From the IMG/VR virus record IMGVR_UViG_3300020577_007013: a stretch of 64,000 nucleotides of DNA; one strand, 5' to 3'. Source of the DNA: a virus. Its lineage: Duplodnaviria > Caudoviricetes. Shown piece after piece: positions 1 through 64,000 of this stretch. The notes below the pieces were generated by a model, which did no database searches, was not told the origin of the DNA, and worked only from the letters and a program-made list of their open reading frames with translations. The position numbers were made by a program, and so were the translations under genes. The number at the start of each line of letters is the position of its first letter. Position 1 is the first letter of the stretch.

Positions 1-222
1 ATTAACGCAGACCCTTTTGTCTTTGAAGGTACAGATATCTTTATGAGCCAATCTTCGATTATTTGGTAAAATTCTATTCATTGATCTCCAAAGAAAAGTA
101 AGAACTTTACTTGTAGGGTTACCACCTTGTGGAAGACCTTCTTTTGTACGTGGTCCATGCCATGCCCAACAACCATCTTCCCGCTTATTGATATGTTTGC
201 TGATTGATTCTGGGATTTTCAT
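1..222 (-). CDS. HNH homing endonuclease, N-terminal part (runs off window start)
   Basis: Manual translation MKIPESISKHINKREDGCWAWHG...AHKDICTFKDKRVCVN. The CWxWxG...H...C...CVN pattern is typical of phage zinc-binding HNH endonucleases. Not in the ORF track because it is truncated. Confidence 0.7.
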   Translation of the reverse strand, partial: MKIPESISKHINKREDGCWAWHGPRTKEGLPQGGNPTSKVLTFLWRSMNRILPNNRRLAHKDICTFKDKRVCVN

Positions 223-247
223 GATTATATATAATAGCTCTGCTGAA

Positions 248-263
248 ATTTCGGTACCGAAAT
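248..263. promoter_or_regulatory. 16-bp perfect palindrome ATTTCGGTACCGAAAT between divergent genes
   Basis: Seen directly; lies between the HNH start (222, -) and the 298 start (+). Confidence 0.45.
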
Positions 264-297
264 AGTCCTATTTTTTTACTATACACTAAGTACTATA

Positions 298-1470
298 ATG
301 GAAAATAATGAACAATCAATGCTGATAACTCCTGAAGAAGCTTTAAAAAGGAGAATGGAGTCTCTCCAATCAGCTGCTTCAGAAAATGAACCGACAGTAA
401 AACCTGAACAAGAAGAAATGGATCTGGATAAATTCGTCAATCATGGCGATACTGTAAAGATCAACTATGAGTCAATGGGAAGATTCTCTATTCCTAAGAC
501 ACTTTACTTTAAAGGCTACTCAGTAAATGACATCTCAGATTTAGCTGTCTCAAAAGAAGAAGACATTCTAGAGACAATGGTAGCTATTCTCAATAATCTT
601 TGTACAGACAAAACTGTCAAAGTTGAAAATATGCTTATGGAAGAATTCTATGAGACGTTGATCGCTCTTAAAGCAACATTCAATTCAAGAATCCACAAAC
701 ACAGATGGATGCACAAATGCCAAGATAAAGAACCGCAAGAAGATAGAAAGTTTTCATCATCAGATGTAGATCTAGCAACTCTTAACTATGACTCAATTCT
801 TAAAGCTGAAGAGAAACTCAAAGAATACTACGGAAAGAAATTCTCTCTCATGAAACCTGAAGAATGGTCAAACTATATTCTATCAAAATATAAAGGAGCA
901 AGCTCTCCTACAAAAGACGAAGAAGCTGAAGGTGTAAAAATCAAAGAGCCAATTACATTGGTAGTCAATGGAGATGAACTTGAGTTTCAATTTCCTCGTA
1001 TAGGTGACGTCGTTAGAGGACTTAAGCTCGCATTCAGAGACTTCAATGGTAAGGTCACTAGACTTAAAGCTAAACAACAACCTCACGGTATGTCACTCGA
1101 AGAATGGAAAGAATACAAAGACGAGGAACTTGAAAAATATGAAAAGGAAAAGCAAAAAACAGCTATTCTTGCTTCTAGAGCCATGTCACTTGTCAAAAAG
1201 AATGGAGAAGATCTCGAATATCTAGATCGTCTTGCTATTTTCAAATCGCTTCCTGTCAATGTGATGGAATCACTTACAAACTTCTTCGATTCTGTGAGGT
1301 TTGGAGTTCAAGACGAGAGAGAATTAACCTGCGATCTGTGTGGCAATACAGAAAAGAGGTCACTTCATCGTGAACTCAGCCCTATCGAACTATTACCTAT
1401 TGAGTCTTCTGATCCAGTTAAAACCGGAAGAGACACAGGAATCGTTACAACAACAATTATTTATATGTAG
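298..1470 (+). CDS. Baseplate hub / tail assembly protein (T4 gp26-like)
   Basis: C-terminal LTCDLCG zinc motif, FPRIGD segment, position immediately upstream of the tape-measure candidate. Confidence 0.6.
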   Translation: MENNEQSMLITPEEALKRRMESLQSAASENEPTVKPEQEEMDLDKFVNHGDTVKINYESMGRFSIPKTLYFKGYSVNDISDLAVSKEEDILETMVAILNNLCTDKTVKVENMLMEEFYETLIALKATFNSRIHKHRWMHKCQDKEPQEDRKFSSSDVDLATLNYDSILKAEEKLKEYYGKKFSLMKPEEWSNYILSKYKGASSPTKDEEAEGVKIKEPITLVVNGDELEFQFPRIGDVVRGLKLAFRDFNGKVTRLKAKQQPHGMSLEEWKEYKDEELEKYEKEKQKTAILASRAMSLVKKNGEDLEYLDRLAIFKSLPVNVMESLTNFFDSVRFGVQDERELTCDLCGNTEKRSLHRELSPIELLPIESSDPVKTGRDTGIVTTTIIYM

Positions 1471-1654
1471 CCTTCGACTTAGAGAAAGGTACACTGATAT
1501 GGTCGGTTGGCCTTATCATATTCTGAAGAAGCGAATGTTCCAATTGGAAGAGTATGACAAGGCTTATAAGGCTGAAATGGATAAGCAAGAAAAAGAAATG
1601 AAGAGCAAACAGCCTAGTACACCGAGACTTGGTGCTAAAGTGAAAATGAGATAG
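1340..1654 (+). CDS. Small gp51-like / tail-chaperone C-terminal module (start uncertain: ATG 1499 or frameshift product)
   Basis: LF.CSL.L...Y.DM.GWPY..LKKRM.QLEE followed by a charged tail, like the small ORFs that follow gp26 in T4-like phages. Confidence 0.45.
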   Translation: MAIQKRGHFIVNSALSNYYLLSLLIQLKPEETQESLQQQLFICSLRLRERYTDMVGWPYHILKKRMFQLEEYDKAYKAEMDKQEKEMKSKQPSTPRLGAKVKMR

Positions 1655-1670
1655 CCAACTAACCTGTTAG

Positions 1671-3431
1671 ATGGCTGAAGCTACTGCAGCAGGTTTACCT
1701 CCAGGTTTTGCACAACCAGATCCTAAGAAGTTGGTTGTCCCTCTAGCAGAAGGGCAGCAACCTCAAGGTCAGGGCGACAAGATAGAAGACATTGTAGCTT
1801 CCGTAATGGGAGTTCTCAAGAAGAAAAAAGTAGACTCCGACAAAACTCTTAGAGATGAGATAGACAAGCTCATCGATCTTTCTTCAGGAAAGAAAAAAGG
1901 TAAATACTCAGACGAAGAAGACAAAAATCGTAAAGGCTGGAAAAAATGGCTTTACGGCGGTTGGCAAGTAATGAGGAAAATCGGTGAAGACAGCCGAAAT
2001 TATCTCAAAAAAATGTCAGCAAATTCTCTGTTAGGATGGCTTGCAGCTTTAGCTATGTTGGCAATGTTTGATCCAAATGGAACATTCATTGCAGGCTTCA
2101 TTGACATGTTCGCAGACCTAATCATCATGCTCATTGATCTTTTTGTCTCACTCATCCCTGCAATGATTAACGTCCTTATGGTCGCTGTCCCTAAAATTGC
2201 AATGGCCTTAGGACGAGCATTTATGAAAGTGCTCTCAGCTATGTTTACTTCATTAGGTAAGTCGAATAGCTTCTTAGAGTTTGTACTTAAGCTTGTCTTC
2301 TTCGGACTCGTTATATTCAAAATGGTCTCTATTCTAATGCCTCTTTTTGGTGCATTAGCTGCTGCAATCGGATTTGTACTTTCACCTATAGGACTTCTTG
2401 TACTTGCTTTTGTTGGACTAGCCTATTCATTCCAACAAGCTTATAAACGTAGTCAAGCTGTAAGAGATGCTGTTGCTTCAATGTTCTCAATGCTCAAAGA
2501 AAAAGCAGCTGGACTTTGGCAATCAATCAAAAAACTTTGGGATAGAATTACAGGAGCTTTTACAAGAATTAAAGAAGCTCTTTTTGGTAAAGGTGAATCC
2601 AATGCTGATAGCTTTTGGGTAAAAGTAATTGAAGGATTGGGAACAGCAATTGGATGGGTGATCGACGGAATTGCTTTCATGGTTGAGAATGTTTTAGGTC
2701 CTGTCATTGAGATCATTTCTCATATAATCGTCATACTCATTAAAGTCTTCAAATTCTTATGGTCTGTTTTTGGTCCAGTAATCAAGGCAATCGCTTATGT
2801 TGTCTACAATGTTTTTGCAGCTGCATTCAAAACTCTCAAAGAGATGTTTGAAGGAATAGCGAATTTCTTCAAGAAATTGTCCGAAGCAAACTCATTTGGT
2901 GACATAATGAAAGTTCTTAAAGACGCTTTCGTAGATGCTTTCATGTGGATCGTAAGAAAAATCGGTGATATGTTTGGAGAAATGATTGCAGGAATTAGAA
3001 GAGCTCTTCCTAAATGGATGGGTGGATATAGTGCTGAACGAAATGAAGCTACTGCTTTAGGAGCAGACGTCTTTGAAAAAAGACTCGGGATCAAAGGTGC
3101 TTCAATTACTCAAGATGATTTTGCATTACTACTCAAACAACTTAAAGAAGCAGGAACTTCTGGAAAAGAAGTAGACTTCGGAGATAAGAGCGGACCAGCT
3201 TATAAACTCTTAAGTGGAGTTGATGAAAAAGAAAAAGCTGGAATCAAAGCTCTACTTTCTCAGATGTCAAAATCTGAAGATCTTAAGAAAACCAATGTTG
3301 AAGATGATGCTCAACTTCTCAAATATACTAAAGGAATGGCTGATAATACGAGTGCAATGATTGCTGAACTTAAAAAGAAAGGTGGATCTACTTCTGGATA
3401 CAAAGAATTGGATAAGGTAGTTAAAAAATAA
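1671..3431 (+). CDS. Tape measure protein candidate
   Basis: 586 aa with a long hydrophobic TM-like block and W/F-periodic amphipathic helices; located in the tail operon; length similar to T4 gp29. Confidence 0.65.
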   Translation: MAEATAAGLPPGFAQPDPKKLVVPLAEGQQPQGQGDKIEDIVASVMGVLKKKKVDSDKTLRDEIDKLIDLSSGKKKGKYSDEEDKNRKGWKKWLYGGWQVMRKIGEDSRNYLKKMSANSLLGWLAALAMLAMFDPNGTFIAGFIDMFADLIIMLIDLFVSLIPAMINVLMVAVPKIAMALGRAFMKVLSAMFTSLGKSNSFLEFVLKLVFFGLVIFKMVSILMPLFGALAAAIGFVLSPIGLLVLAFVGLAYSFQQAYKRSQAVRDAVASMFSMLKEKAAGLWQSIKKLWDRITGAFTRIKEALFGKGESNADSFWVKVIEGLGTAIGWVIDGIAFMVENVLGPVIEIISHIIVILIKVFKFLWSVFGPVIKAIAYVVYNVFAAAFKTLKEMFEGIANFFKKLSEANSFGDIMKVLKDAFVDAFMWIVRKIGDMFGEMIAGIRRALPKWMGGYSAERNEATALGADVFEKRLGIKGASITQDDFALLLKQLKEAGTSGKEVDFGDKSGPAYKLLSGVDEKEKAGIKALLSQMSKSEDLKKTNVEDDAQLLKYTKGMADNTSAMIAELKKKGGSTSGYKELDKVVKK

Positions 3432-4418
3432 ATGGCAAATATAGTAAAATTAGAATGGACAGAAAGAAACAAAGAGTACATTTATAGACTCTCAAATCTT
3501 CAAGCTCTTTATGGACACAACAAATCTCCATTTAAAATTATTGGAGCACAGGTCGTAGGACCGAAACAAAGTAGTACAGGAGTTCCTGCTGCTGATACAG
3601 CATCCTCTATAGGAAATAGTGTCTCAGGAAAAGGAGCTTCAGGTGCATCAGGTGCACAGACAGGATCTGGTGAACTTAGAAGTATCAATGACGTGAAGGG
3701 ACTTGACGTTGCTGTTGAAATTCCTATGCAAGATGACTTCCAACTCAATTTAGAAAGCTCTTTCCAATCATTGGAAGACATGGTCCCTCAACTAAAAGAG
3801 TTCACATCAATAGCCGGTAAAGTACAGTCAGCGACAGGAACAGCAAATGACTTCATGTCAATATTCGGATTTCAAGTATGGGAAAAAACAAACCCAATAG
3901 AGATCTCTCTCGAACTTCATTTTCATACCATTAGAAGTGGATGGCTTGATGTATGGGCTCCTATAATGAGTCTATGTTCACAAGCGATTTTGTCTTCCAA
4001 TGTGACAGCTGATGAGTCTAGTGGTACTTTTAAAGCCTCTAGTACTTACAGTACTCCTGGTGTGTCATTGGCAAATTCAAAAGTCTTTACACAAGCTGCT
4101 AAGAGACAAAAAGAATTAGGAGCCAAAGGAGATGTAGGAGCAAAAGTCTCAGAAAATGACAACGCTAAAGTAGTCAGAGTCACAATTCCTGGAATTATTC
4201 TTATAGAGACCGGACTCATAAAAAGCGCTAAGCCTACATTCAGTAAAGAGCTTACAGAAAGTGGAGCTCCTTTATGGGGAAAGCTAGATGTAACAATTCA
4301 GTCTGTACTTCCTGCCTTTGATGGTATGATCTATCAAGAAGGACTCAAGTATATAAGCAAATTAAAAAAGAAAAATCTTAAAGACAAACTTGCTGGGTTT
4401 GTGAAGAACGCATTCTAA
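3432..4418 (+). CDS. Baseplate / tail-tube initiator-like protein
   Basis: Position between the tape measure and the gp53-like gene; beta-rich tube-fold-like C-terminal part. Confidence 0.45.
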   Translation: MANIVKLEWTERNKEYIYRLSNLQALYGHNKSPFKIIGAQVVGPKQSSTGVPAADTASSIGNSVSGKGASGASGAQTGSGELRSINDVKGLDVAVEIPMQDDFQLNLESSFQSLEDMVPQLKEFTSIAGKVQSATGTANDFMSIFGFQVWEKTNPIEISLELHFHTIRSGWLDVWAPIMSLCSQAILSSNVTADESSGTFKASSTYSTPGVSLANSKVFTQAAKRQKELGAKGDVGAKVSENDNAKVVRVTIPGIILIETGLIKSAKPTFSKELTESGAPLWGKLDVTIQSVLPAFDGMIYQEGLKYISKLKKKNLKDKLAGFVKNAF

Positions 4419-4729
4419 TGGCACGATACGACTACTACCAAAAAATAAGTCAAGACGGAGACATAGAGTTTTATGACACTCTGTCTCTGAACTTTCAAGA
4501 TTTTACATTCACATCTCAACCTACAATTTATCTAGTCGACTCTAATGATGTACTCAAACCTTGGTTTATTTCAGAAAGATTCTTCGGAACTGTCGAGTAT
4601 ACAGATCTTCTCTTACAAATTAATGGAGTAGTCAATCCCCTATCAGATATGATGGTTGATATGGTCTTCATTATACCAAGTCTCGATGACATAAAAAACT
4701 TCATTCTCAATAATAAGAATTTTTCATAA
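4418..4729 (+). CDS. Baseplate wedge gp53-like / LysM-like (tail X) protein
   Basis: ISERFFGTVEYTDLLLQINGVVNPL...IIPS pattern; 103 aa; synteny. Confidence 0.7.
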   Translation: MARYDYYQKISQDGDIEFYDTLSLNFQDFTFTSQPTIYLVDSNDVLKPWFISERFFGTVEYTDLLLQINGVVNPLSDMMVDMVFIIPSLDDIKNFILNNKNFS

Positions 4730-4748
4730 GTCAACTAATGAATTATCT

Positions 4749-5438
4749 ATGAAAATAGAAGAGATTTATTTAGCAACTGTAATGGATAACAAAGATCCTG
4801 ACAAGGAAGGGAAAGTTCAGGTATTTTCAGAGCCAATCATGAACGGTTGGCAAAAAGATCACTATCCATGGGTACGTCCTTGGTCAATGAGTACAGGTGG
4901 TTCTAAAGACTTCGGTTCTTCGAACATACCAGAAAAAGACTCTAAGGTAATGATCTTCTTCTCCAATAACGAGCTTAAGCATCATGGCTTCTATATGGCT
5001 GATGTGAGCCTAAAAGATCTCAATGCAGCTAAAGCCTTTGAGGACAAGGTACTTCCTAAAGTCGGTAGATGGGTATCTAAATATCCTGATACTAAATTCG
5101 TTGTTCATAAGAATGGAACTTGTATCGCTATGAGTTCTTCTGAAGATAATCCTGAGATTGTGATTGTCTCTCCTAAAGGAGCTCAATTCCTCATCACTAA
5201 GAATGGTGACTTGTTTGTAGGTAAGAATGAAAGTAAGATGGATCCTGTCGTCTCTACTTCTAAGCTCAAAAATTATCTGTCACCTATCTTTGGAAATTTA
5301 GGAGCACCCTTATTTCTCGCTACAGTTCCTACAGCTGACATTTCCTTTACAGACTTCTTTGGTGGTATAGACCCATCAATTACTCCTGCATCATTTGTTC
5401 CACCTACCCCACCTGATGCAATCGTTCCTATAACATAA
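4749..5438 (+). CDS. Baseplate hub/spike gp5 / VgrG OB-fold protein
   Basis: ATVMDNKDPDKEGKVQV...PWVRP...IPEKDSKVMIFF is the gp5 N-terminal OB-fold signature. Confidence 0.8.
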   Translation: MKIEEIYLATVMDNKDPDKEGKVQVFSEPIMNGWQKDHYPWVRPWSMSTGGSKDFGSSNIPEKDSKVMIFFSNNELKHHGFYMADVSLKDLNAAKAFEDKVLPKVGRWVSKYPDTKFVVHKNGTCIAMSSSEDNPEIVIVSPKGAQFLITKNGDLFVGKNESKMDPVVSTSKLKNYLSPIFGNLGAPLFLATVPTADISFTDFFGGIDPSITPASFVPPTPPDAIVPIT

Positions 5439-5448
5439 GGAGAACAAT

Positions 5449-7302
5449 TTGGCTGCCAACGATCCGATCTCTAAGGTAGTCGCTTGTCAATTTAGCATTG
5501 ACTACTCTCTATTTGACTTCGAGATAGACACCAATTTTAATCTGCCTACTCTTCCAGGTTTAGGTAATTTAATTTTCTCTTTCTTTGAAGCAGTCATTGA
5601 GACAATGCTCTTTTTTCTTAAGCCACTCAATTTTATTCTCAACGGAAAAATTCCAGATCTCCTAGATTGGATTGCCAATGCTACAGTAGATCCAATTCAA
5701 TTTATAAAAGACGGACTCAATCTCGCTGTCATTAAACCGTATACAGAAAAGCTTAAAGTAAGTTCTCCTGAATTTATGATAACAGGACTTCCAATTATTG
5801 ATCAACTTCCTTGTCCAGCAATCAATCCTAATCTCCCAGGCTATTCAGATAATACTCAATGGACATCTCAAATTAATGGATTCATTTCTCTTTTAACTGG
5901 ACTAATTAAGCTGCCTATCAATGTCTTCATTGAGATATTCAAAAGCATTATTGAGAAGCTAGAATTTCCTGCTGTAGGAAAGCCACTCTTTGATAAGGTA
6001 TGGGAACTTGTAGTTCCTGGTCTAGGACTCTCTACTATTGAAGCACAGGAAGTCGTCATCAGATTAGGTAAATGTTTCAACGAACAGATAGAAGACATTA
6101 TTCCTGCTGGCATTCCTATTGGTGGTGCTAAAAGAAGTACCCCTCCTCCTACATTTGCTGTCACTATTCAACAAGCTCCAGATCCAGATGTTCCAATTCA
6201 GAATGCAGACATATATTCTTTCAGAGGAGTAGCTGTTACACATATACTTCATATCCAATGGACAGGGACTGATTACAGTATAGAATCGATCTCAATTCAA
6301 AATGGAACTGAAACCCCACCTAATTATTTTTCTTGTACCTACGCTGGATTCAATCTCAATAATAGCAATCCAGATCTCTTTGTTCCGATCAGTCTAAATG
6401 TGACAGGAAAACTTCCCATTTACAATGCCACAGTCATGATTAAGGTTACGTCTCCCACTAAAGATGTCTTTACATTTGGACTTCAAAGTTACAAAGACAA
6501 TCCACTCGAAGTCTTACGTAAATATGTTAGAGCTCAGACCCCCTCTTTTCCAGGTCCATTAGATCAGAAAAAGTTTACAGGTTCAAGTCCTGCCTTTTTT
6601 CAAACTGATTTAGCATTCTTAAAATCTCAATATGATGGTGCTGACTTATGGGATAATGAACTCAATATCTTCGGTATCAGAAAAGAAGACTCAGCAACAG
6701 ATCAATTTGAGGATATGATAGGAGTAGCGACGAGAGTGTCTCCTACACAATGGGAGATTTATTCTTTTAAAGCTACAACTCGTCCTACAGCTTATTGGAG
6801 AAACTTTGAGCTTACAGATCCAGCTCAAAGACCTAAAGGGGTCGATACGGTTCAAGCAAACTTTTATCCGTCTATGTGGAAGAAAGGATCTCATCCAGTA
6901 GGACCTCAACCTAATTGTTTGGTCATGAATCAAGCAACAGTTCTTACTTACTGCATTGTCTGGAGAGACATTCACGGAAGTGGAATACAAAAGCCAGACG
7001 ACAAAGTTCAGTTAGCTGTTGAGAGCTTTAACAGTCATCATCCAGGAGTTTCTTTTGACGAATCAAGTACTCCAGGTTCTATGGGAAAAGCAAGTGCAGG
7101 ATGTCAGGTACTTCAGTCAAAGTTTTTATATGAGAATGTCTACTCCCCTAAGATCTATGCTAAAGCTAATAGCATCAGAATACCGAATAGGTTTGCCTAT
7201 TCTCTCATGAAAAAGGAAAATGTCTCCGACTTATGGACCTCCATTAATCCTTATACGAACACCTTTGTAAACGGCTTCGTAGGTACATTTACCGACGTAT
7301 GA
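5449..7302 (+). CDS. Baseplate-associated protein with C-terminal L,D-transpeptidase (YkuD)-like domain
   Basis: LNIFGIR...FED...ATTRP...HHPG...SAGCQV (His...S-A-G-C catalytic pattern); TTG start with AGGAG SD. Confidence 0.55.
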   Translation: MAANDPISKVVACQFSIDYSLFDFEIDTNFNLPTLPGLGNLIFSFFEAVIETMLFFLKPLNFILNGKIPDLLDWIANATVDPIQFIKDGLNLAVIKPYTEKLKVSSPEFMITGLPIIDQLPCPAINPNLPGYSDNTQWTSQINGFISLLTGLIKLPINVFIEIFKSIIEKLEFPAVGKPLFDKVWELVVPGLGLSTIEAQEVVIRLGKCFNEQIEDIIPAGIPIGGAKRSTPPPTFAVTIQQAPDPDVPIQNADIYSFRGVAVTHILHIQWTGTDYSIESISIQNGTETPPNYFSCTYAGFNLNNSNPDLFVPISLNVTGKLPIYNATVMIKVTSPTKDVFTFGLQSYKDNPLEVLRKYVRAQTPSFPGPLDQKKFTGSSPAFFQTDLAFLKSQYDGADLWDNELNIFGIRKEDSATDQFEDMIGVATRVSPTQWEIYSFKATTRPTAYWRNFELTDPAQRPKGVDTVQANFYPSMWKKGSHPVGPQPNCLVMNQATVLTYCIVWRDIHGSGIQKPDDKVQLAVESFNSHHPGVSFDESSTPGSMGKASAGCQVLQSKFLYENVYSPKIYAKANSIRIPNRFAYSLMKKENVSDLWTSINPYTNTFVNGFVGTFTDV

Positions 7303-7314
7303 GACTAACCACTA

Positions 7315-7914
7315 ATGGCCATCGTTGATCTAGACATTTATGGTAGAGTGAATACAGACGGAAGTCCTGTCACTCATACCGGCGACATGGCAATTTCCAA
7401 TGCTCTCGTTGCTTACCTCACATCAAGGAAAGGGGATTACATCAATGATCCTAACTTCGGTGGGCCGATGGAATTCCTTATGTTCAAGCAACTCAATCAA
7501 GATACCATAGTAATTGAAGACAAACTGACAAGCGAAATTACTTCGGTCTTTGGTAGGATCCTATCTCTCGATGTTGTCTCTGTAGAGCCTGATTATGAAG
7601 GCAGACAATGGGTTGTCGACATTTTCTACACCAGTAAATCTACAGGAGCTGTCAATCAAGTCAAGTACTTTGCCAACACTACAGCATCCAGCTTCGTGCC
7701 AGTCCAACGGTTCAAAAGCAATGTCTTTATCGATGTTCCGTACGCTGACGAGAACCTCAAAAACTTCGTGCTCCTTAAACAAGGAGAAATACCGAATGAG
7801 AAGATTGTTAAAAATGATACAGACGGAATCTTCTATTGGGGCTATTATCGGTTGATCAACTTCAATGAGCAAGATCCTCTCTTTGCTGAAATCATGGCTC
7901 TGGTGAACAACTAA
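7315..7914 (+). CDS. Baseplate wedge gp25-like protein
   Basis: AISNALVAYLTSRKGDYINDPNFGG..FLMFK is the gp25/GPW signature. Confidence 0.8.
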   Translation: MAIVDLDIYGRVNTDGSPVTHTGDMAISNALVAYLTSRKGDYINDPNFGGPMEFLMFKQLNQDTIVIEDKLTSEITSVFGRILSLDVVSVEPDYEGRQWVVDIFYTSKSTGAVNQVKYFANTTASSFVPVQRFKSNVFIDVPYADENLKNFVLLKQGEIPNEKIVKNDTDGIFYWGYYRLINFNEQDPLFAEIMALVNN

Positions 7915-7934
7915 CAAGTACGGAACTTAGATAG

Positions 7935-8414
7935 ATGACTCCATACAAACGATTATTTGAATCTCAGGAAATGAGAGATCTCTATGACTATGAGAAGAGC
8001 TCTACAGGTCATCAAGATTTTATAAATGAAATAGCAAGAGATCTTATCAACTATTGTGACGGTGACACTAGCAAATTTGATGATTCAGTCACAGATGAAG
8101 ACTTCCTTAAGTCTTATGATGTCGAAAATCAAGACTACATTTTAAGACATTCGGGTGAAATCGCTCAAACGGCTTGGGATAATTCCGATGAAGTCTTATC
8201 AGAAGCAATTCTTTCTAAGAGACTTTCTACTCATGATATTGCTCTCGATTTAATCGACTTCTGTGGTGGTGATGCTTCAGAGATTGAAGACGCTATAGAC
8301 AATAGAGGATTCTTAAGACAATATAATGATGAACAAAAGAAGTTCGTTGCTGAAAAGAAATCTGAAATACTACAAACAGCATTAGAGTATGCTGATGAAG
8401 GAGAAGTAGAATGA
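7935..8414 (+). CDS. N-tagged (MTPYKRLFE) acidic protein with two internal repeats; putative internal head protein
   Basis: N-terminal tag; repeats IARDLINYCDGD.../IALDLIDFCGGD... Confidence 0.55.
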   Translation: MTPYKRLFESQEMRDLYDYEKSSTGHQDFINEIARDLINYCDGDTSKFDDSVTDEDFLKSYDVENQDYILRHSGEIAQTAWDNSDEVLSEAILSKRLSTHDIALDLIDFCGGDASEIEDAIDNRGFLRQYNDEQKKFVAEKKSEILQTALEYADEGEVE

Positions 8415-8638
8415 CACAGTATAAATCGAAATTTCAAGAAGACTCATCTGATGTTGTATTCAATCTGATCTCCTCACTTAAAGAAGCTCTTTATATTCTG
8501 TACCGATACAAGCCTGAAAAAGTCCATCCTTTGAATATTGCAGAAATCAAGGATATTTTGGCAGACCTCTCTATTCAAGTAGAGAACCTCAATTCTTCTA
8601 AAGACGTCGCTGAGATCAAAGTTCCATATCCTAAATAA
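8411..8638 (+). CDS. N-tagged (MTQYKSKFQE) small protein
   Basis: Tag; ATGA overlap with the previous gene. Confidence 0.55.
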   Translation: MTQYKSKFQEDSSDVVFNLISSLKEALYILYRYKPEKVHPLNIAEIKDILADLSIQVENLNSSKDVAEIKVPYPK

Positions 8639-8663
8639 CTCGTAGTTGAACTAACTACGTAGA

Positions 8664-10895
8664 ATGACCTTTGACTTCAACTCCGTAAAAGAGAAGCTTC
8701 TCAATAAGCTCGCAGACTTTAGTAATCTGACCATAACAGTTCTCCGTACTTCAGTTTACGGCACTGTACTCGACGTTGTCTCTTATGCTATTGACAGACT
8801 TGCTTTTTACTTCGAATTCCTCTATCGAGAATCTGTCTGGTCCAAGGCTCAACTTAGAAAGTCGCTTGTTGCTCAGTCAGTCCTTCTCAATTATAAGCCT
8901 AAACGTAGAACAGGGGCCACAGGAACTGTAAGAGTAATAGGTAATCCTAACTATATCGATTACCGTACCATAACACCAACAGCAGTCGCTTATACAGGTG
9001 AACCAGTTCAATTTGACAAATGGGATGTGCTTGCTTCAGAAGATGGTAACACAACAGTCTATGTAACAGAAAGTCAACTCTATGCAGGTACTTACACTAT
9101 CTCTCAAAAGAATCTTAAGAATAAGACTGTTACTCAAGTACCAGGTAACTCAGACTTAGTGAGAATAAATTTAGGAACCCCACATGGTATTCCCATTGGT
9201 CAGTCCTTCTCTATACGTGGCACTAAGAACTACAATGGAGAGTTTCAATCCCTGAATTCACCTTATGCTAATTCCACTACAGTCGTCTTCTCTGCAGCTT
9301 TCCTTACAGAGACTTTTACAAGTTCAGCATTCATTTATACAGGTCACATATACTTAAGAGTCAAGCAAGGTGATCCAAAAGAATTTGAATACACTGCTCA
9401 AGGAAACTCAAATGAGACAATTCAAATTGTAGGTTCTTCCATAGATAATGATGAGATAGAAGTTCTTGAAATTGATCCTGTTACTAGAGCGGTTCTCAAT
9501 ACTTATGAAATCGTTAATGATCTCTACCTTGTCAATAATGACACAACCTATAAATGCTCTTTAAAGAATGCTGATGACTTTGGTTCTATGTACATTCTCT
9601 TCGGAGATGGTATTCGTTCTAGACGTCTCATTGCCAATGAGCGTATCTTAGTCAAGTATGCTGAAACTCAAGGAGCTGACGGTAATATTCCGAATACATC
9701 CATTATAGTAAAGCCTCAGACAACTAAAATGTCAATCTTCGGAAACGTCTCCAATCTAGCATATACTAATGATGAGGAAATCTCTGACGGTGCTGAGATT
9801 GAAACAGTAGAAAGTATAAGAGCCAATGGAAAAAATCTCTTCTTTGCTGGTGAAAGAGCAGACACTAGACAAGATTACAAAGCCATTATCGAGTCACATC
9901 CTTCAGTTCACAAGGCATTAGCATATACAGAAGCAGACTTGAGTAATATCTCTATCACAGGTAATCAGTCGACTGTCTATATATCTGCCATCTCAAAAAG
10001 TGGAAATCAACTTACAGTAAGTGAGCAGACTGACATAAGTCTTAACTATCTTAAGCAAAAGCACTCGCTCACTGACATACCTTCTTGGCAGCCTATTCAG
10101 ATTGTGAATATAAGACCATTCATTGATTGCACTATCAAGCCTCAACCAATCAGTCAAATGAAAGACGAAGTACTGGCAGCATTACAAGCTCACTACGCAA
10201 GCCTTAATACTGACTTTAACCAGTCAGCACACTTCTCAAATATTGGTGCCATTATAGATGATACTGACTCCATTCTTTATCATTACACTAAAGTCTTTCA
10301 TTGTGAGAAGTCTGAAAACTATCTGGCACTTACTCTGGATACAACCAATTATCAGATTGCTCCATCCATATCTTCAGGAGAAGAGTCTGATCCTGCAAAG
10401 CAAATTACTCTTGTTCCTGATCCTTCACTCAAAGTACTTGTCAGAATCAAGAGTAATGGAGTCTGGTATCCAGAGACTTTAGTAGGAGTAGGCGTCAATA
10501 TCGGTCTACAGACTGGATCTATTCAAACAGCATCCTCTACAGACGAGCTCATAACAGCACAAAGTGGTATTGTCTTTGATCCTAACTTTAGTATAGTGAC
10601 AGGCTCAATTAACGGTGACGACATAGTGGCAACCAATGCTAATAAGGTCAACTTCACTATCGGTTATCTTACTTATCAAGGAGAATCGATCTTGACTAAT
10701 CCTGCTTCGCCACTTTATAATTATGTACTCAATCCGATCTCCTCTGATCCTAATGGCATATTGGTCAGAATAATGTACAAAACGAGAAACGGTCTTACAC
10801 CTGCAGGTTTTCTCGACGACATAAGACTGAGTCACTTCTCAGCAATTACTGATATATCAGCTGACGACCTTATCTACAAGCAGATAAATACATAA
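8664..10895 (+). CDS. Baseplate wedge gp6 / baseplate J-like protein
   Basis: FDFNSVK..L, ESVWSKAQLRKSL..LNYKP, FGDG, GADGN, GAEIETVESIR, RADTRQDY motifs. Confidence 0.85.
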   Translation: MTFDFNSVKEKLLNKLADFSNLTITVLRTSVYGTVLDVVSYAIDRLAFYFEFLYRESVWSKAQLRKSLVAQSVLLNYKPKRRTGATGTVRVIGNPNYIDYRTITPTAVAYTGEPVQFDKWDVLASEDGNTTVYVTESQLYAGTYTISQKNLKNKTVTQVPGNSDLVRINLGTPHGIPIGQSFSIRGTKNYNGEFQSLNSPYANSTTVVFSAAFLTETFTSSAFIYTGHIYLRVKQGDPKEFEYTAQGNSNETIQIVGSSIDNDEIEVLEIDPVTRAVLNTYEIVNDLYLVNNDTTYKCSLKNADDFGSMYILFGDGIRSRRLIANERILVKYAETQGADGNIPNTSIIVKPQTTKMSIFGNVSNLAYTNDEEISDGAEIETVESIRANGKNLFFAGERADTRQDYKAIIESHPSVHKALAYTEADLSNISITGNQSTVYISAISKSGNQLTVSEQTDISLNYLKQKHSLTDIPSWQPIQIVNIRPFIDCTIKPQPISQMKDEVLAALQAHYASLNTDFNQSAHFSNIGAIIDDTDSILYHYTKVFHCEKSENYLALTLDTTNYQIAPSISSGEESDPAKQITLVPDPSLKVLVRIKSNGVWYPETLVGVGVNIGLQTGSIQTASSTDELITAQSGIVFDPNFSIVTGSINGDDIVATNANKVNFTIGYLTYQGESILTNPASPLYNYVLNPISSDPNGILVRIMYKTRNGLTPAGFLDDIRLSHFSAITDISADDLIYKQINT

Positions 10896-10907
10896 GGAAC
10901 TTACGGA

Positions 10908-12110
10908 ATGATCGACTTACGTAAACTACTTCCTTCAAATCAAAGAGGAACAGCCTCTGAAGATCTTGTCAAAGCAACTCAACAAGTCCTTCAAGATTTT
11001 CTAACAGAGAATGAAAATAGGCTAAGAGGGTCTGCAAACCTTTCTTATATGAGCCAACAAGAAGCGATCAACTATATAGAGCGCTTCGGTTACAATCTAT
11101 TTCCTGGTGATGGGTACACCTCCACTCCAGAATATTACTTAAAAGAAGTCGAAAATCTAATAAAGAGACTTAAGTCTAAGACAGCCAATCCGTCCTATCA
11201 ATACATCATGTCTGTCTACAATCTCAAAGGTTATACATACCCATTGCTTGTAGACTCAGATGATTTACTTGAGCCTTGGCTTGATTGGTTATCATTTGCA
11301 TACTTGGACGAGACTGAAGCATTTCATTTAGATGAAGGTTATCTTGATGACGGTACTAATCCAGTATTCCCTATAGATCCTGCTCGTGAATTAGACGAAG
11401 ACGTTGACAATTTAGGAGTTCCTATTCCTACTGTTCAAGGACCACTTAACTTAGATGATCCGTCAGCTGTATATGGTACTCTCGTCAGACATATTCTTGT
11501 CTCCTATGAACCTATTGCTAAGGTATCGAACGGAATGCAAGTATTAGAACTTAGTAATCAGGTCATGAGAACCGAGACAGCTAAATCATTCTATGAGAAT
11601 GTAATTCAATTTAAGCGACTTGTAGAAGTAGCTCACTTTGAATATAGACTGAAAGTAAAGGTGACAACAGCTGGAACTACTCTTCTATCTGATTACATAA
11701 CAGAAACAGGAGATCTCTGGACCAATCCTCAAATAGCAAGACTCTTTACAGGACGAGATCTTATCAACATAGCTAAGGTTCAGTTCGGAACAGGTGCACA
11801 GACCCAAACGAACATTACAGCTGAGACTATTACTGGATGTGCAATTCCAGTAGACACTTCCCCTTACGGAGTACCTACTGACGGAGGTCCTAATTTCAGA
11901 TCAGATAAATTAGACTATAACAAAGTGACTCAGACGTCACTCCAATGTGCATTCAGAAATTATATAGGTCCTTCAATGAGATGGTTTAACTTTACTGAGA
12001 TCTGCCTATTCGATTCTAGCAACAACGTGATCGCATACGCTACCTTTCCTCAAGTTGTTTTTCATCCTAGCATGTTCAGTTCAATTTATGTAGAGGTTAA
12101 CAAACAATAA
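10908..12110 (+). CDS. Baseplate wedge (gp7 / P2 gpI-like) protein
   Basis: Follows gp6; C-terminal TEICLFD...IAYATFP motif common in phage tail/baseplate proteins. Confidence 0.55.
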   Translation: MIDLRKLLPSNQRGTASEDLVKATQQVLQDFLTENENRLRGSANLSYMSQQEAINYIERFGYNLFPGDGYTSTPEYYLKEVENLIKRLKSKTANPSYQYIMSVYNLKGYTYPLLVDSDDLLEPWLDWLSFAYLDETEAFHLDEGYLDDGTNPVFPIDPARELDEDVDNLGVPIPTVQGPLNLDDPSAVYGTLVRHILVSYEPIAKVSNGMQVLELSNQVMRTETAKSFYENVIQFKRLVEVAHFEYRLKVKVTTAGTTLLSDYITETGDLWTNPQIARLFTGRDLINIAKVQFGTGAQTQTNITAETITGCAIPVDTSPYGVPTDGGPNFRSDKLDYNKVTQTSLQCAFRNYIGPSMRWFNFTEICLFDSSNNVIAYATFPQVVFHPSMFSSIYVEVNKQ

Positions 12111-12388
12111 TGGATCAAACATCGGACAGTTTCAAAGAAGCTTGTGAAAAGAAATTTAGAGTAGGAGCAGTAGCCTTCTTGACCAAAAGAAGGCTTGACG
12201 AGTGGAACAAACTCGACAAACCGACTACCATAGAAGAAGCTGAAGTACGAGACGCAAGCCCACTCATTATAGAAGCAGTCTACGGTTTGGAAAGAGGAGA
12301 GACGTCATTTCCGAGCATTACCTTAGCTAGAGGCCCTTCCTTCATATTAGATGAAGATGACTTAGAAAATATTGAAGTCACCGACTGA
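12110..12388 (+). CDS. Hypothetical protein
   Basis: ORF coupled (TAATG) to the previous gene. Confidence 0.5.
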   Translation: MDQTSDSFKEACEKKFRVGAVAFLTKRRLDEWNKLDKPTTIEEAEVRDASPLIIEAVYGLERGETSFPSITLARGPSFILDEDDLENIEVTD

Positions 12389-12427
12389 CGAAGTTCGTAA
12401 TTAACGAACCCGTAACTAATAACATAG

Positions 12428-12997
12428 ATGCCAGCATTTCCTACAAACTTAGGATCTCAGATCCTTACATTTAGATTCAAACAAAAAATTAAAGGTAGAG
12501 AGTTTAACCGTCTTCTTAGAGGTGGTATCGAAGCTGGAGTAGCAACTGGTTTCGCTCTTACTCCTTCTGGTGGTGGTTCACCTTACAATGTGGTCGTAGG
12601 TCAAGGTACACTTTACGTTAAAGCTACAGATGCCTCGAATGATAAACTAATGCGACTTCAGACACAGTCAGCAATCACAATACCTATTGGTGGTCCTCTA
12701 CCTCATATTGAATACAATGTTATGTGTCAATTTGGTTGGTATGACCTCCTAGTCAACTACTGCGAAGTCTTTGTCTCTACGTCTGCCCCTACATCTGATC
12801 AAGTACTTTTAGGAAAGGTCTCTTTTGTTGCTGGCGGTGCTTCATTCCATAGCGGCTATCCAAGATCAAGTCACATAGCAAAAACCTGGACTGCAACCAA
12901 AGCAAATTACTTAGGAGATCCTTCGACATTAGTACAAAATCAATCATCGACATTGGTAGATGCTATAAACGGTCTAGCTGACGGTGGAACTTACTAG
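12428..12997 (+). CDS. Tail/baseplate structural protein (fibre-proximal)
   Basis: GVATGFALTP...VVVGQG beta-rich pattern; precedes the fibre gene; ACTAA motif upstream. Confidence 0.5.
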   Translation: MPAFPTNLGSQILTFRFKQKIKGREFNRLLRGGIEAGVATGFALTPSGGGSPYNVVVGQGTLYVKATDASNDKLMRLQTQSAITIPIGGPLPHIEYNVMCQFGWYDLLVNYCEVFVSTSAPTSDQVLLGKVSFVAGGASFHSGYPRSSHIAKTWTATKANYLGDPSTLVQNQSSTLVDAINGLADGGTY

Positions 12998-13006
12998 GAA
13001 ACAACA

Positions 13007-15925
13007 ATGAACATATTCAAACTTTTTAGAAAATCATCTGGAACAGGAGCTCCTCCTACATCGGCTACAGGAACTGCTGATCTTTGGATCAATAGCCCTA
13101 TCATTGAGAATCTTACTGGAGTCGTAGCTACCACAAAGCTCTTCAAAGGCTGCTTAGTTGCAGGGACTGGTATTCCTGTAGGTAGTAGAGTAATCGACAT
13201 ATTAAATGCTACAACTGTTGTCATCGATAACAATGTAACAGCAACAGGAGCTGCGGTCTCTGTAACTTTTTCTGAGCTCTTTCCTTATGGAGCTTTAGCT
13301 ACTGACGGTACAAACCTCTATTACGGTTCACAGAGTAATGTACCTATCAAAACAGTTGCTGGTTCTGGTGTTATAGCAGAGACTATTGACGGACTCAAGA
13401 CCTTCTTGACAAGAGTAAAGTCAGGATCACTGACGCTTAATGATACACCACCTATTGACAACAACGACTTGACAAGAAAAGACTTCGTTGAAAATATTAT
13501 TGCCAACTCTACTAGACAATTTATCATTGAAGGTAGAAAAGGTCAAGTGTACTCAGACTTCATAGAACTCGGAACAGGACTGACTGCTACAGCTAAAGCT
13601 TCTACAGGATTCCCGCTCACTGTATCAGCTGCTAATGGTCAAACTGCTCCAAGAGATTATATCAGCAGATCAATAGCTGACATCCCATTTACAGGTCTTA
13701 CTGACCATGCAGAAAATTTTCTCTTACTTGAAAGGAACGGTCTAACCGGAACATTCGAACCTAAGTCTACAATACTCGCTCCCATTTATGATGAGCTTAG
13801 AAGCGGCTCTGATAGAGAAGGTAAGGTCTATATTGCAGGTGATACTGGAACTGTAGGTACTACCTTCTTTCCGAATGCTTATAATAATAATGTAGAAGAA
13901 GGGGTTACTCAGAACTTCAACGTCACTTTACAAGCGAATCCAATTGTAAGTGGAACGGTCTCATTGAGGTTTGATAATACCCTGACTCCTAAGCCTTTTA
14001 TCGCTACCCCATTTCAAAGGATGTCTGCACTTAAAGGTGATTGTGAATATAATCAATGGACAATTGGTGTATTCTTCAATTTAGATGACCCGACCACGAA
14101 TGCTACAGGGTTGCATACAATCTTCAAATATTCAGATCTACATGTTTATGTTGATCCGGCAGATCAGCTTATTAAAGTTAATACAGCAATTAATCAAGGG
14201 ATAACTTCCATCCCGATATATAATCCAGTCATAACTGCTGGAACTTATACAATACCTGGAAATGGAAATCCACTTGGTCTAGGAATCACCGGTCCTGGTG
14301 GTCAAATTTTAGCAGGTAACAACTATCATTTAGCTATTCAATATGACGGAGTCTATATTGTGGTCTTCCTCAATGGAATCATTTGCGGTGTATTCTCTTA
14401 TATTGATCAAGGTTCTACAACGACTTATGAACAAATAGTTTATTATGCTGGAAAGAGCTGGACCTCAAACTATGACACAAGATTATTCTTAGGTTCAACA
14501 GATGGGACTAATGATGTAGCTAAAGGAAATTTCCAACATTGGGTGGTAGATCCATATCCAAGGTATAGACCTTACGCAGACACACTCCCCCCCACAATTC
14601 TCAATCAGTCATTTATTCCCACAATTGCGACTTGTACCGCTGATACCGTCAGAACAGATCGTAACATAGTACCTAGACTTCTTAGTAACTCAGGAATTAT
14701 GTTCAATTTTGAAGGTGCAAATCATGAAACAAGAGTCGAGGATTATTACGGAAATAAAATGATGCTACTAGGAGCTGATTATTATTCTTACATCAGCACA
14801 GCACAATCTAAATTCGGAAGCTCTAGTTTGAGATTCTCTGGTAATGACGGAGTCAGTGGAGCTGCAAAGTTTAAATCAAATAACTTGTTAGCATATCTGT
14901 CTAATTGGACACTTGAATTTTGGATCAGACCTGATTCAGGTTCAGCTTCTGCAATTGAGTTTGTTCTTAAAACTGAAGTCTTAAGTGTTGTCAACCCATC
15001 TATGAGTCTGACTTGGTATCCTGAGACTACAGGAACTCCTAGAAAGTTTGCGGTTGATATGTATGACCAATCGAATGTTCACTTCTTTTCTTGGACATCT
15101 GTGAATGACGTGACTGAAGACACTTGGAATCATATCGCAATCACTTATGATGGAGATGTTCACAGGTTCTTCGTAAACGGTAATCTTGAGACTTCGAATG
15201 CTCCTGGATCAGGTTCAGTTGTCAAAAACTTTGATTGGTTCTTTTTAGGAACTGAGACTTTTGCCGGTCCATCACAAAAGTTTAAAGGATATATTGATGA
15301 CTTCTGTTTTCTTCCTGTATGCAAATACAAGACTGCATTCCTTAATCCCACATCCCCTAATGTGCCACTTGACTATGGTGCAACTATACCAGCTGGTTCT
15401 ACAAATGTTCCAGGTACCTACCAATATTATTATGACATACAGACAGCTAAGATGTACAAAGGATATAATGGAAATTATTCTCAGACTAATGCCGTCTTCA
15501 TTGGAGAGGTACTTTGTACAAGTGGTCAATCTAGACAGACTCTCTCCTATACTGTTGGAACGAAGCTTCGAACTGAGAAGTACAATGACTACGTGGATAT
15601 GAATAATACTATGCAGTTCTACCATAACTTCGGTACCAATAAGGTGACAGGTAAATTAAAATACAAAGGAAGGAGACAGAACACTTCAGCTGCTGGCTCT
15701 GAAAGTGAGATAGGTTGGACTAATAGAGCGGCAACAGGTATTTCAGCACTGTGGTATTATACCGACAACATTTATAGGAATGCTTCATTACATAGAACCG
15801 GCAATGATGCTACTGCTGGAGCCTACAACTTTCACTCACCGATAGGAGCTGGTATCGGATCTACTTCAACTCTTTCAGGTCAGAATACGTCAGGAATATT
15901 TGTAGAATTTGAAAGGAACTTCTAA
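13007..15925 (+). CDS. Tail fibre / receptor-binding protein with two LamG (ConA-like) domains
   Basis: WTIGVFF...YHLAIQYDG..VFLNG and KFGSSSL...WTLEFWIRP...WNHIAITYDG..RFFVNG...FKGYIDDF. Confidence 0.8.
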   Translation: MNIFKLFRKSSGTGAPPTSATGTADLWINSPIIENLTGVVATTKLFKGCLVAGTGIPVGSRVIDILNATTVVIDNNVTATGAAVSVTFSELFPYGALATDGTNLYYGSQSNVPIKTVAGSGVIAETIDGLKTFLTRVKSGSLTLNDTPPIDNNDLTRKDFVENIIANSTRQFIIEGRKGQVYSDFIELGTGLTATAKASTGFPLTVSAANGQTAPRDYISRSIADIPFTGLTDHAENFLLLERNGLTGTFEPKSTILAPIYDELRSGSDREGKVYIAGDTGTVGTTFFPNAYNNNVEEGVTQNFNVTLQANPIVSGTVSLRFDNTLTPKPFIATPFQRMSALKGDCEYNQWTIGVFFNLDDPTTNATGLHTIFKYSDLHVYVDPADQLIKVNTAINQGITSIPIYNPVITAGTYTIPGNGNPLGLGITGPGGQILAGNNYHLAIQYDGVYIVVFLNGIICGVFSYIDQGSTTTYEQIVYYAGKSWTSNYDTRLFLGSTDGTNDVAKGNFQHWVVDPYPRYRPYADTLPPTILNQSFIPTIATCTADTVRTDRNIVPRLLSNSGIMFNFEGANHETRVEDYYGNKMMLLGADYYSYISTAQSKFGSSSLRFSGNDGVSGAAKFKSNNLLAYLSNWTLEFWIRPDSGSASAIEFVLKTEVLSVVNPSMSLTWYPETTGTPRKFAVDMYDQSNVHFFSWTSVNDVTEDTWNHIAITYDGDVHRFFVNGNLETSNAPGSGSVVKNFDWFFLGTETFAGPSQKFKGYIDDFCFLPVCKYKTAFLNPTSPNVPLDYGATIPAGSTNVPGTYQYYYDIQTAKMYKGYNGNYSQTNAVFIGEVLCTSGQSRQTLSYTVGTKLRTEKYNDYVDMNNTMQFYHNFGTNKVTGKLKYKGRRQNTSAAGSESEIGWTNRAATGISALWYYTDNIYRNASLHRTGNDATAGAYNFHSPIGAGIGSTSTLSGQNTSGIFVEFERNF

Positions 15926-15937
15926 TAGGAATACAAC

Positions 15938-16549
15938 ATGGCGACATTAGTGACACCCACACCAATTGAAACTCGACTTGCGACTCTAGGTCTCAATGAA
16001 CAAGGTGAACCCACAATATTCAATCCTAGATATAAGGTCTATCCTAAGCCAGGAGAAGACTATCAACTTAAAGCTGACTGGAAAGCCAAAGCTCCTGACG
16101 TATGGGAACGAAGTGTTGCAAAAATTAAAAATAGGTTGCTTACAAAACTGTTCGACTTAACTGATAAGAGGATCTCTGAAATTATGTCTCTCTATCCTAA
16201 GTATGAACCGGACACTTGGAAAGAGAAGGCCGACTTAGCAGAAAAGTGGCTTGCAGCTTCCGACAAAACGACTCTTCTGACTGACGTATCATTCGTATTG
16301 ATCTTCACTGAAGCAGTAGGTAAGGTACAGCCCGTCGTAAACGACGTCCCTGAAATCACAAGCCTCTGTACAAAGATTCACATAAATAGGTTGATATTTG
16401 GAGCTTACGTAGGTTGCGTTCTTAAGTATAAGACGGGACTACAGAATGCTATACAGCAAAACAACAATGCCGAAAGCTTGCTAGCTCTCGACATCTCCAT
16501 TCCAGTTTCTTTATCTCAAGTCGCTTCTTGGGTTCAGGCGTTACTCTAG
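15938..16549 (+). CDS. Tail fibre assembly chaperone candidate
   Basis: Directly downstream of the fibre gene; YP.YE..TW..K...A..W helical pattern. Confidence 0.5.
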   Translation: MATLVTPTPIETRLATLGLNEQGEPTIFNPRYKVYPKPGEDYQLKADWKAKAPDVWERSVAKIKNRLLTKLFDLTDKRISEIMSLYPKYEPDTWKEKADLAEKWLAASDKTTLLTDVSFVLIFTEAVGKVQPVVNDVPEITSLCTKIHINRLIFGAYVGCVLKYKTGLQNAIQQNNNAESLLALDISIPVSLSQVASWVQALL

Positions 16550-16643
16550 GCTCTGCTGTGACATAAGTCGCTGCTCCCCCCACTATATTATACCTCCCTT
16601 ATCAAAGTCTCTCACAGATTTCCTGACCTAGAGAATCCCTTAA

Positions 16644-17024
16644 TTGTTCGCTGGTCTGCCTTCTACCTCAGACCCTAATCTAATTGCCAGATATCTAGAA
16701 AGCGACATAGATGCTATACTCTCCTACCATAGATTAGAACCTAAACGTTTTATGGTGAAGCTAACAAAGTCATCAGACGGCTTCGTGATAGATGGTGTCA
16801 ATTATTATACCATGCTTCTACTTCAAGGTCTGTACGTGGAGCAGAAGTACTCTACAGGTGATGTGGTCTTCGGTAATGGAGCTTATTACTCCTGTCAGTA
16901 TGGATTTATGAAGGATCCTGTCTATAGTGGTCAGTACATAGTAGCAAAGCAACTCTTCGTAAGACAGAGCCAAATGCTAGTAGATTACAAACAAAAAGTA
17001 GTAGCGACCATAGGTTTAATATAG
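16644..17024 (+). CDS. Family A (YxxLLLxG) paralog with C-terminal tag DYKQKVVATI
   Basis: YYTMLLLQG core; start uncertain. Confidence 0.5.
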   Translation: MFAGLPSTSDPNLIARYLESDIDAILSYHRLEPKRFMVKLTKSSDGFVIDGVNYYTMLLLQGLYVEQKYSTGDVVFGNGAYYSCQYGFMKDPVYSGQYIVAKQLFVRQSQMLVDYKQKVVATIGLI

Positions 17025-17337
17025 ATGAATATGGAATTTTTCTGGGCTAGACTACTATTCATTCTCTCGATTGCTTCATTTATATTAGGCATTACGGTCT
17101 TCAGGAAACACTTTAACAAGTTGCTTTACTTGCAGTTCGGGCTTCTCATTGCTGGATTTCTTATACTTTTTCTGTATTACTAATATGAAACTGTTCTACA
17201 TCAATTGGATTAGAAGACCTTACCAGAGTCTAATATTCTGGCTGAAGTGGAAAAAGAAGTGGAAGGCCGACCAAATGAAGGGGCCATTCCCGTATAAAAT
17301 CACAAAAGAAGACCTCCATAGCAGAAATAGAAAAACA

Positions 17338-17610
17338 ACGTCGGGAGACGTCGGGAGACGTCAGGCTCGGTCCAGGCACAGACCGCCGACAGAGCACTAT
17401 ATGACAAGGTCACTGCTCGGGTTCTTATATATAATGACCTACCCCGTACCTAGCTCCCTGCCACTAGGGCCCCTGTCTACCGGCTGGATCACTGGCCGGT
17501 TCACTGGCCGGGTCTCAGGTCCAGTCTCCTACGTACGAGATACCTACGGTCCGGACTCCGGTCCAATCCCAGCCGAAACCACTGGGTGTGTGGAGAGAGA
17601 TTGCTAGCAT
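17338..17610. repeat. GC-rich block with short direct repeats (ACGTCGGGAG x2 + ACGTC; TCACTGGCCGG x2) around an AT island (TTCTTATATATAAT)
   Basis: Seen directly; composition contrasts sharply with the AT-rich flanks. Confidence 0.6.
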
Positions 17611-17969
17611 CTACTTGCCTGGCATCAGCCTGCCTGTTCCTATCATCAGCTGCTTTGATGGCCATGTTCTTTGTTAAAGACAGGCACCATTTCGAGTTGC
17701 TTATGTTTCAATTGCTCGTTTCTGTGGTTGCTATAGTGGGGTATTTGTGGTAGGACCAACAGTGGTAAAGACTTTCAGTAAACAGGTGTTAACGTATGTT
17801 GAATAAACTATTCATGCTAATCGGATTTCTCGTATGCTTAGGAGTCTCATTCTTCTTGGGCTTCAGACATGGGATTTCATCGGACAAGTGTGAGATCATA
17901 ATTCCTTTGTCCATTAAGTGAGTGCCTAAGTAAAAGTCGCTTATCATAAGGTTCAATTATACCTAATGC

Positions 17970-18209
17970 ATGAAAAGGGCTTTACTCTTATTACTGCTGA
18001 TCTCCTGTAATTCAGAACCTAAGAGACATGAACCGGTTTATGTGATCGGTAACATTCAGCTTAGGTGTTATCAGAAAGTAGGAACCAACTATTGCTTCTG
18101 TTGCCATGCTTGGAGAGACGGATGCCAAAATGCTAAAGCAACTTCATTTGAATTTGTTAGCTGTGATTATCCTGAAGCATTTAAGATTCAGTTACGACAA
18201 GTTCCGTGA
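17970..18209 (+). CDS. Small Cys-rich lipoprotein
   Basis: MKRALLLLLLISC lipobox-type signal. Confidence 0.55.
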   Translation: MKRALLLLLLISCNSEPKRHEPVYVIGNIQLRCYQKVGTNYCFCCHAWRDGCQNAKATSFEFVSCDYPEAFKIQLRQVP

Positions 18210-18424
18210 AGATACTCAACAAAGAAGAACGTACTGGACAAGAGTCGCTTTATTCGGAGTCCTATGTTGTGGACTTTAGGGAGAGGAGGTCAGACGGTAC
18301 TTGGAAACGAGTGTCTAAGACCTATTACTCTACCAAGAAAGGGGCTCATAAACAAGTCGCTAAACGATTTGAAAGAGACTTCCAATTTGAGAAGGCTGTA
18401 TTAGATAAGGTAACATATCAATAA
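18206..18424 (+). CDS. Hypothetical protein
   Basis: ORF with GTGA overlap. Confidence 0.5.
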   Translation: MKILNKEERTGQESLYSESYVVDFRERRSDGTWKRVSKTYYSTKKGAHKQVAKRFERDFQFEKAVLDKVTYQ

Positions 18425-18434
18425 GGATAATATA

Positions 18435-18827
18435 ATGGAAAACACTAAAGTCTATCTTGCTGGTGGTCTTAAATCAAATTGGCAAGATAAAGTCATAGAC
18501 AGATTAAAGGGACGAGCGATTTTCTTTGATCCTAGACAACACGGTCTCGAGTCTGATGAAAAGCAGTTCACAGTCTGGGACTTACATCATGTGAAGAACA
18601 GCAACCTGCTTTTCGTGTACATTGAAAAAGATTGTCCGTCTTTCTACGGAGCTTCTTTAGAGATAGGATATGCTAAAGCATTAGGAAAGACCATAATATT
18701 AGTGGATGAGAAATCAGAGTCTGACACTCTTTTTGCAAGACAATTCAGAATGATCTTAGCTTCTGTAGATATCAAGGTCGGACTTTTAGAAGAAGGCATT
18801 CAAATATTGAAGAAGTTCTTAACATGA
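18435..18827 (+). CDS. Nucleoside 2-deoxyribosyltransferase-like protein
   Basis: KVYLAGG...WQ...FFDPR...WDL..V...GASLEIGYAKALGKTIILVD. Confidence 0.75.
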   Translation: MENTKVYLAGGLKSNWQDKVIDRLKGRAIFFDPRQHGLESDEKQFTVWDLHHVKNSNLLFVYIEKDCPSFYGASLEIGYAKALGKTIILVDEKSESDTLFARQFRMILASVDIKVGLLEEGIQILKKFLT

Positions 18828-19246
18828 AGCTTCAAATTGAAAGCGACTTCCAGCATAAGAGTCTACACTGTTTGGTAATACCTTATGAATTGGGTCATAG
18901 ATGTGGATATGTAGGAGTACCACACAATTTAGGTGATGCTTACGATCTAGGTTTGGATGTACATGGTGGAGTTACCTTCGAAGGGAGTCTGCTGAAAAAT
19001 GGGCTTTACTATTATGGCTTTGACTGTGCACATAGTGGTGACGGAAAGGATCTCAGTCTGTTGACAGACGAAATGAGAAAGGTTTATGAAGGACTTAATC
19101 TCGGTTATCAAGGAGTCCTCGGACAAGGAGTCGTCAGAACCAAGGAATATGTCGAAAACCAATGTATGTATCTTGCAGATCAGTTGGTAAAACTCGTCAA
19201 AGTGTCTCAATATAAAAAGCAACTTGTAGAAGAGGTATTGAATTGA
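18824..19246 (+). CDS. Conserved phage protein (CGYV...VHGGVTF...GFDCAH) with C-terminal tag QYKKQLVEEVL
   Basis: Motifs seen in the translation. Confidence 0.6.
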   Translation: MKLQIESDFQHKSLHCLVIPYELGHRCGYVGVPHNLGDAYDLGLDVHGGVTFEGSLLKNGLYYYGFDCAHSGDGKDLSLLTDEMRKVYEGLNLGYQGVLGQGVVRTKEYVENQCMYLADQLVKLVKVSQYKKQLVEEVLN

Positions 19247-19825
19247 ATATAATACAGACAATAGAAAAAGTACGTAGCAACAGAGAGTCACTCGAGATGG
19301 AGAGAAAACGTTGTGGTTGGTACCCACTCGATCAGGCACATGACGACTGCTTAGAGTTACTCAAAGTGATAGACCTACTCATGAACGGCAAAGCACTTAA
19401 CAGTTTACATAACCAAATAGTGAAACTCGAAGTAGAGAACGCTGAACTGAAAGAAAGGAACAGACTATTGGAATCTGAAGTTGAAGCCCTCAACGACCAA
19501 TGGCACCAACAAATGGAGAACCTGAGGTAAATGACGTATACAAGTTACCTAGACTTAACCCTAGTTGACTCAGCTTTCCTAGGTTTGTCACTTGCAGGAG
19601 CCTAATATGGAAGTATTGATTATAGCAGCAATCATCCTAGCTCTACTGCTAGTAGCTGCCACACCAAGTCTCGACTACAGAGTCATCCCGTCCAAAGGAC
19701 CTGGTGAAGTTCGCTTCGATGGTAGGAGCTTCCGTAGGGTGTTCAGAACTTCTCGAGAACGAGCTCAATGGACAGAGGAACTCAAAGCTGAGCAGAAGCG
19801 AATAATCGAGGAACTGAGAAAATGA
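19243..19825 (+). CDS. Two hypothetical ORFs (19243-19530 coiled-coil; 19592/19607-19825 N-terminal TM)
   Basis: ORF track. Confidence 0.45.
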
Positions 19826-20253
19826 AGTTCCAAATGGTAGCAGGTTTCCCGTCCAATGGCTTCACCAACAGGTTGCTCACCGAACTAGAGCTCAACTATA
19901 CCGGTAATATCCGTTACACAGTAAGACGACTATTCAGTCAACTCAAAGCAGTGACGGGACCTAAGTTCAGTTATGACTGGGAAGGGGAAGACTGCCTCGT
20001 CATAGAGCCCGCTACTTTCAGTGACTGCCTACTTTTCGTAGGGCTCGATGTTGGGGAAGCTATAGTAAACGAGTCGCTTCTCGTGAGAGACGGCAAAACC
20101 TTGTACTACTACGAGGACAGGGCCCTGAAAAAGAGACCTGACATGGGCTACGAAATCAGCTATGTAGTAGGACCTGACAACCGACTAAAGCTCGGATACG
20201 GTGGTCCACTGTTCAGGGAATATAGGGAAAAGGTGGCATGGGAACTTTCGTAA
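19822..20253 (+). CDS. Family A paralog, C-terminal tag EYREKVAWEL
   Basis: FSDCLLFVG core. Confidence 0.55.
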   Translation: MKFQMVAGFPSNGFTNRLLTELELNYTGNIRYTVRRLFSQLKAVTGPKFSYDWEGEDCLVIEPATFSDCLLFVGLDVGEAIVNESLLVRDGKTLYYYEDRALKKRPDMGYEISYVVGPDNRLKLGYGGPLFREYREKVAWELS

Positions 20254-20558
20254 ACTCCTACGTGTGGGTCCTGCTAATTTTGGGGCACTACGTGCTGGTG
20301 TCTTGGCTATCTTTTCGGATTTCGGAATCCAAGTCGGGTTGGGGAACCCTAATCCTGTGGTCCATGGGCTTGGCTCCCTACTGGATTGTGGTAACTCGAT
20401 TCTCGGACAATCTACCGTTGGCCGGCTTCATCTACGATTTCGCAGTAGCGGCCGGTTGGGCCATCGGAGTGCTGCTCTTCAAGGGAGAGACATTCGGGCT
20501 GTGGCAATACGTTGGTGTGGCTCTCATGTTTGCCGGAATCCTGGCATTTCGCAGATAA
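20238..20558 (+). CDS. Small 4-TM membrane protein (SMR/EamA-like)
   Basis: Four hydrophobic segments; C-terminal GE.FGLWQYVGVALMFAGI. Confidence 0.6.
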   Translation: MGTFVNSYVWVLLILGHYVLVSWLSFRISESKSGWGTLILWSMGLAPYWIVVTRFSDNLPLAGFIYDFAVAAGWAIGVLLFKGETFGLWQYVGVALMFAGILAFRR

Positions 20559-20633
20559 TTCGGGAACTAGGATCTCCCGGCTATTATACCTAACCATGGG
20601 ATTTAGCAGGACCGACCGAACTGGTACCCTATC

Positions 20634-22758
20634 ATGAACATCTGTACACTAGAATCTGAGTTTAAGAATCCTTTTGCTGATGAGCTCTTTCGAAGAGTGG
20701 GGCCTGTTTATGGATATATCGGAAGGCGAATAGATGAGGAATTTAAGAAGTTGGGAGTGAAATGGGAGCTGGAGTATGTGGTAGTACCTACCTCGTTCTA
20801 TACCTTCTTGCTCTTCCAAGGCTATGACTTGGCTTCTGCTAAAGCGTTTCTGTCTGCGGTTACGGATGAGGTCTATATCTATTCTTATAATGGTAAGGAC
20901 TATACCAAGGTCTATCAAGAAGTTGGAGTCGCTTTTCGGGACGAAGTCCCGGCTATTCCTGAAAGTTGTCGATTGGGACGGAGGTGGAAGGTGGTCGGGG
21001 AATTGGAGAGACTTTACAAAATTCGAGTGAGGAGCTTACTGTGAAGTACAAACTAGCAAATGGTCTGAAGACCGAATTCAGCGAGAAGCTTCTAGATCAT
21101 ATCAACGGTATCAACAGTAGGAATCCTTTTCTACTCATAGCCAAGGTCATAGACGACTACCTAGATAATTTAGGAGTCTCGTTTGTCCAGCATCCTAGCT
21201 TCTATTTTAGGAATGGTCTGATCAGCGGAAAGGACTTCTTTTCCGAGCTCCTTCTCTTAGGTTTCAACTGTCCAGGAATCAGTGATAGAGATTGTGCAGT
21301 AGTGGGAAATGTAGGGTATTGGATGAATGGGAATATAGTTGAACAGATACCTAGATCTATGAATTCTTACAGTGAATACCAAATCGAAGAGTTTCTTTTC
21401 AAGCAACGGAGTTCGAGTTTAGAGAACTTGTATAAGGCTAAGGTGGTGGAACTCCTATGAACTGGAGACTACGAAGTGGCATAGAAACTGAATTCAGTGT
21501 GGGTCTGATCAGAAGTTTGGGAAGTCATTCTGTTCTTAACGACGTTGCAGACTACCTCAACAAGTTCGAAATACCTTTGGTAGGAGGTTCTGATTTTACT
21601 TTATTTGGAACCAAAATTGCTGGGAAGTCATTCTATTACGAGCTCCTTTTATTGGGCTTTCATTGTCCCGGCATCAAGGATTGGGAATGTGCTCTTGATG
21701 GTGACGATGGGTACTGGTGGTATGAAGGTGGGATCATGTATGTATCTAGACAGCATAATGAATATGATCCATACGAGATAAGAGAATTTCTTCATAAGCG
21801 AGAGAGTGGAGTCAAGAAGAAGTACAAAGAGTATGTTAAAGCACTTTGAGACTTCATTAGACTGTCATTACTCTAGAGTTCTTTTTGAAGAGATCGATAA
21901 GTATAGAGTCTATGATGATCCTAATAGAGTGGCCGCAATGTTGGAAGGAAAATTTATTGAGATATATCAAGCAGTCGGAATCAAAAGACCATTTAGAAGT
22001 CCATCATTCTCAGTATCTACAGACGCACTAGATGATGAAGTTAGAGTAGCCGGAGAAGATATGTTCAGTGCCATGCTTCTTCAAGGATACTTCATTCCTG
22101 AAATCGCTGACTGTGCTAGACCATGTTATTCTGAAGCATCTAATAAACTCTATTACTTTACTCAATATGGACTACAAATAGACGAGACTTTTATTCAGAC
22201 TTTTCCTAGAGAGGTTGTCCATCTAAATAGCTCCCATAGACTTTTCTTAAATTTTAAGGATGTCAGTAAAGAGTACAAAGAGAAGTTGTTAGCAATCTTA
22301 TGATGAACGATTTTAATAAGGAATTCCTTGAGAGTCTTAAGAAAGAGATTGGTGGAAAGCCACTAGACAAACGAATCGAAGATCACATAAAATATAAGAC
22401 TGAAGCCTGGCTCAATGAAAGACTCTGGACATCTAGACAATTCTTTTCTGAGAAACCGACAGTCTCTATAGTTTCAGATAAAAGTTCTTACTCAATCTCT
22501 ATAAATGGAGCCGATCTATACACCTCTCTTCTTCTGCTAGGATACAATGTCCACGATCCAGACCCAACTTGTGTGTTCTATTTCAATGGCTTCAGTGAGA
22601 CCATGACTTGGGATGGAAAGTCTTTGCATTGGAAAGAGAATAAAAGTAGACTCATTAGTGAACCAAACTTTTTCAATTTAGACCCATACTCCCTTATTCC
22701 GAGACCCAATATAAAGATGATGGAAGACTACAAAGATCGGGTGTCGAGTCTTTTATGA
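20634..22758 (+). CDS. Tandem array of five family A paralogs (20634-21044, 21041-21460, 21457-21849, 21833-22303, 22300-22758), each ending in the C-terminal tag
   Basis: Cores FYTFLLFQG, FFSELLLLG, FYYELLLLG, MFSAMLLQG, LYTSLLLLG; ends LYKIRVRSLL, LYKAKVVELL, KYKEYVKAL, EYKEKLLAIL, DYKDRVSSLL. Confidence 0.7.
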
Positions 22759-22964
22759 AAAAAGGGGATCGTGTAAAAATCATTGCTAAAAATAGCATAT
22801 ATAAAGATAGAACCTATGTCATAAAGCATGCTGATAAGACTTCTGAAGTCTATCACTTAGAGTTTCCTAACGGAGATCAAGTTCCATTCTATTCTTATGA
22901 AATTGTTCGTTGTGATCTAGAAGTTCTAGATTCTTATAAGAAAAAACTAATGGAGATTTTATGA
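22755..22964 (+). CDS. KOW/SH3-like small protein with C-terminal tag SYKKKLMEIL
   Basis: MKKGDRVKII start. Confidence 0.55.
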   Translation: MKKGDRVKIIAKNSIYKDRTYVIKHADKTSEVYHLEFPNGDQVPFYSYEIVRCDLEVLDSYKKKLMEIL

Positions 22965-23121
22965 CACCACAAGATGCCAAACAGCTTTATGAAGCAGATG
23001 TAATGACACCTGAACTATGGGCCGAAGCTGCATTGGCTGCCATGGATTCAGTGACTACAAGTTACAATAATACTACAGACATGTTTTGGAGAGAATTCTT
23101 TAAGGAAGTCAAGGGGTACGG

Positions 23122-23436
23122 ATGAACTATTTCGAAGACAAAGTAACTGAGCTGAGAAAGCTTATCGCTATGTCTCTTTCAAAGGAAGAGAGAAAGGCTG
23201 TAGAGAAGCTTTTAAGAGAAGTCGCAAAAGATCAGAGAGAATTTTCTGCCAGAGCAGTTCGCTATTGGTATGACGAGGAGATGGATGAGAAATTGTTACA
23301 TCACATACTACAATGTGAAATCAGAAATGATCCAAGTTGGGGAGCACTTACAGCAGTAGACAAAAACTTACAAGGTCTAATGGATTTAGGAGAAGACTTT
23401 GTCGATGATTACAATAGGAGAAATGATGTACGATAG
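23122..23436 (+). CDS. Hypothetical protein
   Basis: ORF track; ATGA coupling. Confidence 0.5.
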   Translation: MNYFEDKVTELRKLIAMSLSKEERKAVEKLLREVAKDQREFSARAVRYWYDEEMDEKLLHHILQCEIRNDPSWGALTAVDKNLQGLMDLGEDFVDDYNRRNDVR

Positions 23437-23875
23437 TGAAGCAGATACAAGAAAGCATATAGCGAGAGTCGCTGACTTAATAGGTGAAGTTCAAAAGGAT
23501 CTAATCGATAGAGCTCGATATCATGATGCTTCTAAACTTAGTCCTGAAGAGAAAAGCTACTTTGACGAGTACACACCTAAACTAAAAGGGGTCACATACA
23601 ATTCTCCAGAATACAAGCAGTTCCTTGTTGACATGAAGCCAGCTCTCGACCATCACTATGCTAAGTGTCGGCATCATCCCCAACATTTTAAGAACGGAGT
23701 AGAGGACATGAATATTATAGATGTTCTTGAGATGTTACTTGACTGGAAAGCTTCTTCTGAACGTCACAACGATGGAAACATTCGGAAGAGTATCGAGATC
23801 AATGCAGAAAGATTCGGTCTAAGTCCACAATTAAGAAAGATCATGGAAAATACTTGTGACTATTTAAGGTGGTAA
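23423..23875 (+). CDS. HD-like metal-binding protein (DUF5662-type)
   Basis: H...HDASK...ALDHHY..CRHHPQHF...EMLLDW; AGGAG SD before ATG 23423. Confidence 0.7.
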   Translation: MMYDSEADTRKHIARVADLIGEVQKDLIDRARYHDASKLSPEEKSYFDEYTPKLKGVTYNSPEYKQFLVDMKPALDHHYAKCRHHPQHFKNGVEDMNIIDVLEMLLDWKASSERHNDGNIRKSIEINAERFGLSPQLRKIMENTCDYLRW

Positions 23876-23876
23876 C

Positions 23877-24501
23877 ATGAAAATTGATTCTAAACAGTTT
23901 GGTCCAAATGACAGCAGAATGAGAGTAAGGTCAGGATTGATCAATTCTGAAGATCCTTTAGTAGTCTTGCTATATCTACTAATGAGAGATCACATTCCTT
24001 CAGGAGATATTGAAGGTATTTTGAAGGACATTCAGAATGAAGAGTATGAATTCAGCAATGGGTGGCTCGCAAATCATGCTAAGGATATTGCAGAGAGACT
24101 AAGAGTTCAATCTGTTCAGAAAGAAAAATCTAAGCCAAAGAGACCTAGAAATAGAGTCATTAAAGGATGATATGGAAGATATAGTCTACCTTATCGAAGA
24201 CCCAAATCCTAGTCATCCTGAGTATGCTGGACTTGAGAAGCACATTTACATTTATGAAGATGGAAAGAAATTCAGGCTCATGCGTTCTTATGGATATTGT
24301 TGTTTCAAGAAAGGAATAGAATATAGGAAGCTCAAGGAGATTAGTCGAGACACTCTCATCTATTATCTCACCAATATTGAGTCACTAGTCGGTGGAGATC
24401 AAGAAGATTGGCATGCTATGGCCGATGATTTGCTCTGTCTCTATATCAATGACAAGGAAATAGTAGAGGCTTACAGCAATGTCGAGAAATGGTATGCATG
24501 A
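23877..24501 (+). CDS. Two hypothetical proteins (23877-24170, 24172-24501)
   Basis: ORF track. Confidence 0.5.
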
Positions 24502-24513
24502 GTTGTAAACAGA

Positions 24514-25725
24514 ATGTCAACGTTCTCTGAAGAACTTTTATCTAGACTAAGAGAAGAGTCTAAAGGGCTGAATTCCTTTTCATCCATAGATAGTCTTATT
24601 AGAAAATTCATTCCTGATAGATCTTTCAGATACCAATGCCATTGGAAAACTTCGTATGAACTGTCAGGAATCATTCCTGATGATTACTATAGTGCTCTAC
24701 TTCTTCAAGGAATCAGAGTTCCTATCTCTTTGGATAGAGACTCGTTGGTCGTCGTCGACGGTAATATAGCTTATGAATGGAATAGGAAACTCATCACCTA
24801 TGACTACAAGAAAGTTGGTCATCAATCATTCAGAAGATACTACGTTGTAAAAGAGTCTGACAGACTGAGTTTTCCTAGTAGTAAGATAAGAGAAGAATAC
24901 TTGGAGAAAGTCAATGAGCTTTTATGAGACTCTCATCTCGATGATTCAAAAAAGATTCGGAAGAGTGAGAGTGGATGTTAAAGCAGTGAGAGCTTATGTC
25001 AGAAAGCTGATCAAAGACGAACGATTTCAATTTGTGGTAAATTCGGACGGGACATTGTCAGACTATACTCACTACGGAGCTCTTCTTATGAGAGGAATCA
25101 AAGTTCCTAGGTCTGTGATCAGCAATAGTCTCTATGTGAGAGATGGGGATATCTACTATTCTTGGTTTAGGGGAACTCTGGTCGCAAATAAATACTCAGA
25201 CTTAGATAAACAATTGAATGTTGGTCATTGGTTCACAGTAAGCGACGGAGATAGACTACAGATAAAAGTCAGTTCCTTAGAAGAGGAATATGAGAGGAAG
25301 GTTCTGTGCATTCTGACTTGAGAGAATGGTTCATTAAGACTTGGTTCGGTCAGAAGCTGACTCCAGAAGTTAGAACAGCCATTAAGATCGATATGAAGAG
25401 AATTCTCCCTTATCAGATCCATTATGTGATCGATCGGAAAGACGGACTCATCCTTGATCTCATTCCTAAAGACTATTACACAGCATTACTATTTAGAGGA
25501 GTGAACATACCCGGAATTGGATCTGGAGATACTGTGAGAGACCGTAAGGTCAATTATTCTTGGATTGCTGGGGAGCTTCAAGTCTTAAGAGTCCCAGATC
25601 ACGAAGGAAAAAGATATGGTTTCAATTATGAAGTAAGAGAAAAAGACAGATTGAAGTTCGCTAAGAGCCCTATTAAAATGAACTATGAGAACAAAATTAG
25701 AGGACTCCTGAAAGAGGTATTATAG
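24514..25725 (+). CDS. Three family A paralogs (24514-24927, 24914-25321, 25306-25725) with C-terminal tag
   Basis: YYSALLLQG, HYGALLMRG, YYTALLFRG; ends EYLEKVNELL, EYERKVLCIL, NYENKIRGLL. Confidence 0.7.
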
Positions 25726-28265
25726 ATGAACATGACCATTAAACAACAACTTGTTGACTATGTCAACTCCCACCCAGTACGTTCGAAGATCACAAAAGAT
25801 GACATTGACTTGTCCATTGCAGCTTCCCCTAAGACACTCGAAAATTACAGAACAGTTCTTTTCGAAGCAGGCTATCTGAAAAGAACTCAGACCAGAGGTC
25901 TCTATCAAGTAGCAAAAAGAATTCCAAAGAATTTCCTGTAGTAGACGTCCAGTGACTGAAGATAGAAAAGAATTGATAATGGTGAGCTCTATGATAGGGC
26001 TCATCCTTTTAGCTTGTGTTCTCATGTTCAAGGACGGAATATGAGAACTGAGTTCGAAGGAATCTTAAGTGATGCTATCAATAAAGCTGTCATTCTTGTA
26101 GAGTCGAATGTGACAGATAAGACTACAGAGCAGTATCTAGAGTATGAAGAAGCATTATCAAGAATTCATGATTTTGAAATGAAAGAGTTCGAAGCTCAGA
26201 GAAATAGAAACAGATGAGTACCCAGAATAATCCCATCAATGTCTCCATAGAGAAGACCTCATATCATACTGTTACGGATGAAGCAGATCCAAATGATGAA
26301 TGGAGTTGTGACAGTACGGATTGTGACCATGACGTCGAGTCTCTAAAAGAAGTGAAGGATCGTGGAGACTTTATCTTTACTCCAAACAAGATTCAAGACG
26401 AGTACTTTCTTGTCTATGCTACCTACTCTACAGGAGATACCTTCCACAGAGAAGGTGGATGTTTTCAACCAATTGCTATTTACTCTGATTATCAGTCTGC
26501 AGAGAAGACAAAGTCTCATCTAGAAGATTGGACTAAAGAAAAGAAGGATGAGTCTGAGTACAATACTATCATCCAACTTGAAGACGGTAGTGGAGGATTC
26601 AAAGACTTCCAATTTCATGTTCCTTGGATTGGATATTTTGAGCACTTAGAAGAAATCGAAATCAAAAAATTATTACTTCATAGGAGAGTCAAATGAGTCA
26701 ATTAGGAATTGGAGCCATGTTGGGAATGCTTTCAGAAAACCATTCCTCTGAAGCTTACAAACAGTCTGTAGGAAAGAAAATTTCGGATCTACATATTCAA
26801 GATAGCGAAATCATCATTACGTTCGATGACAATTCTAGGTTGGTGATCTCAGATGATGGCCAGTCTTGCTGCGAAAGCAGATACATGACTTCCGATGATG
26901 ATCTAACTTTATTCAAAGAAGCGACTCTAAAAGATATCGAGCTTCTTGATTGTGAAGAAAAAGAAGATGATGAAGATCACGGCTGTCATGAGATTCAATT
27001 CCTTAGAATCTCCACAGACAAAGGTGACTTCAGATTAGCAAGTCACAATGAGCACAACGGCTATTATGGTGGTTTCTCAATTAAAATGGAGGTAAGATAA
27101 TGTATATACTATTTTGGATTATCTTTACAGGACAAGGTGTTGCGACTCAACAAGGAGTTACAAGTGGAACAAGAGAATTTGCTTCCATGGAGTCTTGTGA
27201 AAAGGTAAAGAAAAATATCATGTCGACTAGAGCATATCTCTATACGTCGACATTCAATCACGTTGAATGCTATAAGAAATGAACACACTCCTCTTCCTTA
27301 CTCCTTTTCTGGTCATCTTTTTGATCTACTGTATGTTAGGGAGAATATGTTCAATCTTAATCGAAGCATTTCACTTATCGAAGCTGGATCCTCCACTTTC
27401 AGATTTCGAGCTCAATGTCATTAGAGCTCTTATCATTCTAATGTGGCCGATTGTCTCATTTTTCTACATTTTGGTAGGAACTCTTTATTTGTTCGGGAGA
27501 GTCTTTAAATGAAAGAAGCAGTCAGACAAATTGTCGATTTCCTAGAAAAAAATGACAAGATAGTCGAAGCAGCTTTAATAGACTCTATGCTTAGAGAGTT
27601 GAATCTTCTCAGACAGTCTTACACTCCTTACAAAACAAAATCAGTCCGATGATAATACAGAACGCAGTCGAGTTTCCTGACAAGTCTCTTCTTTACTCAA
27701 GACATGGTCATGACTTTGTCTCTAAGAATGGAGTCACACTTGACGGTGGATTAAATTATTACAGATCTTCTATGGAAAAAGATGCTCAGTATAAGAGTCT
27801 CTGTCTCGATGAACTCTCTACCATGGATGATATCCTTAAGCATCTCATCTGTGAAGCAACCGATAAAAAGTGGTCGGACATGGGAAGTTCAGAGATTGAA
27901 GAAGTGAGAAAGACTCTGCTAAATAAATATACAGGAGAGCCTTATGAAGGGAGCTTCAGTCAACATACAAATCATCATATTCTTCTTCACATTTATGTAG
28001 GAGGCTTCTGGCTTGTCCAAAATGTCAAGAATAAGAACCTTCTCAAAGGGGTCATAGATTGAGAATCGAAAGCAATCCCCATATAAGAGTCTACAAGAAT
28101 GTCCACTATCAATGTGACACTTGTGGAATTGGAAATATGATGTTCACTGGTGCTTGTTTTCCTATAAGTTCCCCTCTATATGAACATATTTGTTCTAATT
28201 GTGGAGTCAGACAGAACTTTTCTATTCAGTATCCTACTGTGACTTATGAGGAGAGAAAGGTATGA
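25726..28265 (+). CDS. Run of small hypothetical phage ORFs (25726, 26040, 26214, 26693, 27100, 27279, 27649, 28059)
   Basis: Co-oriented with overlapping start/stop codons. 26693 has QSCCE...HNGYYGG, 27649 has HGHDFV..LDGG, and 28059 has two CxxC pairs. Confidence 0.55.
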
Positions 28266-28729
28266 AATTACTTTGCTTTATGATCTTTGTGTGGTTGTTC
28301 TCAATCTATGGGACTTGTTATGGAGCTCAAGTGAAAGATAGAGAAACAACAATCTATTTCATAGCTTCTTCATTGATCTCATTGGCTGGAATCTACTTTT
28401 CATTATGGAGAATTAGAAGATGAGAAAGCATTGGAAGCCTGAGCATCCTTGGATGAAGGACTGGTCAAAAGATCTGAAATATAAATCCAAGCCTCCTGAG
28501 ATTGATTTAGAAGAAATGGAAAGAAGGAAGTTAGGACAGTCTAGGAAAAAGCTTCTTGCACTTTTGGAGGAAATGAAATGAATACTTGCGACTCTTGTTT
28601 TTATAGCGCCTTACATGAGACCCGATACTGTCGAAATCCTAGATTCAAAGGAGACGAAGTTGATATTGAGGTCTCTGATAAATTCTCCTGTGCAGACTGG
28701 AAAGAAGATGATGTAATCATAATTGAAGA

Positions 28730-29155
28730 ATGAGAGGAGCTTCCAGCTACAAGAAGTTTCTTGAGTTCTGTTGGAATGCTCCTAAAATAAAACGTACTCA
28801 CATCTACTGCTCACCTCCCCATACATTTGAGATGAGGTGTCCTAAAAATAAGCGACATAAACTCGAATGGTCTGAATTCGAGAAGCATCTTTGGTGTTAC
28901 AATTGCGAGAAAGACTTCTGTATTCCTGAACATAGCAGATGGACTGGAATTTTTTCAGGACCGATTCTCGTAAACGTGGCTCAACTCATGGGTTGTGATT
29001 TCAGAAGATTGAATCTCGAGACGAAGGAGATCATTGAGACTGATAGTCCCGACTTCCACAAAACTTGGGTCCTAGACCCTGAACTTATCAAGTATACGGA
29101 CCCTAATAAAGTTCGAAGAAAGTATGAGGAGAAGGTCTCTGAACTCTTACAATAA
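28730..29155 (+). CDS. Zn-ribbon protein with C-terminal tag KYEEKVSELL
   Basis: C..WSEF..HLWCYNC. Confidence 0.55.
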   Translation: MRGASSYKKFLEFCWNAPKIKRTHIYCSPPHTFEMRCPKNKRHKLEWSEFEKHLWCYNCEKDFCIPEHSRWTGIFSGPILVNVAQLMGCDFRRLNLETKEIIETDSPDFHKTWVLDPELIKYTDPNKVRRKYEEKVSELLQ

Positions 29156-29748
29156 ATGGTGTATCTTAATAGTAGGAGATCCTACAAACTCCTATCAAAT
29201 TCATAAGTGTAGAATTAAGACCACAGATCATGAGTTCTCACAAGTAGAGTTCATAGGTCTACATCAAACAATTACCGTAGGAAATGGTTATATTTTTGAC
29301 GACTTGTCCTTAGCACTTCTTTACATTTCAAAACTTGAATCTAAGATCGCTCCACTCACATCAGAAGACATTGTCGAAGCTCTTAAACCGATCTATGAAA
29401 TAGAGCGTCTTAAGAAAGAGAACTCTAGACTTAGGACAGATCTGAATAAAGCAATCTACGGTGACACAAAGTATCTCTCGTCTGGCTTAGGAGATCCTAT
29501 GGAGATCGACGGTGAGATTTAGAGAGGGAGACATAGTCTTCCTTGACTACAATCCCGAAATTCCAGATAAATACTGTCATCGATATTACAAAGTCAAAAA
29601 AGTCCTGGACAATTCCATGTATAGTTTTACAATTTCAAGTAGAGCTAATCCTTATGAATGGTTTGTGAGAGAAGAATGGGTTGATCATATTAAGAATGAA
29701 GTTCCTGAAGAATACATGAAAAAGGTGGCTCGACTTGTGGGATGTTGA
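29124..29748 (+). CDS. Two hypothetical ORFs (29124-29522; 29512-29748, SH3-like with tag EYMKKVARLV)
   Basis: ORF track; MRFREGDIV start. Confidence 0.5.
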
Positions 29749-29836
29749 CTTCGAAGCTCTCTATTTCATGGGTCTTTTTTCAGGATTCATAGTAGCTCTT
29801 GCTATGGTCTCTAAAGTCCTTGCAGACTAACCCTAT

Positions 29837-30394
29837 ATGTATAATCGACTTTTCTCAGAGAACCCATCAAAGATTCCGAAGCTTCTTTATTATGTCACAG
29901 ACAAGAAATATCTCAGGAAAATCTTTGCTGAAGGTCTTTTTCTTTGGCCGAAGAAACGTAAGCTCCATGAATCTGAGAAGGATGCTTACAGAGAATTCGA
30001 TGGTCTTCTAGAAGATGCAAAAGTACTTCGTATCAAGACTTCGGAACTCAATAAAGGGCTCTTTGTTTCAGAGTCGTCTTATGAAGGAAGTCTTCTTTAT
30101 CAAGGAAGAATTCCAAAGAAGCACATAACTCTAGTAAAAGGACTTAAGGAAAGAGCTCCTTCCAAAAGACAAATGCTTTTCAAGCAACAGTTCTTACAAA
30201 ATTTAGGTGACCAAAACAAAGATTACTTTCAAAGTTACATCTACACTACAGACACTGAAGAGGTCGTTAGATTTCTTCATTCAATCGATGCATTATTTCC
30301 AGATCTCTTAGGACATTTCAAAAATCTTGACTATGTTGTAGAAGATGGAAAGACCAAAATTACCGGTAGATATCTTACAGATGAAAAAGTATAA
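29837..30394 (+). CDS. N-tagged (MYNRLFSE) protein with ADP-ribosyltransferase/Tpt1-like fold candidate
   Basis: PKLLYYVT...IFAEGL...VLRIKT...RIPKKHI resembles LYHxT..I..EGL...vl.I...IP...I of Tpt1/ART-fold proteins; ACTAA upstream. Confidence 0.45.
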   Translation: MYNRLFSENPSKIPKLLYYVTDKKYLRKIFAEGLFLWPKKRKLHESEKDAYREFDGLLEDAKVLRIKTSELNKGLFVSESSYEGSLLYQGRIPKKHITLVKGLKERAPSKRQMLFKQQFLQNLGDQNKDYFQSYIYTTDTEEVVRFLHSIDALFPDLLGHFKNLDYVVEDGKTKITGRYLTDEKV

Positions 30395-30650
30395 AGCAAA
30401 TAAAAAGTTCGGTACTAAGATTGACAATATGCAGAAGCCTAAAAAGCTCAAAGGAGCGAGATTATCTGCTCAACTTATTGAAGATCAAATGAGAGGTCTC
30501 ATGTCTTTTGGAACTATTGATTTTTCTCGTTTATATGACTATACCTTGACCACGACGGCTGTAATGGGAGAGTCTTCAGTCAGAGATCTCTATGAAAACA
30601 GAGTGAAAAAGCTTCTCAAGGGCATAGAAGAAAGAACAGTTGAAAACTAA
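30381..30650 (+). CDS. Hypothetical protein with near-C-terminal tag LYENRVKKLL
   Basis: ORF; likely start ATG 30381. Confidence 0.5.
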   Translation: MKKYKANKKFGTKIDNMQKPKKLKGARLSAQLIEDQMRGLMSFGTIDFSRLYDYTLTTTAVMGESSVRDLYENRVKKLLKGIEERTVEN

Positions 30651-30656
30651 ACGAGT

Positions 30657-31151
30657 ATGATCGATCTACTTAAATGGCAACTTGAGAACTTCATAAACCC
30701 ATTCAATACAATTATTACTGTTTGTGGATTGCTTGCAATTTACTCAGCTTTCTACATTATCTACACCTTAGAGAAGAAAGAGTTTGTTAGACTTCTTGAC
30801 ATGAAGTTTAGTGTTTTTGAAAAAGGGCTTGTCAAGAAATGGGCTCAGTACATCGGTTGGGCATGCATCCAACAATGCATAATGCTAATCCCTTTCTACT
30901 TCATTGATCTTCCTGACCAATGGAAGTATTTCTTAGCAACAATCATCTTCAGTTCAGGTTTTCATTTTCCAAATAAACGTCTCATGCTTTTCACATTCGC
31001 ATTCGGAGGTATCTTCTATGGACTTTGGTTTTTCTTCAACTTTCAGTCAATCATTTACCTTGCTATCTTGCATGGTTTTGGTGGCACTTGTTTTTATAAA
31101 CTCGAATGGTCGATGACTTCATGGGTTTCCTACTGGAAAGAGAATAAATAA
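30657..31151 (+). CDS. Multi-TM membrane protein, CPBP/Abi (CAAX protease)-like
   Basis: Hydrophobic; F...FHFPN and YLAILHG motifs; QQ in place of the catalytic EE. Confidence 0.45.
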   Translation: MIDLLKWQLENFINPFNTIITVCGLLAIYSAFYIIYTLEKKEFVRLLDMKFSVFEKGLVKKWAQYIGWACIQQCIMLIPFYFIDLPDQWKYFLATIIFSSGFHFPNKRLMLFTFAFGGIFYGLWFFFNFQSIIYLAILHGFGGTCFYKLEWSMTSWVSYWKENK

Positions 31152-31271
31152 TGAAACAGCAACCTCAAGATTCAGGACATGACATGTACAAAGATCTTCG
31201 TAATGCACTCATCATAATCATAGCACTTATCTTCATCACCGGTTTCGTTTGCGCTAAGACTTGTAGATAAT

Positions 31272-31956
31272 ATGAATCTCTTAGAGTGGGGATTTCTCTT
31301 AGTCTTCCCAATCACTCAAGAGCATTTCATAAATCTAAAAGAAAGAGTCGCATTCTGTTCGGTCTTCAGAGACGGTAAACTCGCCGATTATACAGAAGGA
31401 AAAGTCTTCATAAAAGCCACTTCAATCTATGTTTCTTCTATGTATAGGAATCTTCAAGGCTTAGAATTTGTCTACTCGAAGATGTCAGATTTCAAAGAGA
31501 AGCTCACAGAGAACAAAATCGAAATTGAGTTCAAATACGGGAAACGATTAGTAGTCTTGGAATCTTATCAATATCGGACTAACTAATGTGCAGTTTCTAA
31601 AAAATATCCCAAAACACTTTATCGTTGGACTCTACATGTTTTTCCGAGAATTCGGATGCATTCGAGTCGGACAGAAATACGAGTTTAGCACAAAGAAGCT
31701 TTGGTTTCAAATAGCTCAGATCGTATTCGTCGGTGCAACCTGTCTCAAGGTCTTCGCAAATGACCACATCTCTGGAAGAATCTCAGACAACTTAATCGGC
31801 TTACTTCTCGGTCATGCCGGTTCTGCTGCTATGACTTACGGATTGAGCAAGAGCAATGATGTTAAAGCAGCTGAGACGAGAGTGAATGTAAACACTACTG
31901 TTACTTCTTCTCAAGAGACTCACCAAAAAGAACAAATTATACCGGAGCAAATATGA
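31272..31956 (+). CDS. Hypothetical protein (31272-31586) and holin-like 2-TM protein (31588-31956)
   Basis: 31588: STKKLWF followed by two TM segments and a polar tail; ACTAA upstream. Confidence 0.4.
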
Positions 31957-34304
31957 CCCCTTACAAGAAAATTTTCAAAGAACAAGTCACCACTGACCTA
32001 ATGAGAACATTGGAAAAGTTGGTAACACAAATGTCTAAATACGGAAAGAATGAACCTCCTTATTGGAATGAGCTCATGGATGCCATTTATAATGGACTTG
32101 ACTCTGATTTTGCAAGTGCACTTGACTATGTTCTAGGATCTCAAAAGTTTGACCATGCTCAAGCAGATCGTCGACTTAAAATTGGATTGGAAAGAGCTTC
32201 TGAAAGAGCTGGAACAGAACCTAGAGCTGCTGTAGACAAAGCTGAAAGAGTCTTAAGTCGATTCATTGGAATAAGTGGACCAAACGGAAAGAAGTAATGG
32301 AAATCGGAATCGCAGTAGTTTGTTTTCTGTTGCTAGTAGAAATTGCATCGAGGTAAAAATGACTCCATATAAAAAATTATTTGAAGCTTCAGATAAAATT
32401 TACCTCGATGGCTTAATGAGAGATCTTTGGGATGTTCAAGGTGACATCGAAGATATTGAGACTCAAATGTCTGATGCTAGAAGAGCTAAAGATGACAAAA
32501 GACTTAAAGAACTTCATACTGAATTAAGAGAACTTAGAAAAGAGGAATCTGATTTGGAAGACGAAATAAACAAAGAGGAAAATAGATAATGGAACAATAT
32601 AAATCAAACTATTTGTCTCTATTCACTCCAAAAGGTGAGACGAAAGTATACATCGAGAGAGACGGACTTTATCTTCCTCCTTCAGTCTTTCCTCCTTATG
32701 GAGAAAAATTTGGTACAGTAGATGAGTTAGTGAGGGCATTGGTATGACAAAATATAAACCACTTTTCGAAGATACAGACAAAAAACTGGTCATCAGACTC
32801 CATGAACCAAGAAAATACAACGTAGACAATGTCGAAGCGATGTACAAAGAAATGGGTGAGCTGTCAAATTTTTACATAGTCTGGTATGATGATTCAGGAT
32901 ATGACGGAGAAGGTGATACTGTCAAGATTTACAAGATGACAGGAGAATGGGAATTTGAAGATGACATTCTTACTTTTCAAGGAACCATGATCGTTAAAGG
33001 AACTGAATGTGATTTTGATGGTAAAGTCATTTCAACAGTTTTTTGGGGTGATTATTCGAACAACCTGAAGCAAGTAACAAAACAAATAAATCAAACCTAT
33101 CAAGAAGAAGGAATCAATTGGTATCTTTGTGAGAAATATGAAATCGTATAAGTCAAAATTCTCCGAAGACTTCAGAACTGAAGAAGTGGATGTCCTAGAA
33201 AAAGTCAAGAGCTTCATTGAATCCTCAGAACAAGTGGGAATGTTTGTTTGCCCTAACAGAGATGAAGCAAAGAAAGTGGTTCTTGAAATTGGATATCCAT
33301 TCGTTTCATCATCAGATTCTGTTCTTGCTTTCGGAAAAATCATCACAGGAAGAAAAACTCATTACGTAGTGGAGCTCAATCCTAAGTCAGACCTACACAA
33401 ATTTTCCAAACTCATGGAAGTGGCTGATGAAAAAGAAATTGAGAAAGTGGTGGTACTCATAGTATGAGTCCTTACAAACCGTTATTTGAAATGGCTATTA
33501 AGCATACTTTCTTAGACACTAAGGTCTCTCCTAAAGAAAAAGCTAAGTTAATCATTAACGATGCGTTAGAGAGATCATTCTATTGGTCTGAGAATGAAGA
33601 AGGAGAGGTCTCAGAAGAAGAGATAAGTCTTGTGAATGCTGAACTTGAAAAACTCGTTGACAAAATAAATTCAAAACTTAGAATCGGTAATATACATTCT
33701 AGAGCTGAAAAGAGAGCAGGAAAATGATTCGTTATAAACGACTCTTTGAAAGTGGAGGACTCGTAGAAGGTGAGTCAGTCGAGACATTAGGAGTATTGAA
33801 ATATCTCGATGTAGGGAAGATTAGGAATAGACTTCCTAAACTGTACTCCAAAATAAAAAAGATGGATAGACCTATTAAAGTAAGGCAACATGACTGGGTA
33901 GATCCTAAAGGGTCTGACTCGGTGCACAGTCTTGACTTCTTGTCGACTAGTCATATATCCAATGTCGACAATCAAATGGTCTCAATCACATTAGAAAAAG
34001 ATAAAGACTTATATATTCAGTCTAAGCGACTTATATCAAAATTGCTTAATAAGGAAACTCCATGAGATACAAATCTTTCTTCAGAGAGTTCAGAGAAGCT
34101 TATGCAGACGTTCAGACTGTAAAGAATGAACTCACTAATCTCCATACTCAACTCGAAGGTTTTCAAGCAGAATTGAAGACTACTCAGACTCTAGAATTAC
34201 GTGATGACTTAGAGCAGAAGATCACATACGTTCAAAACCAAATCTATGAACTCGAACAACAATTGGGAAAAATGAATGATAGCCAATCTCCTCAAGAAGG
34301 CTAA
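31953..34304 (+). CDS. Array of N-tagged small proteins: 31953 MTPYKKIFKE, 32359 MTPYKKLFE, 32589 MEQYKSNY (variant, 52 aa), 32744 MTKYKPLFE, 33138 MKSYKSKFSE, 33464 MSPYKPLFE, 33724 MIRYKRLFE, 34062 MRYKSFFRE
   Basis: Shared N-terminal tag on unrelated bodies; translational coupling. Starts 32359 and 33138 were re-called from the tag. Confidence 0.7.
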
Positions 34305-35220
34305 AGCTAAGGTCGATAAGGCTATAGCAGAGAACCCAGACTTCGAGACCTTAACAATTCCAATAGGGCATTATCTAGATTCTATCTTCGAAAACTTAGA
34401 TCCACGATTTATTAAGAATGACAAACGCTATAGAGATCTAGGTATAGAACCTGAACTCGTTGAATATGATCCCAATATGTCACACTATTACCTTCCATTA
34501 GATGCTCCCTCTTCAATGAGAGAACGATGGAATGGGCTTGAACAAGAAGCAGAAAAAGCTATTGTTGACTTCAGAGAAGAAGTAGAGAAATATATCTTCA
34601 ATAAATATGATGTCTCGTATGCAGGATTTCACGATACAAGACCTTCAAGAGAAGGCTTTAACATGTCACTAATTATACAGAGGAAAAAGAGAATGAAAGA
34701 GAAATATACAAGACTGTTTGAAATGGAGAGACCGACTCCAAGAGCTTCTGAAAAAGAAAAGAAAACTCCAAAGTCTATAGAACTCCCACCTCAAGTAGAA
34801 AGGAATTTACAAAAATTTCTAAGAATGATTGACGAAGTCATCAAACAAAACAGAGACGTAGATGTACTGAAAATTCCAGTGGGAAGACTCTTCGAGTTGG
34901 CTGATAAGGTATATAGAGTCAGTGACATGAAAAGAGAAGATCTTATAAAAGCAGGTATTCCTGACAAGTATCTTAATAAAGATAATAGTCTCAAAGAAAG
35001 AGTTCCTTTGGAAATTTTTGAACATTGGAAAGACCTAAGGGATCTAGCTGGAAAGTATGAGTCAGAAATTAAAAGAAGACTTAAGAAAGAAGCGACTGAC
35101 GCAGGGTGGATTGCTTCAGTAAGTCAGATAGAAGATCACAGTCGATTGGCAGGAATAGAGCATTTAAGAATAAGAGATTCTTATTATTCTGTCACACATT
35201 TAATTCTCAAGAAACCATGA
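34276..35220 (+). CDS. Two-domain family C protein with internal tag (MKEKYTRLFE at 34693)
   Basis: Two KA..ID..I....IP.G domains separated by the tag. Confidence 0.6.
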   Translation: MIANLLKKAKAKVDKAIAENPDFETLTIPIGHYLDSIFENLDPRFIKNDKRYRDLGIEPELVEYDPNMSHYYLPLDAPSSMRERWNGLEQEAEKAIVDFREEVEKYIFNKYDVSYAGFHDTRPSREGFNMSLIIQRKKRMKEKYTRLFEMERPTPRASEKEKKTPKSIELPPQVERNLQKFLRMIDEVIKQNRDVDVLKIPVGRLFELADKVYRVSDMKREDLIKAGIPDKYLNKDNSLKERVPLEIFEHWKDLRDLAGKYESEIKRRLKKEATDAGWIASVSQIEDHSRLAGIEHLRIRDSYYSVTHLILKKP

Positions 35221-36405
35221 AAAAATATAATCCACTTTTTGAAATGAGATCTCCTGCTCCTAAAGCTGGACAGATTAAGAAGACCATAGAGCTTCCTCCC
35301 GACATAGAGAACAATTTGAAAAAATGCATTCGTGTCGTAGACGGTGTTCTTAAATACGAGTCTAAAGTTTATTACATACCACTGGACCATTACATAGAGT
35401 CAATACGTCGGAACTTCAATCCCTATTATGTGAAAGACCTCAAGAAGCTCAGTATAGAGGATAATGAAGTGAGTTTCGCCCCCAACTCAGATCATCCATA
35501 TCCTAAAAATGATAAGACCAGAGAGAAGTTTAATAAGCTTGAAATGGAAGCAGATTACTTAACTGAAAAATTTAAAAGCAAATTATCAGGTCATTACATT
35601 AATTACAAGCCCAAATATAATAATGGCTATGTCTATCTTGATGTACCTCGTTACTTAGGTGATCTCAAGAAATGGATACCTGAAGGTAGCAACTATTCTC
35701 TAGTGACTCTTGTATTGGAGAAGCCATGAACAGGTATAAGCCATTATTCGAGAGTGAAGACTTCGTAAACAAGACCTTTCAGAAGGCTGTGAGAACTATA
35801 GATGGAATACTTGCATCAGACACCGAGAAGCTCATTTGGCTGATACCAATAGGAGCTTTTATATGGACTATTAAAAGACATATCATGAAGACAGGAACAT
35901 CTATCAATGGGACTGAAGATGCAATGTGGAGATTCAAATCTAAGTTAATGAATTACTACGATGCTAAAAATTGGGATTCAACCATTGTTCCTTCCAGAGT
36001 TCCTAAAGATCTCAAACACTTGAGTGCTGGAGTCAACGTTACGTTGGAGCTTACAAGAAGATGAATCGATACAGACCCCTATTCGAGAGTGAACATTCTG
36101 ATAGGATCCTTCAGAAGGCCATTCATACTATTGACAAGATCATAGCCACCGATCCTGACAAAGAAGTATGGAAGATACCAGTAGGTGCTTATGCAAAGTC
36201 GATTGAAATGGAGGTCAGAAAAAATTATAAAGACGGAAATATAAAAGATGCTGTTCAGACTGGAAGACTTCATAAATTTCAGCAAAACCTTATAAAACAC
36301 TATGTTGAAAAAGGATGGTCAGCGATTACCCATAACGGCTTCGATGATCATGATCCCGATCTTAAGCACATGGGTACTGACTATACATTGGTATTAGCAA
36401 AATGA
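35217..36405 (+). CDS. Three N-tagged family C paralogs: 35217-35729 MKKYNPLFE, 35726-36064 MNRYKPLFE, 36061-36405 MNRYRPLFE
   Basis: Tag followed by a QKA.RTID.I.A....W.IP.G domain. Confidence 0.7.
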
Positions 36406-36837
36406 AGTACATATCACTATACGAGAACACAGACCCTCTTGTCGATAAGCTTTTAATAAAGTAAAGGGAATTATTGACGAAGAATTGAAGACTAGGGAAG
36501 AAATTACTTTTCCTTTGGTCGCCTTCATAAGATCAATTGAAAGAGCTTACAATCCACATTTCATGCAAGACAAGAGGCTGAAGGAACTCGGTCTCAGTAA
36601 GAATGATCTCGAAGAATATAATCAGGAGTCTCTAATGTAAGCGAGAAAATCGAAAACTTAATATCTAAATCAGGAAGACTTACTCTAGACTTCATAAACA
36701 GACTCACAAAATATTATCGAGAGAAAGGACATGGTCTTGTAGTCTTTGGTTATACGAGTAAAAGATCATTGGATCCAGATTTTAGACCTTATACTGTGAG
36801 CGGAACTGACTCTCAATTCTGCATTACTATACAATGA
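36402..36837 (+). pseudogene. Frameshifted family C paralog (MKYISLYENTDPLVDKL...)
   Basis: Three reading-frame segments align colinearly with 36834-37298 (ENADPYIEKLLGKVKKTIDE / LIKYYNNKG / RSFLEPEFR / CIQI); breaks near 36452 and 36630. Confidence 0.6.
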
Positions 36838-38029
36838 AAAAGTATAATCCCTTATTCGAGAACGCTGACCCCTACATAGAAAAGCTTCTAGGTAAAGTAA
36901 AGAAGACCATAGACGAAGCCCTTATTACAAGAAAGCGACTTCTGTTTCCAATCTCTTCTTATCTATCGTCTGTCTGGAAGAATTACTCACCTTTTTACAT
37001 GCAGTCTCATAGACTCGAGCAAGTAGGATTCGATCTAGAGTACATCGGATTCGATCTGAAAGATGAGAGATACAATTGGATAAAACCAGAAGCTCCTAAA
37101 TTTCTTCGTCAAAAATGGGATGCTATGCATGAGAATGCCAAGGAAGTGGAGAAATACTTTAGAGAGACTCTTATAAAATACTACAATAATAAAGGCTATC
37201 AAGTTTCTTTACACAATGAGACGAGAAGCTTTCTAGAACCAGAGTTTAGAAAATATGCACTAAGACAAGGATTCAATTTATGCATTCAGATTTCGTAGAC
37301 AGACTCGTAGCCAAGGCGTCTAGGAATATAGACGAAGCTCTTAAGAAAAGAGATCATATTAAGTTTCCTTTAGATGCCTATGAAAATTCTATTCTAGTAA
37401 GTCTCAAAAAACAGGGAAAGGATGAACGAGAAATTTGGAACACAATATGGGAGTTCGAACATAGGCTTATGAGTAAGTACCCTAAGACTTCAGTACATTA
37501 TGTAGGAACCATTCACAAAGACTTGCAGGCATTCACACATAAGAATCCTGATAAATCACATAGAGTATTAGACTTCTATATAGAGTCGACTGACTCTTTC
37601 GTAGACAGACTCGTAAACAAAGCTTCTAGACACATAGAAGAAGCCCTTAAGAAAGGTAAGCTTGTCAGGTTTCCTCTGTATGCTTTTGAACAGTCTATAA
37701 CCGACAACTTCGACCCGTATCGCATGTCTAAAGAGAAGCTTGTCTCATTAGGTCTTCTGGCAAAATTTCTCCTCAGATCAAGTCGTCCTACAGAAAATTT
37801 TTATTTAAAGGACTCTACTCCACTAGATCTCAAAGACAAGTGGTCTGAACTCGAGAATGAAGCTTCTGATTTAGTCATAGAATTCAGAAACAAGCTTAAG
37901 AGAAAGTTTAAGGGCTCGAGATTAGAGATGGTGGATAAACTCAACCCTTCTGATTTCACAAAATTCTCTAATCCTGATTATGTTAATAGAACTCTAGTGG
38001 TTCCATATAAAAGCATTTACAAAAACTAA
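36834..38029 (+). CDS. Family C paralogs 36834-37298 (MKKYNPLFE) and 37280-38029 (internal tandem duplication)
   Basis: FVDRLVAKASRNIDEALKK / FVDRLVNKASRHIEEALKK; DNA repeat TTCGTAGACAGACTCGTA at 37291 and 37598. Confidence 0.65.
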
Positions 38030-38034
38030 TATTT

Positions 38035-38973
38035 ATGCTACCATACCGTTTTTCAGAATTATACGAAGCAGTTGCTCCACAACTCAAAGGTAACTACAAA
38101 CAACTGTTTACCGACAGACTCTCTGAAGAGGAGTTTGAGGAATTGGCTAAATCAGTCGGTATCGGAGAACAAGATTACAAGTTTCTCCTTACATTCATAA
38201 ATAACAACCAGACATCTGTCAAAGGAAAGGAGCTTATCTCTGACTTAGAGCAACCTCTGAAAATGTATCTTTCTAAGAACTCAGTTCGAAGTTTAAGTGG
38301 AATGAATCTCGAGACTCTCAAGAAAGATTACGGTTCTGCTAACACGACTAAAGCAGTCGGAGATTCAAGTAAAGAGTTTCAGATAGTTCGTATAGATGAT
38401 GTCAATCAATGTGTCACTCTTACTAAAGACTCTGGATGGTGTGTACAGCAGAAGCATTATGCATCTGACTATCTTTCTAAAGGTCCTCTCTTTCTCATTC
38501 TAAGGAACGGTAAACGGTTCGCTCTTATCTCTTTCCCAACAAAACAATTTATGGATGTTCATGACAATCCACTTAAGAAAAAAGATCTTGATTGGATTGA
38601 CTCACATTGGCCAGACTTTAAATATGAAAGAATGCTTACTGGTAATGGTAGATTCAAAACAAAGCCGTCTGAAGCAGAGCTCAATAAAATGTTCACACTT
38701 AAAAAGGAATGGTATGGTGACCTTAATCTGTCAGGCATTCCTGTTAAAACACTTCCAGAAGGTTTTAAAGTAGACGGTACACTCGACCTTACAGGAACTC
38801 CAATCAAGTCTCTTCCAAAAGGTCTTAAAGCAAATGTACTCAACATACAAGAGACTTCCATATCAGAACTTCCTTCTGACTTAGACGTCGGAATTGTGTA
38901 TGTAGACTTCGGTTCACCAATGGCTGAATTCGAATATGAAAAGCCAGCTAAAGTTCATGAAATCTTGGAGTAA
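38035..38973 (+). CDS. Protein with WC...GPL...QFMD domain and C-terminal leucine-rich repeats
   Basis: GDLNLSGIPVKTLPEGFKVDGTLDLTGTPIKSLPKGLKA repeats; tag-like N-terminus MLPYRFSELYE; ACTAA upstream. Confidence 0.6.
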   Translation: MLPYRFSELYEAVAPQLKGNYKQLFTDRLSEEEFEELAKSVGIGEQDYKFLLTFINNNQTSVKGKELISDLEQPLKMYLSKNSVRSLSGMNLETLKKDYGSANTTKAVGDSSKEFQIVRIDDVNQCVTLTKDSGWCVQQKHYASDYLSKGPLFLILRNGKRFALISFPTKQFMDVHDNPLKKKDLDWIDSHWPDFKYERMLTGNGRFKTKPSEAELNKMFTLKKEWYGDLNLSGIPVKTLPEGFKVDGTLDLTGTPIKSLPKGLKANVLNIQETSISELPSDLDVGIVYVDFGSPMAEFEYEKPAKVHEILE

Positions 38974-39999
38974 ATACAATCGTCTTTTTAAAGAAGACGT
39001 CATCAAAGACTTTACTGATAAGCTAATCAAGAAAGCGATTGCAAAGTTTGATGCATTTATAGCAGAGCATCCAGACAATAAGATTTTTTCATTTAGGCTG
39101 GACCCTTATACGACTTCTATTTTAAAGAATTTTCACTATGACTATAGCAAGCCTGATAGAATCAGAGACAGTTCAGGTCGTCTTGGATTTGCTGCTGATT
39201 CTAAAGCTATGGAAGCTTATTCACGATTTAATGAGACTTTAAGAAAGTACTATGAAGATAAAGGAGACTTCTTTGTACAGGAAGCTGAAGGTGCACCAGC
39301 TAAAGATTCAATAGGTCCTTCATTTCCTAAGTCGACCCACAACTCACTTTTTCCCTATTATCTGAGTGTATCAAGAAAGACTCCCGGTGTAGAAGAGCTC
39401 TTAGATAAAACTGCTAGTAAAGCTATTAAGTATGTGAAAGGATTATTGTCCAAGTATCCAAACACCAAGCTTAAAATTGATATGTCAAAATTCTTCGTCT
39501 TCTTAGAAAAAAATATAGATAATGAGACTACAGAGTATACAGAGACTCTTCACAAGCTACAGATTAAAGTTGAAAAGGCTGTAGGTGGAGAATTTTCTAA
39601 TTGGAATTTTCATTCTCGTAGAAACCTTGAGTTATCAGATTTCAAGACCATAACTGATAGTTCAGGGGTCGAGCCAAGATATTTTGTCACATACTGGCTC
39701 TTTATTGGGGCAAAATGAAACCTTATAAGAGCAAATTTTCGGAAGCTGAGGAGAATTTGACTACCTCCTACCTCAATCACTTCGTTGACAACGACTCTGA
39801 CATAAGAGAAGATCTCAAGGAATTTGTGAAGAAACATCAAGGCTATATTATATCTATTGGTAACAGGTTTATTGACAAGTATGAAGACCTCGACTACGAC
39901 GATGTCGAAAAGATTATGAGAGCTCTTAAAGAAAGAGTGGAAGCCCAACCTAACCAATTTCCACTCATCGTAAGATTATTTTTTGGAGATGAACTATGA
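38957..39999 (+). CDS. N-tagged proteins 38957-39718 (KYNRLFKE; family C-like) and 39715-39999 (MKPYKSKFSE)
   Basis: Tags seen in the translation. Confidence 0.6.
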
Positions 40000-40562
40000 C
40001 AGTAGAAATGGAATTCAGTATCGGCGATGCCGAATATGAGCTTACAGCAGAAGGAAATATAGAAGAAGGAGACTCTGGACATTCAGATGCACCAGACTAT
40101 CCAGATGCCTTCTATCCTGAAGACCTACAAATCAATCCACTTTCTCTAAGCAAGGTCTCTCATATTCCTACTCATGAGCTTGAGTTCGATTGGGATATGC
40201 TTTGGTTTGAAGCTCCTTTCAGTACAGATAAGATCGATACTTATCTCTCTAAGTTCAAAGGTGATTGCTTCAAAAAACTCATAGAGATCATGACTGATTG
40301 TCTCCCTTCTACCTTTACAGACAAATTCGAAGAAGGAATTTCAGAGACTGACTTTCTTAAACGTTGTATGTTAGAACTCTCTAATGATCTTCCTTCTCTT
40401 CTTGTAGACTACACTGTCGGAGAGTTTCTGACTCTTATCAAAAATGTTTACTTTCCTTGTGGTGGAAAGAAACTTGAAGCAGAAGTTATCAAAGACATGG
40501 ACGAGAAAGCTTTAAGTGCTTTTGAACAGCCAGAAGAAGACGAGTCTTACTCGTCCTACTAA
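39996..40562 (+). CDS. Acidic hypothetical protein
   Basis: ORF track. Confidence 0.5.
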   Translation: MTVEMEFSIGDAEYELTAEGNIEEGDSGHSDAPDYPDAFYPEDLQINPLSLSKVSHIPTHELEFDWDMLWFEAPFSTDKIDTYLSKFKGDCFKKLIEIMTDCLPSTFTDKFEEGISETDFLKRCMLELSNDLPSLLVDYTVGEFLTLIKNVYFPCGGKKLEAEVIKDMDEKALSAFEQPEEDESYSSY

Positions 40563-40567
40563 GCTAT

Positions 40568-41803
40568 ATGATCAAACTATTAGCCGGCTTTGTTATAGGA
40601 GCCATCTCTGCTGGGTTCTGGTTCAAGGAAGACGTTGAAGCTCTAATCGAAAAGAAAAGAGTCGTTCAATATGAAAAACAGAAAGAACTTCAAACAATTA
40701 GAGAGGAAGCTCCTAAAGAAGTCTACATCATTCAACCGGATGATTCCCATAGACTTCAAGATTGTACAGACGAAGATTATGAATATCACGGTGGTAGACT
40801 CAAGTCGCATCCATTCATGAAATTTTATGAAGGAAGGAAAGATCCTCTCAACGGTTTCCTTCTTTCAGACAAATCTCCTGTCTACAATTATCTACATGGA
40901 CTTTCGACCCTAGATGATGACACTGTAGTCTTAATGGGCTTCAGAGGAAATACTGCAGGACCTCATAGAAGTAGAGTCACAACAGGACTTGAAAAAATAA
41001 GAGATGAATACAACAATGTCCTTGTCTACATGCCATCCTCATTCTACAATAAAGATGGTACACCAATTGAAGATAAGAAGACTACTCTTCAATCTATCTG
41101 TCATAGAAGACGATATGAAGGAAAGTATATTGGATCTGCTTGGCCAGGAATGAATTATGGTTACAGTTGGAAAGTCTATGACAGACTACTTAAGAATAAA
41201 GCCCATGTCTTTGTGTTCTCATACAGCAATGGTCAAATAGTGAGAGAAGACATTCTTGATACAAAATTTTCTAGAGGATTCAGACCGAACTACGTCTCAA
41301 TAGCAAACTACTTCGAGTTTCTTGAACAATATTCTAAGAGAACTGAATTCATCCGTAAGGACAAAATCCCTTTGCTAGACGGAGCTGTAGACTTCGAAAC
41401 CAATTATTCAGGTGAAAAACCACTTTGGGATTTAGCTAAATTCATCAAGGAACAAGTAGATGGTAATCCTACCAGAATGTACTACGCTGCCTGTGGAATT
41501 GAATCAGTAGTAGCAATCAATCATATTAAACTCATCAAATCATTAGGACTTATTGGTGTAGAGCTTCCTAATGGAGTTGTGAGATACATGAACGATACAA
41601 GAAATGTGATTATAGATGTTCTTACCTTTAACAAGCCAGAGCCTTACGTTTATGCGAACGTGGATCTGATCAAACAGACCACCTTCCTTAAAGACAATAG
41701 AGTTGGAAAGAGACTTTCTCTTGGACACTATATGATAGTGCCTTACGCAGCAGATCAGTTTAAACAGCTTGCTGCTGAGAGAGGCTTGTTAAAATCGAAA
41801 TAG
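40568..41803 (+). CDS. Membrane-anchored hypothetical protein
   Basis: N-terminal hydrophobic anchor; ACTAA 5 nt before the ATG. Confidence 0.55.
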   Translation: MIKLLAGFVIGAISAGFWFKEDVEALIEKKRVVQYEKQKELQTIREEAPKEVYIIQPDDSHRLQDCTDEDYEYHGGRLKSHPFMKFYEGRKDPLNGFLLSDKSPVYNYLHGLSTLDDDTVVLMGFRGNTAGPHRSRVTTGLEKIRDEYNNVLVYMPSSFYNKDGTPIEDKKTTLQSICHRRRYEGKYIGSAWPGMNYGYSWKVYDRLLKNKAHVFVFSYSNGQIVREDILDTKFSRGFRPNYVSIANYFEFLEQYSKRTEFIRKDKIPLLDGAVDFETNYSGEKPLWDLAKFIKEQVDGNPTRMYYAACGIESVVAINHIKLIKSLGLIGVELPNGVVRYMNDTRNVIIDVLTFNKPEPYVYANVDLIKQTTFLKDNRVGKRLSLGHYMIVPYAADQFKQLAAERGLLKSK

Positions 41804-42726
41804 TTTCTATATCTCTTTAAAGCCCATTTACCGTAGGACTTAGCATATCGAAGGTCGTCTCTACAGACTGTGTAGACTTGAGCCTCATTGTCGATCATAA
41901 GCATTTTGTAAATAGCAAATGTGTTATGTCCACCAGTATGATAAATAATCCAAACAGTTTTGTTCCATCTATCGAAAAATTTAGCCAATCCACTGTAGAG
42001 TTGTAGGAACTGTTCTCTGTTGGTATACTCATCATCAATTGCATTTGAGACAAAGAGAACCAAATGCTTGGATTCATTTGGGTAGAAGACAGCTTCATGT
42101 AAAAAACTCAATTGAAAGTAAAGTCTCTTTTTCAGATCTGCTCTGATTGAGACAAAGCAGTCTCTTAGATCTTCTTTATGGCAAAAAGATTGCATTCCTC
42201 TATTTACTTCTCCAATCTTCAATTGTCCAATTTTACGTTTCGAATTTGGATTAAGGGAGCTATCGAATTGATAGTGTGCATGAAGTATTCTCCAATCGAT
42301 GTCGATGGAAGTAATAGAAGAACAATTCAGTATGGATGACATCATGTAGACTTGCATGAATCCCACAGTGTAGCATTCTGCAGATTCATGGTCAATTAAT
42401 TTGTCCATTTTTTGAAATGCTTCATAAGCTCTATGGTCGTTGAGCAGGAAAAAATTCAGACAGCCTTTCATAAGTCGATCAACAATCCAATTGACTTTCT
42501 TAAATCTAGGAGCTTTACAATTAATCGACATGTCGAGATATTCGAACAAATCAGAAGGGTGTAAATTTTGATCTCCGATATTATAGAGCTCTCTATGTAA
42601 ATTCGAGACTGTGATCAAAGGTCTTTCGATAGGATCTCTTTCATCTTTGAGATTTATAGGAACGAGCTCTTTAGGAGCTTCAATGCAAGACAAAAACGTG
42701 AACACTAGAATGAAATATTTTACCAT
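41755..42726 (-). CDS. Predicted lipoprotein
   Basis: MVKYFILVFTFLSC lipobox; 323 aa. Confidence 0.55.
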   Translation of the reverse strand: MVKYFILVFTFLSCIEAPKELVPINLKDERDPIERPLITVSNLHRELYNIGDQNLHPSDLFEYLDMSINCKAPRFKKVNWIVDRLMKGCLNFFLLNDHRAYEAFQKMDKLIDHESAECYTVGFMQVYMMSSILNCSSITSIDIDWRILHAHYQFDSSLNPNSKRKIGQLKIGEVNRGMQSFCHKEDLRDCFVSIRADLKKRLYFQLSFLHEAVFYPNESKHLVLFVSNAIDDEYTNREQFLQLYSGLAKFFDRWNKTVWIIYHTGGHNTFAIYKMLMIDNEAQVYTVCRDDLRYAKSYGKWALKRYRNYFDFNKPLSAASCLN

Positions 42727-42742
42727 GACTGACTATATTACG

Positions 42743-42994
42743 ATGCATGAATACAAGAGTAAATTCGCTGAAGATGTACCTGGACTCGTAACTCGAGAAA
42801 ACGATGTTCTCAAAGATAAAATCGGGAATGTCCAAAAGACGCTCGATACAATGTACTATGATATGGTGGAGATCCTTTCTGACACCCAAGAGATCGAAGC
42901 TTCTGAGTTCTTAGCAACAGTGCTTAAGAAATATAGAGACACATCAAATGATTTAAGGCGAATACTCGCAGAAATTAAGAGGAGCATAGACTAA
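42743..42994 (+). CDS. N-tagged (MHEYKSKFAE) helical protein
   Basis: Start re-called from the tag. Confidence 0.6.
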   Translation: MHEYKSKFAEDVPGLVTRENDVLKDKIGNVQKTLDTMYYDMVEILSDTQEIEASEFLATVLKKYRDTSNDLRRILAEIKRSID

Positions 42995-42999
42995 TCACT

Positions 43000-43989
43000 A
43001 TGGCAAAGTATAAATCTTTCTTCTCGGAGACGATCGTTTCCGATAAAAAATCAGACGAGTCAGATTCAACACTCGCAAAAGAACGTCAACCGAAACTATT
43101 TGATAAAATCGGAAGCACTGAAGACGAAGAGAACCTCAATTCCATATCACTCTCCTACGGTAGCACCAAAGACGCTACTGACAAGAAGTTCAATGGCAAA
43201 CTTGGAGAAGATACATCCAAAATTAAGTCAATGATAAAAAATGCAATTGGCGCTGACTTCGAGAAAGACTTCAATGATCATCCTAAACTCCCAGTAATCC
43301 CTGAACTCGACACTAAGCAACTCGGCAAATCCTTCTCTATTAAAGAGACTTATAAACCATTCTTTGAATCAGAAGTTCTCGATAGTGAAGATGACATAAA
43401 GAATCAAGAGAAACAAAAACTTCTCGGCTCAATGCATCCTGAAGTTATGTCACCTGAAAAAATCCATACTGACAACGTCGAGATCTCTTATGGCTACACT
43501 CATGAGACACCATACGGAGATCATCCAGTTAACTCTCCTGAAGAAGCTGCAACAGACCCCGTTGACGCAACTGATGAAGACTTTGACGGTAGACTTAATG
43601 AGGAACTTGTTGATGATACTCATTCTACAGTGAAACGTGCTATCAACTCAGATTTCTCTGACAACAAAGATTATAACAAAATCAAGAAGCTTCCAGATGC
43701 TCCTAAGTTTGGAGACAAAAAGAAGAGCAAGAAAAATGAATCTACTCTTGCCTACTTACAAACCAATTTTCGGAGTCTAATGAACCGGTATAAGAGCAAA
43801 TTTCAAGAGAACGATTTCGATGATGAGATCGAAGTAGATGCAGAAGAGTTCATAGGAAAAATTAAAAGACTAGATGATGAGGTCTCTGAATTTCCTACAG
43901 AGCAACTGTCTAATGAAAAACAAGAGGAGCTTAAAGAAGCACTAGAAGGTCTGAAATTTTCAATAGATCAAGCATTGGAGATGCTTTAA
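43000..43989 (+). CDS. Three-tag polyprotein (MAKYKSFFSE / ETYKPFFESE / MNRYKSKFQE)
   Basis: The first two segments are repeats (ISLSYG..DATD..F.G.L.E...AI..DF); tags at 43000, ~43351 and 43780. Confidence 0.65.
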   Translation: MAKYKSFFSETIVSDKKSDESDSTLAKERQPKLFDKIGSTEDEENLNSISLSYGSTKDATDKKFNGKLGEDTSKIKSMIKNAIGADFEKDFNDHPKLPVIPELDTKQLGKSFSIKETYKPFFESEVLDSEDDIKNQEKQKLLGSMHPEVMSPEKIHTDNVEISYGYTHETPYGDHPVNSPEEAATDPVDATDEDFDGRLNEELVDDTHSTVKRAINSDFSDNKDYNKIKKLPDAPKFGDKKKSKKNESTLAYLQTNFRSLMNRYKSKFQENDFDDEIEVDAEEFIGKIKRLDDEVSEFPTEQLSNEKQEELKEALEGLKFSIDQALEML

Positions 43990-44521
43990 TGAAAGCTTAT
44001 AAATCTAAATTCCAAGAAGCAGAGCAAATAGAAAGCAGAGAGAAAGATGCAGTATTGTTTGCTGATAAATGGGCCAAACGTATTAGAAAAGAGATCACCG
44101 ATCTTCATTTTTTCGATCATAAATCTATGAGAAAATTTTCAGATATGGTCGGATCCTATTTAAAGGAAATGGTCTAATGGAAAGCTATAAGTCAAAGTTC
44201 CAAGAAGCTGAAACAGCCGATCAAGAATTCGGTCAGGAAGAGACAGCTCTTCGTAATTTCAACGCTATCAGAGGTCAGATACCTTTTCCATTAGGCTCTA
44301 TGGTGAGAGTCGTTTTCGGTGATAAAGGATTTCAGTCTGACTTCGTCGGTAAGTTCAAACTCTCTGGTGGAATGATCACAATTCTTGGCAAGAAAAATGA
44401 CTCACAAAAGTTCATGGCCAATAGAATGAAAGACATCATGGTTGATCAAATCAACTTGAGCTTTAAGATTCGTTGCAGTGCGACATACAATATACCAGTA
44501 CAAATCCATGAAGAAATATAA
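43989..44521 (+). CDS. N-tagged proteins 43989-44177 (MKAYKSKFQE) and 44177-44521 (MESYKSKFQE)
   Basis: Tags; TAATG coupling. Confidence 0.65.
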
Positions 44522-44580
44522 ACGATTATTTTAAAGAACCATATAAGTAACATTTCTAGTTTAGTTAACTAATTATTAAT

Positions 44581-45816
44581 ATCAAAAATCCTAAGATAAG
44601 TGAAGGACTCAAGAAAACCAAGGAACGTCGGAAGACTCAGGAATGTAAAGTCTACAAGCTCAAGATTGATGAAAGTCGCTTGAATCGAGAGCAAAAAGAG
44701 TATCTCAAAATGGTCTTTGTGGAAGCGAAATGGTTCTACAATTATATTGTTTCTCTCGATGATCCATTTAATGGTCCTAAACTCAAAGTTATGAAGGAAG
44801 TCTCAGTCAAAGTTCTCGATAAATTTGAGAAAAGACTCTTTAAATTCCTTTCGACTAAAATGAAATCTGAGCTTAGAAAAAGAATTCAAGATGCCATTAA
44901 AGCACTTTCCACATTAAAGAAAAAGAACTTTAAAGTAGGTAGACTCAAATTCAAACCCCAAATAGACAGTGTGGAATTTCATAAGGTCAATATTAAAAAC
45001 AAAAAAATTATAGTTCCTTTCATAAATAAGCCATTCAAAGTCCATGGCTTTGATCAAATTCCAGAAGGAGTCGAGTTTGCCAATGGAACTCTAGAACGAA
45101 AAGCTTCTGGATATTATTTCCATGTCACGACTTTTCAAACTAAGATTCCTAAAGAAAAAACCGGTAAAGAAGTCGGAATCGACATGGGAATCAAGAACAC
45201 TGTCACGACTTCAGACGGAGAAATTTTCAAGGTTGAAGTCAAAGAGTCAGAAAAACTCAAGAGACTTCAAAGACATTTTGCTAAAAAGAAAAAGGGAAGT
45301 AAAAATCGCTTTAAAGTTCTGAAGAAAATCAAGAAAGAATATGAGAAGCTCTCGAATCAAAAGAGAGACAAGGCGAACAAAATCGTTTCTCATCTCAAGA
45401 ACTCTTTCGACAAAATTTACATTCAAGACGAAAATTTAAAAGGATGGCACAAAGGAATATTCGGAAGAGCAGTTCAAACGTCTGCTCTTGGGGCAATAAA
45501 AGCTAAGTTGAAGAGACTAGAAAGCACCCAAGTAATAGGACGATTTGAACCTACGACAAAACTTTGCTACAACTGTGGCAAAATAAATTCTCTATCTTTA
45601 TCGACTAGAATCTACAAATGCGATTGTGGACTCGAAGAAGACAGAGACATCAAAGCAGCAAAAACTATACTGTTAATTGGGCAGTCTAAAATCAATTCCA
45701 TTAGGGTCTCTAATGGTACACCTGAGGAGAAAAAGATCACTACTGCGGGTTCGTTAGAACTCGAAGCAAATCATGTTTCGTTGAGTCAGGAAGCAACTCT
45801 AGAAATAGAGTCGTAG
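44581..45816 (+). mobile_element. tnpB: Solo TnpB RNA-guided endonuclease (IS200/IS605/IS607-type), no adjacent TnpA
   Basis: RuvC motifs GIDMG, IQDENL and DRDIKAA; Zn finger CYNC...CDC. The frame is open from 44569 and encodes TKERRKTQECKVYKLKID upstream of the called TTG at 44680. Confidence 0.85.
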
Positions 45817-45830
45817 GACACTAATATAAT

Positions 45831-46262
45831 ATGAGAGAAACAGAACTTTTAAGACTGATCGAAGGCTACATCAAAGAATGTACAGACCTTGAATGCGAAT
45901 GTGAATGCAGCAACGAGGATGGAGACGAGCAAGGCTTTCAAGACGAGCCCATAGTCAAAGACGAAGAAATCGAATCATACGTTCCCTACATGAGAATGAC
46001 CCCTTCCTCTTCAATGGAAGAAGACCTTTCGAGTTCTCAGGAACTCGACGAGGAAAACCCTTGTGAACAGGGAGCTTCATACAATATGAGCCGTCATGGC
46101 TGTTTTGATAATATCAAAGGATCTAAAGCGAGATTTAAGCCAGGATACAGACCAGATGCAAAGAAAGGCTTCGTGAAAGTAAGCGATACAAAGACTGTAG
46201 CTCCTGGAGTTTCCGAGACCGAACACTGGCATGGTCAAGGCATGACAGCGGCACACTCTTAA
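45831..46262 (+). CDS. Acidic, Cys-containing hypothetical protein
   Basis: ACTAA 6 nt before the ATG. Confidence 0.55.
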   Translation: MRETELLRLIEGYIKECTDLECECECSNEDGDEQGFQDEPIVKDEEIESYVPYMRMTPSSSMEEDLSSSQELDEENPCEQGASYNMSRHGCFDNIKGSKARFKPGYRPDAKKGFVKVSDTKTVAPGVSETEHWHGQGMTAAHS

Positions 46263-46277
46263 AATAAAATTTTATTT

Positions 46278-46301
46278 AGGCAGGAGCTTTTGTTCCTGCC
46301 T
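46278..46301. terminator. Stem-loop AGGCAGGAGC-TTTT-GTTCCTGCCT (terminator or RNA-processing hairpin)
   Basis: 10-bp stem with one G-U pair, in an intergenic gap; no canonical U-tract. Confidence 0.45.
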
Positions 46302-46309
46302 TAAAAATT

Positions 46310-47289
46310 ATGACACCATACAAATCAAAGTTTCAAGAAGGTGATCCTTACCTTGATAGAAATCCCGACGAGCCTTGGGTTCTTCCTCCTAGGTCTCAAG
46401 CAGCTGGAAGAGAAGACATATCACAATGGTCTGATGAAAAAGCAAAATTAGAGATCGAGAAATTAAAAATGTACATTTCTCGTCTCAGAACAAGAGGAGA
46501 TGACTCCTCAATACAAGACGAGATTAGAACAACCTATAGAAAAATCAGACACATTGAAGAAGTCAAATGGCCTGAAAAAGCAGCTAAGAAAAAAGCATCA
46601 GCAGCTAAAGCCAGTAATAAAGCTTACCATAAAAGACTCTCTGACAAAGAGAAAAAAGTAAACGATGAAGCAGAAGCATTCAATTCCTTCTCTGATAAGC
46701 AACAAGCTGAGCAGGCTTTTTGGGAGATTGCTAATAGAATCAGATTTATTCAAGATCAAATTCTGAGTACTAAAAGAGATAGATGGGGAACTGGAAAGTT
46801 CAAGACTGAAAACATTGAGAGACTTAGAAAAGAAGAAGAACAAGCAGTACAATTTAGAACTGAATTCAAACAACTTTTTCCAGGCATTGAGCCGAAAAGA
46901 AGACTCAGCTATAATTCATTAGATAGTTTGAAAGACAAAATAAAAAACAAAAAGCTTAAAGACTTCTTCGGAAAATACAGAGCTTGGATTGAGAAGAAAG
47001 ACAGACTATGACTCCCTACAAATCAAGATTCACTGAAATAAAGTTCTCAGGCATAAAGACTCTTGAAGAGTTTTTTGATGTCTTGGCAGACCATATTGTG
47101 GAGCATCCTGACTTTGACTACGAGCTCGACAACATTGACATTGAAGAAGGTAAAATTGTTCTAAATTTTCCAGAAAATTATGACAAAATGGGAGAGCTTG
47201 CTGAGCATCTCACAAATGAATTCGAAGACATAAAGAACGGTTCATTCAAACTTAAAGTTGATGACCACTCTATCACTATTTCGGAGTAA
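46310..47289 (+). CDS. N-tagged proteins 46310-47011 (MTPYKSKFQE, basic helical) and 47008-47289 (MTPYKSRFTE)
   Basis: Tags. Confidence 0.65.
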
Positions 47290-47464
47290 AAATGTTCATA
47301 GTAATTGATACCCATCTCACAACAGAGAAAAAATTTCGTGTAAAAATCAAGAACTTAGGAACTGGACGAATAGAAGAAGTCGTAGGATTCGTCAAGCTTT
47401 TTAAGTCAAAGCTTCCTGCAGTCAAATATATCAAAAGACTTCCTGGTTGTGAGGTAATCGAATT

Positions 47465-47722
47465 ATGAATCTCTTCTCTTTAGCAAAAGACGTCTCTGAA
47501 CATTTCAGAGAGACAGAACTCATTGACAAGATCGAAAGTATCAAGTCATTCGAAGGAGAAGGAATCTACTCCATGATTAAGGTAATCCTAGCTCCTCCTC
47601 ATAATGACTACCTCGACGTCGACAAAAAACTCAGAACAGAGTTTCCTTCATTTCAGTTCCTAGATATGGAACCGTCTAGAGAAAATGGAGCTTTTGCTTT
47701 ACTCTACCACGAGAAAGCCTAA
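47465..47722 (+). CDS. Hypothetical protein
   Basis: ORF track. Confidence 0.45.
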   Translation: MNLFSLAKDVSEHFRETELIDKIESIKSFEGEGIYSMIKVILAPPHNDYLDVDKKLRTEFPSFQFLDMEPSRENGAFALLYHEKA

Positions 47723-48043
47723 GGGTTTAACGACTTCTACAGCAAGAATTTCTTGTCTGAATTTTCTTTTTTGTCTAGGAGTCACGTAGAATCTTAATGT
47801 GGGCTTGTCGACTTCTTCCTTGATCTCACAAGTCTCATCTAATATTTCGACATTCTCTATATTCACTCCATCGAATTTTACAATTTCACTAGGATCCACC
47901 CTAAGAAAAGGTTCTTTTTTGTCTTTTCTCTTAGAACAATAGACCCAATTTGTCTTCCCATACTCACTTCTCTCTAAATAAACCGGATTTATTTCATGAG
48001 AACTTGAACGTTCTAACGGATTGATGAGAATTATGTGATGCAT
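47699..48043 (-). CDS. Hypothetical protein
   Basis: ORF track; no competing + strand ORF. Confidence 0.5.
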   Translation of the reverse strand: MHHIILINPLERSSSHEINPVYLERSEYGKTNWVYCSKRKDKKEPFLRVDPSEIVKFDGVNIENVEILDETCEIKEEVDKPTLRFYVTPRQKRKFRQEILAVEVVKPLGFLVVE

Positions 48044-48097
48044 AATAGATAGTTGTGGACTAACTAGATATGAACTTTCGCTCGAATAGGAGATAAT

Positions 48098-49036
48098 ATG
48101 AAAAAATTCCTGGCACCATTTCTCTTGCTATCGCTTGTAGCAGCCGACGACCCGAACAAGCCTCTCAAAGATCGACTTCAAGAAGAGAGAATTCAGACTG
48201 AGCTTGAAAAACTCCGTATGGAAAAAGCCAAGGTTGAGCTTGAACTTAGAGAAAAACAAATGGAGTATCAACTCAAAGTATTGAAAGGTAAGATCCTCTA
48301 TTGGGAAATGCAGAGAGCGATCGATAAGATTAGATCATCCAACACAGAAAGAAGTCCTTACACTTATGAACCTGTAATCGAAGGAAAAATTAGAATCAGT
48401 GACCGTATAATCGATATGCCAATCATGATCACCAGTAAAGGTGCAAATGACATTATTAAAAAGATAGACTTCTACAACCGACAAAGTAACTATCCAATTT
48501 TTCTAGTCATCGACGTCTGCTATGGTGGTAGCGTTTTAGGTGGAGAGAAAATTATTAGAGCTATAGGTGGTAGCAATGCAAAAGTGTACATTGTAGTAAA
48601 GACTTTTGCTGCAAGCATGGCAGCAATCATTACAAGTACCTATGCTGAAAATTCTTATGTACTCAAGAATGCACTTATACTTCATCATGAGCTTTCTATG
48701 GGAGCAGAAGGAAATACTTCAAAGCATAAGGCGAGTCTAGCAGGAATGATCAGATGGCAAGAAGTTCTGTTTGCCCCTATCGCCAAACGTAAAGGAATTT
48801 CAGTAGATCAATTTGTCGACGGTCTCTACAAAATTAAGAGAGACGGTGATGCTGTCTTATTCGCAACAGACGCTGTAAAAGAACAATGGATTTTTAATAC
48901 AATCGACTCCATAGAGGATGGATCATTTACTGAGATTACTGCTACTATAGCTCAGCCTACCGTCAAGCAACTTCAAGATGAGGAGGACAGGTCTCCTGAA
49001 GATTTCTATCACATATATAGGAAAGCTTTCAAATGA
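48098..49036 (+). CDS. ClpP/crotonase-fold serine protease with signal peptide and coiled coil
   Basis: ID..GGSV..G..II...AASMAAII...LHHE (catalytic Ser and His positions); N-terminal MKKFLAPFLLLSLVAA. Confidence 0.75.
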   Translation: MKKFLAPFLLLSLVAADDPNKPLKDRLQEERIQTELEKLRMEKAKVELELREKQMEYQLKVLKGKILYWEMQRAIDKIRSSNTERSPYTYEPVIEGKIRISDRIIDMPIMITSKGANDIIKKIDFYNRQSNYPIFLVIDVCYGGSVLGGEKIIRAIGGSNAKVYIVVKTFAASMAAIITSTYAENSYVLKNALILHHELSMGAEGNTSKHKASLAGMIRWQEVLFAPIAKRKGISVDQFVDGLYKIKRDGDAVLFATDAVKEQWIFNTIDSIEDGSFTEITATIAQPTVKQLQDEEDRSPEDFYHIYRKAFK

Positions 49037-49234
49037 ATTATAGACTTGAAATAAGAGAAATTGATTACGGAATTGTCTACAATGTTTGCAAAGACAAGAA
49101 TCATCCTTATTTCATGAAGATAACACAGACTTATGGCAATGTAAGATGGTGTGGAATTTGTGACGGAATGAAGCCTTTCCCTTATAATGATAAACCATCT
49201 AAAGAATCAATGGACAAACTCAAGGATCTTTTGG

Positions 49235-49570
49235 ATGAGACCATATAGGTCATTGTTTGAATCAACAAAACAAAGACTTGAAAAGTCATTCCAGTGTACA
49301 GATGCTGATGAGAATGGTATTTTTCCTGAGACTTGTCCATTCGGAGAGATAGATACTAATGAGTTCTCTCAGTTCATACATGAGATTGAACAGTTTCCTC
49401 TTACTGAAGAAGAGTTTAGAAGACACTATAGTCTTCCTAAGTTTGATCCCATCTCAGTAGAACTTAGACAAAGAACTCCTGAATTTCGAATTTTCGGAGA
49501 TGTCAATAATAAAAAAGGATTTGTGGTACTCTTCGACGGAGATGTACATTATATTTATGAAAAAGTATAG
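49235..49570 (+). CDS. N-tagged (MRPYRSLFE) protein
   Basis: Start re-called from the tag. Confidence 0.6.
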   Translation: MRPYRSLFESTKQRLEKSFQCTDADENGIFPETCPFGEIDTNEFSQFIHEIEQFPLTEEEFRRHYSLPKFDPISVELRQRTPEFRIFGDVNNKKGFVVLFDGDVHYIYEKV

Positions 49571-50411
49571 GTCATTGTTTGAAGACAAAAAAGAGAGACC
49601 TCAGTTAGAGGAGTTCATTGATGTGTTCATGACTAAGTTTCCTTCAATGTTCGTTAGGGGACTTGGAATTGTTTTAGAAGTTGACGACTGTACAGTCTCT
49701 GTAGATCTCACTCCATTCGATGGTAGAATTCGAATAAGCTCTATCATGGTCTCTGAACCAGATAGAGGAAAAGGAATCGCATCTAAAGTCATGAAAGAAC
49801 TCATAAGTCTATCCAACGAGCTTCAAGTCGAACTTTCTCTTTTAGTAGAGCCATTCGGCAGAGTCAGAACGCTTAACAGACGAGCTCTTTCTAGTTGGTA
49901 TAGACGATTAGGATTTAAACAGAAAGGTGGCAACAAAGACAGTCTCGTCTATGAGCCCCCTATCAAGCTAAGTGGAAAATTCAAGGAGGAGTACTACTCC
50001 TCCGATCTCCAGCAGCATGGAGCAACTTTCGAAGTATTCAAAAATCCCGATAAAGGCGAATTTATGGAAATGAAGGATGTCTCCTTTGTGTACCTTAGAG
50101 GAGTTCTTGTCGGAGACGACGTCTACGTAACTTCAGAATTTTGTACAGACGGTGAGTCTCCTGTAGTGCATTCAGATATTTTAAGAGTTCTGAAAGAGAA
50201 AGGTGTCATAAACGAATATTCCAGAGCTCTCGTTCAAGACGACATGATTGAAAAATACTTCTGCTTCTATATAGAGCAAAATAACAAAGTCACAGTCTCT
50301 GGATCTTATAGCAATTCTTTTATGAGTGGAAACAAAATTGACTTGACACCTTACTTTGAGAAGATCAAGACTCGAATGCCTTGGTTGAGTTATTCTTCTT
50401 CATCTGTATAA
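49557..50411 (+). CDS. N-tagged (MKKYRSLFE) GNAT acetyltransferase plus a second domain
   Basis: V.EPDRGKGIASKVMKEL (acetyl-CoA motif A) and WYRRLGF. Confidence 0.75.
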   Translation: MKKYRSLFEDKKERPQLEEFIDVFMTKFPSMFVRGLGIVLEVDDCTVSVDLTPFDGRIRISSIMVSEPDRGKGIASKVMKELISLSNELQVELSLLVEPFGRVRTLNRRALSSWYRRLGFKQKGGNKDSLVYEPPIKLSGKFKEEYYSSDLQQHGATFEVFKNPDKGEFMEMKDVSFVYLRGVLVGDDVYVTSEFCTDGESPVVHSDILRVLKEKGVINEYSRALVQDDMIEKYFCFYIEQNNKVTVSGSYSNSFMSGNKIDLTPYFEKIKTRMPWLSYSSSSV

Positions 50412-51034
50412 CGACTGAATGAAATGTCGGGATCGTTAGGATCTCTTGGAAGATCAGTAGGACTGTCGTCCCAGACTTCCTCGTAGAGTTCTTTCGATTT
50501 CTCATTGAAATGATTCTTTTCAGCATACTCTCTATCGAGCTTCCAATATCGAATTAATTCTTGAACATCCGCTAAGTCTTTACCTCGATTAGCATTTTTC
50601 CAAGTAAGAAGTTTATATTCGATGAACTTATTGAGAGACAAATAAGGAATGTCTCCTATAGTCTGACTCATAAATTTAGGTTTCTCATAAGTCAGAGACC
50701 CATTTTTACTTTCATAGTTGATGTCAGAAAAAAGAAAGTCTACATTTATCTTATCGTCTGCTATCCATTTGTACTGAATTTTAGAACCTTGATATTTCGG
50801 TTTGAAAGTATGATATCCTTTATCCACCAGTTCATCCAGAAACTTTTGTTTGTCCTTAATGTCGATTAGAATATCGAGATCCTCTGTGACTCTGTAAAGT
50901 TGATGAGCCCTTCCAGCAATTCCTCCGATTATTACGAATTCTATTCCATGTTTTTTTAGAGTCTCTGCTATTATAGGAAGCTCTTTAGAAATGTCCTTCA
51001 TTGAAGATTCGAAAATTCTTGTATATCTATCCAC
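50390..51034 (-). CDS. N-tagged (MDRYTRIFE) nucleotidyltransferase (Pol-beta superfamily)
   Basis: FVIIGGIA...RVTEDLDIL...VDFL...K...RGKDLADV. Confidence 0.75.
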   Translation of the reverse strand: MDRYTRIFESSMKDISKELPIIAETLKKHGIEFVIIGGIAGRAHQLYRVTEDLDILIDIKDKQKFLDELVDKGYHTFKPKYQGSKIQYKWIADDKINVDFLFSDINYESKNGSLTYEKPKFMSQTIGDIPYLSLNKFIEYKLLTWKNANRGKDLADVQELIRYWKLDREYAEKNHFNEKSKELYEEVWDDSPTDLPRDPNDPDISFSRYTDEEE

Positions 51035-51077
51035 GTTTATTTATAATAGACAGATCGAGACTCGATAACTAATTTGT

Positions 51078-51329
51078 ATGAATCCCTACAAAAGTCTCTT
51101 TACCGAAGATCTTATTCCTGGTGGTAAAGCTGACGATGTTAAGACAATCGAAGCTCTTACTTCTAGTGGAGACTCGGTATTTACGGTAGACATTGAACAA
51201 ATCAAAAAAGGTCTTAAAGTAGAGTCTGAGCATACTTCAGATCCTGCAGTCGCACTCGAAATTGTGTTTGATCATCTTACAGAGTTCGATGACTATTATG
51301 ATAGACTCGAAAAAGCAGAGGAAGCATAA
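51078..51329 (+). CDS. N-tagged (MNPYKSLFTE) DUF5661-like protein
   Basis: GGKAD...GLKVESEHT...EIVFDHLTEFDDYYDRL. Confidence 0.65.
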   Translation: MNPYKSLFTEDLIPGGKADDVKTIEALTSSGDSVFTVDIEQIKKGLKVESEHTSDPAVALEIVFDHLTEFDDYYDRLEKAEEA

Positions 51330-52084
51330 TGTATAGGAGCTACTTCACTGAGTCATTTCCTTACATTAAAGAACCGGCTCCCACTAAGTACGGTGAGGAA
51401 TTCAATGTAGAAAGACTTCTCTCACTTGATGAGAAGCAACTTCAGCATGAAGGTCTTCTCCTTACAGAAGCCGGAGTCATCGGTTCTCTCTTAGGTGGAG
51501 CTGCTAAAGCAGTAGGTAAAGGAGCTCTAGCAGTCGGTAAAGCTGTAGGAAAAGCTGCACTTGCTGGCATCAAAGCTGCAGTCACTTCCCTAGGAAAAGA
51601 TCTTGTGACTGGAATTAAAAAGACAGCAAATAAGTACACCCCTAATCTCATGAAGTTCTCAGCCAATGCTTATGAAGAAACAATGAAAAAGCTTCATGAC
51701 AAACTCGTCGCTCCTAAAGGTCTTCAACAGAATATCGTTCCTGTAGTAAATGAACTCTACAATGATATGAAGCCGACCCTTTCAAAGATCATGAGCAATC
51801 CTGAAATGAACGATCAAGCATGGGCAAACTTCATGGGAATTCTCGCTCTTGACTACTTACAAAAAGTCGCTGCTCCTGCTCTTGCTGATTCAGGACAACA
51901 AATCAATGCTAATGAACTCTCAACAATTAGTCAAGCATTTCAGAAAGCACTCCTTACTAAGATGAAACCACTCATGGATCAAGCAGAGAAAAAAGCAAAA
52001 AATCCAGTTCAGACTCCTACTACAACTACACAACAGCAGTTTGACTTCAAACCAGCAGTCACTACAACAGGAGCACAGAAATAA
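51329..52084 (+). CDS. N-tagged (MYRSYFTE) protein with GKAVG amphipathic repeats
   Basis: LLTE followed by AGVIGSLLGGAAKAVGKGALAVGKAVGKAALAG. Confidence 0.6.
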   Translation: MYRSYFTESFPYIKEPAPTKYGEEFNVERLLSLDEKQLQHEGLLLTEAGVIGSLLGGAAKAVGKGALAVGKAVGKAALAGIKAAVTSLGKDLVTGIKKTANKYTPNLMKFSANAYEETMKKLHDKLVAPKGLQQNIVPVVNELYNDMKPTLSKIMSNPEMNDQAWANFMGILALDYLQKVAAPALADSGQQINANELSTISQAFQKALLTKMKPLMDQAEKKAKNPVQTPTTTTQQQFDFKPAVTTTGAQK

Positions 52085-52682
52085 ATGCCAGCACCGCTCG
52101 TTAAATCATTAGCTAAAAAATACCATAAGTCGCCTAAGACTGTGGACAAAAAATTCAAGAGACTGAAGAAAGGAATTGTCGACTCAGGAAAAGGTGGATA
52201 TGGATTGGTTGTTTCTCAACTGAAAAAAGGTCTCAAGAAAGAAGAAACTCAAGTTCCTTATAAGAGATTGTTCGATGGCAAATAAGTATACAGACCCAGT
52301 CGCTCAACTTTTTCTTCAAGGTCGGAAGATAACCACAGACCTTACATTTGAAGAAAATTTTTCCGTTAAAGGGAAGGATGAGCACACTCTAGTAATCAAA
52401 AATACTAATGGATTCGTCCCTGTCACCTATAACAATATCGGATCTTTAGCTAGAATCATTATTACAGTAACTCCACTCACTACCGTGACTGTAGATCCTA
52501 TTGTAACACTTAAATTCACTATCAATGACGGAATGAATCCAATCTACACTATCGATTTACCATTCCGTAAAATTTTCTATTATATGCCTGATACAGTCTT
52601 CAGTGCATACATTACGAACATACAACTCAGTACCACCTCAACAACAGATGTTGAAATCGACTTCAGAGCCTACGGAGAATAG
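52085..52682 (+). CDS. Small basic protein with C-terminal YKRLF (52085-52285) and a beta-rich protein (52275-52682)
   Basis: ORF track. Confidence 0.55.
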
Positions 52683-52792
52683 AACACAACCAGACGAGTC
52701 TGGTGTGAATGCCCTCATTGAGAGAGCTTTACAGAAGCGAAATTTCAAAACAGACTCTGAAATTGATGATGAATGGGAAATTCTGAAGAGAG

Positions 52793-55559
52793 CTAACAAT
52801 CTTTCAGAAGATTCTTGACTTTGTTCATATACTTTTCACCAGGAATCATTGGCATGACTTCTTCTAGCTCTTCACCTGAAATCCAAAAACTTCCATAGTC
52901 AGGTAGACCGACGACCACATGTCGTCCATCTACTCTTTTGACTTCCAAGTAATCAAGTCTTCTTATAATCTCTCTTGGTTTTTTTAGAGTCTCTGATAGT
53001 CCACTCAAATAAACTTCCTTATTTTTCAGTCTAACGTACAAGATCAACCACCTTTTGTTTGTATTCTGACTCTAATTTGGTCTCTTCTTTGAAAAGATCA
53101 AGGTCCTTAGGAGACAATCTCGGTTTTAATCCTTCATATTCTAGAGTAATAATAATTTGTTGAATCGCTTCATCGAACTCTGAAGTACAATAGAAGTCTT
53201 TTCCTCTGTCGATTGCTGCTTGAAATCTTTTTACAGAGGTAGTATTTCCGTATATAGATTGAAGATATCGTTTAACCGGGACTTCGGAGTTAGGTTTTAT
53301 TTTAGCTCTCATAATTTAAGAACCTTGTTGACGTACTTTTCTTTGAGCTTCTCATTTACTTTTTCATTAATGACAAAATGTTTAGGCAAATTGAAGACAG
53401 CTTCTCCTATGCTTAAGATGTAGTCTCCGTCAGTCCCTTCACTCATTGCGAACCAATCATTGTCTTCTTCACTGAGTCTGTTTCCGACGTACTCTTGAAT
53501 AAGCTCACTGCTAATATGTCTAGTCTTGTCAAGAAGGTAGTCTATTCCTGCACTAGAGATTTGCTTCTTTACGAGCATAGATCTAAGACCTTTTCCTTGT
53601 AACTTTTCTCGGAGTCTTTATTCACTTCAGTGAGAAGATTGACGTCTAGATAAACTGAGACTGCATCGGCTTGAATATAGCTTCTTCCCATAAAGCCTGC
53701 TTCTGACATTAGAAATTCTTCATTGTCTTGAATGTATTTGAGAGTCTTGATGTTGAACTTACTGAAGTTGTCTTCTATGAACTTTTGCTTACAACCGATT
53801 TTGAATCTGACTGTCTTCATAGAATTTGTAAGAGCTTTTCCTTATACTCTGTCTCGATTTCAGACTCGACTATATGCACTTGATCTAGGAAAAGACTCAT
53901 GACTCCTGGATTTAGACTGTTCAAAGGATCACTAGGAAAGAGTATGGTGATCAGCTTTCTATTATTAATAGATCTTCCTCTATCTTCAGCTTTGAAATAA
54001 GGGGTTGTTCTGAGTACTCTACTCATACCAGGATAAGCGTCAATGCAATTTTGGAGCATATTTCTTTTAATCATTACCGTCATTCGAAAGATCCTGAACT
54101 TTCTTCTTGTATTCTTCAAACTTTTCTGAATGGACTACCTCATAGGTTCCTTCAGAGAAGTCTATAGACTCTCCCATAAATTCTACCAAAGGTTCTGGAA
54201 TTTTTACAGTGGCTCCACCTTCAATTTTTTCAGCTTCCATATAAGGATTATCGATTAAGAAGTCTCTTAAGACTTTCAAAAGCTTTGTCTCCTGTTTGGT
54301 GAACGGTGAGTCTTTCTTTTTAATCTCATCTTCTAAGAATTCCTTGAATTGGCTTTTGATTCTGTGATCGAGGTTAATTCGCATATCAACTTAGTCTTGT
54401 ATTTATCCATAATAGATGATTTATAGAGTACAAAATAATTAGGATCTATTGGAACAAATCCAGGAACAGAAAGCTCTTCAGGAAGAACCATTTCTACTCC
54501 GGTAGAAGACTTGGAGTTGGTCTCGACTTCGAAGACAGTTACAGAGTCTATGTATTTTAATATGTCTAGTTTTTTCTGATCATCGATGATATTAGACTTT
54601 ACTTTTTTGAAAACTTCTACCAAATGGTCTCTGAACTCTGTTCTTCCATTTCTCAAGAAGACCGCTCTCATAAAAGCTCTCTGACTTTTTTCAAATAGTC
54701 TTCCTCAACCCTAGACTTGATTATTTCTATCCACTCTTCTCGTAGAGGAAATTTTCCGGTATGCTTCTTGTTCAGTTTGTTAAGTGACTCTTTAGGAATA
54801 ATCATTGAGTAGGATCCAACACCCAGTCCCTCGACTACTTCAAATCTCTGTGCATCGACGATCAAATTTATGAAGACCAATTTTTCTTCTTTAGAAAAAG
54901 AGAATTGAAGGTTTTCCAAAGAACTTGTAAGCCATTCCAAACATAGAGTCTTGGCTCCTTCTTTGAAGACTGCTTTCATAATTGGAGAATTTTTTCTTTG
55001 TATTCTTCTTCTATCTTAGAAATCCAAGGAATAGTGGAGTCTGCTTCCACTTTCACTCTTTGTTGACCTATGTTAAGAGTCTCGACTATTACAAAAGATC
55101 CTTCGGAAGTCTTCTCGAAGAGTCTTTCTTTCTTCAGTCCTTCAATTATAGATGTGAAATCAGATGGCTTGACCCCTAATCCTAAAGCTGTGGTGGACAT
55201 TCCCTCTAATTTGGAGATGAGTCTTTCCTTGGCTCCTGGTTTGAAGACCACTTTCATAGTAAGTCCTTCAAACGTTCACTGTAAATGAGTTTGGATTCCT
55301 TTTCCTTGACTACCTTCATAAAAGTCGGATCGACAGGAAACCATTCTGCTTCAAGTTCTTCTCTGAATTGTTTAGGAACGAACAAATCGAAGCCGTCTTC
55401 TGATATGACCCCTTTGAAGTAAGGGGACTTGCCCAAAAATTCTCTCAAAGCTTTAAGCTTCTTACTGTTATTCTTTCTCTCCTTCATTTCAGAGAGAATC
55501 TGTTCTATGTATCTCTCTTTAGAGAGACCATCAAATTGAAGTAGTCTTACGTCATTCAT
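52793..55559 (-). CDS. Tandem array of ten 83-112 aa family B proteins, all ending in the C-terminal tag
   Basis: N-termini M(K/R)(A/V/T)V(F/R/K); ends IYSERLKDLL, EYKEKILQL, DYLKKVRELL, KYKTKLICEL, EYKKKVQDL, EYKEKLLQIL, SYKEKVLDL, KYVNKVLKL, EYKQKVVDLV, KYMNKVKNLL. Confidence 0.7.
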
Positions 55560-56788
55560 AGTCTGTATTCAAAGCCATGTCGATCCAAAATTTAAGAGCT
55601 TCTCTGATGGTAGGCTTCCAACCCTTTTTGTCTTCGATTATGAAGGACATATTTTCTATGATTCCTTCATTTCCTTTTTCATCTACAGGGATTGATTGGA
55701 AACCTGTGTCTTGAATAATCCAAAGTCCATTGTCATCATAGAGAATGGAAGGACTGAAGCCTAGCTTTGTAAAGGACTCTATAATGAAGTCAACTGTAAG
55801 TGTATCGAAGCGATCTGTTAGATACCCTATGATCTCCACTGTCAGCTTGTCTGCTTCAGGATCGTCGTAGTTCAAGTCGAGAAGTTTAGATCTCTTTTCG
55901 ATGAGTTCTGCAATGTGGTTCTGATCGATCATTTAAAGAGCTCCTTTACATTCTCCCCATTGTTCCAGATATAAGCGACTTTATTCGTCTCTGTATTCTC
56001 TAGAATAATGGTAGCTTCTCCATTCCGAATCTCTCTTACTCTCATCCAGACTCCTCGATTAGACTCATGCTTAGGGTCTCTTAATCTGATTGATCGTCCT
56101 ATATGAGTTTTGTCAAGAATCACTTAGAGTATTTTTTAAGAGCTTCTTCCAGAACAGTTTTTCGTTCGGTCGATTTCTTGATAGATAAATTGACTTCTTC
56201 GAGCTCGTTCAGAATCTCTTTATAGATCTGAGATGCTCGTTCTTGTTGTCTCGTTGCAAGCTCTTTGTCAGCGAGCTCCTTAGCTTTAATAAGATTTTCG
56301 CTTTCAATGTCCCCTAATTCCTTAAGTTGATTTTCGCTTATCATTTTTGTCTCCTTTAGTTCTTCAATTATAGTATGACTTGATAGAGTTGGGTCGAACT
56401 CTGAGATGTCTTCAATTTCTCGTTCATCCCAAAAATATCCATCAGAACAAGGTCTTCTGGTCGAAGGTCCTAAGCTATCGACTCTTAGCCATTTTCCTAC
56501 ATTTTTTTGTAGAAGAGTAGAGTCGAAACGGAGACTTGACTTTATTTTAATCCACATTCCGACTTCTATGTCTGAAAATTCTAGTTTTTTCTTAGTGGTC
56601 ACTTCGCATAGATCTGTAACTCTATTTTGGTAGTCTGCAATTGCCCATGAGTTCCTAGTATTGGGATTCTCTATGATTATATGGTCACTACCAACGGATA
56701 ATATTCTAAGCCAGACACCTTCATTCTCTACTTGAAGAGAATCTCTTATCTTAACGAAGTGTCCAATATTTTTGCTTGTTAATTTCAT
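55552..56788 (-). CDS. Hypothetical proteins 55552-55932, 55929-56123 and 56120-56788 (the last two share a repeated IG..I..RD..EN.GVW.R domain)
   Basis: ORF track; repeat visible in the translations. Confidence 0.55.
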
Positions 56789-57202
56789 TTATTCTTCCTC
56801 AAAATCTGGATCATAGTCCTCATTTGAACTACTTGTTTCAATGTTCAACTGATCGAAGAAGAAGTCTCCTTCATCATATCGTATTTCAATACCATTTTTG
56901 ATCTCTATGGTGAGTCCTAATCTTTCCTCAACCGATTCTCCTGGAAGAAGCTCAGTGATACCTATGAGACCGGCGTCAACAGGAAAAGAATGTGAGTATT
57001 CCTTTCCTTCAATGTAACCGTCTCCATTGTAGACCCCATCTCCGTAAGCAGTTCCAGCAGCCCAGACTGTTCGTCCTTTGAAATTATGAACCTTTGATTC
57101 ATCTTCGAACATATCTACATGATCGAGAAGATCTGACCAATCCTCGTCAGGAATTGCATAACAAGGATCTCCAATAAAGTATTTTCCTGGTTTAATTTTC
57201 AT
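56789..57202 (-). CDS. Conserved phage protein (IGDPCY...TAYGDG.Y...VDAGLIG; DUF4241-like)
   Basis: Motifs. Confidence 0.55.
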   Translation of the reverse strand: MKIKPGKYFIGDPCYAIPDEDWSDLLDHVDMFEDESKVHNFKGRTVWAAGTAYGDGVYNGDGYIEGKEYSHSFPVDAGLIGITELLPGESVEERLGLTIEIKNGIEIRYDEGDFFFDQLNIETSSSNEDYDPDFEEE

Positions 57203-57657
57203 CTTGATTCTCCTTCCATAATTTTGTGAAGTACGTGAGTCTTAGATAACTCGAATATATCAGGTCTTTTGTTTCTGAAGTGATTCACTTTTCTGATCTC
57301 TTTAATCATGAATTTGTGAATAGGATTTCTCAATTCGTTTATGTCAAGTTGATCTCTTCCGTAATTGAAAATTGTTCTGATAATAGCATGATTAGGTTGC
57401 TTGATTGACCAACCTTTTATGTTGTCAATTATCATTTTCCTTAAGAACCAAGCTCCGAAAAATGAATCGAGAAGTGTGAACTTATTCGTTAGATTTTTTA
57501 CATTATAGGAAGGAAATGAAAGTCCTCTGTATTTTGTGAGAAAGACGAAGCATCTTAGGAATAACATTTCAAAGATTTCCTTTGAATAACTATAATAGAC
57601 TTCGAGAATCTCAGCTCCTAAATTTTTCCACTTATCGATCGTTTCTCTTAAATCTGT

Positions 57658-57666
57658 ATTATACCA
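57658..57666 (-). promoter_or_regulatory. Extended -10 element TGGTATAAT heading the minus-strand 57.6-52.8 kb operon
   Basis: Perfect TGnTATAAT, divergent from the ACTAA-headed gene at 57711. Confidence 0.5.
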
Positions 57667-57710
57667 TAATTCATGGCAGACAGAAAGTTCCTTAAACACA
57701 CTAACCTTGT

Positions 57711-59153
57711 ATGGAACGATATGAAAGCTTTTATGAAAAGAAAGGAAAGAAGAAGAAATCAACGTCGAAGAGCAAGGAGAAACCCTTGAAAGTCGGAGAT
57801 CGAGTGGTACAGAAAACTTCAGGAATCGAAGGTACTGTTCTAGTAAAACCGACCAAAGACAAGAAATATATTCCCATTAAATGGGACGGAAGCTCTCAAA
57901 CTACACAACATGTAGACTCTATCAAAAAGGTGGAAAAATGAATCCCTTAATCAAATCAATCTCTAAGACTTACAATTTAATCGAAGAAGATGTAGCAGCT
58001 GAATGGGAAGAAATTAGAGAGGAGCTTGGAGTGACCGATGAAAAGATCGGTGCTTCTGTTATCCTTAAAGAATTCAAAGCTAGATACTCCGATGCTACTT
58101 ATAAGTCTCAATTCAATGAAGCAAAAGACATCGTAAAATTTACTTCAGAACAAAAGAAAAAGCTTCTCAAATATTGCTCAGTAAAAGTCGGTGCAATCTT
58201 TCATCAGGCTCTTCTTACTACAGGAACAAGTCCAGAAGGTGAAGCAGAGCTCTTAAATCAAGTCATTGAAAAATTTATCAAAGAAGAGCCTATGAACTTC
58301 AAAGAAGAGCCTAAAGAAGAACCTAAAAAAGAGAAACAAGAAGAGAGCTTCTTTGAAGGAGAAAGCTTCTCAGGAATTTACAAGAAATTGTTTAAGTAAA
58401 GCTTCAGTAGAACCTAGACAATGGAGTACGACCTCGAACAACTCTGGGATGAATGTAAAGAAGAAGCATCTGAAGAAGGGAGAGAAGAGGACTTCAAATA
58501 TCTTCGAGACAAAGTCGCTGAGAAGTTAGGTGAAGAGCCTTTGACAGAGTCTGTCACTAAATACAAACCGTTGTTTACATGAGGAACTCAACTTGAAATT
58601 CATAAAAGAAAAAGGAAGACTCCCTATCTACTCACTCTACATCAAGAATATTGTTCGTAAAGGATTTATAGACCTTAGTGCTGTATTCAACGATCTTTTC
58701 TCACATGAAAAGCGAGACCCAATTTTCAGAGCAGCTGGCTTTATAGGTGCTGTAGCTTGTGAAGTAGGTGAAAGAGACTTTATGAATAATGTCGCTCAAT
58801 ATGCTAAGTCATATTCTGAAGGTAACTTTCAACGATATGTCCCTCTATTCGAAGGAATTGATCCTGTTGAAAAGAGTGCTCCTATTAACAAAGATAAGTT
58901 AGGAAGAGGCAAGGATAAAAAGAAAGTCCTTCCTCTTGATTCAGAAAAGAGTAATGTACCGTTTGATCTTCTTCTTCAAGCTCAAGAGTTGAAAGCTAAA
59001 GGAAAAACATTCGAAGAAGTTCGTAATCATTTCAAGTTAACTCATGATCAAATGAGACAGATATTTTCAGACTATTCAGTGCCGCATGATTTAGAAGCTT
59101 CGTTTAAGAGATCTGACCGACACAGAGATAGAGTTCTTTCACAAAAGCCCTAA
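57711..59153 (+). CDS. ACTAA-headed island of tagged proteins: 57711-57941 (MERYESFYE), 57938-58399 (internal YKSQFNE, terminal YKKLFK), 58421-58582 (terminal KYKPLFT), 58593-59153 (internal RYVPLFE)
   Basis: Tags seen; 58421-58582 (53 aa) translated manually. Confidence 0.6.
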
Positions 59154-60502
59154 GATCTTCTCTACATAAGAGTCCATGTCCCAATTGACAGGACCTAAAA
59201 TATGAACACTATTTTTAGGAACGATCTTTCCGAATCTATGCATAGGGTGAACGCATACCACGTAATAGTCCCTTTGATTTTTGAAGTTCTTCAATGAGAG
59301 TTGATCATTACAATAAAGTATCTGATCATCTTCCACTGTCAATTTAGGAAGATTTTTTCTGACCACAGATCTGAAAAAGCTCATCTGCATTCTGTCGACT
59401 ATTCGACATTTAAACCAAGTCACTTTTAAGTTTCTTTTTGTACTCATCTAAAAGATCATTGACTTCCACAACGTCTCTTGCATCTATCGATGTAAAAGAT
59501 TTTATTCCGAACTTGTCCATAGAAAGCCTTATATAATCGACTCCATTTTTAGGTCCTTGCCACTCCATGACGACATAGAAGACTGTCTGAGAATGATAGA
59601 CTGAAGGCTCATTAGCAAGTCTCCATTTTCTTTCTTCTTCATTCTTAAATCTGACTCTTTTCATAGATGAGTCCATACAAAGTTTCTAAATACTTTAAGG
59701 GAACTAACATAGTCTCGTCTAAATTTGATCCCAATTCGTGTCCGATTGAGAACTTACAGTCTTTATCGTTGTAAATTACATACCAAGTCTCTGGAAAAAT
59801 TTTATGACCTAGAGTAGAGATGTAGAAAGCTCTAGGTCTGTCTTTAGTCTTATCGATAATTTTTTCTCTCATTAAGAATGCTTTTTCAAGCACTAAGGTT
59901 TTGAATCTAATTTTCTTAACCATCACTTAAGAGCTCATCCAACTTGTCGAAGTATTCTATAGAGACTTGTTTATCTTTGTCTTCTGTCAAATCTTTTCCC
60001 GTCCACATTCCGAGTTTATGTCGACAGTCTTGATCTAAATGAATCGTATAGTCGACTGGGTCCATGAGATATCTTGTAGTAGACTGTACAAAGTAGTCCC
60101 TCAATCCAGTCCTGATATCTCTAATTCCGAGACTTATCAGAAAGTCTTCCTCAGACTGACGATCCTTAAATTTGACTTTTATCGTCATCTTTATGTTTCT
60201 TCTTTCTTGTGTATGTCTTCTTGTCTTTGATGACCTTTGTCGGCTTGAGTTTGAATTGCTTTCGAGAGAGTTTTTTGATTGTCTTAGACTTCATTTACTA
60301 GAGTCAGTACATCACATTGATATCGAAGTCTCATAATATTCTTCTTTTTCTTTTTCTCATAAATCGTCTCACAATATCTGACCTCGGTTGGGCTCAAGTA
60401 ATTTTCTGATACAAGTCTTAGAGTCTTTCTATCTGACTCAATTTCAAATAGCCTTACTCCGAGAGAAGTATTGAAAGAGATACCTAGACAGTCCGTAATC
60501 AT
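59139..60502 (-). CDS. Second family B-like array (59139-59447, 59410-59664, 59645-59926, 59916-60188, 60284-60502) with C-terminal tag
   Basis: Starts MKRVRFK, MMVKKIRFK, MTIKVKFK; ends SYVEKILGLL, EYKKKLKSDL, KYLETLYGLI, EYFDKLDELL, RYQCDVLTLV. Confidence 0.6.
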
Positions 60503-63470
60503 TCGTGTATGAATCCTTCGATCCCTTCATATTGAATTCCAACATACTGATAGTTACAGAGTCCATTTAGGCAAGAACAATTTTTAGCACCTTCGTAGGT
60601 CTTTGCTTTACCACCAATCTTTGCAGTAATGTTACATTCAGGAACTTGCCATTCTCTCTTGACAACGTAAGCAACTGTAAAGAAGAATCCAATTGCCAAT
60701 AGACTCAGTATTGCTGACTTCATAAGTCTCTCTCAGATCCGTCGACTACGTGCCATTCCCCTTTGTAAAATATTTTCTGTACAGTTTTGACTGGAACATA
60801 CTCGTTGAAAGTTTTATGTTTGTATGTAGTCTTCTTATCTGTCCATTCACAAGGAACTTCTACAACGTCTCCTTGTAAAGGCCAGAAGTTCATCCTTATA
60901 AATGCCGCTACGAAGAAGCCATAACTTGAGTAGTGGACTATATCTTTATTTCTTGTAAAGTACGCTATGAGAAAGACTACAGCTATGGAAGTAATGAGAA
61001 TAATGACAAGCTCAGACCAATCCCAGTTGAAAGGGTTAAGTCTACTTACCCTTCTTGTTGTCTTTTTCAAGTTTGACTCCTTCGATTATTTCTCTCCAGT
61101 CACCGTTATGATAGACTTCTCTTATGACTTTATCTGGAACATCATCTTTAAATTTAAGTCCGTAAGCTGAGACTATGCCTTTCTTAGTTGAGACCACTCT
61201 TTTTCTAGTGTCACCATCAAATTCCTCTATAGCCATAGATAGGAGGTAGATGAGAATGTCGACTATGATAAAAGCTATGAGAAAATTGCCAACACTGACA
61301 TTAGAGACAAAACAGACGAGTCCGACAATGAAGGAGACAATGAGAGAGATTGCAAGAAAATGACTTAGAGTGAACCTTCTGAGACTATAAGTTTCTTTAA
61401 ATGTCATGTTAAAATATAATACTCATTCGAGTACCTTCTTCACAATTTCTCTACAAAAGTCTCTTCTTTTCTTAAGTTTTTCGATCTCTCTCTTTGTAGA
61501 AAGATAAAAAGCAACTTGTGACGGTGGTAAATGGTCTAAGTTAGAAGGATTAGACACATTGTAGTAATAGTCAAGAAGAGATTCTCTTTCTTCTAATGTG
61601 GAAGTCAATTCCATACTTCGACATCCATTAAGTCTGTATCATCTACTTCATGAAGAGATCTCATGAAGTCTTCATAATGTCCTTTTTCTTGTTCCAAGTT
61701 TTCATAGAACTTGTTGGGATTCTCTAGACAGAGCTTCATTTCCGAATGACTCAGTCCTAAAAATTCATGAAGTTCTCCGTCACCGAATTCATGCCATTGC
61801 TGAACGTAAAAGGAAAAGTCTTCTCTAGTAGCTTTACTGTCGAGAAATTTTTGTTTAAAACAATTTTCTCTCATTACTTTCTACAAGTATAGGGCTTTCC
61901 TGTATCTGCATTGAGAGCTGGAACTGCAATGTTCCCTTCTAAATTTCGTTGAAGATAATGTTGTACATTTCTGATGCAGACGACTGAGACAACGAAACAT
62001 TTCCTAGGACCATAAGCGACTTCTTTAGAAATATGATCAACTTTCTTTTCTAATTCTGAGCATTTAGCTTCATACTCGTTAGCCCAATCTTCTCTTTCAG
62101 GTGCACAACTTAGTAGAAACAGTAGAGGAAAGAACCATTTCATTTCGTACCTCTCAAAAAGGCAAGTATTCTCTGTTTAGGGAAGGCTGCTGATACTCTT
62201 TATTCTCTCCATCATTAATTCTCCCTATGAATACCGTTATAGAGTCCCGACTTCTATTCTTTTCAAATCCCAGAATTGTTTTCAACTTTGAAAAAATTGC
62301 TTTTTCTTGTTCATCTGAATTATTGTTATTCGCTCCAATATGCCCCAATGCACAGTAAGCTCCATAACTTTCAGTATGGAATTTGTCGATAGTCCATTTC
62401 TTTTCAGGAATAGACTCATAATATTTGATTAGATCTTCTTTGGTCTCTATATTTTTTACGAAATTTTCTACTTTTCTCATATTACTCCTAACTCCTTTGC
62501 CACCATTCTTACTTCTCCGAATGCTGCTCCACAATTATCATCACTCATGCTAGCAACTTTTCTGTGTAGATCAGCACATTCGATGCATATTTTATAATGT
62601 CGCCATTGATTATGCCAAAGCCCAGAATGATTCTCATAGAGAGTCTTCTTCGGAATAGGCTTTCTACATTCATAGCAGATATGGTCTTTTCTAGCGACCA
62701 CCATTTTGTCTTTGTAGATCGTAGGAAGATCATATCCACAGTCACACATCTTTCTCTTCTCTCACAATATGAACCATTTTAAACAGTCGATTTGCTCTTA
62801 GCAATTCCTTGACTTCATGCTCGTTTAAAGTATTTAAAGCTAAAGCAGCTGTCTCACATTTTTCCTTAAGGGTGCAATCTTCAGGAACCGAGACTGTGAG
62901 TTGATTTCCGTATTCATTTAGCCTAATCGTGATAGGTCTCACATCTACAAGTTCATGGTCATCTGCATATCCACTATCCATTGGTCCTCAACAGGGAGTG
63001 AATGAAATCCATTGCTTTTATTACTACGAAGTAAACGAGAACGAGATATCCTATGAAGGAAGACACATAGACAGATCCCATCACAAATGATAAGACTCTT
63101 CCATACTTCTTATGATACTCAAGTTTGTTTATGCTTCTATCTAATTTGGATAGAGACTCTCCTATCAGATATCCTAGATAAAAAGCAAGTATAGTAACGG
63201 TTACGAGTATCACTAGTGAAAGTAAATAGTTCATAATCCTCCAATGAAAAAGAAGAATAAATTAAGATAATCAGACATGGCCTCTATAAAGCAGAACATG
63301 AAAGCCACATAAATAAGAAGAACTCCTACTCTTATGATGATCTCTTCATGAGGTCTGACTTTAATGAGAGCTCTCATCATAGTTCCTAAAAATCTTGTAA
63401 AGAAATAGGAAACAAAGAAAACGATCAGGAGAAAGAATGAAAGATCTATGATGTTACTCTGAGTCACCAT
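60499..63470 (-). CDS. Run of small hypothetical/membrane ORFs, including paralogous 2-TM proteins (60720, 61042), a lipoprotein (61874-62143, MKWFFPLLFLLSC) and a Zn protein (62477-62749, ARKDHICYEC)
   Basis: ORF track; coupled starts and stops. Confidence 0.5.
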
Positions 63471-64000
63471 TCGTGTATGTCACCTGTTCTCAAAATTCCT
63501 TTGTATTGTGACTCGTCAATAGGAGGTTCTTCATTGTAGTGATACAGGTAGAGCTTCTTTTTGATATCTTCAGGAGCCTGGTCTACTTCAGTCCAGTGGC
63601 TATGCACCCCAGATTTCGGTCCAGTCTCAGTATCTTGATAAATGATGTCTGCTTTATCGTAAAAAATTTTCATTGTGGGAGGCATCATAAACATTGTATC
63701 TGTCGGGAAATAAATGCATTTTCCATCTGAAGATTCAAACATCAGACCGTAAGACGGCATTGATCCCATTCCTGACATAACATGAGTACTTTCTATGGTA
63801 TAGAATTTCCAAGTCCTTTTTCCATCTTGAATTGTTTTCGCAATATTTGTCGTCATAGACCTTATAGTAAAGTATGTAGATAAATTGACTTTCATCATAC
63901 CTTGAATGGTATTTAAACCAGGAGACGTTGCAGTCCAAAGATCTTTCAGAACTTCTTTATGTCCGAACAGTTCAGGCTTACAGTCATCTGGAAGTTCTTC
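63464..64000 (-). CDS. Metallo-beta-lactamase-fold hydrolase (RNase Z-like), C-terminal part
   Basis: Frame open to the window end; STH..SYGL...FPTDT...IYQDTE..SGVHSH...LYLYHY. Confidence 0.7.
   Translation of the reverse strand, partial: EELPDDCKPELFGHKEVLKDLWTATSPGLNTIQGMMKVNLSTYFTIRSMTTNIAKTIQDGKRTWKFYTIESTHVMSGMGSMPSYGLMFESSDGKCIYFPTDTMFMMPPTMKIFYDKADIIYQDTETGPKSGVHSHWTEVDQAPEDIKKKLYLYHYNEEPPIDESQYKGILRTGDIHEW

Follow-up and report, generated by a model that had tools for sequence, protein, structure and literature searches.

A short C-terminal helix tag shared by many small proteins of an uncultured 254-kb jumbo phage

Occurrence of the tag in the window

About one fifth of the proteins encoded on the stretch of DNA analysed here (64,000 nucleotides of an uncultured 254-kb phage; hereafter the window) end in a common 13-residue C-terminal helix, …E-Y-K-E-K-V-x-E-L-L-stop. 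The carriers are small proteins that have no detectable similarity outside the phage, except for 28730 and 18824, for which homologues exist. The presence of the tag is genuine, it is confined to C-termini, and its frequency greatly exceeds chance expectation. Our preferred explanation, held with moderate confidence and built on analogy, is that this helix of about 13 residues would serve as a portable, lineage-specific address or docking peptide for one common reader.

The initial annotation had claimed about 29 small proteins with a C-terminal helix tag between 16644 and 60502, and its count held: allowing for tags shortened by a stop codon, we tallied 24 strong carriers, one Tyr-less variant (49033-49248, Met for Tyr) and four weak carriers (16644, 18824, 19822, 59645). 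The carriers fall within that span, but the ORF at 60284-60502 is not one of them. The carriers, with their scores against the tag matrix described below, are listed here.

16644..17024, plus strand: family A, weak tag MLVDYKQKVVATI+GLI; 4.7 bits; in family A alignment
18824..19246, plus strand: phrog_2164 protein, degenerate tag-like tail SQYKKQLVEEVLN; -1.3 bits
19822..20253, plus strand: family A, weak tag LFREYREKVAWEL+S; 5.4 bits; in family A alignment
20966..21460, plus strand: family A, tag LENLYKAKVVELL at 21419-21457; 24.2 bits; in family A alignment; true start probably near 21041
21457..21849, plus strand: family A, shortened tag VKKKYKEYVKAL; 13.6 bits; in family A alignment
21806..22303, plus strand: family A, tag VSKEYKEKLLAIL, stop overlapping the next ATG; 22.8 bits; orthologue in L001, 97% identical
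22300..22758, plus strand: family A, tag MMEDYKDRVSSLL; 23.1 bits
22755..22964, plus strand: 69-aa singleton with beta-rich body, tag VLDSYKKKLMEIL; 21.5 bits
24514..24927, plus strand: family A, modelled representative, tag IREEYLEKVNELL; 27.4 bits
24914..25321, plus strand: family A, tag LEEEYERKVLCIL+T; 27.0 bits
25306..25725, plus strand: family A, tag IKMNYENKIRGLL+KEVL; 21.1 bits
28730..29155, plus strand: zinc-ribbon family protein, tag VRRKYEEKVSELL+Q; 25.3 bits
29512..29748, plus strand: 78-aa singleton, tag VPEEYMKKVARLV+GC; 22.6 bits
30345..30650, plus strand: singleton, tag VRDLYENRVKKLL, then 10 more residues; 22.0 bits
49033..49248, plus strand: 71-aa protein, Tyr-less variant tag SKESMDKLKDLL+DETI; 15.5 bits
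52793..53047, minus strand: family B, tag PGEKYMNKVKNLL+KDC; 23.9 bits; in family B alignment
53031..53312, minus strand: family B, tag LESEYKQKVVDLV+R; 23.3 bits
53309..53578, minus strand: family B, shortened tag LKEKYVNKVLKL; 18.8 bits
53569..53820, minus strand: family B, tag SEKSYKEKVLDLC+S; 26.4 bits
53817..54119, minus strand: family B, tag IETEYKEKLLQIL; 24.6 bits
54067..54384, minus strand: family B, decaying tag KFEEYKKKVQDLS+NDGND; 12.2 bits
54333..54671, minus strand: family B, decaying tag IMDKYKTKLICEL plus 13 residues, an extension kept in L013; 10.0 bits
54668..54979, minus strand: family B, modelled representative, tag VEEDYLKKVRELL; 25.8 bits
54976..55257, minus strand: family B, shortened tag IEEEYKEKILQL; 24.0 bits
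55254..55559, minus strand: family B, tag SKLIYSERLKDLL; 17.0 bits
59139..59447, minus strand: small carrier of a second minus-strand group, tag DMDSYVEKILGLL; 23.1 bits
59410..59676, minus strand: small carrier, tag LLDEYKKKLKSDL+V; 15.1 bits
59645..59926, minus strand: paralogue of 59916 (BLASTP match at 1e-4), degenerate tag VPLKYLETLYGLI+YEKSQI; 2.4 bits
59916..60188, minus strand: small carrier, tag VSIEYFDKLDELL+SDG; 20.2 bits

A loose pattern, [YF]xx[KRE][VLIM]x(2,3)[LIV][LIVC], matched 27 times in 146 ORFs (21,027 residues), and 22 of these matches began no more than 19 residues from the C-terminus (binomial p 5e-15, with C-terminal stretches making up 14% of all positions). A 12-column weight matrix, circular for the 18 genes on which it was seeded, gave 22 matches at 10 bits or more, all at most 13 residues from the C-terminus and none internal, compared with 0.7 matches overall and 0.085 C-terminal matches in shuffled proteins. 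With a 7-column matrix lacking the final L-L, the top-ranked sites were 20 C-terminal ones, and all 24 strong tags lay within 13 residues of the C-terminus. The initial annotation had named a C-terminal frequency no higher than chance as a refuting outcome, and these counts contradict that outcome. The tag was absent from an unrelated phage contig (L009) and from every one of the 117 distant homologues in the first 120 proteins fetched. In the literature searched, we came across no description of a tag of this kind.

The tagged genes stand in two arrays of accessory genes, which are small and translationally coupled; in relatives, one array is preceded upstream by RNA-repair genes and a gene for the anti-Pycsar protein Apyc1. 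The only protease gene near the tagged genes encodes an enzyme of the ClpP class whose N-terminus resembles a signal peptide, and the Tyr-less variant at 49033-49248 sits just downstream of this gene. A separate N-terminal motif, M-x-x-Y-K-x-x-F-x-E, occurs on at least 20 other proteins of the same phage.

Portability of the tag and recombination at its ends

Once the tags were removed, no similarity was detectable among family A, family B and the small singletons (hhalign on cores, E 0.28-0.72); for the singleton 29512, the sole match in the window was the tag of 54668. The zinc-ribbon protein 28730 stood up as a carrier, with its tag placed after the conserved TWVxDxELxxY of its family, on the family's variable tail. 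This family has 223 homologues; among the best 150 of them the tag was present only in a close-relative fragment (P0150), and it was found in none of 149 others. These comparisons support the view that at least one family, widespread in untagged form, acquired the tag, an acquisition that appears confined to this lineage among the best 150 of 223 homologues. The sole clear instance of the tag joining an outside family is 28730. A second instance, 18824, which had been put forward as a tagged unrelated singleton, is weaker, its tail being degenerate. Its body matches the phrog_2164 profile over residues 5-126 (1.8e-22), and the tag-like tail, lying beyond that match, is lineage-specific, being found among 120 homologues only in P0002 and P0003 (62% identical).

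Two rearrangements relative to metagenomic relatives have their ends at tags. The first is an indel: 22755..22964 is chimeric, with a body resembling the L001 gene 5754-5963 and a tag resembling the L001 gene 5960-6214, and the crossover lies within the tag-coding region. The gene remained intact after the tag swap; its counterpart in the relative L010, where the same one-gene arrangement occurs, is 96% identical (95.65%). The second is a gene replacement: in L010 the body of the 24914 carrier is replaced between tags, with no nucleotide match over 24958-25306. Such alignments support portability of the tag between protein bodies, and they show its spread and swapping by unequal recombination between tag-coding ends.

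Predicted structures of families A and B

In the AF2 models of a family A protein (24514) and a family B protein (54668), the tag forms a helix at residues 123-136 and 90-102, respectively. In both models this helix is the element with the lowest pLDDT, yet it is the most conserved sequence. The two models have a common order of elements (helix-helix-hairpin-short helix-strands-helix), and in each the hairpin is followed by h-h-[IV]-P-x-x-[FY]-x-x-x-L. An hhalign comparison of A with B spanned 29 columns and took in the strand that precedes the helix. Given the similar element order and the reach of the hhalign match into the preceding strand, A and B may be remote relatives whose common fold included the helix from the start, in which case most carriers may have an original and not an acquired helix.

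Taken further, this likeness would place A and B, together with the small beta-rich proteins, in a single ancient superfamily that has diverged strongly, with the helix as a native element packed on the core of its own protein and its transfer to 28730 a rare recombination accident. Duplication followed by divergence is also the typical source of tandem paralogue arrays. We nevertheless consider this superfamily origin unlikely. The cores lack profile similarity, and structure searches with the two models differed strongly: at Z of at least 2, model A retrieved 12 chains (best 2.4) and model B 1319 (best 4.9), and the weak matches of model B ended before the tag helix. Also against it, the helix has the lowest pLDDT in both models, occurs in strong form on a zinc-ribbon family that is no kin of A or B, and was swapped with the gene left intact. 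The proposal that the same helix sits on different folds was thus upheld in part: the dissimilar cores and the zinc-ribbon carrier favour it, but the likeness of the A and B models counts against it.

Sequence of the tag and selection on the peptide

The consensus of the tag is S-E-[VIL]-E-[DE]-E-Y-K-E-K-[VLI]-x-[ED]-[LI]-L, usually with the stop codon directly after it, and its key positions are Tyr(0), Lys/Arg(+3), V/L/I(+4), L/I(+7) and L(+8). Two metagenomic relatives retain the tag and hold additional members. Among 56 distinct tags from the window and four loci of these relatives, Tyr was present in 52, K/R(+3) in 55 and V/L/I(+4) in all 56, and the [VIL]-x-[DE] before the Tyr occurred in part of the tags only. 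The tag ended at most one residue from the C-terminus in 39 of the 56 and was followed by 2-15 further residues in the other 17. A free C-terminus is therefore not strictly required, which weakens the case for a carboxylate-clamp reader.

A hydrophobic stripe runs along positions -4, 0, +4, +7 and +8. Such a stripe needs burial somewhere, independently of the body, and the helix could accordingly be a portable self-association element that forms homo- or hetero-oligomers through short helical bundles. We judge this quite unlikely: at 13 residues the helix is short for forming a stable bundle, its hydrophobic moment exceeds that of shuffled sequences only modestly (0.37 vs 0.29), and the near-invariant Tyr and Lys suggest specific recognition over generic packing.

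Under the preferred docking explanation, the conserved key positions would fit a groove on one common reader, and many different small proteins would thereby be brought to one place or one fate. The candidate reader would be a phage or host protein, with an unfoldase/protease or an assembly scaffold as possible sub-cases. We infer binding by the tag from other helical docking peptides. No reader protein for the tag was found. A bolder version, which we rate as quite improbable, would make the tag the handle of a phage adaptor library of some 25-30 small, variable binders, each with its own host protein to capture. If so, captured host proteins, such as defence components, would be handed to one phage or host machine, either an unfoldase/protease or a sequestering scaffold.

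The tag is maintained by selection at the level of the peptide and not of the DNA or RNA. The synonymous divergence of the tag (dS 0.72) matches that of the bodies (0.73). Across the whole tag dN/dS is 0.12, and across the key positions it is 0.11. Codon usage at the key positions, Tyr, Lys and Leu(+7) among them, is that of the background; the exceptions are the last Leu codon, skewed to TTA/CTA by the ATGA overlap with the next gene, and, mildly, +4, with AAG-GTG mildly enriched at +3/+4. These exceptions, the overlap of the next gene in 20 of 24 carriers and the rearrangement ends at tags are what would be seen if the peptide were functionless and its 3′ end were kept as a recombination joint and/or as the region where translation of the following, overlapping gene starts. 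That account is very improbable, given that the amino acids are retained under synonymous drift equal to that of the bodies, codon usage is otherwise at background, and the motif persists in tags with 3-13 extra residues. Moreover, 50 of 79 non-carrier small genes have the same ATGA overlap with a neighbour without a tag, so the tag is not needed for translational coupling. A membrane-targeting amphipathic helix like the C-termini of MinD and FtsA, suggested by the short terminal helix with one predicted hydrophobic face, is likewise highly unlikely, as the hydrophobic residues number only four or five and the tag, with a median net charge of 0 (from -4 to +6) and acidic flanks, is not cationic, as a binder of anionic lipids should be.

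Comparison with known systems

Poxvirus ankyrin/PRANC and cellular F-box libraries resemble the present case in pairing a variable body with a constant C-terminal module, in their large, fast-changing paralogue sets and in belonging, for the former, to a big virus. F-box/PRANC domains are folded, three-helix units of 40-50 residues read by Skp1; a domain of this type was ruled out here, the shared region being 13 residues (23-29 profile columns) with no Pfam match. A beta-clamp-binding tail (QL[SD]LF / QLxLxL) was also ruled out, the consensus Y-K-E-K-V-x-E-L-L having no Gln at the equivalent place.

Among C-terminal signals for AAA+ proteases are ssrA LAA, MuA RRKKAI and the SspB XB peptide. 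Like these transferable tails, which deliver proteins to one machine, the tag is short and C-terminal, but unlike them it is helical and longer, has another motif and lies off the very end in the 17 extended copies. The ClpP-class enzyme near the tagged genes is unlikely to meet cytoplasmic proteins, given its signal-peptide-like N-terminus.

The T4 capsid targeting sequence (IPI-III, Alt) is N-terminal and cut off by the prohead protease. It resembles the tag as a common short peptide on many unrelated small proteins of one phage, which it marks with an address. In contrast to that sequence, the present tag is C-terminal on all 24 strong carriers, and the tagged genes lie in an accessory, counter-defence context. 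The encapsulation peptide of microcompartments is an amphipathic helix at either terminus and the cargo-loading peptide of encapsulins is C-terminal; both are portable, occur on unrelated cargo and are read by one shell protein. No shell family was detected among about 50 window proteins scanned. Although its carriers are tiny orphan proteins, not enzymes, and its motif differs, the tag described here is likewise a short terminal peptide, predicted to be helical, on unrelated bodies.

A C-terminal tag on small proteins in two gene arrays

The window belongs to a 253,865-bp metagenomic contig. Genes at 0.3-16.5 kb for a tape measure protein, a baseplate wedge protein and fibre-like proteins identify a jumbo myovirus-like phage. 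Searches of INPHARED and IMG/VR returned no close relative. Two related phages were recovered through protein look-ups, as short JGI and Logan contigs: the first from sample 3300045313 (contigs L001 and L013) and the second from sample 3300045394 (L010, L015 and L017).

The initial annotation described a helical C-terminal tag on about 29 small proteins. Our count matched this number, with 24 strong carriers, one variant lacking the tyrosine (49033; carriers are named by their lower coordinate) and four weak carriers (16644, 18824, 19822 and 59645), including tags shortened by a stop codon. Carrier length ranges from 69 to 165 residues (median 101.5), and the genes lie in two arrays:

16.6-30.7 kb, plus strand: tagged array 1, after the tail genes
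52.8-60.2 kb, minus strand: tagged array 2

A loose pattern gave 27 matches in the 146 ORF proteins of the window, 22 of which began within 19 residues of the C-terminus (binomial p = 5e-15). With a 12-column weight matrix, all 22 matches scoring at least 10 bits lay within 13 residues of the C-terminus and none was internal. Shuffled proteins produced 0.7 matches in total and 0.085 at C-termini, bearing out an excess of the motif at C-termini over chance. When the final L-L was removed from the matrix, the top 20 ranks were C-terminal sites. Addition of the relatives gave 56 distinct tags with the consensus S-E-[VIL]-E-[DE]-E-Y-K-E-K-[VLI]-x-[ED]-[LI]-L, in which the tyrosine is position 0.

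Conservation and end points of the 56 distinct tags
Tyr at position 0: 52/56
K/R at +3: 55/56
V/L/I at +4: 56/56
Tag terminates exactly on the last Leu: 26/56
One residue beyond the tag: 13/56
2-15 residues beyond the tag: 17/56

The tag was absent from all 117 distant homologues (among the first 120 proteins fetched), from the 149 homologues compared with the zinc-ribbon carrier 28730, and from every ORF of an unrelated phage contig. We regard the observation of the tag as well founded.

Selection acts on the peptide

The tag tyrosine is encoded by TAT and TAC in about equal use, lysine by AAA or AAG, and valine by several codons; codon usage at the Tyr, Lys, Glu and Leu(+7) positions is no different from the background. 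GTG/TTG is mildly in excess at +4, and the last leucine favours TTA/CTA, owing to the ATGA overlap of the stop codon with the following start. Between orthologues, dS was 0.72 for the tag and 0.73 for the bodies (the proteins minus the tag); dN/dS was 0.15 in the bodies, 0.12 in the tag and 0.11 at its key positions. These values show that the genes are genuine and evolve under purifying selection, and that the DNA of the tag is constrained only by coding; synonymous drift rules out a DNA or RNA element. Overlap with the next gene occurred in 20 of 24 carriers and in 50 of 79 non-carrier small genes and, being just as common in the latter, translational coupling does not explain the tag. Selection on the tag acts at the peptide level.

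Portability and tag-to-tag recombination

Carrier 28730 is a member of a zinc-ribbon family (223 homologues at E <= 0.001) that is conserved through T-W-V-x-D-x-E-L-x-x-Y and variable in the tails beyond. Among the 150 best of these homologues, the tail R-R-K-Y-E-E-K-V-[SA]-E-L-L-Q followed this motif only in 28730 itself and in a close fragment (P0150, 82% identical). At the 22755 locus, the window has a single tagged gene and contig L001 has two; the 22755 protein combines the body of the first L001 gene with the tag of the second, the crossover lying within the tag coding sequence at E-[VI]-x-D-x-Y. In the comparison with L010, nucleotide similarity was lost about 30 nt past the tag of 24514 and regained inside the tag of 24914, so that one body has been exchanged between two tags. 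Carrier 18824, a phrog_2164 protein (1.8e-22 over residues 5-126), makes a weak case, because its tail Y-K-K-[QR]-L-[VI]-E-E-V-L is a degenerate tag copy (-1.3 bits on the matrix); among the 120 best of its 217 homologues, this tail recurred only in two 62%-identical relatives. The tag is thus portable, as had been proposed, and has spread by tag-to-tag recombination.

Over the compared region 45682-64000, nucleotide identity to L013 was 97.8% across 45682-53604 and about 81-83% beyond a sharp boundary. With dS near 1 in the diverged part, the pattern points to recombination with a diverged lineage at the tagged array, and not to rapid evolution of the proteins. The tagged clusters are mosaic.

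Two proteins within the first array, one of 54 residues (22961-23125, plus strand) and one with DUF5662 (23399-23875, plus strand), were 98-100% identical in both relatives, and the tagged genes around them merely 27-97%. Both proteins are strongly constrained inside a variable cluster.

Carrier bodies and predicted structures

BLASTP connected only subsets of family A, a set of tagged paralogues on the plus strand. Alignments that included the relatives confirmed family A (nine window members) and family B, a set on the minus strand. When profiles of A and B were compared, only the last 23-29 columns aligned (E 1.4-1.9e-4), and once the tags were removed, no profile similarity was detected among A, B and the small singletons (E 0.28-0.72). 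Pfam and PHROGs searches of the carriers gave a family match for 18824 only.

AlphaFold2 models of one member of each family
Family A, 24514: pLDDT 78.5; element order H H E E H E E E E H; tag helix 123-136 (pLDDT 63-69)
Family B, 54668: pLDDT 81.7; element order E H H E E H E E H; tag helix 90-102 (pLDDT 68-73)

These models are of fair quality; in both, the tag helix is the element of lowest confidence, yet the most conserved in sequence. Structure searches found no significant neighbour for either model. Model A reached at best Z 2.4, with 12 chains at Z >= 2, and model B had many weak neighbours (best Z 4.9), including SH3-like rows at Z 3.3-3.5 that mostly stopped ahead of the tag helix or close to its start. 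The claim that the same helix sits on unrelated bodies holds at the level of the tag-less cores and is qualified by the models, in which the element order of A and B is alike. Together with an [IV]-P-x-x-[FY]-x-x-x-L stretch after the hairpin in both families, this likeness would be consistent with a distant relationship between A and B, although their cores share no profile similarity and their models behave differently in structure searches.

Genomic setting and other features

In the relatives, the minus-strand array extends a long run of genes on one strand, which opens with RNA ligases, a polynucleotide kinase-phosphatase (PNKP), Thg1, a CCA-adding enzyme and a homologue of the anti-Pycsar protein Apyc1. 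By this gene content, the array sits in an accessory, counter-defence neighbourhood and not in a head module. Upstream of Apyc1 in the relatives (L017:1-10007) lie two RNA ligases, PNKP, Thg1, RlaP and the CCA-adding enzyme, a group with the appearance of an RNA-repair and counter-defence block. Further genes were as follows, the nucleotidyltransferase and the acetyltransferase lying between the two tag systems:

63464-64000, minus strand: ORF cut by the window end, the 3' part of the Apyc1 homologue
50390-51034, minus strand: AbiEii-like nucleotidyltransferase (PF08843 at 7.5e-8)
49500-50411, plus strand: GNAT acetyltransferase
48098-49036, plus strand: ClpP-class serine protease (PF00574 at 3e-12; PHROG head maturation protease families)

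The protease begins with a signal-peptide-like sequence (MKKFLAPFLLLSLVAADD), and a coiled-coil stretch precedes its protease domain, a combination that is odd for a prohead protease.

At least 20 other proteins begin with M-x-x-Y-K-x-x-F-x-E (7935-52084, plus strand; e.g. 31953, 32744, 35726, 39715, 43000, 43989, 46310, 47008 and 51078), and none of them carries the C-terminal tag. With a score of only about 5.5 bits on the tag matrix, this N-terminal motif is not the same signal; the phage thus seems to mark two separate protein sets, one at each terminus. Seven BLASTP-linked paralogues lie at 34276-39718 on the plus strand (34276, 35726, 36061, 36485, 36834, 37280 and 38936), several of which also start with Y-K-x-x-F-x-E.

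Searches for tRNAs and Rfam families returned no match, and promoter and terminator scans gave no more matches than shuffled sequence. The regions 17025-17960 and 20250-20960, also free of tRNA and Rfam matches, contain only odd ORFs with low-complexity or membrane-like translations and have locally raised GC; they are possibly non-coding. Among genes without an overlap with the upstream neighbour, ACTAA recurs 7-11 nt upstream of the ATG, at the expected position of a ribosome-binding site (ATGs at 298, 1671, 4749, 7315, 8664, 12428, 29837, 31588, 38035, 40568, 43000, 45831 and 51078), and AAGGA/GGAG takes its place before some other genes. ACTAA may represent an unusual initiation signal or, alternatively, a motif of promoters or of processing.

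Possible role of the tag and comparison with known systems

We infer that the tag helix would serve as an address or docking label, recognized by one putative reader. Its hydrophobic residues (0, +4, +7, +8) are spaced as in short helical peptides seated in a groove, and the near-constancy of Tyr and Lys speaks for specific recognition. The near-zero net charge of the tag speaks against binding to membranes, and the 17 tags with 2-15 extra residues argue against a reader that requires a free carboxylate. No reader was found. The nearby ClpP-class protease was dropped as an unlikely partner because of its signal-peptide-like N-terminus. A complex prediction for tag-to-tag association between one family A and one family B carrier scored 0.01, which counts neither way.

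The genomes of huge phages contain small orphan genes by the hundred, with no function assigned to them. If a fifth of these shared one transferable C-terminal label, many of them would act via one route; the label could be used as bait for its reader, and its removal could disable a whole gene class at once. Tag-to-tag recombination, which swaps bodies before a constant tail, is one way in which such gene arrays renew themselves. Should a protease, a capsid or a host machine prove to be the reader, the tag could be used for directing proteins within phage-infected cells.

Our literature search found no description of such a phage tag. The same logic is known from the encapsulation peptides of microcompartments, encapsulin loading peptides, the capsid targeting sequence of T4, protease degron tags and F-box/PRANC adaptor libraries, of which the initial annotation had named the F-box type. 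The tag does not clearly fit any of these families, and by analogy of design we rate it as belonging among the address peptides.

What the first reader, a model, noticed from the sequence alone, without database searches (positions are those of the whole stretch)
16644..60502. The two tags are mutually exclusive and segregate with transcription units and promoter type
Seen: no ORF carries both tags. N-tagged genes lie almost entirely in + strand blocks headed by ACTAA, like the structural genes, including an island at 57711-59153 embedded between minus-strand C-tag arrays. C-tagged genes lie mostly in blocks headed by sigma70-like -10 boxes (20582 +, 57658 -, 61416 -); 30381, downstream of ACTAA-headed 29837, is an exception. 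Inference: a two-channel sorting scheme, with late-made cargo for the next infection (N-tag) and early-made host-takeover adaptors (C-tag).
Basis: inference. Interest (0 to 1): 0.72.

Follow-up and report, generated by a model that had tools for sequence, protein, structure and literature searches.

The report
Two terminal peptide tags, separate gene blocks
A large uncultured relative of phage T4 puts a T4-like "load me into the head" peptide on the front of 27 mostly unrelated proteins and a different short helix on the end of 24 small proteins, and the two sets lie in separate gene blocks with different start signals, but the idea of a two-channel sorting system is shown for neither tag.

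Summary
Both tags are real. The N-tag (M-x-x-Y-K-x-[L/K]-F-(x)-E) heads 27 of my 136 called genes, and 22 of the 27 bodies are unrelated. The C-tag (acidic-Y-K-x-K-V-x-x-L-L, then 0-11 residues to the stop) ends 24 genes on at least six unrelated bodies. No gene has both, but that follows from block segregation and is not separate evidence.

N-tag genes are 26 of 27 on the + strand. They lie in blocks that share the start-proximal word ACTAA with the tail and baseplate genes (17 genes against 1.0 expected). C-tag blocks have 0 such heads in 71 genes if two ACTAA copies buried in coding sequence are set aside. With those two counted, the segregation is no longer significant.

The sigma70 half of the claim is weak. 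Only one site stands out, TGGTATAAT at 57658-57666 (-). The cited box at 20582 reads better on the opposite strand, and general sigma70 matches are at chance level. The "N-tag island" at 57.7-59.2 kb has no proper N-terminal tag.

Best reading: the N-tag is a T4-type capsid-targeting propeptide on late genes. The C-tag is a tethered docking helix of unknown partner on lineage-restricted accessory proteins. Timing, packaging and sorting are untested. This scan has already noted expanded T4-like capsid tags on other DNA.

The parts
7935..8638 (+). Two N-tagged genes (7935-8414, 8411-8638) between the gp25-like and gp6-like baseplate genes
   Evidence: N-tag scores 19.7 and 21.2 bits; neighbours identified
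29837..30394 (+). ACTAA-headed gene with a weak N-tag (12.9 bits, Tyr at residue 2)
31953..37298 (+). Run of 12 N-tagged genes (starts 31953, 32359, 32744, 33138, 33464, 33724, 34062, 35217, 35726, 36061, 36834), plus an internal in-frame tag at 34705 in ORF 34276-35220
38957..39999 (+). N-tagged genes 38957-39718 (Tyr at residue 7) and 39715-39999
42743..44521 (+). N-tagged genes 42743, 43000 (329 aa, with two further in-frame tag copies at 43351 and 43789), 43989 and 44177
46310..47289 (+). N-tagged genes 46310-47011 and 47008-47289
49235..52084 (.). N-tagged genes 49235, 49557 (GNAT domain), 50390-51034 on the minus strand (AbiEii-like nucleotidyltransferase domain), 51078 (DUF5661) and 51329
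20634..25725 (+). C-tagged genes of the 'plus family' (20634, 20966, 21457, 21806, 22300, 24514, 24914, 25306) and the unrelated 69-aa gene 22755-22964
28730..30650 (+). Three C-tagged genes with unrelated bodies: 28730-29155, 29512-29748 and 30345-30650. The last lies downstream of ACTAA-headed 29837.
52793..55559 (-). Minus-strand array of 10 mini-genes (83-112 aa), 9 with a strong C-tag and one weak (54333-54671)
59139..60188 (-). Second minus-strand array: 3 strong C-tags (59139, 59410, 59916) and one weak (59645)
285..12419 (+). ACTAA words 5-20 nt before the start codons of virion genes (285, 1658, 4734, 7304/7311, 7910, 8650, 12415)
29826..58560 (+). ACTAA words before + strand starts in the N-tag region and the island (29826, 30646, 31578/31582, 38025, 40558, 42990, 45820, 48059, 51068, 57700, 58556)
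57658..57666 (-). Extended -10 box TGGTATAAT in the divergent gap, upstream of the minus block 57567 to 52793
16587..20591 (-). Three intergenic AGGTATAAT boxes on the minus strand (16587-16595, 17956-17964, 20583-20591).
57711..59153 (+). + strand island with two ACTAA heads but no proper N-terminal tag; it holds an internal tag copy and C-terminal tag cores

Best explanation
Two unrelated short terminal peptides mark two gene populations of an uncultured T4-related phage of about 254 kb.

(1) The N-tag is a T4-type capsid-targeting propeptide. By analogy with T4 (inferred, not shown), it binds the prohead core, is cut after the Glu at residue 9 or 10 by the prohead protease, and leaves the cargo in the head for delivery with the DNA. 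The cargo includes a GNAT and a nucleotidyltransferase. Its genes are switched on together with the virion genes, from a shared signal ACTAA placed 5-10 nt before the ATG. That signal is most likely a late promoter element that gives messages with little or no leader.

(2) The C-tag is an amphipathic helix of about 11 residues, joined by a poorly ordered linker to at least six unrelated small bodies. It most likely docks them on one common partner, which is unknown. These genes lie in tightly packed arrays without ACTAA heads, so they probably belong to a different, pre-late, expression class.

The tags never co-occur because they live in different expression blocks that grew by local duplication and tag-preserving domain shuffling. 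No evidence shows an active rule of exclusion.
For: N-TAG LAYOUT.
- Met1 is followed by Tyr at residue 4 in 23 of 27 genes, and Phe stands four residues after the Tyr in 27 of 27.
- A Glu two residues after a hydrophobic residue occurs in 27 of 27 (12 L/I-x-E, 15 F-x-E). The first Glu is at residue 9 or 10 in 23 of 27.
- T4 IPII and IPIII, read from the T4 record, begin with Met1, Tyr4, Ile8 and Glu10.
- Passages of PMC9026906 say that the first 10 residues suffice for targeting, that residues 4 and 7 target and residues 8 and 10 direct processing, and that gp21 cuts after L/I-X-E.

N-TAG PORTABILITY.
- The bodies fall into 22 blast clusters of 27. They include GNAT, AbiEii-like nucleotidyltransferase and DUF5661 domains.
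- A homologue on a separate 246,652-bp contig keeps the tag but has a different first domain.
- Extra in-frame copies inside ORFs fit cleavage sites.

LATE LINK.
- Two N-tag genes lie inside the baseplate operon.
- ACTAA heads occur at 17 of 62 genes in the structural, N-tag and island blocks, against 0 of 71 in the C-tag blocks (Fisher 6e-7).
- ACTAA-headed starts lack a Shine-Dalgarno word.
- At 48059 and 7910 the word lies 34 and 20 nt upstream of the ATG. At 48059 an AGGAG follows it. This fits a promoter better than a ribosome site.

C-TAG.
- All 24 copies lie at the C end.
- With tails removed, the plus and minus families are unrelated (hhalign probability 0.2%). Genes 22755, 28730, 29512 and 30345 match neither family.
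- The AlphaFold models put the tail in a terminal helix. In the minus-family model this follows a stretch with pLDDT under 50 (residues 64-78), and the whole model is only moderate (pLDDT 67.7). The plus-family model has pLDDT 81.8.
- Every near-orthologue found keeps the tail.
Against: - No measurement of timing, cleavage or packaging exists.
- The head genes, the prohead protease and the scaffold lie outside the window and could not be read.
- The T4 tags score only 1.2 bits on this phage's matrix, so the likeness is one of layout, not a statistical match.
- 15 of 27 tags have F-x-E and not the T4 L/I-x-E.
- The ACTAA segregation loses significance if two coding-embedded copies are counted (15 of 135 shifts).
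- ACTAA has no conserved flank and could be a translation signal.
- 12 of 24 C-tag genes share the strand of the late genes and have no recognisable promoter of their own.
- 20 of the 24 strongly tagged genes belong to just two paralogous families (8 plus-family and 12 minus-family members), so much of the 'tag' count is duplication.
- No partner is known.
Confidence: 0.55

Rival explanations
1. One reading: two true address tags feed two sorting channels, one loading late cargo into the capsid and one steering early adaptors to a host-takeover hub.
For: The two tags are portable and occur on unrelated bodies. They segregate by block.
Against: No reader of the C-tag is known. The early timing of the + strand C-tag block is unsupported. 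The bodies have no recognisable fold or family.
Confidence: 0.15
2. The segregation is a trivial by-product of tandem duplication. Each tag is simply the best-kept end of locally amplified gene families, so tagged genes cluster and never mix. The C-tail is part of each fold or a self-association helix, not an address.
For: The plus-family members are paralogous beyond the tail (blastp down to 5e-25; alignment). The minus-strand mini-genes align over their whole length. Both families are confined to this phage and near strains: 12 related hits among 1.84 billion representatives (plus 2 unrelated repeat proteins), and 10 hits for the plus family. Given the blocks, the expected N/C overlap is only 0.56.
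Against: With tails removed, at least six bodies are mutually unrelated. The N-tag bodies form 22 clusters of 27. The N-tag is kept while the domain behind it is swapped in another phage. The tail is the only part conserved across the families.
Confidence: 0.2
3. ACTAA is not a promoter but a signal for translation start or RNA processing at genes without a Shine-Dalgarno sequence. On this reading the 'promoter type' contrast is really a contrast in ribosome-loading mode.
For: The word lies only 5-10 nt from the ATG at 16 called + strand starts, and it overlaps the upstream stop codon at several of them, which looks like coupling. These starts lack GGAG-type words. No upstream or -35-like conservation is present.
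Against: Several copies follow intergenic gaps of 39-297 nt or lie in a divergent gap (285, 1658, 12415, 29826, 51068, 57700). At 48059 and 7910 the word lies 34 and 20 nt upstream of the ATG, and at 48059 an AGGAG-type ribosome site follows it. The word is depleted window-wide (94 against 186, sd 11), as expected for a signal that must not fire at random.
Confidence: 0.25
4. The C-tag is this lineage's sliding-clamp-binding epitope, like the interchangeable acidic and hydrophobic C-termini of T4 gp43, gp33 and gp55. It would tether many small proteins to the clamp.
For: Passages of PMC2988020 describe such C-terminal epitopes in T4: acidic and hydrophobic, joined by a flexible linker, and interchangeable between unrelated proteins. 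The C-tag is acidic plus hydrophobic, terminal, and follows a low-confidence linker.
Against: No sequence comparison was possible, because the phage's own polymerase, gp33 and gp55 are outside the window. In 11 of 24 genes two or more residues follow the 11-residue motif before the stop, up to 11. In T4 the epitope is at the very end.
Confidence: 0.06

Closest known systems
Capsid-targeting sequence (CTS) of phage T4 internal proteins IPI, IPII and IPIII, and the Alt propeptide, removed by prohead protease gp21
   Same: An N-terminal peptide of about 10 residues on otherwise unrelated proteins. It has Met1, an aromatic residue at 4, a hydrophobic residue at 8 and Glu at 9 or 10, the positions that matter in T4. 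The cargo includes enzymes, as Alt is in T4. Its genes lie among late genes.
   Different: It sits on 27 genes in 64 kb, against the handful that T4 has (that T4 count is recalled, not from a call). Lys5 and Phe8 are nearly invariant. 15 of 27 copies have F-x-E and not L/I-x-E. There are extra in-frame internal copies, and C-terminal copies without Glu. Cleavage, packaging and the protease are not shown.
Propeptide-processed head and ejection proteins of giant phages phiKZ, 201phi2-1 and SPN3US
   Same: Many head-internal proteins are cut after Glu at a very short motif, often at several sites per protein (passages of PMC9026906). This resembles the multi-tag ORF 43000-43989.
   Different: Their motif is S/A-X-E without a fixed N-terminal address peptide. 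This phage is T4-like by its baseplate genes, not phiKZ-like.
T4 late promoters (an 8-base -10-type element read by gp55, with no -35 element)
   Same: A short single-element signal without a -35 box in front of virion genes (passages of PMC2988020).
   Different: The T4 consensus TATAAATA (recalled, not from a call) occurs only twice in the window. Here the word is ACTAA, and it lies so close to the ATG that the messages would have little or no leader.
Sliding-clamp-binding C-terminal epitopes of T4 gp43, gp33 and gp55
   Same: A portable, acidic and hydrophobic C-terminal peptide on a flexible linker, shared by unrelated proteins.
   Different: The partner is unknown here. The peptide sits on 24 or more tiny proteins of unknown function, is not always at the extreme end, and could not be compared in sequence.

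Membership tests
T4-type capsid-targeting sequence (CTS) | N-terminal position, about 10 residues, with an aromatic residue at position 4 | tested here: met
   Tyr is at residue 4 in 23 of 27 genes and within the first 7 residues in all 27. T4 IPII and IPIII have Tyr4, and IPI has Phe4.
T4-type capsid-targeting sequence (CTS) | Cleavage motif L/I-X-E ending at about residue 10 | tested here: inconclusive
   A hydrophobic-x-Glu motif occurs in 27 of 27 genes, but only 12 are L/I-x-E and 15 are F-x-E. The specificity of this phage's protease is unknown.
T4-type capsid-targeting sequence (CTS) | The tag is shared by otherwise unrelated proteins | tested here: met
   The bodies form 22 blastp clusters of 27. 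The Pfam domains differ. A domain swap behind the tag is seen in P0019.
T4-type capsid-targeting sequence (CTS) | Significant sequence similarity to the T4 tags | tested here: not met
   T4 IPII and IPIII score 1.2 bits and IPI scores -0.2 bits on this window's matrix, against a threshold of 12. The resemblance is one of layout only.
T4-type capsid-targeting sequence (CTS) | A gp21-type prohead protease and a scaffold core are present in the genome | not testable with these tools
   No genome is held, and the contig is not in the collections. The window holds only a ClpP-family protein at 48098-49036.
T4-type capsid-targeting sequence (CTS) | The proteins are packaged in the head and processed | not testable with these tools
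   This needs virion proteomics.
T4 late promoter (gp55-dependent) | The consensus octamer TATAAATA (recalled) stands in front of late genes | tested here: not met
   It occurs only twice, both on the minus strand, and never before a structural gene.
Sigma70 promoters at the heads of C-tag blocks | A -10/-35 or extended -10 match on the coding strand upstream of the block, more often than chance | tested here: inconclusive
   The feature is met at 57658-57666 (-). The general scan is at shuffle level. TGNTATAAT occurs 6 times against 2.7 expected (4 of 100 shuffles reach 6). The box at 20582 reads on the opposite strand. No head of the 59-64 kb block lies in the window.
Clamp-binding C-terminal epitope (T4 gp43/gp33/gp55 type) | The same peptide stands at the C end of the phage's own polymerase, gp33 and gp55 | not testable with these tools
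   Those genes are outside the window.

The most novel reading that the evidence does not exclude
The phage runs a proteome with two addresses. A capsid-loading N-peptide sends dozens of late-made effectors into the head. Separately, a portable C-terminal helix plugs 30 or more fast-evolving small proteins into one hub, for example the sliding clamp, the MoxR/VWA pair noted elsewhere in this genome, or the ClpP-like protease. Gene class, timing and destination could then be read from the two ends of each protein.
Probability: 0.12. Interest if true: 0.8.

Novelty: new variant of a known kind. Interest (0 to 1): 0.5.

Why it matters
If the N-tag works as in T4, the packaged and probably injected protein set of an uncultured giant phage can be read straight from its sequence. 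That set is 27 or more proteins, including an acetyltransferase and a nucleotidyltransferase, and it gives candidates for first-strike anti-defence factors. The ACTAA word would be a late-gene signal unlike the T4 consensus, and it would imply messages with little or no leader. The C-terminal helix is an undescribed shared handle on small accessory proteins. Finding its partner would explain a large share of this phage's genes of unknown function.

Tried and rejected
WHOLE-GENOME AND RELATIVES' DNA. No genome is held for the window. A 40-base word of the window was absent from viral contigs and metagenome contigs. The contingency test could therefore not be repeated on the whole genome or on a relative. 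Megablast of 1-20000 against phage records gave nothing.

EXPRESSION. Four metatranscriptome runs hold 38-42% of the words of 50000-59999, but they are kept as contigs only. Laid on 44001-64000, they cover mainly 56.3-64 kb of a variant about 97% identical, and they cover little of 46-56 kb. Contigs give no strand, no ends and no level, so they say nothing about timing.

FOLDS AND FAMILIES. Fold searches with both models gave no usable match: PDB Foldseek, VIA-align wide with a best Z of 2.7, and BFVD. The protein atlas gave only scores under 0.9. PHROGs and Pfam gave nothing for any of the strongly C-tagged genes.

OTHER PROMOTER MOTIFS. A k-mer search for another upstream motif in the C-tag blocks found nothing beyond codon echoes of the tag. 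An alignment of the ATTATACCT sites showed no extended conservation. The T4 late octamer occurs only twice.

REJECTED IDEAS. The N-tag is not a DNA-level signal, because codon usage at the conserved positions is ordinary. The exclusivity is not independent evidence for a sorting rule.

Full report
WHAT THE WINDOW IS. The window is part of an uncultured myovirus distantly related to T4. It encodes a tape-measure protein, gp5/gp25/gp6-like baseplate proteins and a lectin-domain fibre at 0.3-16.5 kb. The gp6-like protein is about 25% identical to those of T4-like cyanophages. There is no nucleotide match among deposited phages. The window's own proteins sit on a contig of 253,865 bp in the protein collection. 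The rest of the genome could not be read. I called 136 genes with a greedy longest-ORF rule plus hand-corrected starts. All counts below use that list.

THE N-TAG. The peptide is M-x-x-Y-K-x-[L/K]-F-(x)-E.
- A position matrix gives 32 six-frame hits of 12 bits or more, against 0 in the reversed sequence.
- 27 genes carry the tag within their first 9 residues. Tyr is at residue 4 in 23 of them, Phe stands four residues later in all 27, and a hydrophobic-x-Glu motif is present in all 27 (12 L/I-x-E, 15 F-x-E).
- Codon choice at the conserved residues mirrors genome-wide usage, so the peptide is what is selected.
- With the tag removed, the 27 bodies fall into 22 blastp clusters.
- Three bodies have recognisable domains: GNAT, an AbiEii-like nucleotidyltransferase and DUF5661.
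- A homologue of the C-terminal half of the GNAT protein, on a different contig of 246,652 bp, starts with the same tag but has another first domain.

COMPARISON WITH T4. T4 IPII and IPIII, read from the T4 record, begin with Met1, Tyr4, Ile8 and Glu10. Passages of PMC9026906 state four things. The first 10 residues of IPIII suffice for head targeting. Residues 4 and 7 carry the targeting. Residues 8 and 10 direct processing. Protease gp21 cuts after L/I-X-E. The layout here is therefore the T4 layout, although the T4 peptides score only 1.2 bits on this phage's matrix. Passages of PMC9391042 and PMC3012670 describe T4 internal proteins as injected anti-defence factors that share only the tag. 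My reading is that the N-tag is a capsid-targeting propeptide. This is an inference from layout and context.

THE C-TAG. The peptide is acidic-acidic-Y-K-x-K-[V/L/I]-x-x-[L/I]-L, followed by 0-11 residues and a stop.
- The matrix gives 24 hits of 12 bits or more, all at ORF ends. The reversed sequence gives one.
- Eight + strand genes of 130-165 aa are paralogues beyond the tail. Two genes with a weak tail (16644, 19822) join this family by hhalign (68% and 85% probability).
- The minus-strand genes of 83-112 aa align over their whole length.
- With tails removed, these two families are unrelated (hhalign probability 0.2%). Genes 22755, 28730, 29512 and 30345 match neither family. The tail therefore sits on at least six unrelated bodies, but 20 of its 24 strong copies come from two duplicated families (8 plus-family and 12 minus-family members).
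- AlphaFold places the tail in a terminal helix. In the minus-family model (pLDDT 67.7) the helix follows a stretch under pLDDT 50. The plus-family model is better (pLDDT 81.8, pTM 0.74).
- Neither model matches a solved or viral fold.
- Both families are confined to this phage and close strains. The minus family has 12 related hits among 1.84 billion representatives, and the plus family has 10 hits. Every orthologue keeps the tail.
- The function is unknown. A common docking helix is my best guess. The acidic, hydrophobic and interchangeable C-terminal clamp-binding epitopes of T4 gp43, gp33 and gp55 (passages of PMC2988020) are the nearest precedent in kind.

MUTUAL EXCLUSIVITY. No gene has both tags (0 of 136). 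Under independence 4.8 would be expected, with P(0) = 0.0028. The tags live in different blocks, however. In the one block that holds both kinds (43 genes, 24 N, 1 C) my arithmetic gives an expected overlap of 0.56. Exclusivity is thus a consequence of segregation and not a second observation. Gene 30345-30650 is the single C-tag in N-tag territory. A later in-frame Met in that ORF opens with M-K-K-Y-K, which recalls the tag, but the Phe four residues after the Tyr that all 27 N-tags carry is missing.

SEGREGATION WITH ACTAA.
- ACTAA is the most enriched 5-mer at -18 to -9 of start codons. It occurs at 17 genes against 1.0 expected (p about 1e-15), more than any Shine-Dalgarno word. Other NNTAA words occur 2-4 times.
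- Window-wide the word is depleted: 94 copies against 186, sd 11, in shuffles.
- On the + strand, 16 of 27 ACTAA-N(4-11)-[A/G]TG arrangements are called gene starts.
- Starts with the word in that window mostly lack a GGAG-type word. No flank is conserved.
- Heads that are intergenic or overlap the upstream stop number 7 of 15 genes in the structural block, 8 of 43 in the N-tag block, 2 of 4 in the + island, and 0 of 39, 0 of 15 and 0 of 17 in the three C-tag-bearing blocks (Fisher 6e-7).
- 19 of 27 N-tag genes lie within eight genes downstream of such a head, against 1 of 24 C-tag genes. No circular shift out of 135 reaches this difference.
- The caveat is the filter. Two ACTAA copies (22946, 54391) lie inside the tag codons of an upstream C-tag gene and just before the next start. 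If they count as heads, the contrast falls to 21 of 27 against 10 of 24, and 15 of 135 shifts reach it.
- The effective sample is a few blocks, not 51 independent genes.

WHAT ACTAA IS. I favour a late-promoter element that gives messages with little or no leader. Several copies follow gaps of 39-297 nt or lie in a divergent gap. At 48059 and 7910 the word lies 34 and 20 nt from the ATG, and at 48059 a normal ribosome site follows it. Passages of PMC2988020 say that T4 late promoters also lack a -35 element. The T4 octamer itself (recalled) occurs only twice here. A translation or processing signal is not excluded.

THE SIGMA70 HALF.
- Generic sigma70 matches are at shuffle level (38 against 37.6, and 48 against 45.7).
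- One site is convincing. TGGTATAAT at 57658-57666 (-) stands in the divergent gap ahead of the minus block that ends in the C-tag array.
- The cited box at 20582 is AGGTATAAT on the minus strand, pointing away from the C-tag block.
- GGTATAAT occurs 0 times on + and 8 times on -. With TGNTATAAT included, 11 sites are all on the minus strand.
- This suggests that host-type promoters fire leftward throughout. It leaves the + strand C-tag block (12 genes) with no identified promoter.
- The site at 61416 is only a 5-of-6 hexamer.

THE CLAIMED N-TAG ISLAND (57711-59153). It has two ACTAA heads, but none of its four genes has an N-terminal tag of 12 bits or more. It holds an internal copy at 58100 and two ORFs that end in the tag core.

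WHAT COULD NOT BE DONE. No expression evidence could be obtained, and no complex prediction.

VERDICT. The N-tag reading is well grounded by analogy. The C-tag reading and the two-channel scheme are speculation. This scan has noted expanded T4-like capsid tags before in other genomes. The new elements here are the C-terminal helix, the ACTAA signal and their separation.

Noticed in passing
52259-52285, 58379-58399, 58562-58582, 43757 (alternative frame), 38002-38029: The N-tag core Y-[K/R/N]-x-[L/K/I/F]-F also occurs at the very C end of + strand ORFs, with the stop 1-4 residues after the Phe and no Glu. There are 4 such hits against 0 in the reversed sequence, plus one Y-K-S-I-Y variant. These may be frameshifted or fused genes, or a C-terminal form of the tag that is not cleaved.
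   Followed up: partly
43000-43989 and 34276-35220: Single ORFs carry extra in-frame tag copies: residues 117 and 263 of the first ORF, and residue 143 of the second. They look like polyproteins or multiply cleaved core proteins.
   Followed up: partly
whole window, minus strand (4678, 13664, 15764, 16595, 16812, 17964, 19627, 20591, 31944, 43678, 57666): All 11 GGTATAAT or TGNTATAAT boxes are on the minus strand and none is on the plus strand, while plain TATAAT is 31 on + against 36 on -. Seven lie antisense inside + strand genes. This may be a single polarity of host-type early transcription, as in T4.
   Followed up: partly
whole window: ACTAA is strongly depleted overall (94 copies against 186, sd 11, in shuffles) although it is concentrated just before start codons.
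   Followed up: yes
48059-49036: A ClpP-family protein (Pfam PF00574, E = 3e-12) has a signal-peptide-like N terminus. It lies in the middle of the N-tag block and is untagged. It is preceded by ACTAA, an 8-codon mini-ORF and then a normal ribosome site.
   Followed up: no
44561-45816: An IS605/TnpB-like transposase gene is inserted in the N-tag block. The palindrome TTAGTTAACTAA lies just upstream of it.
   Followed up: no
51038-51045 (-): One of only two copies of the T4 late octamer in the window lies 3 nt before the GTG start of the only minus-strand N-tag gene (50390-51034).
   Followed up: no
16000-22000: This segment has a higher G+C content (0.43-0.45 against about 0.37). It contains the three intergenic AGGTATAAT boxes, a 362-nt stretch without a called + strand gene, and a nucleoside 2-deoxyribosyltransferase-like gene at 18435-18827.
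   Followed up: no
59671-60002 and 60323-60499: Contigs of a strain about 97% identical, from public RNA-library runs, replace these stretches with other sequence (68 and 205 letters). One replaced stretch covers a C-tag mini-gene, which suggests turnover within the array.
   Followed up: no
49557-50411 and protein P0019: A second jumbo-phage contig (246,652 bp) encodes a protein with the same N-tag and the same C-terminal half, but a different first domain in place of the GNAT. The domain was shuffled behind a conserved tag.
   Followed up: partly
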